Source: Narcine bancroftii (taxonomy: Eukaryota). Taken from it: a DNA stretch of 64,000 nt. The notes under the pieces were generated by a model, which worked only from the letters and a program-made list of their open reading frames with translations, did not search any database and had not been told where the DNA came from. Below are positions 1 through 64,000 of the stretch, piece by piece; the stretch's first letter is position 1, and each line of letters begins with the position of its first letter. The stretch covers positions 10,540,001-10,604,000 of the forward strand of contig NC_091478.1 in NCBI RefSeq assembly GCF_036971445.1, written 5' to 3'. The position numbers were made by a program, and so were the translations under genes.

Positions 1-1299
1 ACAATTAACCGGGGGGGGGGGGGGGGTATTTTGTGTAGTTTTCTGATGTAATATTGTAATCATACCATTTTAATTTTTAAAAAAAATTTCTTTAAATGTA
101 ATTCTCTATTGTATTCATGTTATAAAATTTTTAAATAAAGTCTTCAAAAAGAAGGTTCTTGTAAATCAAGATATGTATACAACGGAGGCTCATAGTAATC
201 CCCATCTTGCCTTCCATGATACAGTTTATTTCAGACACTGCATCTGATTGACCAGCATCAAATGACTTCATTCAAGTCTCTCCATTGTTTCCAATAAAAA
301 GTAACCACATAAAAGAAATATGCCAAATATCTTAGAAACAGAATTCAAGAAATGCTACAACTGCATGCAAAAATGGATTCCAACCAGATTTTACATTCCT
401 ACTCTGAAATGACTTTTCTCCAGCTGATAAAAGTGAAATCATTTTTAAAAACAGAATTAAAGTATCAGAAACTTTCAAGCAACAGAACATTTTTTTAAAA
501 TCCATAATCATCAATATCATTAACTACTGTCATGCAAGGGTTGGGATGGGTCATCCAGATTAGTTCATCTCCTTTTCTCCAGGACAAGCTATAAAATTTT
601 ATTTAATCTCGGACCTCAGAAGGGGAAGTAGTTTCCAAAACTACATTTCTATTTTCCATTTCTTGCAGCAGTCACCTAAGGCAACCATTCACAAGACTTT
701 CAAGTTGCAAAGATATGGAATTCTAGCTCATGATATCAGAGGTGAAAGGTAGAATTTTCAACTTCAGCAGGGAAATAATGAAGCAAAAACAATGAGTGAT
801 CTACCATACACCACATGTCATTTTCTTCTCCATTCATTTCAAAATAGTTTTGCACATTTCATGAAAGTTGAAATCCAGCATTAATGGATGAAAACATTTT
901 AATCATCTTAAATGAGCAAAGCAACAACAAAAAATGATCAGTCACTAATCAATTTTTCATGATGCAATATAGTCAATCCTACAATTTTACTCAGAAGTGT
1001 TTAAAAAAAACCCAAGAGAAATAGAAGCCAACACTGAAGGCTAAAAGTAGGAAATAGAATCCAGCAATAAAGAAGTGAGTTGACTTGGAGAGAACATTAG
1101 CACTTTAAAAGATTTTGTCTGAATGCTGGAATTGACTAAACTGGCATGAAAAATACACAAAACACAAAGTGGCTGCAAGCTGAAAAGATACACGATCTCA
1201 ACTTTCAATGAGATCTTCAGATTGATATACAATTTTCTTTTACATTTTGGCAAAATTACTAATCTTCTCAATGCAAATTATTGTAGAAAAAAATCAAAC

Positions 1300-1468
1300 C
1301 TGTTTCTCTCATCATTGCTTCCTCTTCGGTGAAAGTCTGTAGTGGCGCATAAACACTTCCACTCGTTGTTCCATTTTCTGTGACCACTTCTGTACTGCAG
1401 GATCTTGAAAGTCTTGGATGAACCCTCAGAAATGCTGAATGCCAGGGACTGACAATAATTCTTCCAAG
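1300..1468 (-). CDS. ACADSB: ACADSB coding exon 2 (LGRIIVSPW...SVYAPLQTFTEEEAMMRET)
   Basis: APLQTFTEEEAMM matches the ACADSB N-terminal motif (human APLQTFTDEEMMIK, recalled). Acceptor aaag|CTT and donor ACAG|gtttga give 169 nt, phase 0 to 1. No later exons were seen, so the gene probably continues left of the window. Confidence 0.9.
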
Positions 1469-1949
1469 CTTTTGCAAGTAGAAATAGCAAACCATAATTT
1501 AAAAAAAATTATTATTCATCTGTTGTAATGCAAATTTTAAAAAGCTTGCCAACTTTCCCATTCACTTTTATATTTGAAATCAACATTTTTACAATAATGG
1601 AAATGCATAATGTTGTTCAGACATGTATTGTTTGATTCAAGCCATTCGTCTTCTTCCAATATTCAATGCCTGATAAAATGCAATTCATTTCTTCTTTGTT
1701 CTTATGTTTCACTCAAACTGCTCCTGAGCTCCCTACTCGGATCCAATATCTCTTCCAATGACCAATTTCTATTGTCTGAACAATTTACCACTGATGCACG
1801 TTAGTTCAACCCCCACCAGATCACTCATTTTCCCCATCAAACGCGTTTGTTCTGAGGTAGAGGCGCGCATAGGTTGTCAGCCCCTCTCCTTCCTCAGGAG
1901 CTTGGTTCAAGGCAAAGCTGGGGAAACGCAGCAGGTCAAAGCTACATCA

Positions 1950-3080
1950 CCAAACGTTTTGGGCTGCAGCCCTTTCGGCTCAAGTGAGGGGTGGGAACAG
2001 GTTTTACGATCCCCCTGGGGCTTGTGCCCTAAACCCTCCCCCCCGCCCACACCAACACACACGAAGTTGGAGAAGCTCAGCCAAGATGCACAACCAGGGT
2101 TTCGGACTCCAGCCCGACAATGTTGCTTATGCACCTTCATCTTTGCCACTTGACCTGCCGAGCGCTTCTGTTTCACTCAGCCCTCGACTGTCCGCAAACG
2201 ACTCACCTTGGGAAAGAGAACACCGGCCATCCCGTCCTCTGGTCGACGGGGCGGGGGAGCTGAACGTCCCTCTGCCCGCCCTCCGAGGAGCGCGGCTTTA
2301 ATGTATTTCCCTCCTGCGAAGCCGTCCCTCCGGCTCCCGCAGCGTTGGCTTGGAGCGCGGGGGTGAATTCGGCGAAAGATGCCCAGGCGGCCGGGCCTGC
2401 AGGAAGGGGGGAGGAGCTCCCGACATCCCATCCGCTGACGTCACTTCCGTCCGGCTGCCCGTGCCCGGCCTGAACTGTGACATCAACGGCGGGGCTTTTG
2501 TTCCCTCTCCTTCAGGACTGCGGCCGAGGCCATTTCCTTCGCCCCGCCCGTTCGCTGCTGCTTCTTCCCCAGCGGCCGCGAAGCCGACATGTTTGGCTGG
2601 TTAGAGCCGCTGTCGTGTGGAATATAACGCGAGCCCGAAGGTATGAAGAAGAGGGCGGTTGGGTTTGGTGGGGGGTGGGGGGATTCGTTGCTCCCCGCTC
2701 TGGACCCGGCTGAACTCGGAGCCCGATTCGAAAGTCAACGGCGTAACGGATGCGGCTCCGCTGGCAAAGGGACCCGGCGGTGCTTGCGGGGAGGGTGGGA
2801 GGGAGGGGGGCGAACCGAACCGAACCGGGGATGGTCTTTTTTTTTAATCGTTTTGTTTTCCGTCCCGACTTGTATTTCAAAATAACGCGGCCCACCGCAC
2901 TTCAACCGAACGCGTGACGCCGCGTGAGTGACGTCTCGGGCGAGCAATGGGAGGGGGCGGGGAAAGGTCGCGCTCGCGCGTGTGTCCCGGTTGAGCCAAT
3001 CGGTGTGAGGGATGGGGGCGGGCGTTGGTGTCAGTCACCAGAGAAGCCATTTGTGAACCGAACCTTTCCGGGTGTTTTAC
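1950..3080. promoter_or_regulatory. CpG island, bidirectional promoter of ACADSB (-) and IKZF5 copy A (+)
   Basis: GC/CpG-rich block in AT-rich flanks. It has a CRE-ETS composite TGACGTCACTTCCG at 2436-2449, GC boxes and a CCAAT near 2996. A probable non-coding IKZF5 exon-1 donor is GAAG|gtatga at 2640. Confidence 0.85.
2207..2230 (-). CDS. ACADSB: ACADSB coding exon 1 (MAGVLFPK), start of the mitochondrial targeting peptide of short/branched-chain acyl-CoA dehydrogenase
   Basis: Minus strand reads ATG GCC GGT GTT CTC TTT CCC AAG|gtgagt, a strong phase-0 donor inside the CpG island. It splices in frame to the exon at 1468. Confidence 0.8.
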
Positions 3081-3199
3081 CCAAAAGGAACCTTTTCAGG
3101 AAAGAAAACATGTTGCCAGCGTGTTTGGATGTAGAAATAATTTAAAATGGCCAAAAAGGTATTTAATTGGACATTACCTTTGAAGATAATGTCTTGTTT

Positions 3200-3647
3200 G
3201 AATGTTTGAAGATCCAACTGCGCGGGGTAGGTCACGTCTCCAGAATGGAGGACCATTGCCTTCCCAAGATCGTGTTATATGGCGAGCTCTCCACTGGCCA
3301 CCGTGACAGAGGTGCACCAAAGAAAAGGTACAAGGACTGCCTAAAGAAATCTCTTGGTGCCTGCCACATTGACCCCCGCCAGTGGGCTGATCTCGCCTCA
3401 AACCGTGCATCTTGGCGCCTCACAGTTCGGCGGGCAGCAACCTCCTTTGAAGAAGACCGCAGAGCCCACCTCACTGACAAAAGACAAAGGAGGAAAAACC
3501 CAACACCCAACCCCAACCAACCAATTTTCCCCTGCAACCGTGTCTGCCTGTCCCGCATCGGACTTGTCAGCCACAAACGAGCCTGCAGCTGACGTGGACA
3601 TTACCCCTCCATAAATCTTCGTTCGCGAAGCCAAGCCAAAGAAAGAT
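3200..3647 (+). mobile_element. RTE-clade LINE, 3' fragment
   Basis: Translation HCLPKIVLYGELSTGHRDRGAPKKRYKDCLK...W.DLASNRASWR is the typical RTE ORF C-terminus, followed by a short repeat tail (gccaagccaaagaaaga). Confidence 0.85.
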
Positions 3648-4139
3648 CTTTGAAGAAAAACGTCACCTCTGGTTCTGTGGTGTGATCTCCAAGGCAGCTC
3701 TCAGTCTTGGAGGTTGACAGAAGTAAGTCACATCTTCCACTGGAAAAGCAATTGCATTCTCCGTTTCTGCACCCCAATGTACTCCAAGATTCTAATGCAC
3801 TGTTAAGTTGTTCAAAAACAGCCATTATGGACAATGCAACTGCAGGCAAAGGCTGATATTAGTTGCCAGAGGGAGAGAACATGAATGTTTCCTCTTTTTT
3901 TAAAAAAAGTTTTATGATCATTTATGGGAATACATAAATATATGCAGTAATACATTCTGCCCTGCAACCTTTTCCACGCACCAAGCATTCTGTCCAGTTA
4001 AGATGCACTTTGGAGACTGAGAATAGCAATCATTTGTTAAATTACTCTCATTATAAAGCTTTAAAATGCAAATAAAATGAACAAATTTAAGATGGTAATA
4101 ATAACACATTCCTGACAGATTTGAAAATGGAGAAGCATA

Positions 4140-4460
4140 ACTATAGGGATAGATCAGCCGGTTGAGTGGTGTCACAACCACCACCTTGCACTCAACGTTA
4201 GCAAAAGCGAGGAGATGATTGTGGGCATCAGAAGGAAATGAAAAGAACATGAACCAGTCCTTATCGAAGGGTCAGTAGTGGAGAGGGTCAAAATCTTCAA
4301 ATTCAACATGTGTCAACATCCCTGAGCATCTGTCCTAGAGCCTCCATGTCACTGCAATCTCAAAGAAGGCTCACCAGTGACTCTTTGGGAGAAGTCTGAG
4401 AACATTTAGTATGTCATTGAAGGCTCAAAAACTTGTACAGATGTACCGTGGAGAACAATC
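4140..4460 (+). mobile_element. Degenerate Rex1/Babar-like LINE RT fragment
   Basis: Frameshifted motifs of the type W C..H.L.LNVSK..E and VERV..FKF. Confidence 0.5.
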
Positions 4461-5072
4461 AGGACCCAGGATCAATCAGCTGTTTAACAGTCTTTCTGAG
4501 TTGCTGTGTAGACAATTCCTCCTTAAAGATTTCACGTCTTGTTTATTGGTAACTCTCAGCAGCACCTTGCTTATTCTGAAGATTACTGTCAGCTGGCATC
4601 AGTAGTTTTAAATTCAGCTTACCTGTAAAAGTCATGTATCTCATCTTGCAAAGGTGATGTAAATCCAGAGGCAGAAGGTTATGGATGATGGAATTCCATA
4701 AATGGAATTAAAACTACTGGAAATATTCAGATTGATGTGAATATTTGCAGTACTTTCTGATATAAATGTAAACAAGTTTCTGCCTGTTAAGACTTCTAGA
4801 AATTATAATGAGTCACAAATTAGAACTTTATATTCTGTATGATGTTTAAGTCTCAAAATTTGGCTCAAATATGGTAGAACAGTATCATATGGTAGTCAGA
4901 AAAGGTACAAAAATTTTAAGAAAGTTACTATCGATTCATGCTGAACAAATTGAATATTTTTCTCAATGTTCTTATCTTGATGTTAGAAAGCTAGTTTATT
5001 ATGCAATTGTGAATATGAATCAAATATGTAACTTCCTTTAGGAATTGGAGGGCTTCGATCAAAATCAAGAAT

Positions 5073-5205
5073 ATGCGAGAAAAGAGAAATGATTCTGTAG
5101 ACTTCGTCAAGGATTTTCAAGAGTATCTCACGCAACAAACACAGCATGTAAACATGATTTCTGGTTCGGTTTGTAATGAAAAGGAACCAGAAGTACTTCA
5201 GCCTG
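5073..5205 (+). CDS. IKZF5: IKZF5 (Pegasus) copy A, coding exon 1
   Basis: MREKRNDSVDFVKDFQEYLTQQTQHVNMISGSV is the Pegasus N-terminus. 133 nt, donor CTG|gtaag, acceptor at 5040-5041. Confidence 0.95.
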
Positions 5206-7289
5206 GTAAGAAAATGCTTAATTTACACACACATAACTTACAAAGGATTTATCATTATTATGGTGTTTCTACATTTATATTCAATATAATGCTAATATTG
5301 AAAATATTAGTACTGAAACATCTCCCTTCAAAGCACTAAAAAGTAGGAGCCACATCTTAGGATTGTTTGCATATGTATCAGTCTTTTTGTGTAATCCGGA
5401 GGTTCATTTCTCTCCCTAAACTGAGAGGGCATTTTGATCAATTTCATTATGGCATGTGAAATATGAACAATTTGTCGTCTGATGGTAATTTGTAAAATAT
5501 TGTACATTACACCATGGCGAAATTGATGAAAATAATGTAAGGAACAAATTCACGAATTTTGTTATCCTTTTGTTTTTTTATAAACCTAGTTTTAAAAATA
5601 ATCCTTTTTATATATAAAAAAAATATTGGCAGAGTTCAACTCCCATGTCTGACAGCCTTTGAGTTCTTTACTCACGACGATTCTTCATATGTGAGATAGA
5701 ACAGTGAACTTTGAACTACCGGTATTCTAATTGGAACCATATACCAAGCTACCCTTATGTGATATCTATGTGTAGATTTCTATGGGGGTTAAATAAACAT
5801 TATTCAAATCATCTTGATTATTTAATACAATCCACTGTGGATTCAGACTCATTTAGTTATTTAATATCTTTATCCAGAGATGGTAGGAAGTTGTTTCTTT
5901 TGTTTTTTTAAAAAAGAGTAGTCTGTGAACACATTGTTGTAAAAGACTGATGGAAAGTAACTTTGTGAATCTCTTAGTTATGGTAGCTCAGTGCAATGCC
6001 AGTATTTGAATATGGTTGACTGAATGATGGCTCCATCTTCAACCTCTTTGAAGTGCATACTCCTTGGAGAGTGCTGTTGCCTCTCAAATTTAGACTCATC
6101 TGTCACTGTACTCCTTTAGTTTGTTGAATCTTGTTTCTATTCTGGCCACTGTGAATTTGCTGTTATCAACATCAAAATATTCACAGATTGTATTATTTGT
6201 AAATGATTGCTCTTTGGCCAACTTACAGCCTTTGACATGGTTGAGCAGATCAACTCCCATATCAGAATATCGCTGACCTGATTGCATTCTTATCAATCTA
6301 GTTATAGCTAAAGAATTGACTTCAGTGGCTTTTCTTGCTCTTGTACTGAGAGTGCCAAGAATTCTTCCAGTGGAAAAATCTGCCATCAGTACCAGTTAGG
6401 ATTATATTATGTCATTTGAGCATTGTTAACTTTATGAAATGGCCATGCAAGATCAAGTTGGGGAACATTTGGGATGGATACGAAATACTAATCTGGCAAA
6501 TACTCCTCCCATGCTATGAAGCAGTAAATTTTTTTTAAAGTCATTGAGAAATAGTGCAAAATAACATTCAGGTCAACTATATGTTGTGTCTCTGTTTATC
6601 CATCCAGTTTCTTCTACAGCTTTTGATGCAGTCAACCCCACCATCCTCCTCTTTTATCAAGCTTAGTTCCAGTTTTGCCTGTCTCATTATATCAGCAGTG
6701 CTTTAATTCCCTCCTAGAACTATTATCTCGAGTCTTTGAAGAATCTTTTCTTGACTACTTCATTGCGTTTGTAACTGCCTTTATGATTAGAACTTGTCAA
6801 ACTCCTTTAGGGCTTTAAGCAATGATAGTAAAAGACCAAAATCACATGTCTATGACTTGCTTATTGGTCTTGTGGTGTTGTACAGCTGCTAGATTTCCTA
6901 CCTTACAATTGCTTTTTTGGCTGATGAGATCTCAAAAATAAAAATCCAAGTTTGCATTAGTGTCCATTTCCACACATTACCTTTTCCTGACATCTTTTTC
7001 TATCTTCCTTAGAATTAAAAAAAAATCATTTTTATATCAACGTGATTTTTTTTTCTGATTTGACAATTATCAGGATTTATGTTGGCTATTTTGCAGTTTG
7101 CTTACCAATTCAAGGTAACTGAGTTTAATTTGTCATATGCTATATATTTCCCAAGATTTTGCCTGTTTTATGAATTTAATCCCTTTGTCTTTTATGTTAT
7201 TTGAATGCATGCAATATAAATTGTATCTATGAAGTATGGATATTTATTTGGTGATAACTTGTTGGGAAATGCTGATAATTCAACACCAA

Positions 7290-7455
7290 ATCGAATCCAG
7301 CACTGTATGTAAGGAGTTTGTACATTCTCATGTTCTCCCCATGTCTGCATGGGTTTCCTCCGGGTGCTCAGGCTTCCTCCCACTGCTCAAAATTTACCGG
7401 GGCTTGTAGGTTAATTGGGCAGCATGCACCCATGAGCTGAAGAGGCCTGTTACTG
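7290..7455 (+). mobile_element. tRNA-derived SINE fragment (HE1/V-SINE-like)
   Basis: Core ggagtttgtacattctc...gggtttcctccgggtgctc, also seen at 16430, 8325 (-) and 40180 (-). Confidence 0.7.
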
Positions 7456-8107
7456 TCAAACTACCAGCATTACTTCATCACTGACATTAACAAGAAGTTT
7501 GGGACTTTCACCTGAATGCTTTAAGTCCAAAACTTGCTAGAGAAGCTTAGTTGTCCAGCAACATTAAATATCACATGAAGACCAGTACTTGGTTTTGAAT
7601 TTACTGCAGTTCTCTTGTTGATATTGAGTAATTGCCACTAAACTGCACCAGGTTAGATCAGGTACAGAATCATGAATGAAGAGGACCAGTCTTGAGAAAG
7701 AAAGGCAAGGAAGTGATCAGTAACATTTCTTTTAATTGTGTTGGATGTGATGTTTTTATTTAAGTTACTTCAAATTATTTTAATTGGTTTTCAATAATTA
7801 TTGAAATAATCTGTTAAAGCACGGGACATGGCTTTCTAGCCAGCATTCAATTATTTCATGGGTGAGACCTTGATCCACTTACAAAAGTCCTATAGCTGCA
7901 CAGACCCTTAATAATTTAGATTAGACAGCATCAAAGCTCCCTGTTGAATTTGGTGGATAGGTAAAAGACAAGGGTATAGTTTTTGCAAAATTCAGTGAGT
8001 GGCTGGGGAGGGGGAGGAATGTGTTGCATTTTGGTTCAATGATTAGTTTCTTGAAGTTTTCTCTTGTATGAAACAATTTTTATGATAGGTTGTACTTTTA
8101 TTGGCAG

Positions 8108-8290
8108 CTGGAACTGAAAATCATCAAAATGGAATCCATCCTGCTTCTGTTGAAGTTTCTCTCGATGATGGCTCTGGGATGATCGGAGATGGGCCAGAAA
8201 GAACAGCTGATGGAAAGTTGAAGTGTCAATACTGTAACTATGCTAGCAAAGGAATAGCACGACTGATGGAACACACCAGAATGCACACAG
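8108..8290 (+). CDS. IKZF5: IKZF5 copy A, coding exon 2 (ZF1: CQYCNYASKGIARLMEHTRMH)
   Basis: Acceptor ggcag|CT and donor ACAG|gtatt give 183 nt, phase 1-1, encoding a C2H2 finger. Confidence 0.95.
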
Positions 8291-8321
8291 GTATTCTAAA
8301 ATTTAAATTAATTAAATTTAA

Positions 8322-8570
8322 ATTTAGACAAGCAGCATGGTAACAGGCCATTCTGGCCCACAAGCCTGTGCTGCTCAAGTACACCCAATTAGCCTACATT
8401 GTCAGCATATTTTGAAGGGTGGGAGGAAACTGGAGCAATTGGAGGAAACCCACACAGTTATGGGGAGAATGTACAAACTCCTTACAGACAGCACCACATT
8501 CAAACCCAGCACACTGGTATTGCTTTTCCCAGAAAGGTGTTGCACTAAATGCTACGCTAACCATGTCGCC
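8322..8570 (-). mobile_element. tRNA-derived SINE (HE1/V-SINE-like)
   Basis: Reverse complement of the SINE family at 16430, with an (aaattt)n tail. Confidence 0.75.
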
Positions 8571-10226
8571 TTGTATTCTGTACACTATCTAAATGACAAA
8601 TTATTGGTTCTATTGTTTGAATGAAGTTGTGAGTCTCGTAAAAGGCAATTTAACATAAAGCTATAAACCAGTCCCCAGTTTCTTTAATATGATCAAATTT
8701 GGTATTCCCTCATGGATTAGATACTTGGACATCTTACCATTAAACATAGTATTCAAAACAATGTTAAAATTATTAAAGCCAAACTTCTCCCTTTAAACAG
8801 TTGAATTTTCATGGAAGAATTTACGGGAACTCAACTGTTATGCAATAAATCGCTATACACATTAACAAGTAATTTTAAATTTGGTTTGTGCCATTATATC
8901 TACATTATGTACACGTTAATTTTTTATGACATTTGTCACTTATTTGCATCTGAATAAAAATTTGACAAATGCAGAATGAGTTGGTGGTCTCTTGCAGCTG
9001 GCAAGGCACATGCACAAGTCCATTTTCCTTATGACCATTTTAGTGATCTTGTACTGGGATTCTCTGTTTCTTGAGATAAAAGGAGGCTGTACTAATCTCC
9101 AGCATTACATAGACCCTTCAGAAATGTTACCAATTGTTTAAGCACAAGGATGTAGTTTGTAGTCTGTTTACCTGCTTTCATTTAATGTGCCTTAGAACCT
9201 TGTGTTTATTTTTGTGTAATCTGGAATTTATTTTAGGATTGAGGATACAGATGATGGATGTCTTATTCTGTTTTTGAAATAGTAGAATTGAATACATCTT
9301 TGGGTTACTGGAGATCATCTTTATGTATGCAGTTTTCCTCTAATTGGCTAATAGAACATTAATAATGGGTAATTAGTCCTAGATTATTTCATTTCAGGGA
9401 AATTAATCTCAAAGAACATATCCAATATAAAAAAAGATGAACAAAAATGCGAGTGAGTAGGAGGTTGTGTTAGGATATTCTAATTAACAGGGTAGTGGTG
9501 CTATTCATTGATCACTACTCTGTGAGCTGAACACAAACTGTTGGCAAGCTTTGAGATGTAACAATGTGGCACACCAGCAGATCTGGACAAGAAATAGTGT
9601 GGGTTGGCCCATCAATCAGATTCACTAGCCATACTGGATAGAAACCAAGGAATAGTATTTAAATTTAATGTAAATTAATTTGCAGAAAATAAAATAACAA
9701 GAATGAAAGAATGGGTGGAATGGAAAAATAAATATGGAAATAAAATTAAAAATTAAAATTATCAAGATTTGTTAACTTCTGAAGAAAGAATCCAAAAATT
9801 GTTAAAATATAATTTTATGGCCAAGGAAATTGTTTTCTGTAAGTAAAAATTGGCACACTGTTAAAAATTCACATGCCTCTGAATGCAGCAACCTTTTGTC
9901 CATACTAAATGCATTTAAGATGCAGGGAGGAGAGTTTAAAGGAAATGTGAAAGGCAAATTATTTTATACAGAGTAGTAGGTGCTTGAATTAGGTACTCAG
10001 GAATAGCGGTGAAGCATACAATATTATCGTTTAAGAGGCTTTTAGAAGGACAAATGAATATACAGAGAATAGGGATATGGATCACATGCATGTAGCAGAG
10101 TTTTCTTTCAACTTGGACATCATGTTTGGTGCAGATATGTGGGCCAATGGACCTGCATCTGCATTTTGTGTTAACTGGAGAACTGGGGGGGGGGGGGGGG
10201 GTTAATAAAACCACAATATTCTATTA

Positions 10227-10644
10227 CAGGTACACAATCCTTTATCCTGTCTTCTAAAATCTGGAAAGCTCCAAAAACCGGCATTTTTTCCTGGTGCTGG
10301 TACAGCGGAGGGAGAGAGAGAGAGAGATAGCAGGGCCACTAGTTTGAGTGGGTGGGCGAGGGGGGGGGGGGGGAGAGAGATGGCAGCGTGACTCGGGTGG
10401 GCAGGGGGGGAGGAGAAGGAGAGACGGCAGTGAGACTCGGGCGAGGGGAGAGAGAGATGGCAGCGTGACTTGAGGGGGGGGTGGAAAGAGAGATGGCAGC
10501 ATGACTGGAAGGGGGTGGATACGGCAGCACAATTCAGATGGGGTTAAAACTGGAGCAGCTGGCTTTTGTTCTGAAATCTGGAAAAAATCCGAAATTTGGA
10601 ACACCCTGTCCCCCAAGGGTTCCAGACAAAGGATTGTGTACCTG
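10227..10644. mobile_element. Tc1/mariner-pogo type MITE with an internal G-rich repeat
   Basis: Perfect 17-bp terminal inverted repeats CAGGTACACAATCCTTT...AAAGGATTGTGTACCTG, with TA on both sides (TSD). Confidence 0.85.
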
Positions 10645-10859
10645 TATTGATTTAATGCTGAGTAAAGGTGGGATACTGTGCAGGTAGATGTCTGGGTCAT
10701 TTTCATATTCAAATGTGAAGAATTTACACCATAACATTGAGAGCTATTAAGTTCTCCATTATTGAAATCCTCTTTAAAAAGGTTTTGCTAAATCATCACA
10801 ATTAGTTTTAACAGTGCACCTCTATAAAATGAAAAGCATTTGTAATTAGTTTGGGATAT

Positions 10860-11380
10860 AATTTAAGAGTAGGAAGGTTCTGCTACAATTGTACATGGTA
10901 CTGGTAAAGCCCCATCTGGGGTGCTGTGTACAATTCGGGTCTCCTTACTTGAGAAAGGATATAACTGACCTTGGAAATGGTGCAGAGGAGATTCATCAGG
11001 TTGATTCTGCAAATGATGGGATTAGATTATGAGGAGAAGATGGGTATTCTTGGATAAGACTCATTGGATTTAGAAGGATGATGGGTTTCTTGTGGAAACA
11101 AAACTATGGAAGGATTATATAAGATGGAAACAGGGAAGTTGTTTCCACTGGCAGGTGAGACTAGAACGAAAGATTTATATGAATAGGTTTAAGACAATGA
11201 AGAGGAATTGCTTCTCCCAGAAAGTAGAGAATTCTCAGACACGGTCTTGAAGAATGAGGGATATAGTGAATGAGCAGGTAAGTGGAGCTGAGACCGTGGC
11301 CAGATCAGACATTATCTTAATGAATGGGAAAGCAGGCTCATCAGGCCAGATGGTCTAGTCCTCCCATTACTTTTGTTTTA
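10860..11380 (+). mobile_element. CR1 LINE 3' fragment
   Basis: Degenerate LY..LV.PHL..CVQF.SP..RKDI..LE.VQRRF motifs. Confidence 0.8.
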
Positions 11381-12329
11381 TAGTTTTTGTTGAGTGCATT
11401 TGGGTTCCTATTATTGCTATGTTAGTCCATTCTCAATATCTCTGCAATCATATCGAAAACCTGAACTATTGAAGGATAAGAAACATGGTTGTAGAGATGG
11501 AAAGAATATTTTTTTTAGAGGAACCAATGTTATTTGTAGTGTATTGAAATATAGTTTATGTTTATATAATTGAAGTTAGTTGGGCTTGGATGCAGAAGTA
11601 GGAAAAGTAATTAAGGTATTAAAATAAAAAGTATGAACTAAGAATTTATTTTTATCCAAAATTCTGCATTTGAAGATGGAATGGAATTAAAATAATGAAA
11701 TCAAAAAAGACATTTTAATAGCTTACGTGGCATTGAGAAAAGAGATGTGAGAAATTCTAAAAAGGAATAATGAAGTGGCACCAATGTTGAATGTTGTGAA
11801 CACGCCATATTGTTGGTAAAAAGACAAAATATTTCCTGAAAATAGAGGAGAATGAAGGGAGAACTGCATAAGAAATCCTATTTGATAAATTCTCATTTTG
11901 AAATTGCTAACGGTGCGTTGGATAGTAGAAAAATGCAATTGCAAATACTGGAAATCTGAAATAAAACAGGGTGGAAATACTCAGGTCAGGCCGCATCTGT
12001 AGAGAGAGAAAAACAGTTGATATTTGAGGTCTGATCTTTCAGGATATACAATTACTTGTGATATCTTGAACTGAGGATTTTTTTTAAAGGGGGAAGAAAA
12101 AGAATGACAATAAGTAAATCCCTTTCAATCACTGGAATAGCACAAGGATCCTGTGTGGTCCTGGGTAACTTCTTATCTCTATCAATGATGACAAGCTGTT
12201 GAAATATAATGCACTCGGGTTTGCTGTTGATACAAAGCAAGATGGGAACATAAGGGAATGATGCAGCATTCAAATAAGTGTCGACAGGAATGTAGCACAT
12301 GTGAAGTTTCTACTTCGGCAAATGAGTAG

Positions 12330-13065
12330 AACATTACAGCACAATTCAGGCCCTTTGGCCCACAACATTATGATAATCTTTATAAATCTGCTCAACGATC
12401 TAAACCTTCCCTACCTCATAGCCATAACCCTCAATGTTCCTAAGAATGCTTTAAATGTTCCTATTGTACCAGTCTTCACCATTTCAAGCATCCACTGCAC
12501 TAGGTGCAAAAGGAAAAAAAAACATATCCCTGATGTCTCCCCTAAACTTTGTTCCACTCAGCTTAAACGGTTGTCCTCTGATATTTGATATTGTTGCCCT
12601 TGGAAAAAGGTGTTGGCTGTCCACCCTATCTATGCCTCTATAATCTTGTGGACCTCTTATTAAGTCACCTCTCATCCTTCTTCGCACCAAAGAGAAAAGT
12701 CCTACCTTTGTTAACTTTGCCTCAAAAGATTCATTCTCCAATCCAGGCACCGTACTGGTAAATCTTCGCACCTTCTCCATAGCATGCACATCCTTCCTGT
12801 AATGAGGTGACCAGAACTGAACATAATATTCTAAGTGTTCTATACAGCTGCAACATTGGCTAAAGACTCTTGATCCCAGTCCCCTGACTAATGAAGGCCA
12901 GAAGTCCATGTCTTCTTAACAACATGTGCCATCCCTCTTCTTCCACACAGTTAAGAATCCTGCCATTAACCATATACTCCACCTTTAAATTTGACCCAAA
13001 AGGCATCATTCACATTTAACTGGATTGAACTCCATTTGCCACTTCTCTGTCCAACTCTGCATTTT
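12330..13065 (-). mobile_element. CR1 LINE 3' fragment
   Basis: ORF 12484-12909 has HLEYYVQFWSPHYRKDVHAMEKV...LFSL.RRRMRGDLI. Confidence 0.9.
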
Positions 13066-13721
13066 ACTCTTGATATTTATTCAGAAGGACCCAGTTTACA
13101 TAAAAATGCTGGAGAAATTCAGCAAATCTCACAGCATTCTTTATATACACTTCATACCTAAAGTACTAAGTATATATTTGAACTTATTACCTTGAAAATA
13201 TTCTTACCGTAGATGTACAACACAAATTCAATTAGAATAAACTGGCCTTTCATTCCTGGATTTTAAAAAATTCCATTCTTAATGCAATAAATAAGCCTAA
13301 AGGCTTGGCAGATTGGAATACTGAGAATAATGACTGGAGCTTTTGACCAATGCCAGCATTAATGACTTGGCATGTTGCTCTGTTTGTGTCCTCGTTTTTG
13401 TTACATGTATGAGTCTAAGGTAGTGGCAGTATGTCCTGACCTGCTGCTTTTGCTCTATGTTGGTGAACTCCTTGAGGTGCAGTATAAATTTCTACTTGCC
13501 TGATAAGCTTGTGCCAGTTTTTAAAAGATCCAAGTTTTTGTTTTCGTCAGTGTCAATTCTGACAGCTAGTTAGTTAGGGGGGAGCTGTCAAAAGGTTCCT
13601 GCATTGCCTGCTTAGAACTTTATACCTGGGGTAAACTGGAAGAAACTTGTGGTCCAGTGATTGGCAGCTGGAAGTCTGTGGTCACATCATTTCCTTTGGT
13701 TTGGAAATCTAGAAGTAGGTA

Positions 13722-13952
13722 CAGGCAATCACCAGGTTATGAACGAGTTCCGTTATCTGGGTCTGTCCATAAGCCGAATTTGTGGACAAGACGGAACAGG
13801 GTACTTACGGTTCTTAATTAGCCTTCATGAGGTAAGGTGCATTATGCACATGTGCCATTTGGGGGCATTTATGCGTGTGCGAATTGGGAAACAGTCTGTT
13901 CGTAAGTACAAGTTGTTCATAACCTGGATGTTCATAACCCAGGGACTGCCTG
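13722..13952. mobile_element. Tigger/pogo-like MITE
   Basis: Imperfect TIRs of about 23 bp, CAGGCAATCACCAGGTTATGAAC...GTTCATAACCCAGGGACTGCCTG, with TA TSD. Confidence 0.8.
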
Positions 13953-14214
13953 TATCACCATGTCTGAAAGAGTGTATTGGTCATTTAGAAGTGGAACAAG
14001 AAATGTATTCGCTCAAAGTGTGATGAACAGTGGAGGTTGAATATATCCAAGCATTGTTAAATTATTAGATTTTTGATTTTGCTGGATTGAAGAGATGGTG
14101 CATTTAGATAGCACTGAAGTAGAACTGTTGAGCGCTTAAAGAAAGAGAAGGCTCAAAAGTTCTGATGACCGAACTCTGCTTTAATTATATTATGCTTTTG
14201 TACTTCCAATACAG

Positions 14215-15143
14215 GTGAAAAGCCCCATAGGTGCCATTTGTGTCCATTTGCTTCAGCTTATGAACGTCATCTTGAAGCACACATGCGCTCACATAGAGGT
14301 GAAAAACCATACAAATGTGAGCTTTGTTCATTTCGTTGCAGTGATCAAAGTAACTTATCTCACCATCGTAGACGCAGACATAAACTTCTTCCACTGAAAG
14401 GACGCAGGACGTCTTTGACCAATAAAAGAATGATGGGAATCTTACAGAAAAAGTCTGGCTACTCCCTGAGTTATGGGAGAAGACCAATGATTAATTTCAG
14501 TTCTCTGCCAATGCTGGTGCAGAAGACAGATTACCTTGATGAATTTTCTCATAACCTACCAGCTGAATCTTATGAGAGTCTTGGAAAGGCTCAGACAAGT
14601 GGAATCTCAAGGGATATTCAGGACATGGTTGATAATCCATTAAACCAGCTATCTGCTTTAGCTGGCCAGCTTTCCAGCCTTGCACATGATGACCAAGCTC
14701 CAGCATCTTCTGATGTCGCATCTTGCAGGGATGAAAAACCATATGTGACACAAATTTCTATTGCACCAAATGTTTCCACTGTGGTTTCAAGTGTGGCACA
14801 GAGCTCCTCCAATGTTAGTCCTGACAGACATCCAGTGCATAATCAGAGAAACTTCAGTCCTGTAGCAGGACCAAGTAGTGAGCACAGTGCTCACATGAGC
14901 TCACCATGCATGACGAACAGCCAACCTAGCACCCCTACTCCTCCAATTCAAGTCCAGGACCCCCAGCTTTTGCATCATTGTCAACACTGTGATATGTATT
15001 TTGCAGACAATATCCTTTACACCATCCATATGGGGTGCCATGGGTATGAGAACCCATTTCAATGTAACATATGTGGATGCAAATGTAAAAATCAATACGA
15101 CTTTGCTTGTCACTTTGCTAGAGGTCAGCATAAACAAATTTAA
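14215..15143 (+). CDS. IKZF5: IKZF5 copy A, last coding exon (ZF2, ZF3, linker, C-terminal dimerisation fingers ZF4-5); spliced CDS 1245 nt, 414 aa
   Basis: Acceptor tacag|GT, then an uninterrupted ORF with CQHCDMYFADNILYTIHMGCH and CNICGCKCKNQYDFACHFARGQH, ending at TAA 15141-15143. Confidence 0.97.
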
Positions 15144-16427
15144 TGTTATTTGTATGAATAAAGCATTAAATTTTTTTTTCCCAAAGGAAGTAGCTTTCTC
15201 CTGTATGAATCTATTGGCCAAATTGTTCTTTTTATCCAAAAATACAGACCAGTGAGATTATTTTATTTCATTTTCCATATTCCTCATGTTCTGATCATTC
15301 TAATACGTAGTCTACTTGCCCCGAGTTGTCATTTAAATATGAAATTTCAAAATGTTACATGTGAAGATCATTGAAAAATGTGAAGAATTGAAACTAGACA
15401 ATGGTTGAGAGACCTTGAACAGGATTTGTATTTTCTCCAGCTGGCAAAATGATGTGGTATGATTCTTAAAGTTTCTCATTCAAAACAAGATGGTACAGCA
15501 GGCTAGAAGGGACATGGGAGCCATTCAGATCAATACTGATCATGTCCACGTTTGTGATTTCTTGTGTATGCCCCTGAAGTAGGATGCATTGGATATTTCC
15601 AACTATCCAATTTGTGGGTATTGAGCCCAATTACGGAGTTTATATATAAAGATTTTAGAAGCGTCTCATGGGTTTCAGTAATATGATTACAACAAATATT
15701 TGGTTCCATTAACATTATAAAGTTCTGTTTTTGAATGAGCTTTTATAGATTTTATAAAATATTACAAATTTAAAACTCATGTGAAGATAGAATTTAACAG
15801 TTAAATTTGCATTCTTATTTATTTTTTTTAATTGTCTGTTTTGAAGGTACCCTTAGTTTTGATTTTTGTCTTGTCTTTCTTGCCACATTTCTAGCCACAT
15901 GTAATCACTAGATGAAATTGAATTCTGAAAGTTGCCATCTGTCCCAAGCAGTGCACTGAAAAATAGCAACCTGTCCAGCTGGATTCTAATTCATCTTAAG
16001 TTATTAAAACTTTAAATCTTTGTTATTTTGTTTATTGCACAAGTTTATTTTTCCCTGACCTATCTTGCACCAAACAGTGCCAAAGGCAACTGTGATTATA
16101 ATGCCCTTGGGGTCATTTGGAAATAAATGTATTGTTGTTTGTGGGTCTTTTATGCTTTCACATGTGTTGAATGTTATTGCAAAGATTGATGCAGGGACCA
16201 TAATTATTCACTAAAGCAATTTAAACCAAGAAGAAATATAATGATAGTTTATTGTCATATTTATTTTACAATGTACATCTGCTCCAACATTCTTATTTGC
16301 TGCAGCTGAACAGGTTTATCACCACAAAACATCTCAAAGCACTTCATGAGTGACAATGAGCAAAATTTGGAATTATCTGGCAGGGGAGAACTAAGTGCAG
16401 TTATGTATGCAAAACCTGGCATGGTAG

Positions 16428-16672
16428 GGCAGCACGGTTGGTGTAGCGGTTAGTGCAATGCCTTTGGAGAGCCAGTGATTGGGGAGTGGGACCGGGGTTT
16501 GAGTCCCGTGCTGTCTTTAAGGAGTTTGTATATTCTCCCTGTGTTTGTGGGTTTTCTCCAGGAGCTCCGGTTTCCTCTCACCGTTCAAAAAAATGTATCG
16601 GGGGTGTAGGTTAATGGAGGGTAAATAGGTGGCATAGCTGTTACTGTGCTGTTTGTCTAAATTTAAATTTAA
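16428..16672 (+). mobile_element. tRNA-derived SINE (HE1/V-SINE-like), near full length
   Basis: A-box-like tggtgtagcggttag and B-box-like ggtttgagtcc, a conserved core and an (aaattt)n tail. Confidence 0.8.
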
Positions 16673-19600
16673 AAGGTATAAATTTCAAAATTTAGTGCCT
16701 TGGTACATGAATTCACAGCCACTAATGGCAAGAACAATTAAATTCAAGGAGAATAGAGGTGAGCAAAGAGCACAGATATCTTGGAAAGACTTACACTTCT
16801 GGAATTTTTAAAAAATGGAGAAATGACTTATCAAGGGATTTTAATACAAGATGAAGAATTTTAAAACCATTTCTCTGCACAGGTAGTGGTCATTGTAGGA
16901 CAGTAGAACAGATATGATGGTTACACAGGATGGTACAAGTTAAGACACCTGATCATTCAGAACTGGTTCCTTCGTGTGCAGGTTAAAACAGGAGGTCCTG
17001 TTCATTGTGATAGGTAAGTTGAGAAGTTTTATGATGTGGATAATAGATTCAACAGCAAATGCACCAAAATAGCACCAGAGTGGCGTGATGTGAAAGGGGA
17101 TATTTGTGATGATCCAGATGTGCATAAACTTATTCTGAGAAAACGATAAACCTTTAAACCTTGATGAATATTTAAACTTGCAAATTTAATTGGTCAAGAG
17201 ATATAATGAAACAAATATAAAATAACAATAAGCTTCAGAAATGAAAAGCAAAATGCTGCAAACACTTACTTGATTTGTCACCATCAATGAACAGAAAAAA
17301 ATGGACCTTTTCAGAAGAAAGCATTAACAATAGACCATATTAATAGTATGAGCAGTTCGTGTCACAAATCTGGTGGGAAAAAGAGGAAAAGATACAAATT
17401 ACAATGATAGTAGGACTGGAATGGTTATAAAAGCTTCTAACAGGGTGGATGATAAGAGAACTGAGGGCCATGTCTCAGGGAAACGGAATATAGAGGTAGT
17501 TGAGGTAAAGAGCACCAATACAGATGTTCACAAGGAAAAAGGATAATGATGGCTATTAGTTGAAAGGAGGCTAAAGGGGATAAATAGATGTGGAGCTGGT
17601 GGGTTCAAAAGTGCAGTTGGATGCACACAGCACTCCACCTCAAACCACTCATCTCCCACTGAGGAAACAACTGCCCCATATATGCCTATCACCTCATCCG
17701 TCACCTCAAAACCTGAACTGAAGTAAATTATCCTGAATGCCAAGGGACTGCCAAAAAAAATTGTACCTGCATCTACATGGCATTTAAATTGGTGAGATGA
17801 TGGTAACCTGTACTTGACAATTACCCTGAAAATATCTCTTGAACATTAGGATACCCATTCTAAAGTGGAATATATACTTGTTTACGGATAATTTGCCTGT
17901 TAGTAAATGAAATGTGACTTAATAGTAGCCAGCTCCAACAGAATTGTGGCTGAATTCATTAAAGTTGTCATGAGCTAAATGACAGGATTGTCTTAAGTCT
18001 GCTAATTTAGGTTTGGTCATGTGTAGATAGTGAAGGAATGAACAAAAACATGTTATGCACTCCAAAGAAAATAAGAGTTTTAATCATTGCTCTTGCTCAT
18101 CTCGGGACACCCAAGTCAAAATTGCTTGCAAATCTCAAATGGGAAAATATCTTATTTATAAGACTATTGGCAACTTTCACTTTTATTTTATATTCTAATC
18201 TTTATGCTTTCAAAAACAGAATTACTTTTTGCCACTCTCAATGAACCTATTCTGTGATGTCCTAGATAAAAGGAAAAGCTTGAAAGCTGAACATTAAAAT
18301 TGAAGGAGTAGAATATTGTTCAGAAAGTATGCCAAATATTGTTGAAGGAAACTAAGGATCTTAAAAGACTTGTGAATTATAAATTGTGTAAATGGTTAAG
18401 CTTTTTTTTTCCGCTTCAAATTAAAATGGATTAGCTCTTAATGCAGAAGTTCACAACAATCTCATACCCATAATCCTTTCATGCACCATCTAAACATTGA
18501 TTGGTATATCCTAAGAATTAACCCTAAAAGCAAACTCCACAACTCATGTACAAATATATTACCAGGTTGATGCCACATGTAAATTGGAAGAATAGCCCTT
18601 TATTTTCTGTTTTGGTAATGTTTAATATTGATTTCTCCAGTTTCCATGACACCCCCCCCCCCCCCATGCTTTCATATCTCTGGCCCCATTCCTCCTCCTA
18701 TTTTCTTACTCTTTCCTCCCTACCTGTCACCTACAACTTCCTTCCTCTGGACCCCATCCTTCTTATCAGAGTGCATCTTTCTCTGCCCCTCATCTAAGCT
18801 CCTTTCTTTTCTTCCACTGCCCACCCACCTGCATTCACCTGTGTTTCCTCCCCCACCCTTTTTTTCATTTGAACAGCTGCCCAATTCTTTCTATTCCCAA
18901 TGAAAGGTTTTTGGTCTGAAACATTGGGTGTATTGCTTTCCATGGATGCTGCTTGACTCGCTGAGTTGCACCATCTGTTGCTTCACAGCACAAATGGGTT
19001 TTTATTTTAAAAAAATGAATTAATACTTTTCATTCTCTAGTTAATTACTTTAAATAGAGTACTTTTATGCCCTGTGCATCTTTACATATTTTTAAAATTG
19101 ATCTCGGTAATTGTAACGATTAGACAATTGAATTGTTATATTAAAAAATCTTATCTGGAAAACTGCAGTACCCACCTTAAGATAATTGATAATCAAGAGT
19201 GAGGTAATTAAAATTAGTCAAGTATTCATTTATGGTGTGTGAAACGATTCCGTCAAACAAACTGAAGGTACCAATTTTGTTCCTGATATAAGGAAAATCT
19301 AGCAATGATCATTTAAATTTCAAAATGAATCTTTTATTAGGGGATTTAAAATCCAGAAATGAAAGCTACTGTTGCCCTCCCATTTTTGATTTATGGGAAA
19401 AGATCAGACAATCTTCAAAAGAGGGACAAAAAAAAACAATGAAATGGTGGGACTAATTAAAGTAGATAGATCAACTAAAGGAACAGGAGAATTCTACTCG
19501 CAGCCACAAATAAAGTCATTCAATTTTGATGTATCTGAAATTGTATTGCACTCACAGCAATTGCAGGCTTTCCTGTTTAACTCCAATCAGCTACTCCACT

Positions 19601-19757
19601 GCAAAGAATTTTTGAGGGATGCCTACACTGCGGTTCTCTTTCAAGGAAGTTTTGTGAGTCTCTTTCAATGTTCCCTTTCTGCAATCTCTGCTGCTCTCAA
19701 GCTCTTGCCTGTTAGCCGTACTCCTCCCCCCTGCCCCTTCCTCCTCCATTTCCACTC

Positions 19758-20358
19758 TTTTTTTTTTTAAAGACTTTATTTAAAATTTTTATAACATGAA
19801 TACAATAAAGAATTACATTTAAAGAAAAATAGAAAAATTTTTTTAAAAGGTATGATTACATTACATCAGAAAACTACACAAAATAACCCCCCCCGTTAAT
19901 TGTAACACAATATTAATAGTCTAACTTAAAATTAGTCCAACCTCCCCCAAAATAAAGAGTGAAGAATTAATAAAATTGACATTATATATGAAAAAAATGC
20001 CACTTACAAAAAAGAGAAAAAAATTCTAACAAAAAAATTGTCAATACTAAAATATCACACTTAAACATATATTTAAATCAAACTTAAATGCATATAATTA
20101 GCAAACGGAGTCCACTTTAACTTATAAAAAGACATCTTATCCTGAATTGAAAAAGATATCCTTTCCATAGTCAAATAAAATTTCATTTCCAAATACCACT
20201 TATCTAAAGTTAGTATATTTCTATCTTTCCAAGTAAGTGCTATACATTTCTTAGCCACAACTAAAGCTAAATAAATAAATGAAATCTGATAATCCTCTAA
20301 ACCTAAATCGATTAATGATTGCATGTTCCCTAGTAAAAATATATCGGGATCTAATACT
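19758..20358 (-). mobile_element. L1/Tx1 LINE 3' end
   Basis: ORF2 C-terminus IYLALVVAKKCIALTWK...W...W.PF. On the minus strand the 3' UTR ends in AATAAA plus poly(A) (tttttttttttt...tttatt on +). Confidence 0.85.
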
Positions 20359-22619
20359 CCCCACTCTCACCCTGCTTTTTGCTCATACTTTGACTAAGGG
20401 CTCAGGCCCAAAATATCCTTTAGATGCTGCATGACCAGCTGAATTTCTCCAGCATTTTTGTTTATTGTACCACAATCACAGCCTCTGCAGACTTTCCTGT
20501 TTAACTCCATTAATGGGACAAGTTAAATACATTTGGATAAATCAATATAAATGAATAACTGTCCCTATTGTTATGCAAGTGATGAGAGAGTTACATTGGC
20601 AATTTATAAATAACGGGCAGCAAAAGATTACCCATTGAATTTTCATGTGACATTGCAATTACATAAAATGGCCCCTGGATGGCTCTTTGGTACAGTTTTT
20701 TTCAGTTCCACAGCCTTACATTAAAATCCTGAACACTTGCTCTTTACCCTTGTGATCATTACCACCACCCCACTATTACCTGGTTCATATGACTCTCACC
20801 TTTCTGGATTTCTTTCGCTAACTTAATCAGGGATTAAGGTAGCACAAATATCCATTGCATTTCTATTGATCACCACTAAATTTCCTCCCACCTTACTTTA
20901 AGTAAGGAATCCATTTCATATTTCTTTACAACATGAAAAATGGTCTTCATCCCACTTAGTCTAAGAGCAATTACGTTCCCCTATTTCCAACTATTCTCTT
21001 TCACCTGTTAACACCTCATTGATTTTTCTATCATGCAACTACCAAAGGGGCAATTTATACCAGCCATTTAACCTAACAACCAGTACATCTTTGATGGGAA
21101 ACTCGAGCTTGGCATTTAATTCCCTGTCCCACTCAGGCTAATTGCTGGTCAGTTGCACTGTTCAAACACAAGATTAAAGATCTGCATTTCATCTTCCATC
21201 TGATCACTGTAGCCTTTGTTTTGCTATATTGATTTTATCTATTTAAGGTTGAGTGAAATAATAATCCACCATCTAACTGTTCAAAATTCCTGATGGCTTG
21301 GCAAACAACATCTGTAGTGTTCCCTCTCCACTCCCCAATATTTTCAACCTACCTAGTTCACTGGAACAGTTATCACACTGTAAAATTTAAAAAAAACAAA
21401 ATTGAAAGAATATCAAAGTTTTAATGGCACATCCAAAAATGCATTAAATCTGATAATCCAGAACTAAAGACCAACCATACTTCAGTACACAAACATGCTA
21501 AAGAAATTCAGCAGGTCATGCTGCATCCATAAGGATAACCAACATTTTTGCTTGGGCCATTTGACAGGTATTGTAATATGTTTTTGTAAGAACTGGATAG
21601 TTATAGAGTAATGAATATTTTGGATTTTCCTCACTCTATGGACATTGCCAACAGGCTGGGAATTTCCATCATATCGTTCCTTGGATTCCAAATTCAACAA
21701 ATTCCAATTTCAACAATTCTGACCCTTTATTTTCTCCCTCTAACAGGTCTCATTTAACTTTTAACCAGATGACCCTGTAAACAATGGAATCACCTTGGTC
21801 TAACCTAGGCTTCACCCAATTCTCTTTGTTCTATTCCTTCCACACCCTTAAAAACCAACATTTTTTGTTCTATTCTAAAGATGAATCATCGACCTGAAAT
21901 ATTAAGTTTCTCTTTCTACAGATGGTGCAGGACCTTTTGAGTACTTTCTAAAATCCTGACAACAGAAACACCAGATAGCTTAAACAATGTCCAAATTTGT
22001 ACTTCAACATTAGCTTGCACCAACATACTTTATCTTGTTCTTTCAGCATTACTGGTTTCCTTTCTCCCTGATGCCTGCTGACATTTTTCCATACTTTGAT
22101 GAAGGGCTCAAGACTGAAATGTTGATTATGTACCTTTTTACCTTTGCTATATAAAGTACATTTTGACCTGCTGAGTTTCTCCAGCTTTTTGTTTTTACTT
22201 CAACCTCTGTATCTGAAGTTTTGTGTTTTACTTCTTTTAATTGTTTTTTTTTCTCTCACTGCCTCAATTTCTCTATTTGAGACCATGTTCCACATTCCAG
22301 CTATTTTATTAAAGAAGTGGCTTAATTTCCTATTTGAATGTAAAGTGGTGTATTTAATCATGTCAATTTCTCCCATTAATTACTGGACCTCTAATCTCCA
22401 AGAAAGGATGCTCACAGCCAAGCGACTAAATGCACAAAAAACTGTTGGTTAGCATCAGTGAGAGTGGAAAAAAACCTTAACTTTGTGAGCCAAAACACTT
22501 AATTGGAACTGAATGTGGAAGAGTTCAGGCCCACTACACCAACAATTCATTTTTCTCCCACTTCATCCAGCATATTGTGTGTTGTTCCAGATTCCAGTAT
22601 CTGCATGCCTCCAAATGAC

Positions 22620-22750
22620 CAGGCTAGTGGTTATCAACCTTTTATCCCCCCACTCACATACCATCTTAAGTAATCTCCTCCTAACCACAGAGCTCCTATG
22701 GCATCCGATGGTGGTATGTTAGTAGAAAGGAAAAAGTTCAGAACCACTCG
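22620..22750. mobile_element. hAT/Charlie-like MITE
   Basis: Ends tagtggttatcaacc...gttcagaaccact; same family as 55055 and 55397. Confidence 0.6.
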
Positions 22751-23104
22751 ACTAGATTTTTCTCCCCACTTGACATTTCACTGATATCCTTGTGTGTTAA
22801 GTATACTGTTATTTTTGAACTTTTATGTGAAACCACAGTCCTGCATTCAGCACCATCATTTCAATCAAAACTGATCAGCCAACTCCAAGAACTGGGCCTC
22901 AATACTCTAATGTGTAATTGAATCCTGGATTCCCTCACCTCCAGATCACATCTCCACAATCTCCATCAGTAAGGCTGTGTTCTTGGCCTCCTTCTCTACT
23001 TACATTTCACCTAGATCTGTGTGGCTCGGTACATCAATAGTGCCATCTACAAATTTGCCGATGATACCACATAGCGAGTTGTATAAAAGGTGGCGAAGAG
23101 TCAG

Positions 23105-23510
23105 CAAACTGTATTTCTGTTCATTAAGTCTTCTGCAGACTGTAGTTATTGACACATTCACACCTGCCTTCTTAAGTGTGTTTCTGATCTGTCAGGCAGG
23201 CATTTGTTATGATGAGAATTCTTCTGTCATCAGTAATGATCTACCAGTCCTTATGTGATTACTGAAATCACCAGTTTGCTCTTTCTTAATGGTCTTCTAA
23301 AGAGTTGATTTTGGTCATCCTGAGGTTTAGGCAATCTCTCTTACTGTTTTAATCTTGATTTTTCAGCCTCATGATCACTTCTTTAACTTTTATTGGCACA
23401 GCTTTGGTCCTCCTGTTGAAAAATGGCAACTGCAGACTCCAAAGGTGATCAAAAGTTTAGAAGCTAGCCTAGCTCTCTTGTACCTGCACCAATGAAGTAA
23501 TTAAATAGAT
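23105..23510 (-). mobile_element. Tc1-like DNA transposon fragment
   Basis: Resembles the 5' region of fish Tc1 elements (gcacagctttggtcctcctgttga...). Confidence 0.45.
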
Positions 23511-23699
23511 CCTAGTACCAAACGTTATGTTGCCCTGAAATGAGAGGACTCTTGTTTGTTTTTACAAAGCCGCTACGTTCCAGGAAATAATTTCCATTTT
23601 CCCGGAACGCGGTCTGTGTAAAAAGATCTGAACGGGAATAAGAAATCATTCCCGTTCCGACATTTAACCTCGACCCCATGTAAATCTCCCGACCTCCTG

Positions 23700-25080
23700 C
23701 AGTCAAAAGGATCGATGACGCGCGATTCACAGCCATGGCATCACAGTCCCACGTACGGCAGACGTCCCCGCAGCGGCGTTGCGAGTGTGAACGGGGACTC
23801 CCGGAAGGGAGACGCCTCAGAATGGAAAAAAATCACGCCACCCCTCCAGTTCCGACCTCGCCACCATCGGATTCCTGAACACTCAGTTCAAGACTCATTT
23901 CAGGGTTCTTATTTTCCACATTTTTTTAAAATTGAATGTTTATTTTCTAGATTGCCCACGTAGCTCTTTGTTTACGTTTCTTTGATTTTTCCATACGTAC
24001 CTTTCCTTGGTTAATGCACTACCAGTTAGTCGAAATTTCGACGTGACCCTCTGGGGAAAAGTGATGCACTCCGACAATAAATCTGAACTTTGAACATACC
24101 CTGAACTAAACTGGAACGAAGCGCAACGATTCAATCAAGTTGCTGGGTGGAAATTCGGGTTGTGCAGGACGGTAACGTTCCCCCCCACCCCACCCCACCC
24201 CACCCCCAGGTGAATTCTTCGCCTCACAACCACCAGTGATAATCGTTCCGAGATAGCCACCGGCTCAGCGTATCTGGACACGCTGCCAGACCTGCTTAGA
24301 TCCTCCAGCGTTTCGGCTCCAATGTCCGGACTTTCGTGCATTGCTTCCCTCTATGTAGTATCCAGGAGATCATTTGATACCGTGGCCCCCTCCGTCAGGA
24401 ATGACACTGCGGGCTTGGCCCCCTGAGGAATGAGACAACGAGCGAGAAAAGCAACAGAAACGACTCACGACTACACCCTTGAAGCAGGATCGTGGCCAAT
24501 GCAATCTCGTGGCCACAAAGCAAAGGAAAATTAACCAGCTGCAGGACAAGTGCCCCCCCCCCCCAATCCCATTCTCACGAGTTGACTCTCGTGGCGGTCG
24601 CTCCCGGAACCCCCATTCATTGTTTCGACGTGGGCACGTCACTCGGCTCTCATTGGGCCCAGCGTTTCCAGGGCGACTGTTCCCGTGGGGACCCGTTCAG
24701 CCGTCGCACTGATTCCTTCCCTCGCCGACCCTTGACCCCCGGCTTTTGTTCGCGCTGCTGCTTCGAGCTGCCGGAGCGGCGACGTTCGACCGACCGACCC
24801 CCAGAGGAGGAGGAGGAGGAGGAGGAGGAGGAGGGGGGGGGGGGAGCAGCCCGGCGCCCACGATGCGGCCGGGAGCGCCGCGGGGTTCCTCGGCTGGGAC
24901 CGGCGGCAGGAGAGGGCCGCGCCGCGCGGGGCGCCCCGAGTAGACGTGGAGGTAGGCGGCCGGCCGGCCGGCGGACCCCCCCCCCCCCGAGCCGAGGGTT
25001 TCGTGTGGCTCCATCGGTTTAGTAGGAATAGTGTCTGGCAGCGGACTGTCCCCATGGGCGTGGGTTTGTATCGAGGCCAT
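23700..25080. promoter_or_regulatory. CpG island, promoter and non-coding exon 1 of IKZF5 copy B
   Basis: Second GC/CpG-rich block. It shares GGCTTTTGTTC and CGCTGCTGCTTC with island 1, has a (GAG)n tract, and a probable donor GGAG|gtaggc at 24951. Confidence 0.8.
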
Positions 25081-25484
25081 TCCAAAGGAGTTCCCATCTC
25101 TGTTTAAATGCTACATTTACAATGTAACACGCACGAAATTCTTCAACTTTCCAACCCAGAGATGAGGGGCCCAGTGAGGAATGAATGAACTGGCGACCCC
25201 TGCCTCACAAGACCAGTGCTCTGACCACTCAGCTCACCCTGTGTTTGCATTTGTGGTTGTTGCACGACACTTTAAACCTAGAAGTGCTTTTTTTTTAAAA
25301 AAAGCATGTGTATGTTTAGCAGCCTATGACCTCCTCCCTTGGAATGGCCACCCCTGTCTGGATCCTTCACTCTCCTCCTCTCGAACGGAGTACGCTGCTT
25401 CAGCACAACTCGCCCTGATGGTAGACCTTCGGCGAGGTCAGCCGGTGGTTGAGCCAAGGACTCGACTCTCCAGCGGGGCAGGAC

Positions 25485-25804
25485 AAGAGGAGGAGGAGGA
25501 GGAGGAGGTGGGAGGGGGGGCAGGAGAAGAGGAGGAGGTGGGGGGCAGGAGAAGAGGAGGGGTGGGGGGGCAGGAGGAGGAGGAGGGGGTGGGGGGGCAG
25601 GAGGAGGAGGAGGGGGTGGGGGGGCAGGAGGAGAGAAGGGGGTGGGGGGGCAGGAGGAGAGAAGGGGGTGGGGGGGCAGGAGGAGAGAAGGGGGTGGGGG
25701 GGCAGGAGGAGAGAAGGGGGTGGGGGGGCAGGAGGAGAGAAGGGGGTGGGGGGGCAGGAGGAGAGAAGGGGGTGGGGGGGCAGGAGAAGAGGAGGGGGTG
25801 GGGG
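25485..25804. repeat. Purine-rich minisatellite, unit about 26 bp (GGGGGTGGGGGGGCAGGAGGAGAGAA), about 11 copies
   Basis: Directly visible tandem repeat. Confidence 0.9.
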
Positions 25805-26349
25805 TCACATTCAGGTGTGGGTGTCCGCTGCCCCTAACAGAGTTAGGTGGACAAGAGGCGGCCTTGGCATATTCCTGTCACCCTGTTTTTGTGTGAATTT
25901 AATCAGCTTGGGCAGCTTCAACCAAGTTTGAAGAGTAAAATGTATACTCTCAAAAAGAAATTGGAGGCTGTTCTTGGGGGTTAATATCTTGTAAAGTGGT
26001 GCTTCATCGTCAGAAAGCTAAGCTATTGGTGTTGAAAATATTTTTTAAAAATTAGAGCTTACTGGATGCCTAAAATTAAAACATTGTGGCCAGTCAAGTG
26101 GTGTTGCAGAAAGAAAAAAAGTCAAAATCCCTCATCAGTATGTTTTTAAATTTCAATTTCTTGCATTTTTAACTAAACTGAATCACATGGAAATGTTTAC
26201 TGTCTGTTGTAATGAGTAACCTTAATGATATAAAGTAAAAACACAAAGCTAGAGAAACAGAGCAGGTCAAACAGTGCATTTGATGTAGCAAAGATAAAGA
26301 CACAAAAACAATGTTTCAGACTTGAGCCCTTCATCAAGGTCAGATTTCC

Positions 26350-26935
26350 GATTCAGATTTATTGAGTACATATATAACATCGCATAGAACCCTGAGATTC
26401 TTTTTCCCTGCGGGTGAGGCAGAATTACCATTTATGAGTAGTGTTTTTTTTAAAAAAAGCTATATACATTGTACACAAGCAAACAAGGTGCAAATATAAG
26501 AGTCCTTAAACGAGTCCCTGATTGAGTTTGTTGTTGAGGAGTCTGATGGTGGAGGGGTAGCAGCTGTTCCCTAACCTGGTGGTGTGAGTCTTGAGGCACC
26601 GATACCTCTTTCCTGATGGAAAGAATAGAGCATGTGCTGCTCCACGATGATTGCTGCTGCTCTCCTCAGGCAGCATTCCACATTGATGTTCTTGATGGAG
26701 GGGAGGGTTTTGCCTGTGATATCCTGCCTGGGCTGTGTCCTTATGCAGCCAATCAGCACATTTTGCACCACATGTGTAGAAATTTGCTAGTACTCAGGAA
26801 GTAGAGGTGTTGACATGCTTTCTTCGCAATGCTATTAGTGCGTTGGGCCCAGGAAAGGTTCTCTGAGATAGTGACTCTCCAGCTTTGATTCCCCCAATGA
26901 TTCCTGGATCATATACCTCTGGTTTTCCCTTCCTG
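26350..26935 (-). mobile_element. Rex1/Babar-like LINE 3' fragment
   Basis: Degenerate ITG..LPSI..I....CLRRA..I motif on the minus strand. Confidence 0.6.
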
Positions 26936-27448
26936 AAGTCACCTCCTGCCTTGGCGACCACACCTTCGCCCACCCCCTCCACCCCACTCTTTTGTTTGGA
27001 TGCCTGCCGTCACTTTTCTATACCTTGATGAAGGGCTCAAGCCTGAAACGTTGGTTATATGTTTTTATCTTTGCTATGTAGGTTGCTTGACCTGCTGAGT
27101 TTCTCCAGCATTGTTTTTACTTCAACCACATTGTCTAGAGATTTTCATGTTTTACTTCTTTCAGTGATCAGCTCCTTGGTTTTGGTGGCATTGAGTGTGA
27201 CCTTGTTGTTGGTGTACCTTGGTTTTGGTGGCATTGAGATTTTTGTTGTTGGTGTACCTTTTGGTCAAATTTTCATTCTCCCTCCTGTAATGCTGACTTA
27301 TCATATGCACAGAATGTAGGCAAGTTCCTGTTTTGTACTTTGCTAACATAAAGAACACCTAGTTTCTCCAACATTGTGTTTTTACTTCCATCATGGTGTC
27401 TCCAGACTTTTGTATTTTAACATAAATGCACTGGTGATAGTTTAGCCC

Positions 27449-27850
27449 TGTCAAGGTACAAGAAGTACAACCAAACCACAAAGTACAACACACAGAATTT
27501 ATTAGTCACGCCAGTGGGAATGAGTAGTAAATAGGGTGTAGACAAGGTCACCTCCCTAATACTGTTGAACCTCATTCAAAGTACAAGGTGACAGAGTACA
27601 ATATTTAAGACTTTTACTCCATATGATTAGGTAACTATTTCCTTGAGAGTATTGTTACAGGCTGAGGTGTTACAGTCAGTATTTGCTCATTTCTAAACGC
27701 AGGAAATTGGTTATCATCGATTGAATTTGTGCCATACATGATGAAGGTAGTTTAAAAGGTCCTTTAAGACAGTGCAGAACTGTTAGCCTGACTCTTAGCA
27801 CATGTAAATGGTTGCTTCCCCAGCAATCTTCATATTCATTATCTTTAACA
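27449..27850 (-). mobile_element. Probable solo LTR
   Basis: Ends TGTCAAG...CTTTAACA, with tttatt (minus-strand poly(A) signal) near the left end. No matching TSD found. Confidence 0.4.
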
Positions 27851-27852
27851 AG

Positions 27853-28468
27853 AGGCTTCTTCAGGTGGATTCCCCGCTAAGAATGTGCCTGAAGAAGAGA
27901 AAGCGGCCTTTTGATTTGCCGTTCAAGTGGCAGTGCTAAAAGCTTAGCACTGGCCACCTGAAGGGACAACTGAACTGGGGATGCGCATCTGAGCACATTC
28001 CGGCTCCTGTCCCTTGGGCTGTCAAGTTAGGATGGCTGGCTGTCATCTGGGACAGCCAGCGCAGGGACATCCCCCGTGGAATGTCCCCACACGAATTGCT
28101 CTGCTCCCCACCCCCCCAGCAGGGGAGAAGGGGGTCTGGAGCGGCCGGTGGGGGAGAAGGGGGGGCTGGGGCGTCCGGCGGGGAGAAGGAGGCTGGAGTG
28201 GCCGGCGAGTGAGTACACCGCTCGAGTCGGGTACCGGCATTGTTTCGGCCAGCCCCCTTCTCCCCTGCCGGCCGCTCTCGTCCTGCAGTCCCTGCCCCAA
28301 TGTCCTGCACTGGGGGAAGGGGCAGCTGGGAGAGGAGCTGTCAGGCTGCCAGCTGACTGTCATCCCAAATGCAGCCGCTTTTAGGTGGCTGCATTCAGGT
28401 GGCTAGGAGGAGGGATACAAAGTTCACAACACTTTACAAGCGGGGCAATTGGCCACCTGAAAGTGCCC
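27853..28468. mobile_element. Non-autonomous PIF/Harbinger-like MITE, GC-rich
   Basis: Imperfect TIRs AGGCTTCTTCAGGTGG...CCACCTGAAAGTGCCC, internal subterminal CAGGTGG repeats, and a candidate 3-bp TSD (AAG). Confidence 0.65.
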
Positions 28469-28857
28469 AAGGTTAGCTGAATTCTAAATACTGAAACAAA
28501 GCCTCTGTCGACCCATTGGGGTTGTTGGTTGTTCTGCAGGCTTTTGACATTTCCGCATTCTGCTTGACAAGTTTATAGTGCCGTCGGCTGTTTTTGGGCG
28601 GGAAACCGTTTATGAATGGGCTGTGTTTAACATCTCGTTATGTGTAATGGCAGGTAATAATTGTTTAAAGAGGAGCAGGAGATGGCTTTATGGAAGAGGT
28701 GATAATGGGTTGTCTGGAAATGTTGTTAGTTGCAGCTGACCTTGACTCATGCCTATTTCTTAGTACAATCAGACCGCAATTGTTTAAAAGTCTACTTAAT
28801 AGTTATAATAACTGTTTCAAAGTATCCAACATATTAACTCTATTACACTTATACAGC

Positions 28858-29827
28858 TGTTCTGAACCCAAAGGACCCCAAAACCCAGCAGCAATAGACA
28901 TTCACCAAGACGAGTGGTTTTTAAAACAAGTTATTTTTAATCAACTTTAAACATGAAAATAGAATCAAACTTTAACTTAACTCTACTTAACTAACCCAAA
29001 TTAACCCCCTTCTAATTCTAAGCGCATGTGTGTGTAAATTTAAGAAAAGTTCTTTGGTTCACAGTTCATTCTCACTTCTTCCAAGTTCTCTGGATGCAGA
29101 TCATTCTCATACTGTGCACAGAATTTAACGTGTATAAAGTTCACCAGGCTTTGGTGCTTGAAAGGTAAATGTTTACCGCCTAAGAAGGTTCTTGTAGGGT
29201 TTGCAGAGAGAGATTTGTTGTTCCAGGATTTCCACAACTGAGGTACCACGAGTCACCTCAATGTCTCGCTGATGAAACTTGCCCCATCAGGGTTTTCCCG
29301 GTGGTAACTTCTTTCTTTAAGCTACCACAGAGTTCCATTCCTCTTACTCCAAGAGAAACATTCCAGCCATCCACTTTGGAACTTTGTTTCCAACCAGCTC
29401 TTCCTGGCTTGCACTGTTCATCTGCTTTAGTGTCACACACACTAACTGACTGAGAGACCTTCTCCTCTCTCTCTCTTTAACTGAAACTTCCAGCAAAAAC
29501 ATGTGATTCACTCACTTGCAAAACCCCCACCTTCTTCTGCTCAAGCTATTGTTAGATAAAGAGTCGACTTTCCTGTAAGCACCCTGCAGAAAGGTACTTG
29601 TAGCTATCCTGGCACCAGTTCAGAACAATGGTCATTCATTTTATGATGTGTCAGTTCAATTAACACCTACTTGTGAATGTGCATAACTTCTCCAGAAGAT
29701 CTTCAATATTTCAAATATTTGAAGTCTTTCAAATAAGATCTGTTTTAAAATGTATGTAACCTACTCTAAATCTTATCAAAATCCCCCCAAATATTACCAA
29801 ATTCTCCCAAAATATTTATCCATTACA
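28858..29827. mobile_element. Solo LTR (970 bp)
   Basis: TGT...ACA termini flanked by an exact 4-bp TSD CAGC (28854-28857 and 29828-29831). Confidence 0.7.
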
Positions 29828-31179
29828 CAGCACATTTATTTCATGATGTTATCAACCAATGCCACACACTCGCTTTGGAGAAAAGGAATGTCTCTTTTTG
29901 TACTGAATCCTGACCTTACAGGGCATTGTCTGAGCTAAGTAGCAATACAGAGAATCTCTTAATAGTTATACATTGCCACAAAGAAAGAGAATGGAGGATG
30001 TACGTGACTGAACACAAAGTGGCCATATAAACCCAAGCTGCGGACACTAATAATTTATATCCAAATTTATCGGAAACTTCACTGTTGCTAAAAGCATTTG
30101 CCACAAATTTGTATCCTGATTGAAATAGTTGGCTATTATTATTTTCTTGCATTTGATAGTTTTTGTATTAAATTCTTTTTATAAAAATAGAAATGTCAGT
30201 GACCTGGTCATGTTGTGATACCAATTTTACAATGTTTTTGTTGAATCAGAGGTTGCCTTGTCAAGTGATGCCAAAAGTAATTTTAAGGACTAAAAAGAAC
30301 TTTACTCCAGTGGTGCAAAAATAACATTCAAGAAAATGTAAAACACATAAACATGCACATACAGTAACAAATAAAATAAATGCTGAAAAAATTGAAAATA
30401 TTAAGCATATCAGTCAGTATCTGTGGAGAGACAAATGGAGTCAATTTAGATAATTTCAGGCAACGATCCTTCAGAACTGGCATTTTAGAATCAAATAACT
30501 GCTTTGTAATGCTTCAAAGTAATATAAGAATAAAGAATACTATTATTTGTTATGCCAAACATATAGCCTTGGAACTCTAGGATCTTGGATTCTGTAAAAT
30601 TCTCTCTTGCATAGAAATACCTGTCTTGCGATCTGATGTTTATGAAACCTGAGAAAGAATTAATTTATTTTAATTCTTTATTGAAATTGTTCAGTTTATG
30701 CATTCCTCTAATAGAGATTTTGCTGAAATCATTTTGGTATACATATAGAAAAAATGATCAAAATTTGTACTGTAATGTGCAATTTTTTTGCCAGCACATG
30801 ATTGGAAAAATATCACACTTCAAATTGATGAGACACTAATTATAGGATGGCATTGAACCAAGTGATGAATAGCAAGTATAAGTAAAGAGAATGTTGGGAA
30901 TCGGCAACAAATGGGAGAAGATGAAATAGGTATGTGGCTGGCAAGGCACAGAAGAAAAGGATTTGTGTACAAATGAGTGTACAGTATAAAAGATGAAAAC
31001 TTTTATTTATTGCTCAGAATTTGGGGAACACTAGAAAGGCCAACAAAGATGAGAACTCACTCATGGGGTGCCAAATTTATCCCCTGAGGGATATTACTGA
31101 AATATGGGTGTTTTGACTCCAATCACAGCATTTGCAGTCTTGTGTTCACTGGGATATTATAGTATTTAGAAAGGATTAG

Positions 31180-32060
31180 CATTAACCCCTTCCCCCCACC
31201 CCCACCCCAGAACTTGAATTCAAGTAGCCATATGCATAGCGTGGCGACATAACAGGTCAGTGGCCAGGAAGACTGTGCCCTCTTACATCATAAGTGAAGA
31301 AGAAAAGAGAAGATACTGGTGTCAATCATTTAGGGGTGCCTATTTTCCTAATTATGATAGTTTTAATCCACAAGATTAGAAGTTAAATCATAAAAGTTTT
31401 TATGAAGCTAATGAACAGGGTAAACAATAGGGGGAAACTCGATAGAGAATGTAGAATATTCAAGAGACAGTTGTTACACAAAGATGTTCAGAGAGGGAGA
31501 TCAGAATGCACAGGAGATTGGATAAAATAAAACATGTAGGATTAAATAGATATATTGCAGACTGAAAGGCTATTTTACTAAATTTTGGGTTAGAAGGTAC
31601 CAGGGAGGGAATTTGTAGAAGGCTTTGAACCATGGTCAGCAAGTACATTTCCATAAATACACTGGAAGGAGATGGCATATATCCTTTATGGCAAAGATTA
31701 GAGCAGAAATCTTACTGGATTTGCACAATACTTTTGGTGAGATCATGCTTGACAAACCCAATAGTTTTGATCTTGGAGGTGTCTCATTGTGTGTTAACAA
31801 GATTGAATTCTTGGATCTTTTCAGTGTTTTCTTTGAATGGCATTTCCATTGTGATTTCTTTTCATTACAGGTCTTGATAGGGGTTGTGTTCCCTGTGAAG
31901 AGTAGGATCAAGATAAGTTTTTGGAATGTATTCGCTGTGGGGGAGGGGGGGTGTGTTTGGGACAAATACGGACTTTGGGTATGCATAAGTATGTGGACGG
32001 CTTTGTTTATTGGATTTTGCAAAGTCTGTGAAAACTAAAATAAAATATTAAAAGAAAAAG
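31180..32060 (+). mobile_element. Degenerate L1/Tx1 LINE 3' fragment
   Basis: Decayed ORF2 C-terminus and a 3' UTR with AATAAA and an A-rich tail near 32040. Confidence 0.55.
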
Positions 32061-32543
32061 ATTGGAATTCTTGGATACTGGTTGACCTATTGAAGAGAAA
32101 CTGAGGAAGATTCTCTGGCATATAGGTGAATTTGGTGAAGGTTCTGTAAAAGATTATTAGGCTAGAGATTGTAAAAATAGGAGACTTTTTGGATAAGGGT
32201 TTATTCAGCATATTGCAAATCTTTGGAATTCTGTACTTTAGATGGATGTCAATCATGTTGCTGTATATATTTAACAATAAGGAAGGATTTTGAACATTTT
32301 TGGAATTCTGGGATTGGAAAATGGGCAGAATAGCAAGTGAATATCTGTAATTTTAATGAATAATGATGCATACGGGTATTTGAGTTAAAGAAGAAAATCT
32401 GCTGGTGCTAGAGTGTCTAGTGCAGTGCAGGAAAGTGCTGGAGTAACTCAGCAAATCACAGCATCAATAGGAAGTAAAAAGCAATCATTGTTTGGGCCCT
32501 GAAAAACAGGTAAATGCCTGAATAAAAAGGTGGGGTGGGGGTG

Positions 32544-32629
32544 GGAGAGTGTTGACAGGGTGGATGGAGAGTGTTGACAGGGTGGATGGAGAGTGTTGAC
32601 AGGGTGGATGGAGAGTGTTGACAGGGTGG
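32544..32629. repeat. 22-bp tandem repeat (GGAGAGTGTTGACAGGGTGGAT), about 4 copies
   Basis: Directly visible. Confidence 0.9.
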
Positions 32630-32699
32630 GGAAGGTTAAGTGGTGATACAGGTACAGGAGGGAAAGTAGCTGAGAAGTAATAGGAGAAAGGGCAAAGAG

Positions 32700-33135
32700 C
32701 TAAAAGGGTATCTCTGAATGAATGGATGGATTAGGGAGCTGCAGGGAAGGAGACAGTGAGGTAAGAAAAGAGAGAGAGGGCAGGGGAGGGGGTTAACTGA
32801 ATTTGGAGTTGATGATGTCAGGTTGGAGACTGCCAAAATGGAATATACAATGATGTTCCTCCAATTTGTGGGTAGCCTCGATACGGCGGGACAAAAGACC
32901 TTGGCACACATGTCAGTACAGCACTGGGGAGTGGAATTGAAATGGCTGGCCACTCAGAGGTCCTTGTGGTTACAGCAGACAGAGCGAAGGTCCAGTTCTA
33001 GTCTCCCTAATGTAGAAGAGACCGCATCGGTGAACCAGATGCAGTGAATGACCACTACAGATTCACAGATGAGGTGTTTATTCACTTGAAGGACTGTTTG
33101 AGGCTATGAATGGTAGTGAGGGACGAGATGTAGCA
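32700..33135 (-). mobile_element. Penelope-like element fragment (GIY-YIG region)
   Basis: Minus-strand motifs YI.ET...F and ASHFNS..., same family as 46160-46870. Confidence 0.6.
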
Positions 33136-33136
33136 C

Positions 33137-33447
33137 TTATTATAGTGACAGGGGTAGGGGTAACCTCTCTTTCGCTACTCTCTGTCACCTTTCCTCCAGC
33201 TTTCCCTTCCATCAGAGAGTTACTCTTCTTGGGCCTCTACCCTCTTCCCCATCACTTTGTTTCCTACTCTTCTACCCTCCCACTTGTATTCACTTATTAC
33301 TTCTTACCTGTAAACAATGCAACTCTCCCTCCTTCCCCCTTCCCTTCTCCTTTATGCTTCCTCCTCCTTCCCTCCACTTCAGCTGACAGCTTGTTTCACA
33401 CTCCCACATCTCCCCCTAATGTTTCCCCTTAAAATTCTCCCCTTTCA
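33137..33447 (+). repeat. Pyrimidine-rich segment of about 310 bp, direct-repeat copy 1
   Basis: Near-identical to 35286-35590; ORFs 33106 and 35294 give almost the same peptide. Confidence 0.9.
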
Positions 33448-33459
33448 CCTTTAACCCAT

Positions 33460-33653
33460 TGCAGTGAACTGGAATTCACTGGTAGTGTGCTGTGCTGATG
33501 GCTGGCTCCGCCCCCATCTGCTCACATATAACCCTGATTTCCCACCTAAAACCAGACCCCTTCCAAAAACTACTGTGAGACCCTACACATAGTTATAAGC
33601 TAATAAAAGTGCTTGTTCTCCCACCAGTCGTGAGAGCTTTTTTACGCACTACA
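33460..33653 (+). mobile_element. Short solo LTR (about 194 bp)
   Basis: TGCAGTG...CACTACA termini, TATAA near 33526, AATAAA at 33602. Flanks cccat/ccccc give an imperfect TSD. Confidence 0.6.
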
Positions 33654-33669
33654 CCCCCATGTCATCTGG

Positions 33670-34730
33670 TTTGTGTCTCACCTAACCTCAGTTGGAAAAT
33701 CCTGTTTGGATTTACCTTATCTATATCCCTTTAGATTTTTAAAAAATCTCCATCAAATCTCCCTTCATTTTACAGAGTTCCAGATAATAAAGTTCTAATC
33801 TCTTCAACCTTTCTCAATAACTCAACCCTTCAAGTCCTTGTGAATTTTCTCTGCTCTCTTTGAATCTTATTGATATCTTTCCTGTGAGTAAGTAACCAAA
33901 TCTGCACACAGTACTCCATATTTGGCCTCGACAATATCTTGGGCAACTTGCATCCTAATTTCTATACTTAATACTTTAATTTATGAAGGCCAATGTTCCA
34001 AAAGCTCTCTTTATGATTTATCTGTGATGCCACTTTCAGGGAATTATGTATCTGTATTCCCAGATCCCTCTGTTCTACAGCACTCCTCAGTGCCCTACCA
34101 TTTACAGTATATGTCCTACCTTGTGTGTCCTTCCAAAATGCAACACCTCATACTTGTCTGAATTAAATTCCATCTGCCATTTTGCCATCCATTTTTCCAG
34201 CCTTTGAAGGCCTTTCTCACTAACCACAATACCTCCAATCTTTGTGTTATCTGCAATTTTGCTGACACATTTACCACATTGTCATCTTGATAATTGATAT
34301 AGATGGCAAACAACAATGGACTAGCACTGATCCATTAGTCACAGGCCTCCAGTCAGAGAGGCAATTATGACTTCTCCCATAATGCCAATGTTGAATCCAG
34401 TTTACTACCTCACCATAAAGACCTGCCAATTGAACTTTCCTGACTAACCTCCTATGTGGGACTTTGTCAAAGGCCTTACTAAAGTCCATGCAGACAACAT
34501 TCACAGCCTTTCTTTCATCAATCTTTTTGGTTCCCTCCTTGAGAAATTCTATAAGATTGGTTAAACATAACTTACCGTGCACAAAGCCACATCAACTAAC
34601 CCTATTCAGTCCTTGACTATCCAAATACTGTATTTGAAATCCAATCTCTTAGAACACCTTCTTATAACTTACCTCTACTGATATCAGACTCAACGGTCTA
34701 TAATTTCTTGGGTTATTTTCAGAGCCTTTT
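33670..34730 (-). mobile_element. CR1 LINE RT fragment
   Basis: CLTNLIEF...VVCMDFSKAFDKVPH.RL..K is the CR1 RT core. Confidence 0.9.
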
Positions 34731-35116
34731 CAATTCATCTTTGATCTTGTTAAGTGATGAGATAGGTACGTGGCCCACTGCTATATATTTAGGAGTCGCA
34801 AGTTAATTTCTTGCTGGGGTCTAATTTCTGTGACGAGTGCTTGACAAAGTTAAAGAATTTTATTAGTTCTACAGTTTCAGTACAGATTATTTGTATTTGT
34901 CTTTCACTAAAACTAACTTTGTTAATCTGCTCAAATGTGATTAAATTAGATTACACATGAGATACAGGAATAAGGAATATTTCAATGAATTTCAATTCAT
35001 GCAAAGCCCAATTTTTAAACTCATTGTTATGACTTGTGATGTAGACAATTCATTACTTAACTCCTAATTGCATTTTTCCTTTCAGGAAATAAGGAATTTA
35101 TTGAAACACTAACAAC

Positions 35117-35249
35117 ATGGATGAAAAGAGAGCAGTTTCAGTGGATTTTGTCAAGGATTTTCAGGAATATCTCACTCAACAAACCCATCATGTGAACATG
35201 ATATCTGGTTCAGTTGGTGCAGAGAAGGAATCAGAATCCTTACAGACTG
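35117..35249 (+). CDS. IKZF5: IKZF5 (Pegasus) copy B, coding exon 1
   Basis: MDEKRAVSVDFVKDFQEYLTQQTHHVNMISGSVGAEKESESLQT. Kozak-like aacATGG, acceptor ttcag at 35085, donor CTG|gtaag, 133 nt. Confidence 0.95.
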
Positions 35250-35285
35250 GTAAGAGCTCTTGGAACTCTTAGAAATGTGTAAGAT

Positions 35286-35590
35286 TTATTATAGTGACAG
35301 GGGTAGGGGTAACCTCTCTTTCGCTACCCTCTGTCACCTTTCCTCCAGCTTTCCCTTCCATCAGAGAGTTACTCTTCTTGGGCCTCTACCCTCTTCCCCA
35401 TCACTTTGTTTCCTACTCTTCTACCCTCCCACTTGTATTCACTTATTACCTCTTACCTGTAAACAATGCAACTCTCCCTCCTTCCCCCTTCCCTTCATGC
35501 TTCCTCCTCCTTCCTTCCACTTCAGCTGACAGCTTGTTTCACACTCCCACATCTCCCCCTAATGTTTCCCCTTAAAATTCTCCCCTTTCA
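35286..35590 (+). repeat. Pyrimidine-rich segment of about 305 bp, direct-repeat copy 2
   Basis: Near-identical to 33137-33447. Confidence 0.9.
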
Positions 35591-37694
35591 ATGGTATATG
35601 GCTTATGTCAGTCCCAAAAGCTGTTTTTTCTCTTCACATCTGGTTAACCTAATAGCATTTTCTTCGTGATTGATGAGGAGGAATGATGTATTTCATTTAG
35701 AATTTAGCAAGATTTTTGAAAAATGTGCACACACAAAATGCACATGGATGTGAGAAAAGTGGAGAGTTTTGGGCGTTTGTGGTGGAGTAAGTTTTCATAG
35801 GTCGGCACAACATCATGGGCTGAAGTTCCGGTAGTGTGACATAATATTTTATGATGTATGTTAAAACTGGAGACTAAATATAAACTCATGGTTTATAAAG
35901 AAAAATGGGAAGGTAACCAAAATTGTTTCAATAATCAGGTGAAGAATGTGTGCAGGCACACATTAGAGTTTGCAGGTAATACAGAAAAGGGCCATCGACT
36001 TGTTCATGTGGGAAGAAAACTGTAAACAGTAGGAAGAAATTATTTGGTCAGATGGATAATATATAACAGTTGGAATACATTCAGGAAAAGATGAGGTAAT
36101 GAGTTTGGGGAGAAACTGGTGGTTATTGAGCAAAGAAGAAAAACAGGAATATTTAGATGAGGTTCCATAAATTCCTAAAGATGGAGTGGCAGATAAGGTG
36201 GTCAGAAAGGCATAAGGGATACTTGCCTTTATTAACTGAATCATAAAATACATCACCATATAACATGCTAGAACTGCATATGTTGAACCTTCTGATCAGG
36301 CTGTAATTATATGTGAGGTTGGATCGGAGAATTGATGAGGATATTTTGCATTCTTGAAAATTGTAATTCCCAGGAATGATTGCCTAGGTTGGAACTGTTC
36401 TCTTTGGGAGAGGAGGCTGGGGGAAAAATTAATTGGGGTGTAATTGGGGGCCCTAGAATTTAGCAAGATTTTTGAAAAAATGTGTGTATAGGACAGATTT
36501 GTAAACAAAAAAGATGTTTTAGTATCGGGATGCAGATTCAAAGTGTGGAGTTGAGGATTAATTTAATCACGAGAATAGTAAGAGACTGAAACTATTTTCT
36601 TGAAATCATGTTAGAGACAGAAACCCTCAGTACATTTAGAACATAACCTTGATTCAAGTTGAAATTATGGAATCTACAAGACAATGGACCAAGAACTGAT
36701 AACTTTCACCAATGCAGAAATGTAAATGAAAAGTGTATTCTGTGGTGAGTGGCTCTTTCCTAACTTCTCAAAGCCTTCATAATATCAGCCAGTTCCTAGT
36801 TTGTACCTTTATGGTATAATCTTTGTTTGCTTGGATCACAACTCTGCCAATACTACAGAGTTCAATGCAGCCCATTTGATTACTCTTTCCATTATCTTAA
36901 ACATTCCCTGTCTCTGACAATTAATACATTATTTCTGCACTGCTTATCATCAGTAAATATACTTCAATTCAGAAAGACTTCTTCAAACACCCTCCCAAAC
37001 AACCAAATTTTTTTCCAGCTAAAGACACATGGAAATGCCATAAGTTTCGTTTCCTCCAAATCCTGCTTCATTCTCATTTGGAATCACCGCAATTGAGAGC
37101 TACTGCCTCAAAAATTTTAAATTCCCTACCAAAACAACACTGAGTATGAAGATAGTTCACTAACACCTTTGCAATAAACAGTACATTGCCAGTGATGCAC
37201 ACCAGAAATGGTGATGGTCCAGGAGAACATTTTATAGCCATATGTGGATAGGCCTCCATGTGAAGAGGCAAAATTGGACCTTGATGAGAGAAGCTGGTCA
37301 TATAACACTTTGGGAACAGTGATCTATTAGCTTTAAGATCATTATTGAAAAGAATTTTATTTTACACAGTAATTCTGTGATAAGGAAATATAAGTTTACA
37401 CCAAAATGAACAAAGCTAGCATTTTTCTGGGTCAGTGTGTCTTTTTACACAGCTAACCGGGATTCTGCGAGCAAAAGAGGCGGGGACGTGTAACTCAACA
37501 GCGTTAGCATCTAGCGTCATGTATAACTTACTGTATTTAACAGCATGTTAGACCCACTTTTTTTCCCCAAAAAAGTGGCTCAAAAATATTCCCTTGGTCT
37601 TGTCTGTGAGGTTGAAATTAGGGTGATAATGGTGAGTAACTCCAACAGTAACACTCGGTCCTCGCACTGGTCATTGTTGTGTTAAGAAAGGAAT

Positions 37695-40600
37695 GCCGAC
37701 GGGATGGCTTTTTGGAGCAGCTTGTTGATGAGCCCACCAGAAGATTGGCTGTTTTGGATTGGGTGCTGTGTAATGAACCAGAAGTGAATAGGGAGCTTAA
37801 GGGTAAAGAACCCCGAAGAGGCTGTTATTACAATATGATTGAGTTCACTTTGAAATTTGAAAAGGAGAGGCTAAAGACTGATGCATCGGCATTTCACCAG
37901 AGAAAAGGAAACTACAGTTACATGAGAGAGCAACAAGCCAAAGTTGATTGGAAAAACACTCAATGGGGAAAGCAACAGATCAGCAATGGCTGGAGTTTCT
38001 GCGAGAAATGAGGCAAGTGCAGGACAGGTACAGACTGGAAGGAAAGAAATTTATAAATGGAAAAATGAGACAACTGTGACTGACGAGGGAAGTTAAAGCC
38101 AAAGTAAAAGCAAAGGAGAGGGCAGACAAGGAAGCAAAAACTACTGGGAAGACAGAGGACTGGGAAGCTTTTAAAAACTTAAAAAAAATACTTAGAAAAC
38201 ACAACTAAGAAGGAAAAGGTGAATTATGAAAGGACATTAGCAAATAATATCCAACAGGATACTAAAAGCTTTCTTATATAGTGGCAGCGCTGCCACTGGT
38301 GTGGGGGCAGGGGAGCAGAGATGCAGCATTCCTGCAGGCTCCAGCCACCTAGTCAATAGCCGTCAGCTCCGCACAGGCTTTGAACAGCCCGTTGAGGGAG
38401 CGAAGGTGGTTTTAGTTGAAATACCGTGCTGCGGGTCTGTGCCCAAGATGGTGGCACCTATAAATTGACAGTGGCCACAAGGGGCTGCAGACTATGGGGA
38501 AGCGGAAGCAGGGTACCAGAAGACGGGAGAATCATGCACTGTCTGAGAGAGAGAGAGAGAAGCAGAGGTGTCGACTGCGGGGTCAGTGAACATGGCGGCG
38601 GAACAGTGAGGGGGCTTTGTGGCTGAGGGACCAGTGCTTGCAGCGGGCGGCTAGCAACTCGAGGTGAGGAATCTGTGGAAGCTCTGGGCTGCTGGACACT
38701 GCTGTCGAGAGACTCACGCCGGACTGAATCCGCCGGCTGCGGACTGCTGGAGATTGGCTTGAACTGGCTGGAGGAGTCTCAGATGTCAGAACTGGGATGC
38801 GAGGCGGTGCCGAGGATGTTGAAGGGTTCTTGACCATGTCGGAGGTTCGGATCTGGAGTTCGGTTTGCCTATGGTTTGGACTGTACTCTAAGTGGCTGCA
38901 GGGACTGCGGAAGTGCTGGAGGTGAATCTACGGACACTCGATGACTCTGAGGGGGACTCTCTTTTGCTTCTCTTTCTGACTGTAAGTCATACTGTAAAAG
39001 GTGCTTAGGCAATTCTTGCCAGTGGTGAATCTGTCTGCCTTACAGCAGGCAACAAGAAATTTCATGTAATATGAAACTTTTTTTTATTACTATGATAATA
39101 AATGAATTTTGAGTAAAAGAGTAACAAAAGTAGACAGGACTGATAGAAAACGACACTGAAGAAATTGCAATGGGAGACAAGGAGGTGGCAGAAGAACTGA
39201 ATGAATATTTTGGATCAGTCTTTTCACTGAAAGACATTAGTAGCATACCAGACTCTCATGGGTCTCCGAGAAGAGAAGTGAGTGGAGTCAACATCATAAG
39301 AGAGAAGGTACAAGGGAAACTAAATTGTTTTTAAGGGTAGATAAGTTTCCTGGACCACATGGAATGCACCCTTGGGTTCTAAAGGAGACATTGGTAATGA
39401 TCTTTCAGGAATCAGTGGATTCCACATGGTTCCAGTGGACTGGAAGATCATGAATATCACTCCATTGTTTAAGAAGGTGGTGAGGCAGCAGAAAGGAAAT
39501 TATAGACCTTTAGCCTGACATCAGTCGTTAGAAAGCTGTTGGAGTTGATTGTCAAGGATGAGGTTACAGAAGACCTGGAGGTACCTGAAAGATAGGCCTA
39601 AGTCACTATTATTTCCTTAAAGGAAACCATGCCTGACAAACCTATTGCAATTTTTTTTTTAAGAGATCAGAAGTAGCACAGACGGGGGAGAAGCAGTGGA
39701 AAGGTGCCACACAAGGCAGGATATTAGCATGGGTAGAGCATTAGCTGATTGGCAGGAAACAGAGAGTAGGAATAAAAGAATCCTATTTTGGTTGACTACT
39801 GGTTACCAGTTGTATTCCACAGGGGTCAGTGTTGGAGCTGCTTTTTTTGATGTTGTATAGGAATGATTTGAATTATGGAAAAAATGTCTTAATGGCTAAA
39901 TTTGCAGATTATACCAAAATAAGTGGTAGGGTGGATGGTGCTGAGGATACAGAAAAGCTTGAATAGATTAGGAGAATGGGCAAAGAGGTGGGAGATGAAA
40001 TACAATGTTGGAATGTGTATGGTCATGCACTTTGGTAGAAGATATAGATGGGCAGACCATTATTTAGATGGAAAGAAAATTCAAAATTTTACCACAAAGG
40101 GACTTAAGTGGCCTCGTACAAGATACCCCAAAGGTTAACCTCCAAACTGAGTCGGTAGTGAGGAAGGCGAATTAAATTTAGACATTCAGCGCTGTGACAA
40201 GCCATTTTGGCTCATGAGTCCTTGCTGCCCAATTTATATCCAATTAACCTACACCCCCTGTATGTTTTAGAACAATGGGAGAAAACTGGAGCCCCCGGGG
40301 AAAACCCACACAGACCCGGAGAACGTACAAACTCCTTACAGACAGCATGGGATTTGAACCTTGGTCCCAATTGCTGGTGCTCTAAAGGCGTTGCCCTAAC
40401 TACTATGCCAACTGTGCCGCCCCATGTTGAATGTTGGTATACATTTTTAGAGCAATAGCATATAAGAGCAGGGATATAATGTTGAGACTCTATAAACACT
40501 TCTGAGACCTCACTTTGCACCATTTTGGGTGCCTTATCTGAGAAAAGGCATGTAGGCATTGGAGAGGGTTCAGAGAAGATTTACTAGAATTATACTCAAA

Positions 40601-41000
40601 ATGAAAGAGTTAGCATATGAGGAACCTTTGTCATTTTTTGGATTGTTCTCATTGGAGTATAGAAGGATGAGGGGGGACCTCATAGCATGTCAAATGCTGA
40701 AAGACCTGGACAGAGTAGATGTGGCAAGGATATTTCCCATGGGAGGGGAGTCTTGGTCAAGAGGGCACAATTTTGGGATAGAAGAGCGTCAATTTATAAC
40801 AGAGATGCAGAAACATTTCTTTAGTCAGAGGGTCATGCAGCTTTGGAAGTGAGGTCTTTGGATGTATTTGATTAGTCAGGACATCAGGGGTTGTGGGTAG
40901 AAAGCCAGGGAATGGTGCTGAGTGGGAGGATGGTTCAGCTCATGATTAAAATGGCAGAGCCAATAGCCATACCTCTGCTCCTCTATCTTGTGATATTGTG
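37695..41000 (+). mobile_element. Large degenerate CR1 LINE ORF2 with nested insertions (about 38280-39110 GC-rich element; SINE at 40170-40425 on -)
   Basis: DGFLEQLVDEPTR..AVLD.VL.NEP (endonuclease end), RT motifs, then ERVQRRFTR...FSLE.RRMRGDLI. Confidence 0.85.
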
Positions 41001-41848
41001 AGGTTGAAGGGGGACTTATTCAGCTCTATAAAATGATGTGAAGGGGCATAGATTAGGTTAATAGTGACAGTTTGTAAAAACACAATGCTGGAGAAACTCA
41101 GCAGGTCAAACAGTGTACTTTATAGAGCAAAGATAAAGGTAGTGATAATCTGTTTCTTAGAGAAGGATAATCTAAGATGAGAGAGTGTAACTATAAGGTG
41201 AAGATAGATTTTAGAAAGGACATGAGGGACTAGTTCTTCACTCAGAGGGTGGTAGGCATATGGAACAAACAGCCAGATAAAGACGCAAATACTTGCTTCC
41301 TTAAGAAACACTTTGAATAATTAGATGGATGGGAGGAGCTCGCAGGGGTGAGGGCCTAATGTGGAGAAGTAGGAGCAAAGCACGAGGGCATATTGTTTGG
41401 ATGAGTTGGGCCTGTTTCCATGCTGTAATTCTCTATCACTCTAATCGTGCGTGTAATCACAGTATTAAAAATCATAAAGTGTATAAATGGAGATGAATAT
41501 AAAATGTTGTCATAAGTTACTGGTAAAGATTTCAGAATACCACGTAATTTATAATATGTTATTTATTCAGTCCTTGGAAGTCACAACTTGTTTGGCATGA
41601 ACATAATTTTTATAAAATAGCAGATTCCTTATCTTTCCTTGAAGAATACCTTCACATTAAAAAATATACATTTTTTCAATTTGTGTTTTTAATGGTTTAT
41701 GTAGAAAAATACGTATTCGGTGGAAATTCACTATCTAAGTTGAGTGATATTTGCTTTGTAAATGTTTATTGCCAAACACTGACTCCTTTATGTGAAATTG
41801 CAGAGGGTTTTTGAATTTTTCTCACTTTTCTGAATGTATTACTATTAG

Positions 41849-42031
41849 CGGGATCTGAAATTGATCAGAATGGAATCCATCATGCTTCAGTTGAAGTTTC
41901 ACTGGATGACGGCTCAGGGGTCATTAATGATGGGCTGGAAAGGACATACGATGGAAAACTGAAGTGCCGCTACTGTAACTATGCTAGCAAAGGGACTGCA
42001 CGACTGACTGAACATATCAGAATGCACACAG
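41849..42031 (+). CDS. IKZF5: IKZF5 copy B, coding exon 2 (ZF1: CRYCNYASKGTARLTEHIRMH)
   Basis: Acceptor attag|CG and donor ACAG|gtaaa give 183 nt, phase 1-1; homologous to 8108-8290. Confidence 0.95.
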
Positions 42032-43689
42032 GTAAATGCTGTATGCTATTGATTGATACAGGATCTGCAATAGAAAAACATGATCAGATTTGCCAAAAGG
42101 ACCAGTACTGTGAAAATATAGCAAATGACAGACATTCCACAGTAAAATACAAGGATTTTGAATTCTTAGTATCTTGTATAATTCTGAATTATTAATATGA
42201 AATGATTTTGAGTCTTTTCATCCTAATGAGATCGCAACAGTGGTGGTGGGTTGTACATGAAGAGAAAATGTAATTGCAACAGTTAAATCCTAAATGAGAT
42301 TAATGTGAACTATTTAAATAGATCTCTGGACTTCCAATACCATCAAGTTTCATGTCCAGCATGAGGAGGGTGGTGTGTAAGCTATTTACTTAACAAAAAT
42401 TTGAAGGCTCCTTCCATTCAAAATATTAAAGAACTGCAATTAGATTGTATTTTCTGTAAGTTGATAGTTGATTTTATTAGTTAAGTGAGTGTTAATAACC
42501 TTTGTATGATCATTTGCTGGTTGGCAATGTAAGGGAGAGAAATTGACTTCAACAAATATATTTTTTCTAACATATCGGGAGTCCTTCTATAATTTTGTGC
42601 GGGTTGTCTATCAATTTATCTATTTATTCATTTGTTTCATTTCACACTGCTGGCTCAATGACATCTTGTTTCACCAGTTCATTCTCCTCTTTCAGGCAAG
42701 ACGTTCATTCCATGAACAAAACTATCACAATTCTCTACATCAGTTTGATTTATTTTAATGAGTACCAATGGGAGTCTCCATGTTTAAAGTAAAAAGGGCC
42801 AGGTATATCAAAAAAGCTAGTAAGGATTAAAGTGTAAAATATCATTGGTAACATCCAGCTGAGACAACTGTAGCACAATATGTAGTGCTCCTCTAGTGTG
42901 TCGGATGCTGTAAAACCAGCCAATAACAGCGACAGCTTTCATTTTTAATTACTTGAGGAATTTTTGAGCACCTCAGCGTCAAATTGTACCCGATGTTCAA
43001 TCCTGAAAACGTTATTCACTTTATTTTACAACATTATTATTTCTATTTGATTTTTGACCCACGTTTCTTCCTTAACACTTTTAAAAGCTAAAATCGGTGT
43101 CTGGCAACCTGACTATTCAACTGAAAATATAAACAAAAGTACTGCATTTGCTAGAAATCTGAAAAAACACTGAAAATACTACCATTGCTCAGCAGGTCAG
43201 GCAGCATCTGATAAGAGAAACAGAGTTAACATTCCATGTCCAAGATCTTTCATCAACTCTTAACTCCTTTGGTTTCCACAGATCTGCTTGACCTGATGAG
43301 TATCATCAGAAAAGGGCTGGAAATAATGTTAACACTTGATTGCAGCATAATTTATCTGTTAACTGAACTTTCAGCCTTTAATTGGTGAGGTTGAGTGATA
43401 CAAATCCATTGGAAACTCATTCATCACCCATGTGGGAGAAAGTTAATCACTCTGCAATTGACAAACATGAAATGTACAAATCCACACTGAGGAAAGAAAG
43501 AAGAGTACAACTATTCTGTCTTGTTAAAATTGCAACCATGCTGCTTGTTAATTGACAACCAAATAGCAATTTTAACAATAATCTAAGAGTTCCATGGATC
43601 CTTCAACACAGCTGAAGGACACGATTCTAGAAAAAAAATGCAAAGAGGGATAAAATGGCAAGGTTGTTGATCTATTCTTTCTGATACAG

Positions 43690-44627
43690 GTGAGAAGCCC
43701 CACAGATGTCACCTATGCCCGTTTGCTTCAGCGTATGAGCGTCACCTCGAAGCACACATGCGCTCACACACAGGTGAAAAACCATACAAATGTGAGCTAT
43801 GCTCTTTCTGCTGCAGTGATCGAAGCAATTTGTCCCATCACCGTAGACGTAGGCACAAACTTCTCCCCTTGAAAAATGCTAGGACCTGCCTAACCAATAA
43901 GAAAATGTTGGGAGTTTTACAGAAAAAAACTAGCAACTCCCTGAATTATGGCACAAGACTTCTGATTAATCTAAGTCCTCCTTCCATGGTGGTACAGAAG
44001 CCAGATTACCTCAGTGACTTTTCTCATGATGTTTCAGCCAACTCCTGTGAGAATTTGCGAAAGTTGCAGTCTGGTGGGATTTCGAGGGATACTCAAGATC
44101 CCTGTATTATAGTAGATAATCCATTAAACCAGCTTTCTACTTTAGCAGGCCAATTATCCAGCCTTCCACCTGAAAATCAAGCTCCAGCATCTCCTGAGGA
44201 TGTAGCCTGCCGAGATGAAAAACCATACGTGATCTCACAATCTGCGGCACCAGTCGTTTCCACGGTAGCTTCCAGTGTGGCCCAAAGCTCATCCCCTATC
44301 AGTCCCGATGCATGCCCCATGCACAGTCAGCAGAATTTCAGTCCTGTAGCTGGCCCCAGTAGTGAGCACAGTGTCCACACAAGCACGCCCAGCACGACGA
44401 ACAGCCAACCTAGCACCCCTGCTCCTCCAATTCAAATTCAGGATCCCCAGCTACTTCATCATTGTCAACACTGTGACATGTATTTTGCAGACAATATCCT
44501 TTATACTATTCATATGGGGTGTCATGGCTACAAGAATCCTTTTCAGTGCAATATCTGTGGGTGCAAATGTAAAAACAAATATGATTTCGCTTGTCATTTT
44601 GCTCGAGGTCAACACAAGCAAAACTAA
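43690..44627 (+). CDS. IKZF5: IKZF5 copy B, last coding exon; spliced CDS 1254 nt, 417 aa
   Basis: Acceptor tacag|GT, then an intact ORF with ZF2-ZF5 ending at TAA 44625-44627. Confidence 0.97.
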
Positions 44628-46159
44628 CACCAAAGGGATGGACATTTAAAGAATGTTGGTTCATATTGAAAATATTAAATGTATTAAGAGGGATTCATTT
44701 GTCTTATTTTTCCTTTTTGCGTACTCTTGTATATTTTCCTTACAGAGTCTTCAGAAGTAGGCATGAACAAGGTTCAGTCTACTTCAAAGTAACACCTGAT
44801 ACAGCATCACTTAATACTATTTCACAGCACTAGAAAGTTGCAAATTTCAGCCAAAGGATCATTCTTGTTAATGTGTTGCTTGCATTGTGCAAGTTTGTCA
44901 CGTACTTGCAGAGGACTGGTTTTTATATGTGAACCTGTTCAGAATGCGGAGAGAAAATTGAGAATGCACAAGAAACTGATACCTTTCAATTTCTTTCTGC
45001 CCCAGGGCGTTTGCTCGATCAATGTTCCACTGTTTGTTAAAATAACGATGAGATAACTGTAAATTTTGAATGTTCTTTCATATACTGATTATTTTCTTTT
45101 GCATTAAAATGTTGAGATTAAAATAAGATGTCCGTTTAAAGACCTAGTCAATGTTTTTGTTTTAAAGTAGATAGTACAGTCAAAGCTGAAACATGCATTA
45201 TTTCAAATGCATCATAAAACGGTTTCTTAACAATCTGGCTTGTATTAACATTATTCAATAGTGGTAGCATTGCATTGCAAAATACAGTATAAATAGTAGA
45301 GCCAATTAAACCAAGCAGTAAACCTCTAAACTTTGGCATGTATGTTAATTGTGGTCTGTGGAAATATTGCTTCATCAATCTAAAAAAAAACAAGGTTCAA
45401 TGTTCAAAAAAATTATGCAGAGAAGCAAATAAATAAAGATGCTTTTTCCCCAAAATTTCTATATATACCAGTATTAATAAGCCCTGCCCATATTTTGTAG
45501 GGGACATCATCAGTCCATGACAAATTTGCAGCAAAACTATTCAAATTATTGCTTGTGTTAGGTCTGTCTGGCACGTGATTCAAGATAATGCACAGATCAA
45601 TAACATTAATTATGCAATTGGCACGTTCATAGTTATAAGTAACAATTATAACCATATAACTGTTTAAGGCATGAAAACAGGCCATATCGGCCCTTCAAGT
45701 CCACGCCGGTTCACTTGAACAATGCAACAGATTCACTTCTTCCTGTAAAGTGGAAAATCTTAATGAAGTTAATTCTCAGAAATTGTTAGTTCCATTAGAG
45801 GTTTGTTATTTAAATGTTTTAATTAGCTTTTATAGTTTTTACAGTTTCTTGCTGCATTCATTTTATAACATTCAGCTTGTGAAGTGAATCTGTAAGATGT
45901 CATCAATCATATAGACAAATATCCCATCCTGAACATTTACAAGACAGCTCATTCTCCAAGCTTAAATGGTTCGCCTGTTCTTAGGACCAGCACTTTCTTG
46001 TCCTTGTGGACATTTCTTATACACCAGCACTAGATCATCCCTAAAAAATGGCATCCTTTGGTGCTTATTTCTCATTCACAGCATTCTCTATGCATATTTT
46101 TACTCCTAGCACTGAAAATCCTATTAATTATCTGCCTACAATTCTTTCCATGTATCCTT

Positions 46160-46875
46160 CACTCTATTGGTAGCCCAATTTCCGGTGTGATCATTTACAA
46201 CCTCTCTGCCCTGGCCCCCACTGCCCCCAGCAAGGACATGTTTCCCCTTGACCTCACCTACCACTCCACCATCCAACTTAATCACCTCTAATTTCCCTCA
46301 CCTACAACATGATCCCATCACCACACACATCTTTCCCTCTCCCCTCTCTGCCTTCCATAGGGACCATGACTCTCTCATCCACTTATCCCTTGCCACTAAT
46401 CGACCCCTTGGTACCCATTGTGGCCTCTACATCAGAGAGACTGGATGGAGAGTGGTAGATCATTTCGCTGAGCACCTTCACTCTGTCCGCAGCTATGGCG
46501 GAGATCTCCCAGAGTCCAACCATTTACGTCACTCCCACGCCAACATGCCTTGTGCCTTGCTAAATCAAGGCCACCCATAAACTGGAGGAGCAACACTCCT
46601 TCTGGGCACTCTCCAACCATTAACCAACTTTCCTGGCTTTTTTTTAGGCCGCTCCCCTGTCTCCCTCTCTTCTCCATTCCTTTGTCTCCTTCAGTTCTCT
46701 CCTCCCTTCCCCATCACTTTCCATCTTTTTTTTTTCTTGTGCCCTCCCCATATTTACCTATGTCCTCTGGGCCTGAGCTCCTCCCTCTGCCCTTCTCCCC
46801 ACCATTTTATTCCGGCACCTGCCTGCATTATGCTCATACCTTCATGAAGTACTCAGGCCTGAAATTATAGTTATG
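46160..46875 (+). mobile_element. Penelope-like retroelement 3' fragment
   Basis: F.HLQHDP.T.HIFPSP...CGLYIRETG..V.DHFAEHL is a degenerate GIY-YIG motif, followed by a pyrimidine-rich tail. Confidence 0.7.
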
Positions 46876-49800
46876 TACACTTTCACAACTTTCCATTAGT
46901 AGAACATTACAGACACTCCAAGAAAACACAAATAGTTTTTGCACTACTTTTTAGCCCTTATTCCAAAATTATGATGGACTAGGTAGAATCATGTCACAAA
47001 ATTGTACTCAATTTTGAATTTTTTTTAGATATTAGTAGTATACATTTTTATCTAAAATTTGCATCAGGAATTCCTCTCCATTGCATGATTTGATTGTTAG
47101 ATATATTAGTGAATATTGCATAAATGGTTTAAAGATATACAATTTAAAGAAGCAATCAGATTGCTTTATTACTCTCATTCAAAGATGATGGCTGATTCAA
47201 ATAAGTATGACAATGTATAACATACAATATTCTTTACTTTTGTATTTAAAAATACTATGAGTTATTAGTTTGGAATACTCGAAAGCACTTTTTATATTTG
47301 ACCAGAGCTTACAGTAGATGCATAGATCACATTTTGTTTGTTGATTCATGCTCCAGTAACTGAGACCATGGTAAATGTATAATAATGTGACTCCTGCTAA
47401 TCAACAGCTGGGTTAAGTTTGGCTCCTGAAACATCATAAACCCAGCAAACTGTGTTCTTCATATTTGCACTTCTGAGGATCTGGTTGCGGTTGGGCATCC
47501 ACTTTCACACCCAGCAGAAATGATTGAATTAGTTAGTTAGCAACTTTTGAATGAAAGTGTATGTGTCCTCATTGCCACAAGCTAGAAACGATGCTTTAAA
47601 AGGTCATTTTTAATCGTAGCTCAACTAGTGAACATCAGTTATTGCCTATGTTTTTAAAAAAAAGATCTTTGCAAGCCGCACATCGTAACACAGTAACAGT
47701 GTACTGGTGATACTAAGTTAAATAGATTGTCTCCATTGAGGAGGCATACCACCAAAGGAAACTAAAGTTATACACCTTTTGTGCCTTCAGGCTGAAAGTT
47801 GATCACACCTAATCAATTTCTTATTTTGAAATAGCATGGTTTTTAATGCATTTGGTTAGTATTTAGCACAAAATGGTAACAGTCATAAAACAATTGGGGT
47901 TTCTTCCAGTTACCATATGTAAATATGAAATGGGTTTGGCTTTCTGCCTGTTGCTTTTTGTTTATTGGTTTTACTTTGAGATTAACAAATAAATTATTGG
48001 TAATATTAGTCATTTGCAAATGGGCTTCAGTTACTCATCAAATTCAATTCTTCGGATGAGCATATTGTCTTGTGATATGAAATTTCAACAAGCATAAACT
48101 TCAGTCTTGTTTTAAAGAATTAATAACCAGAGGTGCCTATTGAATATATTAATAATATAAGAATATCATTGTTACTTTCAGGCTTTCAATTATTAAATTT
48201 GGATATTTTTTAAACTTTGGTTTAAGAAAATATCTATCCTACTATAATGCATCCACACAATTGTTTTAAATATAAATGCACAATGGCTGAGTTGAGTTGC
48301 ATAACATTTGTAATTTTGATGATGGAATATTGGATTTATTAAAGTTGTGTCACTGACCTCACAGGATAATTGAAGATGTATTACACCTTGGCTCGGTTTA
48401 CAATCTGAATCGGAATATCGAGAGCTCAGCCCCCCCCCCCCAGGTAGTTAGTGCATAATGTAGTGCGAGGGGTGGATTCCTGTGGCCTTGTCTTTTTGGT
48501 AGGGATTAAATTTAGTAATATTATCGAAGAATGTTTTCTAGTTGTACTCTTTTGTATGGAACATAGTTGTTGCCTTGTCGTCCTAGTGCTTAACGACAAG
48601 TTACAAATCAAACAATAGTTCTCCTTTCTTAATGCTAATCCTTTTTGTTTCTGTTCCACGAGTCACTCGTGTTTAATGGTAACTTTAATATTGAACAAAA
48701 TGCAAAGAAATGTTCCCATTAACAGTAGATCCAAAAATAAGAACATTGACAAAAGAACCAAAATTGACATGAAAAACTTCACCAGTATCGCATGCTTAAT
48801 AACTTGTAGTAGTAAGTGCATATACATTTATGATATTCAGAATGGGACTAAATACTGGAAAGAGCTGGGTTTGGGAAGAAGACAATTGAGTGGAATGAGG
48901 TGCATTGGCTCAATTAATTATTTTCTCTCCAAAGCTTGAGAACAGTTGCAACTAGACTATGCTGGTTGAAGTCACCAAAACAACAGCTTGCCTCCTCTAA
49001 CACTTTTCAGTGAAGCAAAATCTTCCATGGAGTTTCATAAAAGCATTGTAAAATATCATTTGACACCTAAGTCAGATAATGGGGATGACTTTAGGAACTG
49101 TCTGACAGGAGATGGAGAAACTGAGAAGTTTAGAAAAGAAACTAGACCTGCGAGCTGAAATAGTTAAAGACATGGTCATCGGTGATGTCTTGAAGGATGT
49201 TGAAGATAAACAAAGAGCTAGAAACGGAGGCTTGCTTTTGATAATGAGAATTTATATAAAAAAAAGGAAGAACGAAAGCATAGATAAATTAGAGCTTGCA
49301 GGATAAGATTTTTGAGTTGATGCCTTACCCCATTAAAATTCCACACAGATCAATGAATAGAGGGATGTTGGGTAATCAGGATTTTGTGTAGGGGATTTGG
49401 GTAACAAAATTTAGATTTGCTGATTGAAATAACTGAGGATGCATATCAAAATTGATTGTATGAACAAGCTACATTGTATCTGAGGCCACTCATTTTCAAT
49501 TTTTCAACAAATCTAGATGTATCTTTAAATGGACTTTGAGTTACTTCATTGCATTCATTAAAATTAGGCTAAATTATGTACAATTACACAATGTAGTTTC
49601 CAAAATGCCTCAATTTCTGGTATCATGTGTAATATGTATTGATTTGGTCACCAAATAAAATTCAATGAGGAAATGGTATGTCATTTGGTTTGACATACCA
49701 TTGTGAGATTTGGCATGATGGCAGTGGATTTTAGTTCTCAGCTATGTGCAAAATATTAGGAGTTCAACCAAATCTTTGCATTAGCGATTATCCCAAGATT

Positions 49801-52199
49801 CTTCAACATCATTCCCAACTGTTTCTCATCAAATAAATTCCAGTATTCCATCATTAATTTATCATTTGTAATTTTTATAAATCTCTCTTAATGTGCCGGT
49901 GGATACCACTGAGCACTTTAAGTTGATCATGAGGACTTTGAATAAAGAGGTGGCTTTAATTTTGGCTTGATTTTTCCAAGCCTTTTTGAAAGATGATGCT
50001 TTGTCATGTTTTATATTCCAGATTTTATTTGGTTCATTTTATATACTATTATAATAGATGTTTTGTTATATTTGGTAATGAATGCAAAATGTGAGTATCA
50101 TCTGTTTGAATTGTGTTGTCCTTTCAGCAATGCTGTTGGTATATTCATACACACATTAATAAATGCATATAAATTTAATTAACAATAAGTGCTGTAAAAA
50201 ATGTGAATAAACTGTTGTGATTAAATTGCTATTTAAAAAAATATTGCTAACATTGGTACTTGTGCTTGATAGAAAAAAAACTAGTAAGTGTTGAAACTAT
50301 CTTAAAGGTTTATATTTTAATAAAAATCTACCTTATAAAAGTCATTCCTTTAACATTTCATGTGAGATCACCTAACTTGATCTACAAACAAGTGGTTGTG
50401 ATGGAATGCACCGTTTGCTGGCATCAGCAGTTCAAATATTTTTCCTGTTTTTGAATTGAATTGTGTAAAATAAAAGACTTAACCAATTCTGTCTTTGAGT
50501 TTCATTTTCTGTAATGTTTTGTTGTTTATCTCATTAATTGTAACCAGAGACCATGCTGTATGTGAAATAAAGATAAAACTTTACATTTTCTAAAGAAGTC
50601 TTTATTTTGTTTAAAAAATGAACTTTATGAAAGCTCAAACAGAAGAATCTCCTCCAATCATACTTAAGTAAATTTGCTCCCACCAAGCTAAGATATGTAA
50701 CCCATCTACAGGGACTATATTTCTATGGTGCCATCTCTAATTATTTCCTGATTGCTGCATTTGTCTTGAGATGGTTTTACCTTATGCCATCTTCTGTTAC
50801 ATTAGGATTCTTCCTGGATCTGGGAACCGGTAAAATGATTGCTAGAGTTATAACAAAAGTCAAGAGCTGCCAAACCTGAGAATGATAGTCTTTGAACTGA
50901 AATGATGTCCAAGTTGCTAACTCAAGATTCCCAAAGACAGATTAAATTACCTGAAGATTGAAAAACCCTGTATTGACTTCCTGTATCACTATTATACCAG
51001 ATTGTCCAGGCTATTGAATGTTGTTCCATTTAATACTCCTGTGTTTTTTTTTTAGGTCTTGGTGAATAGATTTATAGGTTTTCCAATGAACTTGGTGCGC
51101 TTCAAGAGAACACAGGAACTGGGTAACAGTAAGCTTCAAGGGGACATGGGGACCTGGGCTGTAGTGGTGCCAGATGCAGAATGATTTGTGAACAATTGTA
51201 GAGTAGATTATTAACTACAGTAAAACTCTGATAATGGTGCAAGTTTCATTAATTTTAATGGTTGTTTTGCTGCCTGGAGGGCTCTGATGTACAAAAGCTC
51301 AGAAATGTTATATAATGCAACTATGCTCAGTTACGTTATTTATTGTGATTGTGGAGGATTGATGTCGATCAATCTCTTGAGGAATGAAGATCTCAGTTTT
51401 TCCTTTAGCCAATTCCATTTATTTGATATACTGCACAAGTCTTGGATGGTCTCTCTCCTCCATAGAGGATCGAGAAACTCTGAACATTCAAATGCATTTA
51501 AATTCTCCAACGCTATGTGACATTAACCAATCTCAGAATAGTTATCTCCTAGGCAGCAAGCATTATCCCATCAGCATTAAGCTATGCAATGCCCATCTCC
51601 AATCACTTGGACATGTCCTCCTCCTCTCAGGTGTTTTTACTGTTTTGGTTTCCTTAATGCTTGTAAATCACATGATCCCAGAGAGAAACAGGACTGTTGG
51701 AAATTTATCAGCCAGGCTGTTACCAAGCAAAGCACGTTCCGGAGCCTCTCACTGCCCTTGGTAAGGACTCATGGAAATTCGATTGTTGTTGCCAGGCAAC
51801 ACGTATCCTGGAGCCTCTCACTGTCCTTGGGTATTTGCACTTCTCAGCATAAGTATTAACCAAGTTGTAGTTGATATGAATGTTTTGGTTAGTTAATGTG
51901 TAAACAGTTTGGTTTGCAAATTCTGACATGGTGTTAGTGATGTTATCTCTGATTAGCTAAGAATATTACCTTCTACTAAGGGAATAACCCAATTCCCCAT
52001 TTTTCTCCCAGTGAAATGATGCATTATCATAAAATTGAGCCATCTCCATCTTTTGCTGTGACAGTTTTGATATCAAGTCTTCCTTTATCATGAGATTGGT
52101 GTGAACCTTGTGTTACTTAACTCTGAAGTCTGCTAGACCACAACACTGCGATCATTTCCTTAACAGGAGCCAGTAGACTCGCTCGCTGCAGACCTGGAG

Positions 52200-53300
52200 T
52201 CCTCATCCTTTGATTAGTACTAACCAAATAAGTTCATTTGCAAACTAAGACCCATTATCACTAAAAGCCTGACACACTCCAAATCTTGGAAAGATTTCTT
52301 TCGCATGTACTTCTGCTACTGTTTTGGTGTCTGCATGAACTGTGGGAAATGTTTCAACCCACCTTAAGAACCTATCAATTATTACTAAGGAATAACATTT
52401 TCCTTCTGCATGCTCGATCGTATCTACAGAGTCCAAGACTTGGTGAATATTGGACATAGAGCCTGGTGATGGAGGAATTTTTTTCTTTGCCTTTGTTTCC
52501 TGGCAAATTTGACATCTCAAAATTGTATTCGTGTATTCTGTCAATTGTATGAACCAGTGGTTCCAAATTTTATTCATCATTTGTCCCTTTGTGGAGTGAC
52601 TCACCCCATGAGCTGTTCAGCAAGTTTCCTGTATTAAGTCGCTAGGTGCCACAATTTCTCTCCAGAGGCCTACCAATTTGCCTGAGGTGCACCATTTGGT
52701 TTCCCAATCTTCTTTCTCACTAACTGTTGTGACCTGATGTGCTTCACCTAAATCCTGCAGAGGTACCTCTTCTAGCAATGCTGCTCGATCTGGCCAAGCC
52801 CAGTACTCCTACTAGTTAAAGCTATCAGCTGCATTTTTGCAGCCTTGTCTGCATGGTCATGACCAAGAGACCCTGGATCATTGCTCTGTGTGTGTGTGTG
52901 TGTGTGTGTATGTATCACTGCCAATTCGGATGGTCGTTTCATGGCCTCAAGCAGTTCTCTAATTTCATATTTGTTGCCAACAGGGTTTCGTCCTGCAGAG
53001 AAGAATGTTCTAGCCCGTCTCTACACCAGTTATGGACTACATCCAAACTTGGGCAGAATCACCCTCTGTATTGTTTGCATGCTTCAGCCAATGCTGAGGG
53101 TTTGGCTTGTACCCAATTGCCAGAATTCTGTGCTTTTGATGATTGCATACTCCGGTTTTTCTCACCCCTGTCCCTCAGTCGATAAAGAATGATCCATCCA
53201 CGAACAACACTATCTGAATCTTGCAGCTGGTCTGCAATTGCCTGGCACACATGCTCATCTCCATCGTGACATCATTAGTTCTGTTACACCTCAATAACCC
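52200..53300 (-). mobile_element. Endogenous retrovirus pol fragment (RNase H and integrase), frameshifted
   Basis: RNase H motifs LFVDGS and GHDHADKAAKNAA. Integrase zinc motif HGVSH...CQIC and core YSLVIIDRFLRWVETFPT...KEIFPRFG...SDNGS. Confidence 0.85.
52885..52908. repeat. (TG)n microsatellite
   Basis: Directly visible, inside the ERV fragment. Confidence 0.9.
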
Positions 53301-53302
53301 GG

Positions 53303-54636
53303 CTGCGAGGTCAGATGATTGGCGGACGTCCCCTGTCCACCAGAGGGCGTGCCTGCAAGTGCGAGGCCGGGTGATTGGCGGACGTCCCTTGTCCACCAGA
53401 GGGCGTTCCTGCAACTGCGAGGCCGGGTGATTGGCGGACGTCCCCTGTCCACCAGAGGGCGTTCCTGCAGCTGCGAGGCCGGGTGATTGGTGGTCGTCCC
53501 CAGGCCATTAGAGGGCGTGCCTGCAGCTGCGAGGCCGGGTGATTGGCGGACGTCCCCTGTCCATTAGAGGGCGTGCCTGCAGCTGCGAGGCCGGGTGATT
53601 GGCGGACGTCCCCTGTCCACCAGAGGGCGTTCCTGCTGCTGCGAGGCCGGGTGATTGGTGGACGTCCCCTGTCCACCAGAGGGCGTGCTGCAGCTGCGAG
53701 GCCGGGTGATTGGCTGACGTCCCCTGTCCACCAAAGGGCGCGCCTGCAGCTGCGAGGCCGGGTGATTGGCGGACGTCCCCTGTCCATTAGAGGGCGTGCC
53801 TGCAGCTGCGAGGCCGGGTGATTGGCGGACGTCCCCTGTCCACCAGAGGGCGCGCCTGCTGCTGCGAGGCCGGGTGATTGGTGGACGTCCCCTGTCCATC
53901 AGAGGGCGCGCTTGCAAGTGCGAGGCCGGGTGATTGGCTGACGTCCCCTGTCCACCAGAGGGCGCGCCTGCAGCTGCGAGGCCGGGTGATTGGCGGACGT
54001 CCCCTGTCAATTAGAGGGCGTGCCTGCAGCTGCGAGGCCGGGTGATTGGCGGACGTCCCCTGTCCACCAGAGGGCGCGCCTGCTGCTGCGAGGCCGGGTG
54101 ATTGGTGGACGTCCCCTGTCCAATAGAGGGCGCGCTTGCAACTGCGAGGCCGGGTGATTGGCTGACGTCGCCTGTCCACCAGAGGGCGCGCCTGCAGCTG
54201 CGAGGCCGGGTGATTGGCGGACGTCCCCTGTCCACCAGAGGGCGTTCCTGCTGCTACGAGGCCGGGTGATTGGCGGACGTCCCCTGTCCATCAGAGGGCG
54301 CGCTTGCAAGTGCGAGGCCGGGTGATTGGCTGACGTCCCCTGTCCACCAGAGGGCGCGCCTGCAGCTGCGAGGCCGGGTGATTGGCGGACGTCCCCTGTC
54401 CATTAGAGGGCGTGCCTGCAGCTGCGAGGCCGGGTGATTGGCGGACGTCCCCTGTCCACCAGAGGGCGCGCCTGCTGCTGCGAGGCCGGGTGATTGGTGG
54501 ACGTCCCCTGTCCAATAGAGGGCGCGCTTGCAACTGCGAGGCCGGGTGATTGGCTGACGTCCCCTGTCCACCAGAGGGCGCGCCTGCAGCTGCGAGGCCG
54601 GGTGATTGGCGGACGTCCCCTGTCCATTAGAGGGCG
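53303..54636 (+). repeat. 56-bp tandem array, 24 units; consensus TGCGAGGCCGGGTGATTGGCGGACGTCCCCTGTCCACCAGAGGGCGCGCCTGCAGC; occupies the PSTK promoter position
   Basis: Units counted by eye from the core at 53337 to the core at 54624. Each has TGATTGG (inverted CCAAT box). Thirteen have exact CCACCAGAGGGCG; the rest differ by 1-3 nt. Confidence 0.95.
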
Positions 54637-54661
54637 GGCCGGCCGACCGCGGCGTCGGCGG

Positions 54662-54841
54662 ATGAAGGGCGTCTGCGTGTGTGTGGTGGCCGGCCTGCCG
54701 GCTGCGGGGAAGAGCACGTTCGCTCGCCTTCTGCCCCAGTTCCTGCGGCCCAGGTTCGAGTCGGTGCTGCTGTGTTACGACGATGTGATTCCCGGGGAAG
54801 CTCTGGAGGCCACGGCGCAGGTGGGTGACGCCACGGCGCAG
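54662..54841 (+). CDS. PSTK: PSTK exon 1, L-seryl-tRNA(Sec) kinase (P-loop GLPAAGKST); alternative donor at 54820
   Basis: MKGVCVCVVAGLPAAGKSTFAR...YDDVIP matches the PSTK Walker A and YDD motifs. Donors CAG|gtgggt at 54820 and CAG|gtgagt at 54841 are both phase 0. Confidence 0.9.
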
Positions 54842-55054
54842 GTGAGTGACGCCACGGCCAGTGGGTTGCATTAAGGCCACAAGGGTGTCTTCGCCAGGGC
54901 AGCAGCAGCACCTCCATCTAGTGGCGGCGGCGGCCCTGACTCCGGGCCACGACGGCTCCAGGGGGTCTATCCCGGGGTGATAAATGGACCTTGGTCCATT
55001 TCCTTTTCGAGTACTGAAACCGTGCACATAACGAGTCAATGAGGGACGATGACA

Positions 55055-55185
55055 GCAGGGGTTCCCAACCTTTTTCTTCCCACTCACATCCCACTTTAAG
55101 CAATCCCCAGGCCATCGGCGTCCTATGGTTAGTAAGGGATTGCTTAAGGCGGGATGTGGGTGAAAAGAAAAAAGGTTGGAAAAAA
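55055..55185. mobile_element. hAT/Charlie-like MITE in PSTK intron 1 (second copy at about 55397-55506)
   Basis: Termini of the CAGGGGTTCCCAACC...GGTTGG and GGTTCTC...GAGAACCACTG type. Confidence 0.65.
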
Positions 55186-55802
55186 AACATTCACGCACGT
55201 GGTCTAAATATGGCCATTTAAGTTTTCTGTCAACTCCATTTGGGTTGAAAAGTCTGTTTATTTTTTCATTAATGCCAGTTTTGACATTTAATTGTCCCGC
55301 CTTGACTCGTTTATGTGCACGGTTTCAGAACTCCAAAGAAAATGGGCCAAGGACCATTTTTCCCACGCCAAGTATTTCGGTAACAAATGGGTCTGGAGCG
55401 GTGGTTCTCGGCCTTCCCGCTGCTCACGTACTGCCTTAAGCGACCCTTTACTAATCACAGAGCACTGATGGTATGTGAGTGGAGAGAAAAAGTTTGAGAA
55501 CCACTGGGTCTAAAATATCTCTGTTGCAAGAGCATGGGTGAGAACTGTTAATCTTAGATTTTTTTAAGGAGGATAAAGCATCCGTCTTTCATTTGAAACA
55601 AACATGGGTCTCTAGTGGATCTATGCTCATTTCATTGGAACATAGTAAAAACTTGAATTGTGGATATATTTTGGAGCTGTCTGATATCTTTGATGTCCAT
55701 TATCTGATTAAGCATGGAATTCTGAAAACGTAACATTCCGAAAAAAGTTCCCACCAAGGAGGTGTGCACATGGTCTAAATATTGCCAAATTTTGACTTGC
55801 AG

Positions 55803-56091
55803 AGTTCACTGTGGAAATTGTACAGGCATAAACTGCTGGAAAATGTTGAATGCCTAATTCAGGCGATTAATGGGAATGGCCACCTTTCTCTTTCTGGCAA
55901 TGAAAAGGACTTGGTGGGGGAGTGCTTTATTCAGTCGCTGAAACAACAGCAAATTATTCCTGGAGAAACCCACCATGGAAAGCAGCAATACCCAGTTTGC
56001 ATCACACATTCAAAGCCCTTCATTATAATTTTGGATGACAACTTCTACTATCAAAGTATGAGATACGAGGTTTACCAGATGGTGAGGCGAA
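55803..56091 (+). CDS. PSTK: PSTK exon 2
   Basis: SSLWKLYRHKLL...IILDDNFYYQSMRYEVYQMVR, with the PSTK DDNFYY.SMRYEVYQ motif. Acceptor ttgcag, donor A|gtaag, 289 nt. Confidence 0.95.
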
Positions 56092-57457
56092 GTAAGTTCC
56101 CTGTGGCGACTTTATAATTATAGTTTGTCTAATAATGTATATGAAAACTTGCAACATCCTTACTAACAAAATATAGTACCCTTTGTAAATGTGATAACGA
56201 TGCAACAATTTAACATCTTGACACACGCGTAAGTAATGTTTAAGGTTTTGAAACTTCACATTTCATTCACATTTTAAAATGATGATAAATATCAGCAAAT
56301 AGTATTGTTACAAAGAATCTTCTGTAGAATCCATTACGGTGGTGATCGATTTGATGATGTGATGGGTCTGCTTCTGGCCTTAAATTTCTTTTGAAGGCCC
56401 TCATTCCTTAGTAATAATTGAATCGCACACAGTATTGTAAATTAAGACTACATTTTGCTGTGCTGATGAACTTTGAGTCCACTAATGGGGTAAACTGTTC
56501 ATTTAAAAGTTGAGTCAGTGATAGATTGGAATATGTTCCACTGAGATTTGTTGCACTATTGGAATGATTAGGATTGCAAGGATCTGTTTACAAGATTCCA
56601 AGCTTCTGTTTACTTCTATCTCAAGATTGCTTTTAAATAATGGGCAGAATTTTAGGATAATTATAAAAGGCACAGGTAAAATTATTTTATGCAATTTAAA
56701 GCCTGTTTCAACAGACCTCCTCAATAATAGGAGTGGCAAATAAACTTAGCAGTGTACTACTGAAGTATGTAAAGTAAGAGGGGTCCAATACTAATCAGTC
56801 TGTTGAGCTGGGGCAATAATTGGGTAAATAATGTGGCTTATTTCAAAAACTGCTGAGAAAAATCGGCTAGTTTTTTTGTCCTTAATGTCTATTCAATAAT
56901 CTGCATAGCAGCAGAATTGGAAAGGACAGGGATGAGTTCAGTTGCAGTGACGATACTTTGAATAACTTGGTAAACAATTCTTCTGATTATTGAGCTAGCA
57001 GTGGAATGGAGAATGTTGAAAAATGAGCTGTGTTGCCTAAATAAAGAATGGTCACATAGGTTTCTAAATGAAGAGGAAACTGGAATTTATGGTGATAGAT
57101 TGTGGAGTGGGCCACACTGTTTACATAGACTTAATCAGGGTTTGATGTCTCAGTGTCTCATTTAGAGAAGAAATGTACAAAACTTAATGCTCAGAATAGT
57201 GTACAAGACAGGAGTGCACATTTATTGACTGTTATATACTATGCTTCACACTGCAGTTGAGATGTGCTGTATCTGGCCTGGATTGATTCAAGCTAACCAG
57301 GGATTTTTTTTTTAGCCTATTAAGATTCAATATAATTTTATTGATTTTAGCAAAATCAGAATACCAAGGTGAGTGCTGAAGTGGAATATCAACTTCATAA
57401 TAATTATGACAGAAATTAAAGTTAAGATAAAACATTCACCACTCTATTTCCTAAAAG

Positions 57458-57659
57458 ATTCCATAGGCTTCTTGCAGCTCTTTCTGAAGTGCCCAGTTGA
57501 ATTATGTCTGAAGAGGAATCATGAGCGGGGTTGTCTGGTAAACGATGAAACAATAATTCTGATGTCAACAAAAATCCAGCTGCCAGACCCTGAGAAAAAT
57601 TCATGGGAAAAGAACAGTATTATACTGAACAATTCAGAAAATATAGTAGAAGATGAGAT
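57458..57659 (+). CDS. PSTK: PSTK exon 3
   Basis: SIGFLQLFLKCPVELCLKRNHER...PDPEKNSWEKNS. Acceptor aaag, donor AT|gtaagt, 202 nt. Confidence 0.93.
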
Positions 57660-59119
57660 GTAAGTCAGTTTTAAATTTTCTAATTGGTATTAATTTTCTT
57701 TAATACTTATATGCATGTTTGGTTGGGGAAACAATAGCATCCAACTTGGGAGGCTATGCATCAGTTGTTTTGGAAAATTAACTATTTCTATTGTTGGTTG
57801 GTGAATTTTTGTTTCCATCCGTGAAATGGTTCATTTATATTTATCCTTTGAGAAGTCTATCTTCCTTGCCAAGGGAACTTTATGATGTGTAATAGGGGCT
57901 CACTTCAGCCTGGGGACACGATACAGTAAAGATACTGACTATTTTTGAATTTGGAATATTAGTTTATTGCCAAGTGTACTGAGAGGAAAAAATGGTTCCA
58001 TTTTAAATTTGAAAGTTCACAGAAATTCTTTAAAAGTTACATGATCAAATTGGATTTCTAGCATTTTGGCCGAACAGAAAATTCACAGCAGCTTCCTGCT
58101 TTCCAGGAACTGTTCAGTCATAAGCAGGGGGATGGGAATGCAGCACAAATAGATGCTCTGTACCATCGGTTGTGCAGTCCCAGTAAGATCGGGTTGCGTG
58201 ATCAGTAACGCACCTGTACCTACCCAAGTTGCCGTCGCACTCTCACGGGTGACCTCCACTGTCCTAGCTGCTCCTTCCTTCTCTCAGTAACCACAACCAC
58301 CATGTAGTGTGAGTTTGAGTACTTTCCTGCCAAGCAAGGGGTTGGTGGTAGCATAGTGGTTCAATCCTGGCACTATTCCAGATGGAACAAAGCCCACACC
58401 AAGGATTTTGTCACTGATTGATGACAAAGGGGAGTTGATGGACATGTGAGAGAGGATAAATTGCAAGATGGCAAAGAGGGAATGGATCTATTGTGAGGTT
58501 ACATTGACCTAATGCGTCAAAGAATGGGCCAGTGTGTCATAAGTAAGAATGTTGTAATTTAAAAATTATTGTTGAGCTTTGCACTGATAACATCATTTTT
58601 GTTTACAGTGAAGAATGACAGATCATTTATGAAATTTCCCAGAGTCGATGTAACTTCAGTTTTGCTCTAAAATGAATGACCTTGCATCAATTGCCGCAGT
58701 TGCTTGACTTGGAGTATTCTTGTTTTAATTACTGACACTAGATAGAGTTCCAGTTCCTGACCAACTTCCTGCAGTCTTTAAACAAAAAAGGATGTAGTTG
58801 GGGACAGTTTAGTCAACAAAGTATCAAGACTATGGCATCTTGGAGAGTGATGCTCACAAATGAGTGAAGAGTTTGTAAAGAGTAAAGCAGTACAAAATTA
58901 TTAAAGTGGGAATTTTAAAAACATCATCACTCTGCTATGCTTTCATAATTTTGCTTTTTTTGCCATCACTGGGAGTAAACTAAGAAATGTTGATTTCAAC
59001 AATGTTGCCAAAATATTGTCAAATCTGTTTCTCATACTTAGTTTAAATCCAGTATTATGTACATTAATTTAAATCAAATATTAATGTACATTCATATCCA
59101 TTCATAATTTGTTTTACAG

Positions 59120-59195
59120 ACAAAAGATATTTCAACTCCTTGAGAGTTCATTAGAAAATCCAGAGAAGCCATTGGAAGAAAACACTGAGCAAAAG
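59120..59195 (+). CDS. PSTK: PSTK exon 4
   Basis: QKIFQLLESSLENPEKPLEENTEQK. Acceptor tacag, donor AAG|gtaaat, 76 nt, phases consistent. Confidence 0.9.
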
Positions 59196-59677
59196 GTAAA
59201 TAAATGTAATGGTTTACACCATTTATTATATTCAATTAATTTAGTTTTAAATCTTGACTATTAAGCAATTGTATTTCTCCAAATTATTACCCAGTGAAAT
59301 TTCTGAATTGAGATGAGTTCAGAACTTGACAATCATTGGAATGCAAGAAAGAAACATCAAGTCGGACATCTCAAACCTCAACATTACATATTTAATTGTT
59401 TAAGTGAAAGGTTGCTTTCCATTTGTTCTCAGGCAATTGGAAATATAATCATTTCGTGTTTACAACTTAATAAAAGTTCAAATTGTGTGGCTTGTAAATG
59501 GAAATGTGTGTGAATAAATACTGCTTTTACTTGCTGTATTGACCAAGTATGTTGCCAACTGGGGCACAACTCTGGTTAAGGTTTAATTTAAATTTTCAAG
59601 AACCTATTTTGTCCAACAATAATATTTTGGCCAAATTATATAATTATTCAAAATGTTTCCTTTTGATTGTAACATAG

Positions 59678-59771
59678 GAGAGGGATCGTGCAATTTGTGC
59701 AGTTAGTGCTCTTCATCAAGCTGATCAAACCTTTCGCCGCTTGGTATCTCAGTCTATGAAAACTGCAAAAG
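59678..59771 (+). CDS. PSTK: PSTK exon 5
   Basis: ERDRAICAVSALHQADQTFRRLVSQSMKTAK. 94 nt, canonical splice sites. Confidence 0.92.
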
Positions 59772-60108
59772 GTACAACTAATATATTATGAAAACTTAAA
59801 ATGGGTTCATAAATCCATCAAGCAAACTATTCATTATGGTTCATTTCAAAAAGGGACAGAATTGTAAATGCTGAGATGCAGTGAAACTTCGTATTGATTG
59901 CATTTGGAGAACTGTGCCTGTATTGTAAGGAAGATGTAGAAGTGGTGGGGAAGATGCAAAATAGCATCATCATAAGTATGAATTTAGAACTGTATGTGTA
60001 TCAATAAAGCTCAGTGAACCAATGGAAAAATATTTAAAGTACATAATGTAGATATTGTTAATATTTTGTTTTCACATTTCTTGCTTTGTTAATTTATTTC
60101 TGCTCTAG

Positions 60109-60320
60109 CTAAGAAACTATCAAAGCTTAATTTGAAGTTGTTGTCTGGAGAATTGAACAAGCTTAAGACTGTGCTTTTGGAAGACCTTCGACATCTTACC
60201 TTCCAGGGCAACCCTTCAAAGCTTTCTGATGATGTTGATGCAATTGTCGTAGAAGCTGCACATGAATTTGACCATAAAAAGGAAGAAATTCTTAAGAATT
60301 TTCTAAAATCCTCAAATTAA
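60109..60320 (+). CDS. PSTK: PSTK last coding exon; spliced CDS 1053 nt, 350 aa (343 aa with the upstream donor)
   Basis: Acceptor ctctag after a polypyrimidine tract; LKLLSGELNKLK...LEDLR; TAA at 60318-60320; AATAAA near 60510. Confidence 0.88.
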
Positions 60321-60947
60321 CAATTCACTGTACTGTTACTTATCCTCATCTGTACCTTGTGATGCCTTTATGAGAAGATGTTATCTGCTAAAGAACTGTG
60401 GAGAATTGGTATGGTCTTCTGTAATGGTGAGGTCCACTGAGAAAGTACATGAAACTTGTGCAATATGTAGCAAATCTGTTGAAACATTCAAGCATTTCCT
60501 ATGTACAAAAATAAAATGCTGTGGACTCTGCCGAGCTGAAATAAAAACATTGAGATGCTCCACTGTTGATGTTAATAAGTCTAGAGCTGCAGGGAAAGGT
60601 TGTTATGGGATAGGATGCAGACAAATTAAGCAATAATTAGTACAATGATGTGGGTGTGGTAATTGGTGAAGTAAAGAAACCAGTAACTAATTTAGAGCAG
60701 GTCTAAATCATTATTATCAAAATCAGCAGATGGCTTTAATATTTTTGGGGTGGATGGTGCTGAACATTTATCCTTGAGGATATAGAATATTTAGGCAAAT
60801 TCTTCTATTTCAGCTGTAATTGTTGAACCTTTAGAAAAAGTTCAGAGATTATAAACAAATAACTACTTTTCAAGAGGACAAAAATAATCCAAGCTAGTTT
60901 TAAATCCGATACTTCAGAGTCTATGCAGCCAGTAGAGTTGAAAATCT

Positions 60948-61540
60948 GTGATACCATCTGTCTGGATTGTGGGCAGTCATATGTCTTCCCCATCTGAAAC
61001 TGATTGGAAAGTCACATCACCTGCCAATCATGGTTGGACTCCAGCTACCCATTTGTGCACACTTTGCTGTGGGCTAATTTAAAACACCTGGGGTCATTAT
61101 TGGCTAGAAGCACAGATTATCATTGAACATAGCACCAACTCACAGCACATTCTTTCTCTCTGCCTTGTGGTCCAAGCCCCAGACCTCGCTCCGTGTCAAG
61201 TCGCTGCTGCGAACATTGCTGGAATTGTCACAGGTAAGGTGTGCACGACACTGAAGATGAGCCATAGTATTGCGATAGATCAATACACACAGAGAGCTGC
61301 AACCCAGTTGCTGAGGGAACCAGGTGTGGGTGTAAGGGCCTCTGTTTGTAGTGTGTGAGCGGGTCGAGTATAGGTTTACCGTTGTTGGAATCCAACCGAA
61401 TGTCTATAATCAACGCTCAAGTGAAATAGTGGTCGAGTACCGTTTAACGTTCTCCTGTTTGCGTGTGTTAATAAAAGTGGTGTGATTGTAACACCTATGT
61501 CCAGACTTGTCTCTCTGTGAACCTACCTAACCTAATATAT
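60948..61540 (+). mobile_element. Probable solo LTR
   Basis: Starts TGTG, has TATA-like tttaaaa near 61078 and AATAAA near 61470. The 3' terminus is degenerate. Confidence 0.4.
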
Positions 61541-61599
61541 ACTTTTCCAAGCCAGTTTTTAATCAGATACTTCAGAGCCTATGCAGCCAGAAGATCTAT

Positions 61600-62020
61600 G
61601 ATACTATCTTTGTGTCTTTCTTGCATTTTTAAACCCTTTCTTACCATAAATCTGTCCAAATGAAGCTTCTCTAGCTTCCTCTGGTGGTTTGTGGTAGAAA
61701 TGGGCTCTCCTATGAAAAAGGTTGTCCCTCCGGTTCCTCTTAAACCTCTCCTTTCTCACCCTAAATCTCTGCCTTCTAGAATAATTTTCCCCAGAAAATA
61801 GACTGAGTATTCCCCTCATCCTTCACAATTTCATATACTGCAAAGTTATTTCTCAGCCTATTGGGCTCTAGGGAATAAAGATCCATCCCTCTCCCTCTGG
61901 CAAGCTCACAAATTCCTGGAACATGCTGGCAGATTTCTTCTGCGCCTTCCCTTTTATAGCTGGGTGACCAGAACTGCTCACGGTACTGTGTGGTCAGCAC
62001 ACTTTATGCAGCTGTCATAT
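61600..62020 (-). mobile_element. CR1 LINE 3' fragment
   Basis: QFWSPSYK...LYSLE..RLR motifs on the minus strand. Confidence 0.7.
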
Positions 62021-64000
62021 TGACACATAGAACATTACAGCATGCTACAGTCCTATGAGGCCAACTTCACCATGATCAAACCTTTCCCTCCCTCAAGCCC
62101 ATAACCTCTTTCTCCTGGATCTATGTGCCTAAATAAGAATCTTTTAAATGTCCCTAATGTACCAGCCTCTCCCCCCCAACCTTGGGCAATGCATTCCAGG
62201 CGTTCGCCACTCTCAAACATCTGAGATAGACAAAAATTGCAGGTGCTGGAATCTTGAGCAAACTGAGAAGCTGGAGGGAAGTCACAATTGTTGCACTCAA
62301 ATATCCTGCCCTGTGAAAGGAAGCATACCAAATGCTGCCTTCACTGTTACACTATGTTACTTGGTCTCTCACTTCAACAACACCCTGGAGCGCTTACTCA
62401 TAAGTAAAAGGCAAAAACCTGTTAGGACCATATAACCACTTACGGAGGGGAAACAGGCCATGTTGGCCTTTCGAGTCCACACCGGTTCACTGATTTTGTG
62501 CGCCCTCTTCAGGCATTGGTCCCGGTAGATCTTCATTCAATAACGATGGGCGAATTCAATGCAGGTGGAATCAGATAATAGCAAAACTATGAGCAAACAG
62601 ATTGGCTGTCTGTGTACCAAAAATAGTAAAACTTGACGAAACTGGATTTATTAAGAAAAGACAAACAATGGACAATATCTCTACCAAATCTTACATAACT
62701 AAATTTTTGTCTATTTTAAGTAGAGATCCAGGAAGGAGACATCCTCACACACACCTTTAAAGCAAACTTCACCTATTTGCCAGTCCAGAGCAATACAACA
62801 GTTGGCCTACTAGCAAACTTTGATTTTTTTTTGTAGAAAAATTACAAACCATTAGATTCAAAAGCTGCATTTTTACTCTTTATTCAGGTAGTTCAAATAA
62901 AATTAGATAGTACTATTAAAAGTTCTGTAATTAAATAGAAGTGGAGGTTTTGTATTTGCATTTTCACAGTGAGATGTATTAAAACTATTTGTTAACATTT
63001 CATTCTTGGGGATTAAATATTGAAGGTCTCAAGGATTCTGTACATCAGTTTAAACAGCATCTCCTTTAAAATCTCCTAAATCAGTATTAAAGTAACATTC
63101 TCCAATTTTACATTATAAAACCACAAATAGTTCAATCAATTTAATTTTAATTTTCAGTAAGTGAAAAGTAGCTGCTAACAATTGACAATTTCCTTCCCAA
63201 AAATCTTGATTTTGGTGTCCTTGACCAAGAAACTCCTTTTGTTTAACTTTTGATTAAGTTATCTATGTCAAAAATATACATATAGTCAGTCAACTTAACG
63301 AGAACAATGGTGATTGTGAAAAAATGCAAACAAATAAAAAGTGATGGCTACTCAAAATGAGCACAAGTAACTGAACATCTTCAATTTCACAGGACACTCC
63401 ACAGTTGGCACAATTAGGTGAATTAAATGTGATGTGTTCCGGATATTTGGATCTGAATTTTGCAAATGAAGTTCTACATCAGCAATGGAACCCCATTTAG
63501 TATATATTAAGAATCTGTTTTATTTCAAGTAGGTGTCATGGATGATGAATTTCCCTGAGCAATTTTATGTGCAGTTCAGCCATAGCATTCCTTGTGTGAT
63601 CCAAATTTTGAAGATCAATGGTTATTTTCTAAGTAATGAAAGCATGAACGAATGGACTGTCTCGACTGTAAACTACTCTTATTAACAATTTCACATCCAT
63701 TTAAAACAAAACGATATTCCTGAGACTAGAGTTTGCTTCCTGAAATCAAATCCCAGCTGCAACACTAATGTAGGCAAATGAGAAACTGTGGATGCTGGAA
63801 AACTGGAGCAACACATAAAATGTTGGAGGAACTGAGCAGATCAGGCGGCATCAGTGCAAGGGAATAGAGAGCTAACATTTTGGACCGAGACCTTTTGTCC
63901 GTGCTCAGAACAAATAACACTTCAGAAACAGGCCTTTCAGCCCATGACGAACTATTCCCCAGTCCTGATGAAAACTGTTGGCACACAACATTGACCTTCC

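What the first reader, a model, noticed from the sequence alone, without database searches (positions are those of the whole stretch)
5073..44627. Two intact tandem IKZF5 (Pegasus) paralogues, each with its own CpG-island promoter
Seen: two full genes about 30 kb apart on the same strand, with identical exon phases (133, 183 and 929 or 938 nt) and no stops or frameshifts. They differ at many synonymous and amino-acid positions, and their introns show no visible similarity and carry different TE insertions. Established: human has one IKZF5, head-to-head with ACADSB, and Ikaros-family proteins associate through their C-terminal fingers, which are intact in both copies. Inference: this is an old local duplication kept by purifying selection, not haplotype duplication in the assembly. 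It would give this lineage an extra Ikaros-family member and allow A/B heteromers.
Basis: partly seen in the sequence, partly recalled or inferred. Interest (0 to 1): 0.8.

Follow-up and report, generated by a model that had tools for sequence, protein, structure and literature searches.

The report
Sharks' second, rewired Pegasus gene
This ray carries two intact neighbouring copies of the platelet-related transcription factor gene IKZF5 (Pegasus), a pair found in every sampled genus of sharks, rays and chimaeras, and one copy has fixed changes in its DNA-binding fingers, including loss of a linker threonine that likely serves as a cell-division off-switch, so it is probably a specialised extra family member rather than a spare.

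Summary
Confirmed: two intact, same-strand IKZF5 genes (A, 414 aa; B, 417 aa), 78% identical, dN/dS 0.11, the only two copies found in the genome; A is spliced in four runs. Both already stand in RefSeq as 'Pegasus-like' (identical to Narcine bancroftii proteins). The duplication is not lineage-local: A- and B-type proteins occur in 20 of 20 sampled chondrichthyan genera, chimaera included, so it predates that split (~420 My). No A-type protein turned up elsewhere. Evolution was asymmetric: 13 fixed changes on A's stem versus 2 on B's (p=0.007), after which A's DNA-binding domain froze (identical between this ray and chimaera). A keeps every canonical base-contact residue but changes helix position +1 in three fingers and turns the ZF2-ZF3 linker TGEKP into RGEKP (Thr in 133 of 133 other Pegasus clusters read, plus lamprey). 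Likely: A binds similar sites with altered affinity and partly escapes mitotic linker phosphorylation (inferred, untested). A/B heteromers and the link of the 24-kb CpG island to B are untested. I found no paper describing the pair, and the scan had not noted it before.

The parts
1300..1468 (-). Candidate exon 2 of the head-to-head ACADSB-like gene
   Evidence: Open frame between AG and GT; no PDB match by itself; gene identity rests on a same-strand exon 16 kb further out (G000:C22:10523943-10524089) whose best PDB hit is short/branched-chain acyl-CoA dehydrogenase 2jif, E 1.7e-20
2207..2230 (-). Candidate first coding exon of the ACADSB-like gene (ATG then donor)
   Evidence: Read from sequence; inferred
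2001..3740 (.). CpG island upstream of IKZF5-A, likely bidirectional promoter shared with the ACADSB-like gene
   Evidence: GC 0.57, CpG o/e 0.86; candidate non-coding-exon donor at 2641 unverified
5073..5205 (+). IKZF5-A coding exon 1 (133 nt)
8108..8290 (+). IKZF5-A coding exon 2 (183 nt, ZF1 with R85Q, T94I, I/M101T)
   Evidence: its 3' end appears as the loose end joined to exon 3 in 4 of 4 runs
14215..15143 (+). IKZF5-A coding exon 3 (929 nt; ZF2, ZF3, C-terminal ZF4-5)
14295..14297 (+). Codon AGA: Thr133Arg in the ZF2-ZF3 linker of A (RGEKP); also changes an internal donor from CAG|GTGAAA (B) to GAG|GTGAAA
23571..25480 (.). CpG island between the genes, likely promoter of IKZF5-B
   Evidence: GC 0.56, o/e 0.89; candidate donor at 24952; link to B inferred from position only
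35117..35249 (+). IKZF5-B coding exon 1 (133 nt)
41849..42031 (+). IKZF5-B coding exon 2 (183 nt, ZF1)
43690..44627 (+). IKZF5-B coding exon 3 (938 nt; ZF2, ZF3 with R146C, ZF4-5)
43774..44145 (+). In-frame GT-AG segment (372 nt) inside B exon 3; its removal would delete ZF3 and give 293 aa, matching RefSeq B isoforms of three other species
   Evidence: isoforms P0096, P0102, P0196; use in this species not shown

Best explanation
A tandem duplication of IKZF5, most likely in the cartilaginous-fish stem lineage, left a conservative copy (B) and a copy (A) that changed fast and then froze, and A likely works as a specialised Pegasus that recognises similar DNA sites with different affinity and is predicted to partly escape the mitotic phosphorylation that switches C2H2 proteins off. 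Shown: both genes are intact and constrained, A is spliced, both types occur in all 20 sampled genera, and A keeps the -1, +2, +3, +6 residues of ZF1-3 while changing position +1 of ZF1 (T94I), ZF3 (R150Q) and ZF5 (K404Q), R85Q and I/M101T in ZF1, and the ZF2-ZF3 linker (T133R). Inferred: the retained base contacts keep the GNNTGTNG-type motif; lost basic residues and the new linker Arg retune backbone contacts; loss of T133 removes one of two linker phosphorylation sites (the ZF1-ZF2 TGEKP stays); near-identical C-terminal fingers would let A and B co-assemble where they are co-expressed.
For: dN/dS 0.11. A spliced in 4 of 4 runs of one study. A 100/100 clade incl. chimaera, stem 0.12 vs 0.012 for B; A+B 91/91; second model 0.116 vs 0.009, A+B 93. 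13 vs 2 fixed stem changes, binomial p=0.007; within-A identity 92.5% vs within-B 90.1% over 18 matched species. A residues 80-165 identical to this ray's in 13 of 19 other A proteins, chimaera included, at most 2 differences. Linker-2 Thr in 106 of 106 readable (of 110) and 27 of 27 further non-chondrichthyan Pegasus clusters, 3 of 3 lamprey and 21 of 21 B rows; Arg in 20 of 20 A rows; Arg at that place in 16 of 1581 generic linkers. Linker Thr/Ser phosphorylation by TOPK/PBK inactivates DNA binding in mitosis, shown for Ikaros, Sp1, YY1 (PMC4359306, passages). Helix positions computed; numbering agrees with human Y121 in ZF2, a disease site kept in both copies (PMC12461113, passages).
Against: No functional data for either copy; phosphorylation of Pegasus T133 itself was not seen in any paper read. 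The first linker keeps its Thr, so escape could be small. A burst of substitutions followed by constraint also fits relaxed selection then re-fixation; no branch-site test was possible without other species' coding DNA. In the three skates the A/B rate difference vanishes against gar (38:39, 40:41, 31:32). At positions 257 and 69 lamprey sides with the state I called derived, so polarity there is unsure. R150Q also appears in two divergent rodent copies. The B clade itself is weakly supported (91/79).
Confidence: 0.5

Rival explanations
1. Both copies are kept for regulatory reasons (split expression or dosage); A's fixed changes accumulated during a relaxed phase after duplication and have little biochemical effect.
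For: All canonical base-contact residues are identical; separate, unrelated CpG islands; only 6-7 differences in residues 80-165.
Against: The changes hit sites invariant in bony vertebrates, B and lamprey (T133, R150) and are then fixed in 20 of 20 A rows; in contigs both genes' stretches occur in the same four runs, which gives no sign of exclusive expression but cannot rank it.
Confidence: 0.27
2. A is a weakened binder that acts mainly as a modulator of B (or of other Ikaros proteins) through its C-terminal fingers, like DNA-binding-poor Ikaros isoforms.
For: A loses two basic residues in ZF1-3 and the linker Thr; linkers are needed for stable binding (PMC4359306 passages); finger-less isoforms are dominant negative (PMC5071621 passage).
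Against: A's DNA-binding domain is frozen from chimaera to ray and ZF2 is unchanged, which is not expected of a dispensable domain.
Confidence: 0.12
3. T133R was fixed for its effect on splicing: the codon change weakens an internal donor that in B yields a ZF3-less isoform, so A became the full-length-only copy and B the source of the short modulator.
For: B donor CAG|GTGAAA vs A GAG|GTGAAA, in-frame 372/363-nt segments; ZF3-less isoforms are annotated for B in Mobula, Heterodontus, Rhinoraja and, from a nearby donor, Callorhinchus, and none was seen among the A proteins listed.
Confidence: 0.08
4. History rival: the duplication predates the split of bony and cartilaginous fishes, and bony vertebrates lost one copy.
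For: Trees forcing B+bony or A+bony are not rejected (AU p 0.17; p 0.158); lamprey is a long, distant root and informative columns are 1:1:1.
Against: Best trees join A and B (93; 91/91); 15 columns have A=B against bony vertebrates; no A-type protein among the non-chondrichthyan hits of two searches, including bichir, sturgeon and gar.
Confidence: 0.15
5. Assembly artefact (duplicated haplotype) or a decaying pseudogene.
For: None found.
Against: dS 1.17 and unrelated introns; both types in 20 of 20 genera; A spliced.
Confidence: 0.01

Closest known systems
IKZF5 / Pegasus of bony vertebrates (human 419 aa, motif GNNTGTNG, IKZF5-related thrombocytopenia)
   Different: Two tandem copies; A has RGEKP, R150Q, T94I, R85Q, K404Q; B has R146C. 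B is the more conservative protein (76 vs 71-73% to gar/mammal) though A holds the position beside ACADSB.
RefSeq 'zinc finger protein Pegasus-like' loci of chondrichthyans (XP_069755890.1 = A, XP_069755883.1 = B; Callorhinchus XP_007902121.1 = A-type, XP_042192734.1 = B-type)
   Same: The window's proteins are 100% identical to the first two; the pair is already in the annotation of many species.
   Different: The labels do not separate A from B (the chimaera and thorny-skate A-type proteins carry the plain name 'Pegasus'); no description of the duplication or of A's changes was found.
Second Pegasus copies of teleosts ('Pegasus-like') and divergent rodent copies
   Same: An extra IKZF5 in a vertebrate lineage; some teleost proteins also changed ZF1 positions 85 and 94 (to S and M/L), two rodent copies have R150Q.
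   Different: They keep the TGEKP linker; teleost copies presumably stem from whole-genome duplication (recalled, not tested), not a tandem event.
Mitotic C2H2 linker phosphorylation (TOPK/PBK; Ikaros, Sp1, YY1, CTCF)
   Same: B has two canonical TGEKP linkers in its DNA-binding domain.
   Different: A has replaced the second Thr by Arg, seen at 1% of generic linkers; no test on any Pegasus was seen.

Membership tests
IKZF5/Pegasus | Three N-terminal and two C-terminal C2H2 fingers | tested here: met
   Five fingers per copy at 84-104, 112-132, 140-161 and two C-terminal
IKZF5/Pegasus | Best hits and tree placement with IKZF5 orthologues | tested here: met
   Named top hits are Pegasus; tree with lamprey Pegasus as root
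IKZF5/Pegasus | Base-contact residues (-1,+2,+3,+6) of ZF1-3 as in mammalian IKZF5 | tested here: met
   G/A/R/E, Y/R/H/A, D/S/N/H in both copies; none is among the fixed differences
IKZF5/Pegasus | Synteny with ACADSB and PSTK | tested here: met
   ACADSB-like gene head-to-head with A; PSTK-like exons 10 kb downstream of B (weak KTI12/AAA_33 hits; name recalled from motifs); human synteny recalled
IKZF5/Pegasus | Binding of GNNTGTNG and repression | not testable with these tools
   Motif from PMC10291195 and PMC12461113 passages
Ikaros family | Self- and cross-association through the C-terminal finger pair | not tested
Canonical TGEKP-linked C2H2 arrays | Thr/Ser at first linker position | tested here: not met
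   Not met for A's second linker (Arg, 20 of 20), met for its first linker and for both linkers of B
Chondrichthyan-wide tandem pair | A and B adjacent in other species | tested here: inconclusive

The most novel reading that the evidence does not exclude
All cartilaginous fishes carry a sixth Ikaros-family gene, Pegasus-A, selected more than 400 My ago to drop a mitotic linker phosphorylation site so that it stays on chromatin through cell division (a bookmarking Pegasus), while Pegasus-B keeps the ancestral switch and supplies a ZF3-less modulator isoform; the pair would be a natural experiment on what the TGEKP phospho-switch and helix position +1 do.
Probability: 0.15. Interest if true: 0.75.

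Novelty: new variant of a known kind. Interest (0 to 1): 0.45.

Why it matters
Reviews count five Ikaros-family genes and say little is known about Pegasus (PMC5071621, PMC8689071, passages). A second Pegasus kept across sharks, rays and chimaeras with a frozen, altered DNA-binding domain changes the family inventory for the sister group of bony vertebrates, warns that 'the shark IKZF5 orthologue' is ambiguous (the copy often labelled Pegasus is the derived one), and offers naturally tested substitutions (T133R, R150Q, T94I) in the domain where human missense variants cause thrombocytopenia. It is still a tandem transcription-factor duplication, a common kind of event, already visible in automated annotation.

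Tried and rejected
Haplotype duplication and pseudogene: rejected. Homology of the two CpG islands: not above shuffles, and a control island scored higher. Conserved intronic element: the one match is a dispersed repeat. Further copies nearby: none in 164 kb. Rfam at gathering threshold: 0 matches in the window. Contig depths were not used to rank expression. Complex prediction of the A and B C-terminal fingers: tool not available, no result. Representative search was swamped by multi-finger proteins; useful only for three lamprey Pegasus sequences. First quick tree placed lamprey among teleosts, the finished tree did not; the caecilian row (partial) and the window's own rows (identical to the Narcine rows) were left out of trees. 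No solved Pegasus DNA-binding structure was among the 60 best of 67 PDB matches. Literature: searches (IKZF5+duplication+shark: 1 paper, a table entry only; 0; 0; 80 papers, 25 listed, none with ikzf5; 2124 papers, 40 listed, none with ikzf5; too loose to exclude); supplements of the elephant shark genome paper (no hit), whale shark paper (one orthogroup label), catshark paper (not readable). Lentaigne 2019 is not held; primary papers on Ikaros-family evolution in subscription journals could not be searched and may mention the pair. Earlier scan notes: none on this gene.
Full report
Observation. The window holds two complete IKZF5 coding structures on the + strand. A: 5073-5205, 8108-8290, 14215-15143; B: 35117-35249, 41849-42031, 43690-44627. 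Exon lengths are 133/183/929 and 133/183/938, all introns are GT-AG, and the frames are open (414 and 417 aa, five C2H2 fingers each). They share 324 of 414 aligned residues; Nei-Gojobori gives dN 0.132, dS 1.17, dN/dS 0.11 (bootstrap 0.075-0.16); in the fingers 8 non-synonymous against 47 synonymous differences. A six-frame search of the own genome found these two loci only (127 of 8581 candidates scored) and tblastn over 164 kb found no further piece. Introns share only a dispersed repeat. CpG islands lie at 2001-3740 and 23571-25480. The first sits between A and an acyl-CoA dehydrogenase gene on the - strand whose exon 16 kb outside the window matches ACADSB best. That the second is B's promoter is inferred from position; the islands are not detectably homologous.

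Expression. Contigs of four runs (one study, one organism, RNA by guess) cover A exon 3 and about 750 bases of 3' sequence to the end of the laid stretch, and in 4 of 4 the loose end before exon 3 is the 3' end of exon 2, i.e. spliced RNA. These runs may be the samples behind the annotation and are not independent. Indirect support for both types being spliced: unnamed 414-aa proteins of the B cluster (P0149, contig 1355 bases) and the A cluster (P0187, P0189, P0192, P0193, P0195, contigs under 2 kb) can only fit on such contigs without introns (inference).

How old and how wide. The window's A and B are 100% identical to RefSeq proteins of Narcine bancroftii. A- and B-type proteins were found for the same species label in 18 cases, plus Chiloscyllium (one A protein shared by two species, B in both) and Scyliorhinus (A in one species, B in another; listings were cut at 15 members): 20 of 20 genera, including the holocephalan Callorhinchus. 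The chimaera-elasmobranch split is put at about 420 My (PMC6238376, abstract start in search listing). With lamprey Pegasus as root, the finished tree of 59 rows has A 100/100, B 91/79, A+B 91/91; a 26-row tree under another model gives A+B 93. Trees that force B or A with bony vertebrates are slightly worse but not rejected (AU p 0.17; 0.158), so a chondrichthyan-stem origin is favoured, not proven. No A-type protein was found outside chondrichthyans in two searches (120 of 303 and 120 of 129 hits listed). Adjacency in other species rests only on shared contig lengths and, in some, near-consecutive accessions.

Asymmetry. A's stem is ten times B's (0.12 vs 0.012; 0.116 vs 0.009). Counting columns fixed in at least 90% of a clade including the chimaera, with the other paralogue matching the bony majority, gives 13 for A and 2 for B (p=0.007; polarity doubtful at two columns). 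Relative-rate counts favour A in 18 of 18 species against a mammal (p<0.05 in 14) and 15 of 18 against gar (p<0.05 in 9; not in the three skates); species are not independent. After the burst A is at least as constrained as B (92.5% vs 90.1% mean identity), and its residues 80-165 are identical between this ray and 13 of 19 other A proteins, chimaera included.

What changed. In mammalian numbering A has R85Q, T94I, I/M101T (ZF1), T133R (ZF2-ZF3 linker), R150Q (ZF3), K404Q (ZF5), and T257A, T338M, T340S, S342C outside the fingers; B has R146C. T94, R150 and K404 are all helix position +1; positions -1, +2, +3, +6 are untouched. T133 is Thr in 106 of 106 and 27 of 27 readable other Pegasus clusters (unnamed clusters outside the shark clusters were counted as non-chondrichthyan), 3 of 3 lampreys and 21 of 21 B rows, Arg in 20 of 20 A rows; Arg stands there in 16 of 1581 generic linkers. 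Linker Thr/Ser phosphorylation by TOPK/PBK in mitosis cuts DNA binding of Ikaros, Sp1 and YY1, and linkers lock fingers onto DNA (PMC4359306, passages). Human IKZF5 missense variants in the N-terminal fingers impair chromatin binding and cause thrombocytopenia (PMC8431765 and PMC12461113, passages); Y121, one such site, is kept in both copies. The T133R codon also weakens an internal splice donor that, in B, bounds an in-frame 372-nt segment matching annotated ZF3-less B isoforms of three other species.

Mechanism. Most likely (0.5): A is a specialised Pegasus with the same core motif, retuned backbone contacts and one linker phospho-site fewer, while B keeps the ancestral properties; both could co-assemble through C-terminal fingers that differ at two finger residues (Pegasus is reported to interact with family members, PMC5071621 passage). 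The sequence facts are shown; every biochemical step is inferred. Rivals: regulatory partition with near-neutral protein changes (0.27), A as a weak-binding modulator (0.12), selection on the splice donor (0.08); separately, an older duplication with loss in bony vertebrates (0.15).

Novelty. The two loci are already annotated, unlabelled as to type, in many chondrichthyan RefSeq sets, and extra Pegasus copies exist in teleosts and rodents. I found no text describing the duplication or A's substitutions (searches; supplements; the catshark supplement could not be read; subscription papers on Ikaros evolution were out of reach). For PMC4359306, PMC10291195, PMC8431765, PMC5071621, PMC8689071, PMC11203038, PMC12461113 and PMC7867147 I saw passages only. 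Verdict: real, clade-wide, a new variant of a known kind; interest 0.45.

Noticed in passing
window 54665-60317 (+): PSTK-like gene (P-loop exon 54665-54871, further candidate exons 55779-56117, 57373-57660, 60093-60317; weak KTI12/AAA_33 hits) lies on the same strand as IKZF5; from recall the human genes converge, which would imply a local inversion in one lineage.
   Followed up: partly
window 53302-54640: GC-rich 56-bp tandem repeat, 23.9 copies, 90% matches, directly upstream of the PSTK-like start and forming most of its CpG island; gives long repetitive open frames on the - strand with no Pfam match.
   Followed up: partly
window 43774-44145 (+): In-frame internal splice candidate in B exon 3 removing ZF3; the same acceptor is used by a mouse-relative isoform (P0093) with another donor, so the acceptor looks old.
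   Followed up: partly
proteins P0400, P0401, P0410, P0412, P0415, P0417, P0420, P0421, P0423: A divergent set of teleost-type Pegasus proteins changed the same ZF1 positions as shark A (85 to S, 94 to M/L), a possible parallel after an independent duplication.
   Followed up: no
proteins P0037, P0061, P0080, P0097, P0110: Divergent Pegasus proteins in caviomorph and cricetid rodents, two with R150Q as in shark A.
   Followed up: no
window 38381-39000: Small CpG-rich patch (620 bp, o/e 0.63) inside B intron 1, probably repeat-derived.
   Followed up: no
window 34271-34591 (-), 52245-52616 (-), 3167-3592 (+): Retroelement fragments: reverse-transcriptase-like (RVT_1, E 2e-6), integrase-like (rve, E 6e-6), and a LINE-like frame without Pfam match.
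   Followed up: no
window 33129-33447 and 35278-35590: Two 96%-identical copies of a 319-bp repeat flank B's first coding exon.
   Followed up: no
window 14184: One-base T insertion in A intron 2 in contigs of runs X1 and X2, likely an allele.
   Followed up: no

Follow-up and report, generated by a model that had tools for sequence, protein, structure and literature searches.

Three kinds of element are each known separately: minisatellites built on CTCF sites (DXPas34), minisatellites whose unit has an NF-Y site (ABO), and promoters made of tandem monomers (mouse L1, with monomers of about 200 bp and YY1 sites). Clustered CTCF sites are also familiar from IgH 3' CBE and DXZ4, which are kilobase-spaced and distal; at Pcdh, Igh and DXZ4 the spacing between sites ranges from hundreds to thousands of bases, and the sites are placed between enhancers and promoters. 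DXPas34 at mouse Tsix is CpG-rich and promoter-adjacent, has one CTCF site in each of its short monomers (34 bp), and is lineage-specific with a varying CTCF content (PMC3149622). The 43-bp CBF/NF-Y minisatellite of ABO is a tandem CCAAT unit, bound by NF-Y and variable in copy number between alleles (PMC11318969), and the mouse L1 5' UTR is a promoter of tandem monomers that doubles as a 5' leader (PMC9022269). Housekeeping promoters activated by CTCF serve genes that are needed broadly and have a forward motif a short way ahead of the gene start (10.1101/095802; PMC12695661). The 2xCTS start sites under BORIS/CTCFL have several motifs per region and sample-restricted extra transcription (PMC10832218), and the tandem insulators of Pcdh and Igh (PMC7087399), as well as DXZ4, hold many co-oriented CTCF motifs. 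In several of these respects they resemble the array described here, which lies directly upstream of PSTK in the electric ray Narcine bancroftii. PSTK is required for selenocysteine synthesis. Our literature search, with most subscription journals outside its coverage, found no paper on this locus.

The window, that is, the whole 64,000-nucleotide stretch of DNA that was analysed, contains the features listed in Table 1. The first-pass annotation had placed 24 units of about 56 bp just before the ATG of PSTK, and this was borne out: the unit length is 56 bp in 23 of the 24 units and 55 bp in one, and about 20 bp separate the array end from the ATG. The units differ pairwise by 8.5% on average, and some are identical. 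The unit-to-unit distance reaches minima at lags 4, 7 and 11, a higher-order repeat of 3-4 units, and these dips are the mark of block duplications. With variant head-to-tail repeats in the 10-100-bp range, the array has the build of a locus-specific minisatellite. Its GC content is 69%, its CpG observed/expected ratio 0.78-0.80, and each unit holds 4-6 CpGs. The single plus-strand ATG within the array is at 53315 in unit 1; that units 2-24 have none carries no statistical weight as evidence of selection, since each unit offers 10 one-off sites and mutation events are few. Stops in all six frames ruled out the array as coding sequence, and the translated unit, compared by eye with the N-terminal extensions of shark PSTK models, showed no resemblance.

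Table 1. Features of the PSTK locus and of two further minisatellites (window positions unless a contig is given).
Feature	Position	Strand	Remarks
First zinc-finger copy, last exon	14169-15143	+	77.5% like second copy
Second zinc-finger (IKZF5-like) gene, last coding exon	43671..44627	+	stop 8.7 kb before unit 1
Broken retroviral-type pol fragment	52229..53234	-	many stops; weak integrase core hit (E 6e-6, under the Pfam cut-off); similarity to dispersed relatives 65-72%
Tandem array, 24 head-to-tail units	53302..54644	+	TRF period 56, 23.9 copies, 90% matches
Unit 23	54533..54588	+	unit nearest the ATG with all three best motifs
Unit 23, strict reverse CCAAT	54549-54553	
Unit 23, TGACGT	54555-54560	+
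Unit 23, full CTCF 14-mer	54568-54581	+
Unit 24	54589..54644	+	reverse CCAAT 54605-54609
Unit 24, variant core CCATTAGAGGGCG	54624-54636	+	overlaps GC box GGGCGGG 54632-54638
PSTK exon 1, coding part	54662..54841	+	in-frame donors 54820 and 54841
PSTK exons 2-6	~55803-56092, 57458-57660, 59121-59195, 59678-59771, 60111-60320	+
CTCF-motif minisatellite	C15:160450020-160451775		32-bp unit, 54.9 copies, 99% matches, 18 with CCACTAGGTGGCA
CTCF-motif minisatellite	C23:87889904-87890456		32-bp unit, 17.3 copies, 99% matches, 17 with CCACCAGAGGGCA

The motifs in the units were scored by consensus patterns, and the sites given here are predicted ones. The earlier counts all held: the reverse CCAAT box TGATTGG is in 24 of 24 units (GTGATTGGC in 18), the exact CTCF 13-mer CCACCAGAGGGCG in 13, the CpGs do not exceed six per unit, and no plus-strand ATG follows unit 1. 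RCCAATCA is also in every unit. The strict forms are rarer: the strict NF-Y consensus [A/G]GCCAATCA quoted in the first-pass annotation is found in 5/24 units and the full CTCF 14-mer in 7/24. The other 11 CTCF cores read CCATTAG (5), CCATCAG (2), CCAATAG (2), CCACCAA (1) and CAATTAG (1); when tested for CTCF-likeness, the CCATYAG variants gave 1.5-2.3-fold and the T tail 1.3-1.7-fold. Variation between units sits in this core, not in the CCAAT part, over which the longest invariant run extends (17 columns; p 0.004, or 0.045 with adjacent changes merged). The two motifs are 17 bp apart within a unit. An ACGT core stands 3 bases past ATTGG in 23/24 units; it is a CRE-like TGACGT in five, the same five that have the strict CCAAT, and four of these also hold the full CTCF 14-mer. 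Among 200,000 shuffles of the unit, the CTCF core arose in 0.17%, the CCAAT box in 3.5% and both in 0.005%, a post hoc test in which the 24 copies count as one event, not 24. The ATTGG-N-NNACGT of these 23 units is spaced like the ERSE-II stress element (ATTGG-N-CCACG), from which it differs in the bZIP half-site. A second, forward CCAAT occurs within the CTCF core of units 15 and 22.

The assignment of the ATG at 54662 to PSTK proved correct: exon 1 is spliced to exon 2, which is 100% identical to the Narcine bancroftii protein labelled L-seryl-tRNA(Sec) kinase and is matched in the genome only once. The database isoform is spliced from the donor at 54820, the RNA in runs X5 and X6 from 54841, which adds 7 aa. 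The two donors arise from a 21-bp duplication (54809-54866) that copies the exon 1 donor, and other rays have a longer linker in the region. Nine further PSTK models (eight from sharks and sawsharks and one more) show an L[ED][EQT][RG]-type stretch 14-20 residues before Walker A, mostly without a Met there, and several of them are labelled as partial or carry long, unrelated N-terminal stretches; ray models begin with Met. These protein models hint at a non-AUG start of shark PSTK.

On the contig, the array is preceded by an acyl-CoA dehydrogenase gene on the minus strand (presumably ACADSB, by synteny), two C2H2 zinc-finger genes on the plus strand (a pair which we take to be IKZF5-like) and the pol fragment, and it is followed by PSTK and by PAAT, 57 kb beyond the window end. 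The zinc-finger genes (5019-15143 and ~24000-44627) each have their own CpG island. Human PSTK and IKZF5 are convergent, and PSTK may be inverted in this ray relative to the human order. A split bidirectional promoter with PAAT was considered and dropped, as unit-like sequence is absent from the PAAT promoter.

The pol fragment is 65-79% alike to its dispersed relatives and ends at the array. Similarity to these relatives runs to 53234 and weakly to 53283, about 20 bp short of unit 1, so that the gap is only ~20-70 bp and hardly any other upstream promoter DNA is left close to PSTK. The promoter DNA remaining before the ATG apparently amounts to one unit plus ~20 bp, with the array forming about the whole upstream CpG island; the islands of nearby genes are ~1-1.5 kb long. 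By sequence the array qualifies as a CpG-island promoter (GC >50%, observed/expected >0.6, at a gene 5' end). The CpG observed/expected ratio is 0.78 in the array versus 0.28 in the retroviral fragment, and methylation-type CpG loss ends at unit 1. Transitions affect 2/12 CpG columns and 7/44 others, no excess on nine events only, which would fit low germline methylation. An old retroelement insertion or rearrangement would have left less than ~100 bp of the PSTK promoter, and a duplication would then have been expanded by unequal exchange, as the higher-order repeats suggest, rebuilding a CpG island of 1.3 kb. We infer the order, truncation before amplification, from the sequence.

All matches of the unit in the genome (8/8 DNA matches and 21/21 pattern matches, in searches that give lower bounds) fall in the array, as expected of a single-locus repeat and not of a dispersed satellite. 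The unit is absent from the nine relatives of the pol fragment fetched among 76 matches, and it is not shared with these retroelement copies as a retroviral LTR repeat would be.

Parts of the stretch occur in nine sequencing runs. One sample accounts for four DNA-like runs (share 0.56), one study for four RNA-like runs (0.44 in X5, 0.19 in X6, 0.15 in X7 and 0.14 in X8), and X9 has another organism label (0.12). Contigs were placed for four of the nine (X1, X5, X6 and X9) within 54589-55050 only; the RNA placement took in two of the four RNA-like runs, both from the same study, none of the nine is recorded as RNA, and the contigs carry neither strand, start nor expression level. In the DNA run X1, depth was 17 on exon and intron and 390-566 when summed over unit 24, a figure which is not a copy number. 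One unit junction reached 3.0x the single-copy depth versus two copies in the assembly, in a single DNA sample and by contig depth, which does not give copy number. The tandem joints in X1 have the junction letters of the assembly, so the array is no assembly artefact; short-read contigs contain its unit junctions. The DNA runs do come from one sample, possibly the assembly's own, and the genome searches are lower bounds, but the units carry ordered variants, the junction letters are identical in DNA and RNA contigs, unit 24 is far deeper than single-copy DNA, and the unit is unmatched elsewhere. The array can hardly be explained as an assembly artefact, as a dispersed satellite or as a piece of a retroviral LTR. 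The reading of X9 as a second species was given up: its array contigs have a depth of ~4 and exon 1 has none, the X9/X1 ratios agree between a junction (0.071) and dispersed repeats (0.059-0.073), and we read it as ~1x carry-over from the same genome.

In X5 and X6, position 54841 is joined to exon 2 and the depth at 54845-54972 is zero, which indicates that both runs contain spliced RNA. X6 gave one contig, from 54597 inside unit 24. The unit-junction contigs of X5 had a depth of 170-289 compared to 981 on exon 1 (17-29%), of which DNA carry-over accounts for at most ~6. One X5 junction occurs in the assembly only at 53904 and 54296, which puts the upstream reach of the RNA at 350 bp or more from the ATG. 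Simulated shares were 0.43 for cover from unit 17 (X5, 0.44) and 0.185 for cover from 54597 (X6, 0.19). Multi-unit RNA is present in X5, not in X6; at the proportion seen in X5, the junctions in X6 would have a depth of ~50-90 and should assemble, so the array RNA likely differs between the two samples.

Since the X5 contigs carry no strand or ends and a zinc-finger gene on the strand of PSTK stops 8.7 kb upstream, the array RNA of X5 may be antisense, or may come from read-through of that gene. The array would on this account be mainly a transcribed 5' leader, antisense or read-through zone: the multi-unit RNA would start further upstream or run in the opposite direction, and no unit would be a start site. 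We regard this as very unlikely: promoter motifs are present in each unit, a full leader folds at ~-0.5 kcal/mol per base, which would hinder scanning, and the leader is absent from X6.

Our preferred reading, to which we give a probability of roughly 55%, is that the array is the PSTK proximal promoter in 24 copies, likely a stack of small housekeeping promoters. It is a locus-specific minisatellite and a CpG-island promoter, and it most likely works like a tandem promoter. The claim of the first-pass annotation that the proximal promoter itself was amplified gains support from a unit that is locus-specific, lies between the pol fragment and the ATG, has kept its CpGs and is partly transcribed. 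In NF-Y promoters the start lies 60-100 bp downstream of an RRCCAATCA-type box. In unit 23 the CCAAT box lies 111 bp and the centre of the forward CTCF core 88 bp before the ATG; both would suit a start shortly ahead of the ATG, which for the CTCF core would mean 10-30 bp. CTCF at promoters sits ~60 bp upstream of the start, in direct orientation in 90% (10.1101/095802), and the promoters activated by it, many of them of housekeeping genes, have the site at a median of ~79 bp upstream and are cohesin-independent, a function common to CTCFL; at -50 to +400 bp CTCF can repress (PMC12695661). NF-Y fixes start sites, holds promoters open and limits upstream starts (10.1101/369389).

Under the tandem-promoter reading, NF-Y and CTCF, as predicted from the motifs, would hold the DNA open, and transcription would begin mostly close to the final one or two units, with forward CTCF acting as a local activator ~60-80 bp upstream of the start. 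Inner starts would usually be damped by the CTCF motifs just downstream of them and would be released in some tissue. Only the start of the last unit would have no CTCF motif downstream, and initiation would thereby be concentrated towards the 3' end. Longer RNAs from the array would encode normal PSTK, because units 2-24 contain no ATG. BORIS/CTCFL turns clustered CTCF sites into start sites in mammals (PMC10832218), and CTCFL exists in sharks, where it is testis-biased (PMC7471279); activation of this type could account for the RNA in X5. The changed CTCF cores (11/24), the rarity of the strict CCAAT (5/24), the modest excess of the CTCF pattern over a Markov expectation in this genome (1.6-3.4-fold), the 17 bp between the two motifs and the little overlap of NF-Y and CTCF peaks reported for human cells (PMC7793273) weigh against a tandem promoter, and only 29% of strongly bound promoters with a forward motif required CTCF (PMC12695661). 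A longer chain of events can be drawn, in which a retroviral cut reduced the promoter to <100 bp, the remnant copied itself 24-fold, CTCF focused starts on the last unit, a tissue factor such as CTCFL released starts spaced by 56 bp, and copy number set PSTK output and selenoprotein capacity. As a whole we hold it to be improbable, and any effect on selenoprotein synthesis is speculation.

The same data bear on a neutral minisatellite, in which the promoter function resides in the final one or two units, while the other 22 arose passively from the instability of GC-rich repeats and are transcribed only by leakage. The X6 RNA ends in unit 24, the CTCF cores drift in 11 units, and other CTCF-motif minisatellites of the genome (54.9 and 17.3 copies of 32 bp) come without a CpG island, as this account would have it. 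Moreover, a human ABO allele lacking three of the four NF-Y repeats has normal transcript levels (PMC11318969). It fits less well with array RNA at 17-29% of exon depth in X5, or with CpGs kept array-wide and an invariant CCAAT, although recent homogenisation could equally explain the latter two. We consider a neutral array possible but unlikely.

The distribution of CTCF motifs in the genome shows how much weight the motifs can bear. The CTCF pattern had 2643 matches compared to 181 for the reversed control, and exceeded the Markov expectation 1.6-3.4-fold; the 14.6-fold excess over the control was discarded as inflated, since the reversed pattern always includes a CpG. The genome holds 18 exact 14-mers, of which 7 are in the array; the other 11 fall at 10 loci, nine with a single site each, and all 10 loci lie outside CpG islands. 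Tandem cores were matched 44 times (reversed control, 7): 4 in the PSTK array, 16 apiece in two further arrays, 4 in a short repeat that is itself duplicated, and 4 as single pairs. Both other arrays (Table 1) have one orientation and neither CCAAT nor CpG island, and from their sequence they are better candidates for pure insulators than the PSTK array. CTCF-motif minisatellites recur in this genome, with at least these two further long ones, and among those found the promoter-like build is peculiar to the PSTK array.

Several smaller observations belong here. The 17.3-copy array lies ~8 kb past an ORF that presumably is SLC35E3. Three CTCF cores each are found in a short repeat of 41 bp x 4.7 that occurs at two places, inverted relative to each other (C9:173371948-173372140 and C9:174133761-174133855), and in another of 32 bp x 2.9 (C1:160122313-160122520). 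The CCAAT and CTCF spacing was rejected as a common promoter module: 29 of 49 matches are outside the array, and none of 12 fetched is in a CpG island. In seven dispersed look-alike stretches (C5:38980249, C5:181229861, C8:266755582, C16:245011, C16:15034115, C16:92285505 and C29:53385112) ATTGG precedes a CTCF-like core; they probably belong to an old repeat family by which CTCF motifs were dispersed.

A combined promoter and insulator, whose co-oriented CTCF sites would stop extrusion by cohesin or form a barrier and so shield PSTK from the retroviral fragment and the zinc-finger pair, would account for 13 exact cores in 1.3 kb in a single orientation, for the concentration of exact 14-mers in the array and for the halt of CpG loss at unit 1. 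Skate domain boundaries follow the CTCF orientation code (PMC10115646), and mammalian tandem CTCF sites insulate (PMC7087399). We nevertheless think it decidedly unlikely. Forward motifs just before a start are equally the published activator layout, which explains the orientation of the array without a boundary, and clustered CTCF sites have been linked to transcription, not to inert boundaries (PMC10832218). No convergent partner with a strict core was found in 224 kb, and one relaxed minus-strand match lies 78 kb rightward. The neighbours seem to be housekeeping-type genes, with no evident enhancer to block. The tandem promoter thus fits better than the insulator. Nothing in these analyses supported the loop-anchor role put forward in the first-pass annotation, or its suggestion that copy number or methylation tunes PSTK and with it selenoprotein synthesis.

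The array offers a natural series on whether promoter CTCF activates, represses or insulates according to copy number and position, and it bears on how CpG islands can regenerate. Compared with known systems, DXPas34, the ABO minisatellite and the mouse L1 monomers seem closer to it than IgH 3' CBE or DXZ4. DXPas34 serves X inactivation at a non-coding gene, with no CCAAT box reported in the excerpted source (PMC3149622), whereas the PSTK unit is the presumed proximal promoter of a protein-coding gene. The ABO repeat has 1-4 copies, lies 3.8 kb upstream and is an enhancer of disputed effect, the excerpt reporting no CTCF motif (PMC11318969). The L1 monomers belong to a retrotransposon, and the PSTK array belongs to a host gene, with a 56-bp unit at one locus. 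The 2xCTS sites under BORIS are known from mammalian germ and cancer cells (PMC10832218), and the PSTK array from the sequence and RNA contigs of one ray. CTCF-activated promoters have one bound site in the excerpted reports (10.1101/095802; PMC12695661), in contrast to the 13-24 predicted sites in tandem at PSTK. What appears new here is the amplification of a whole minimal promoter with both motifs, at the sole PSTK gene and beside a retroelement.
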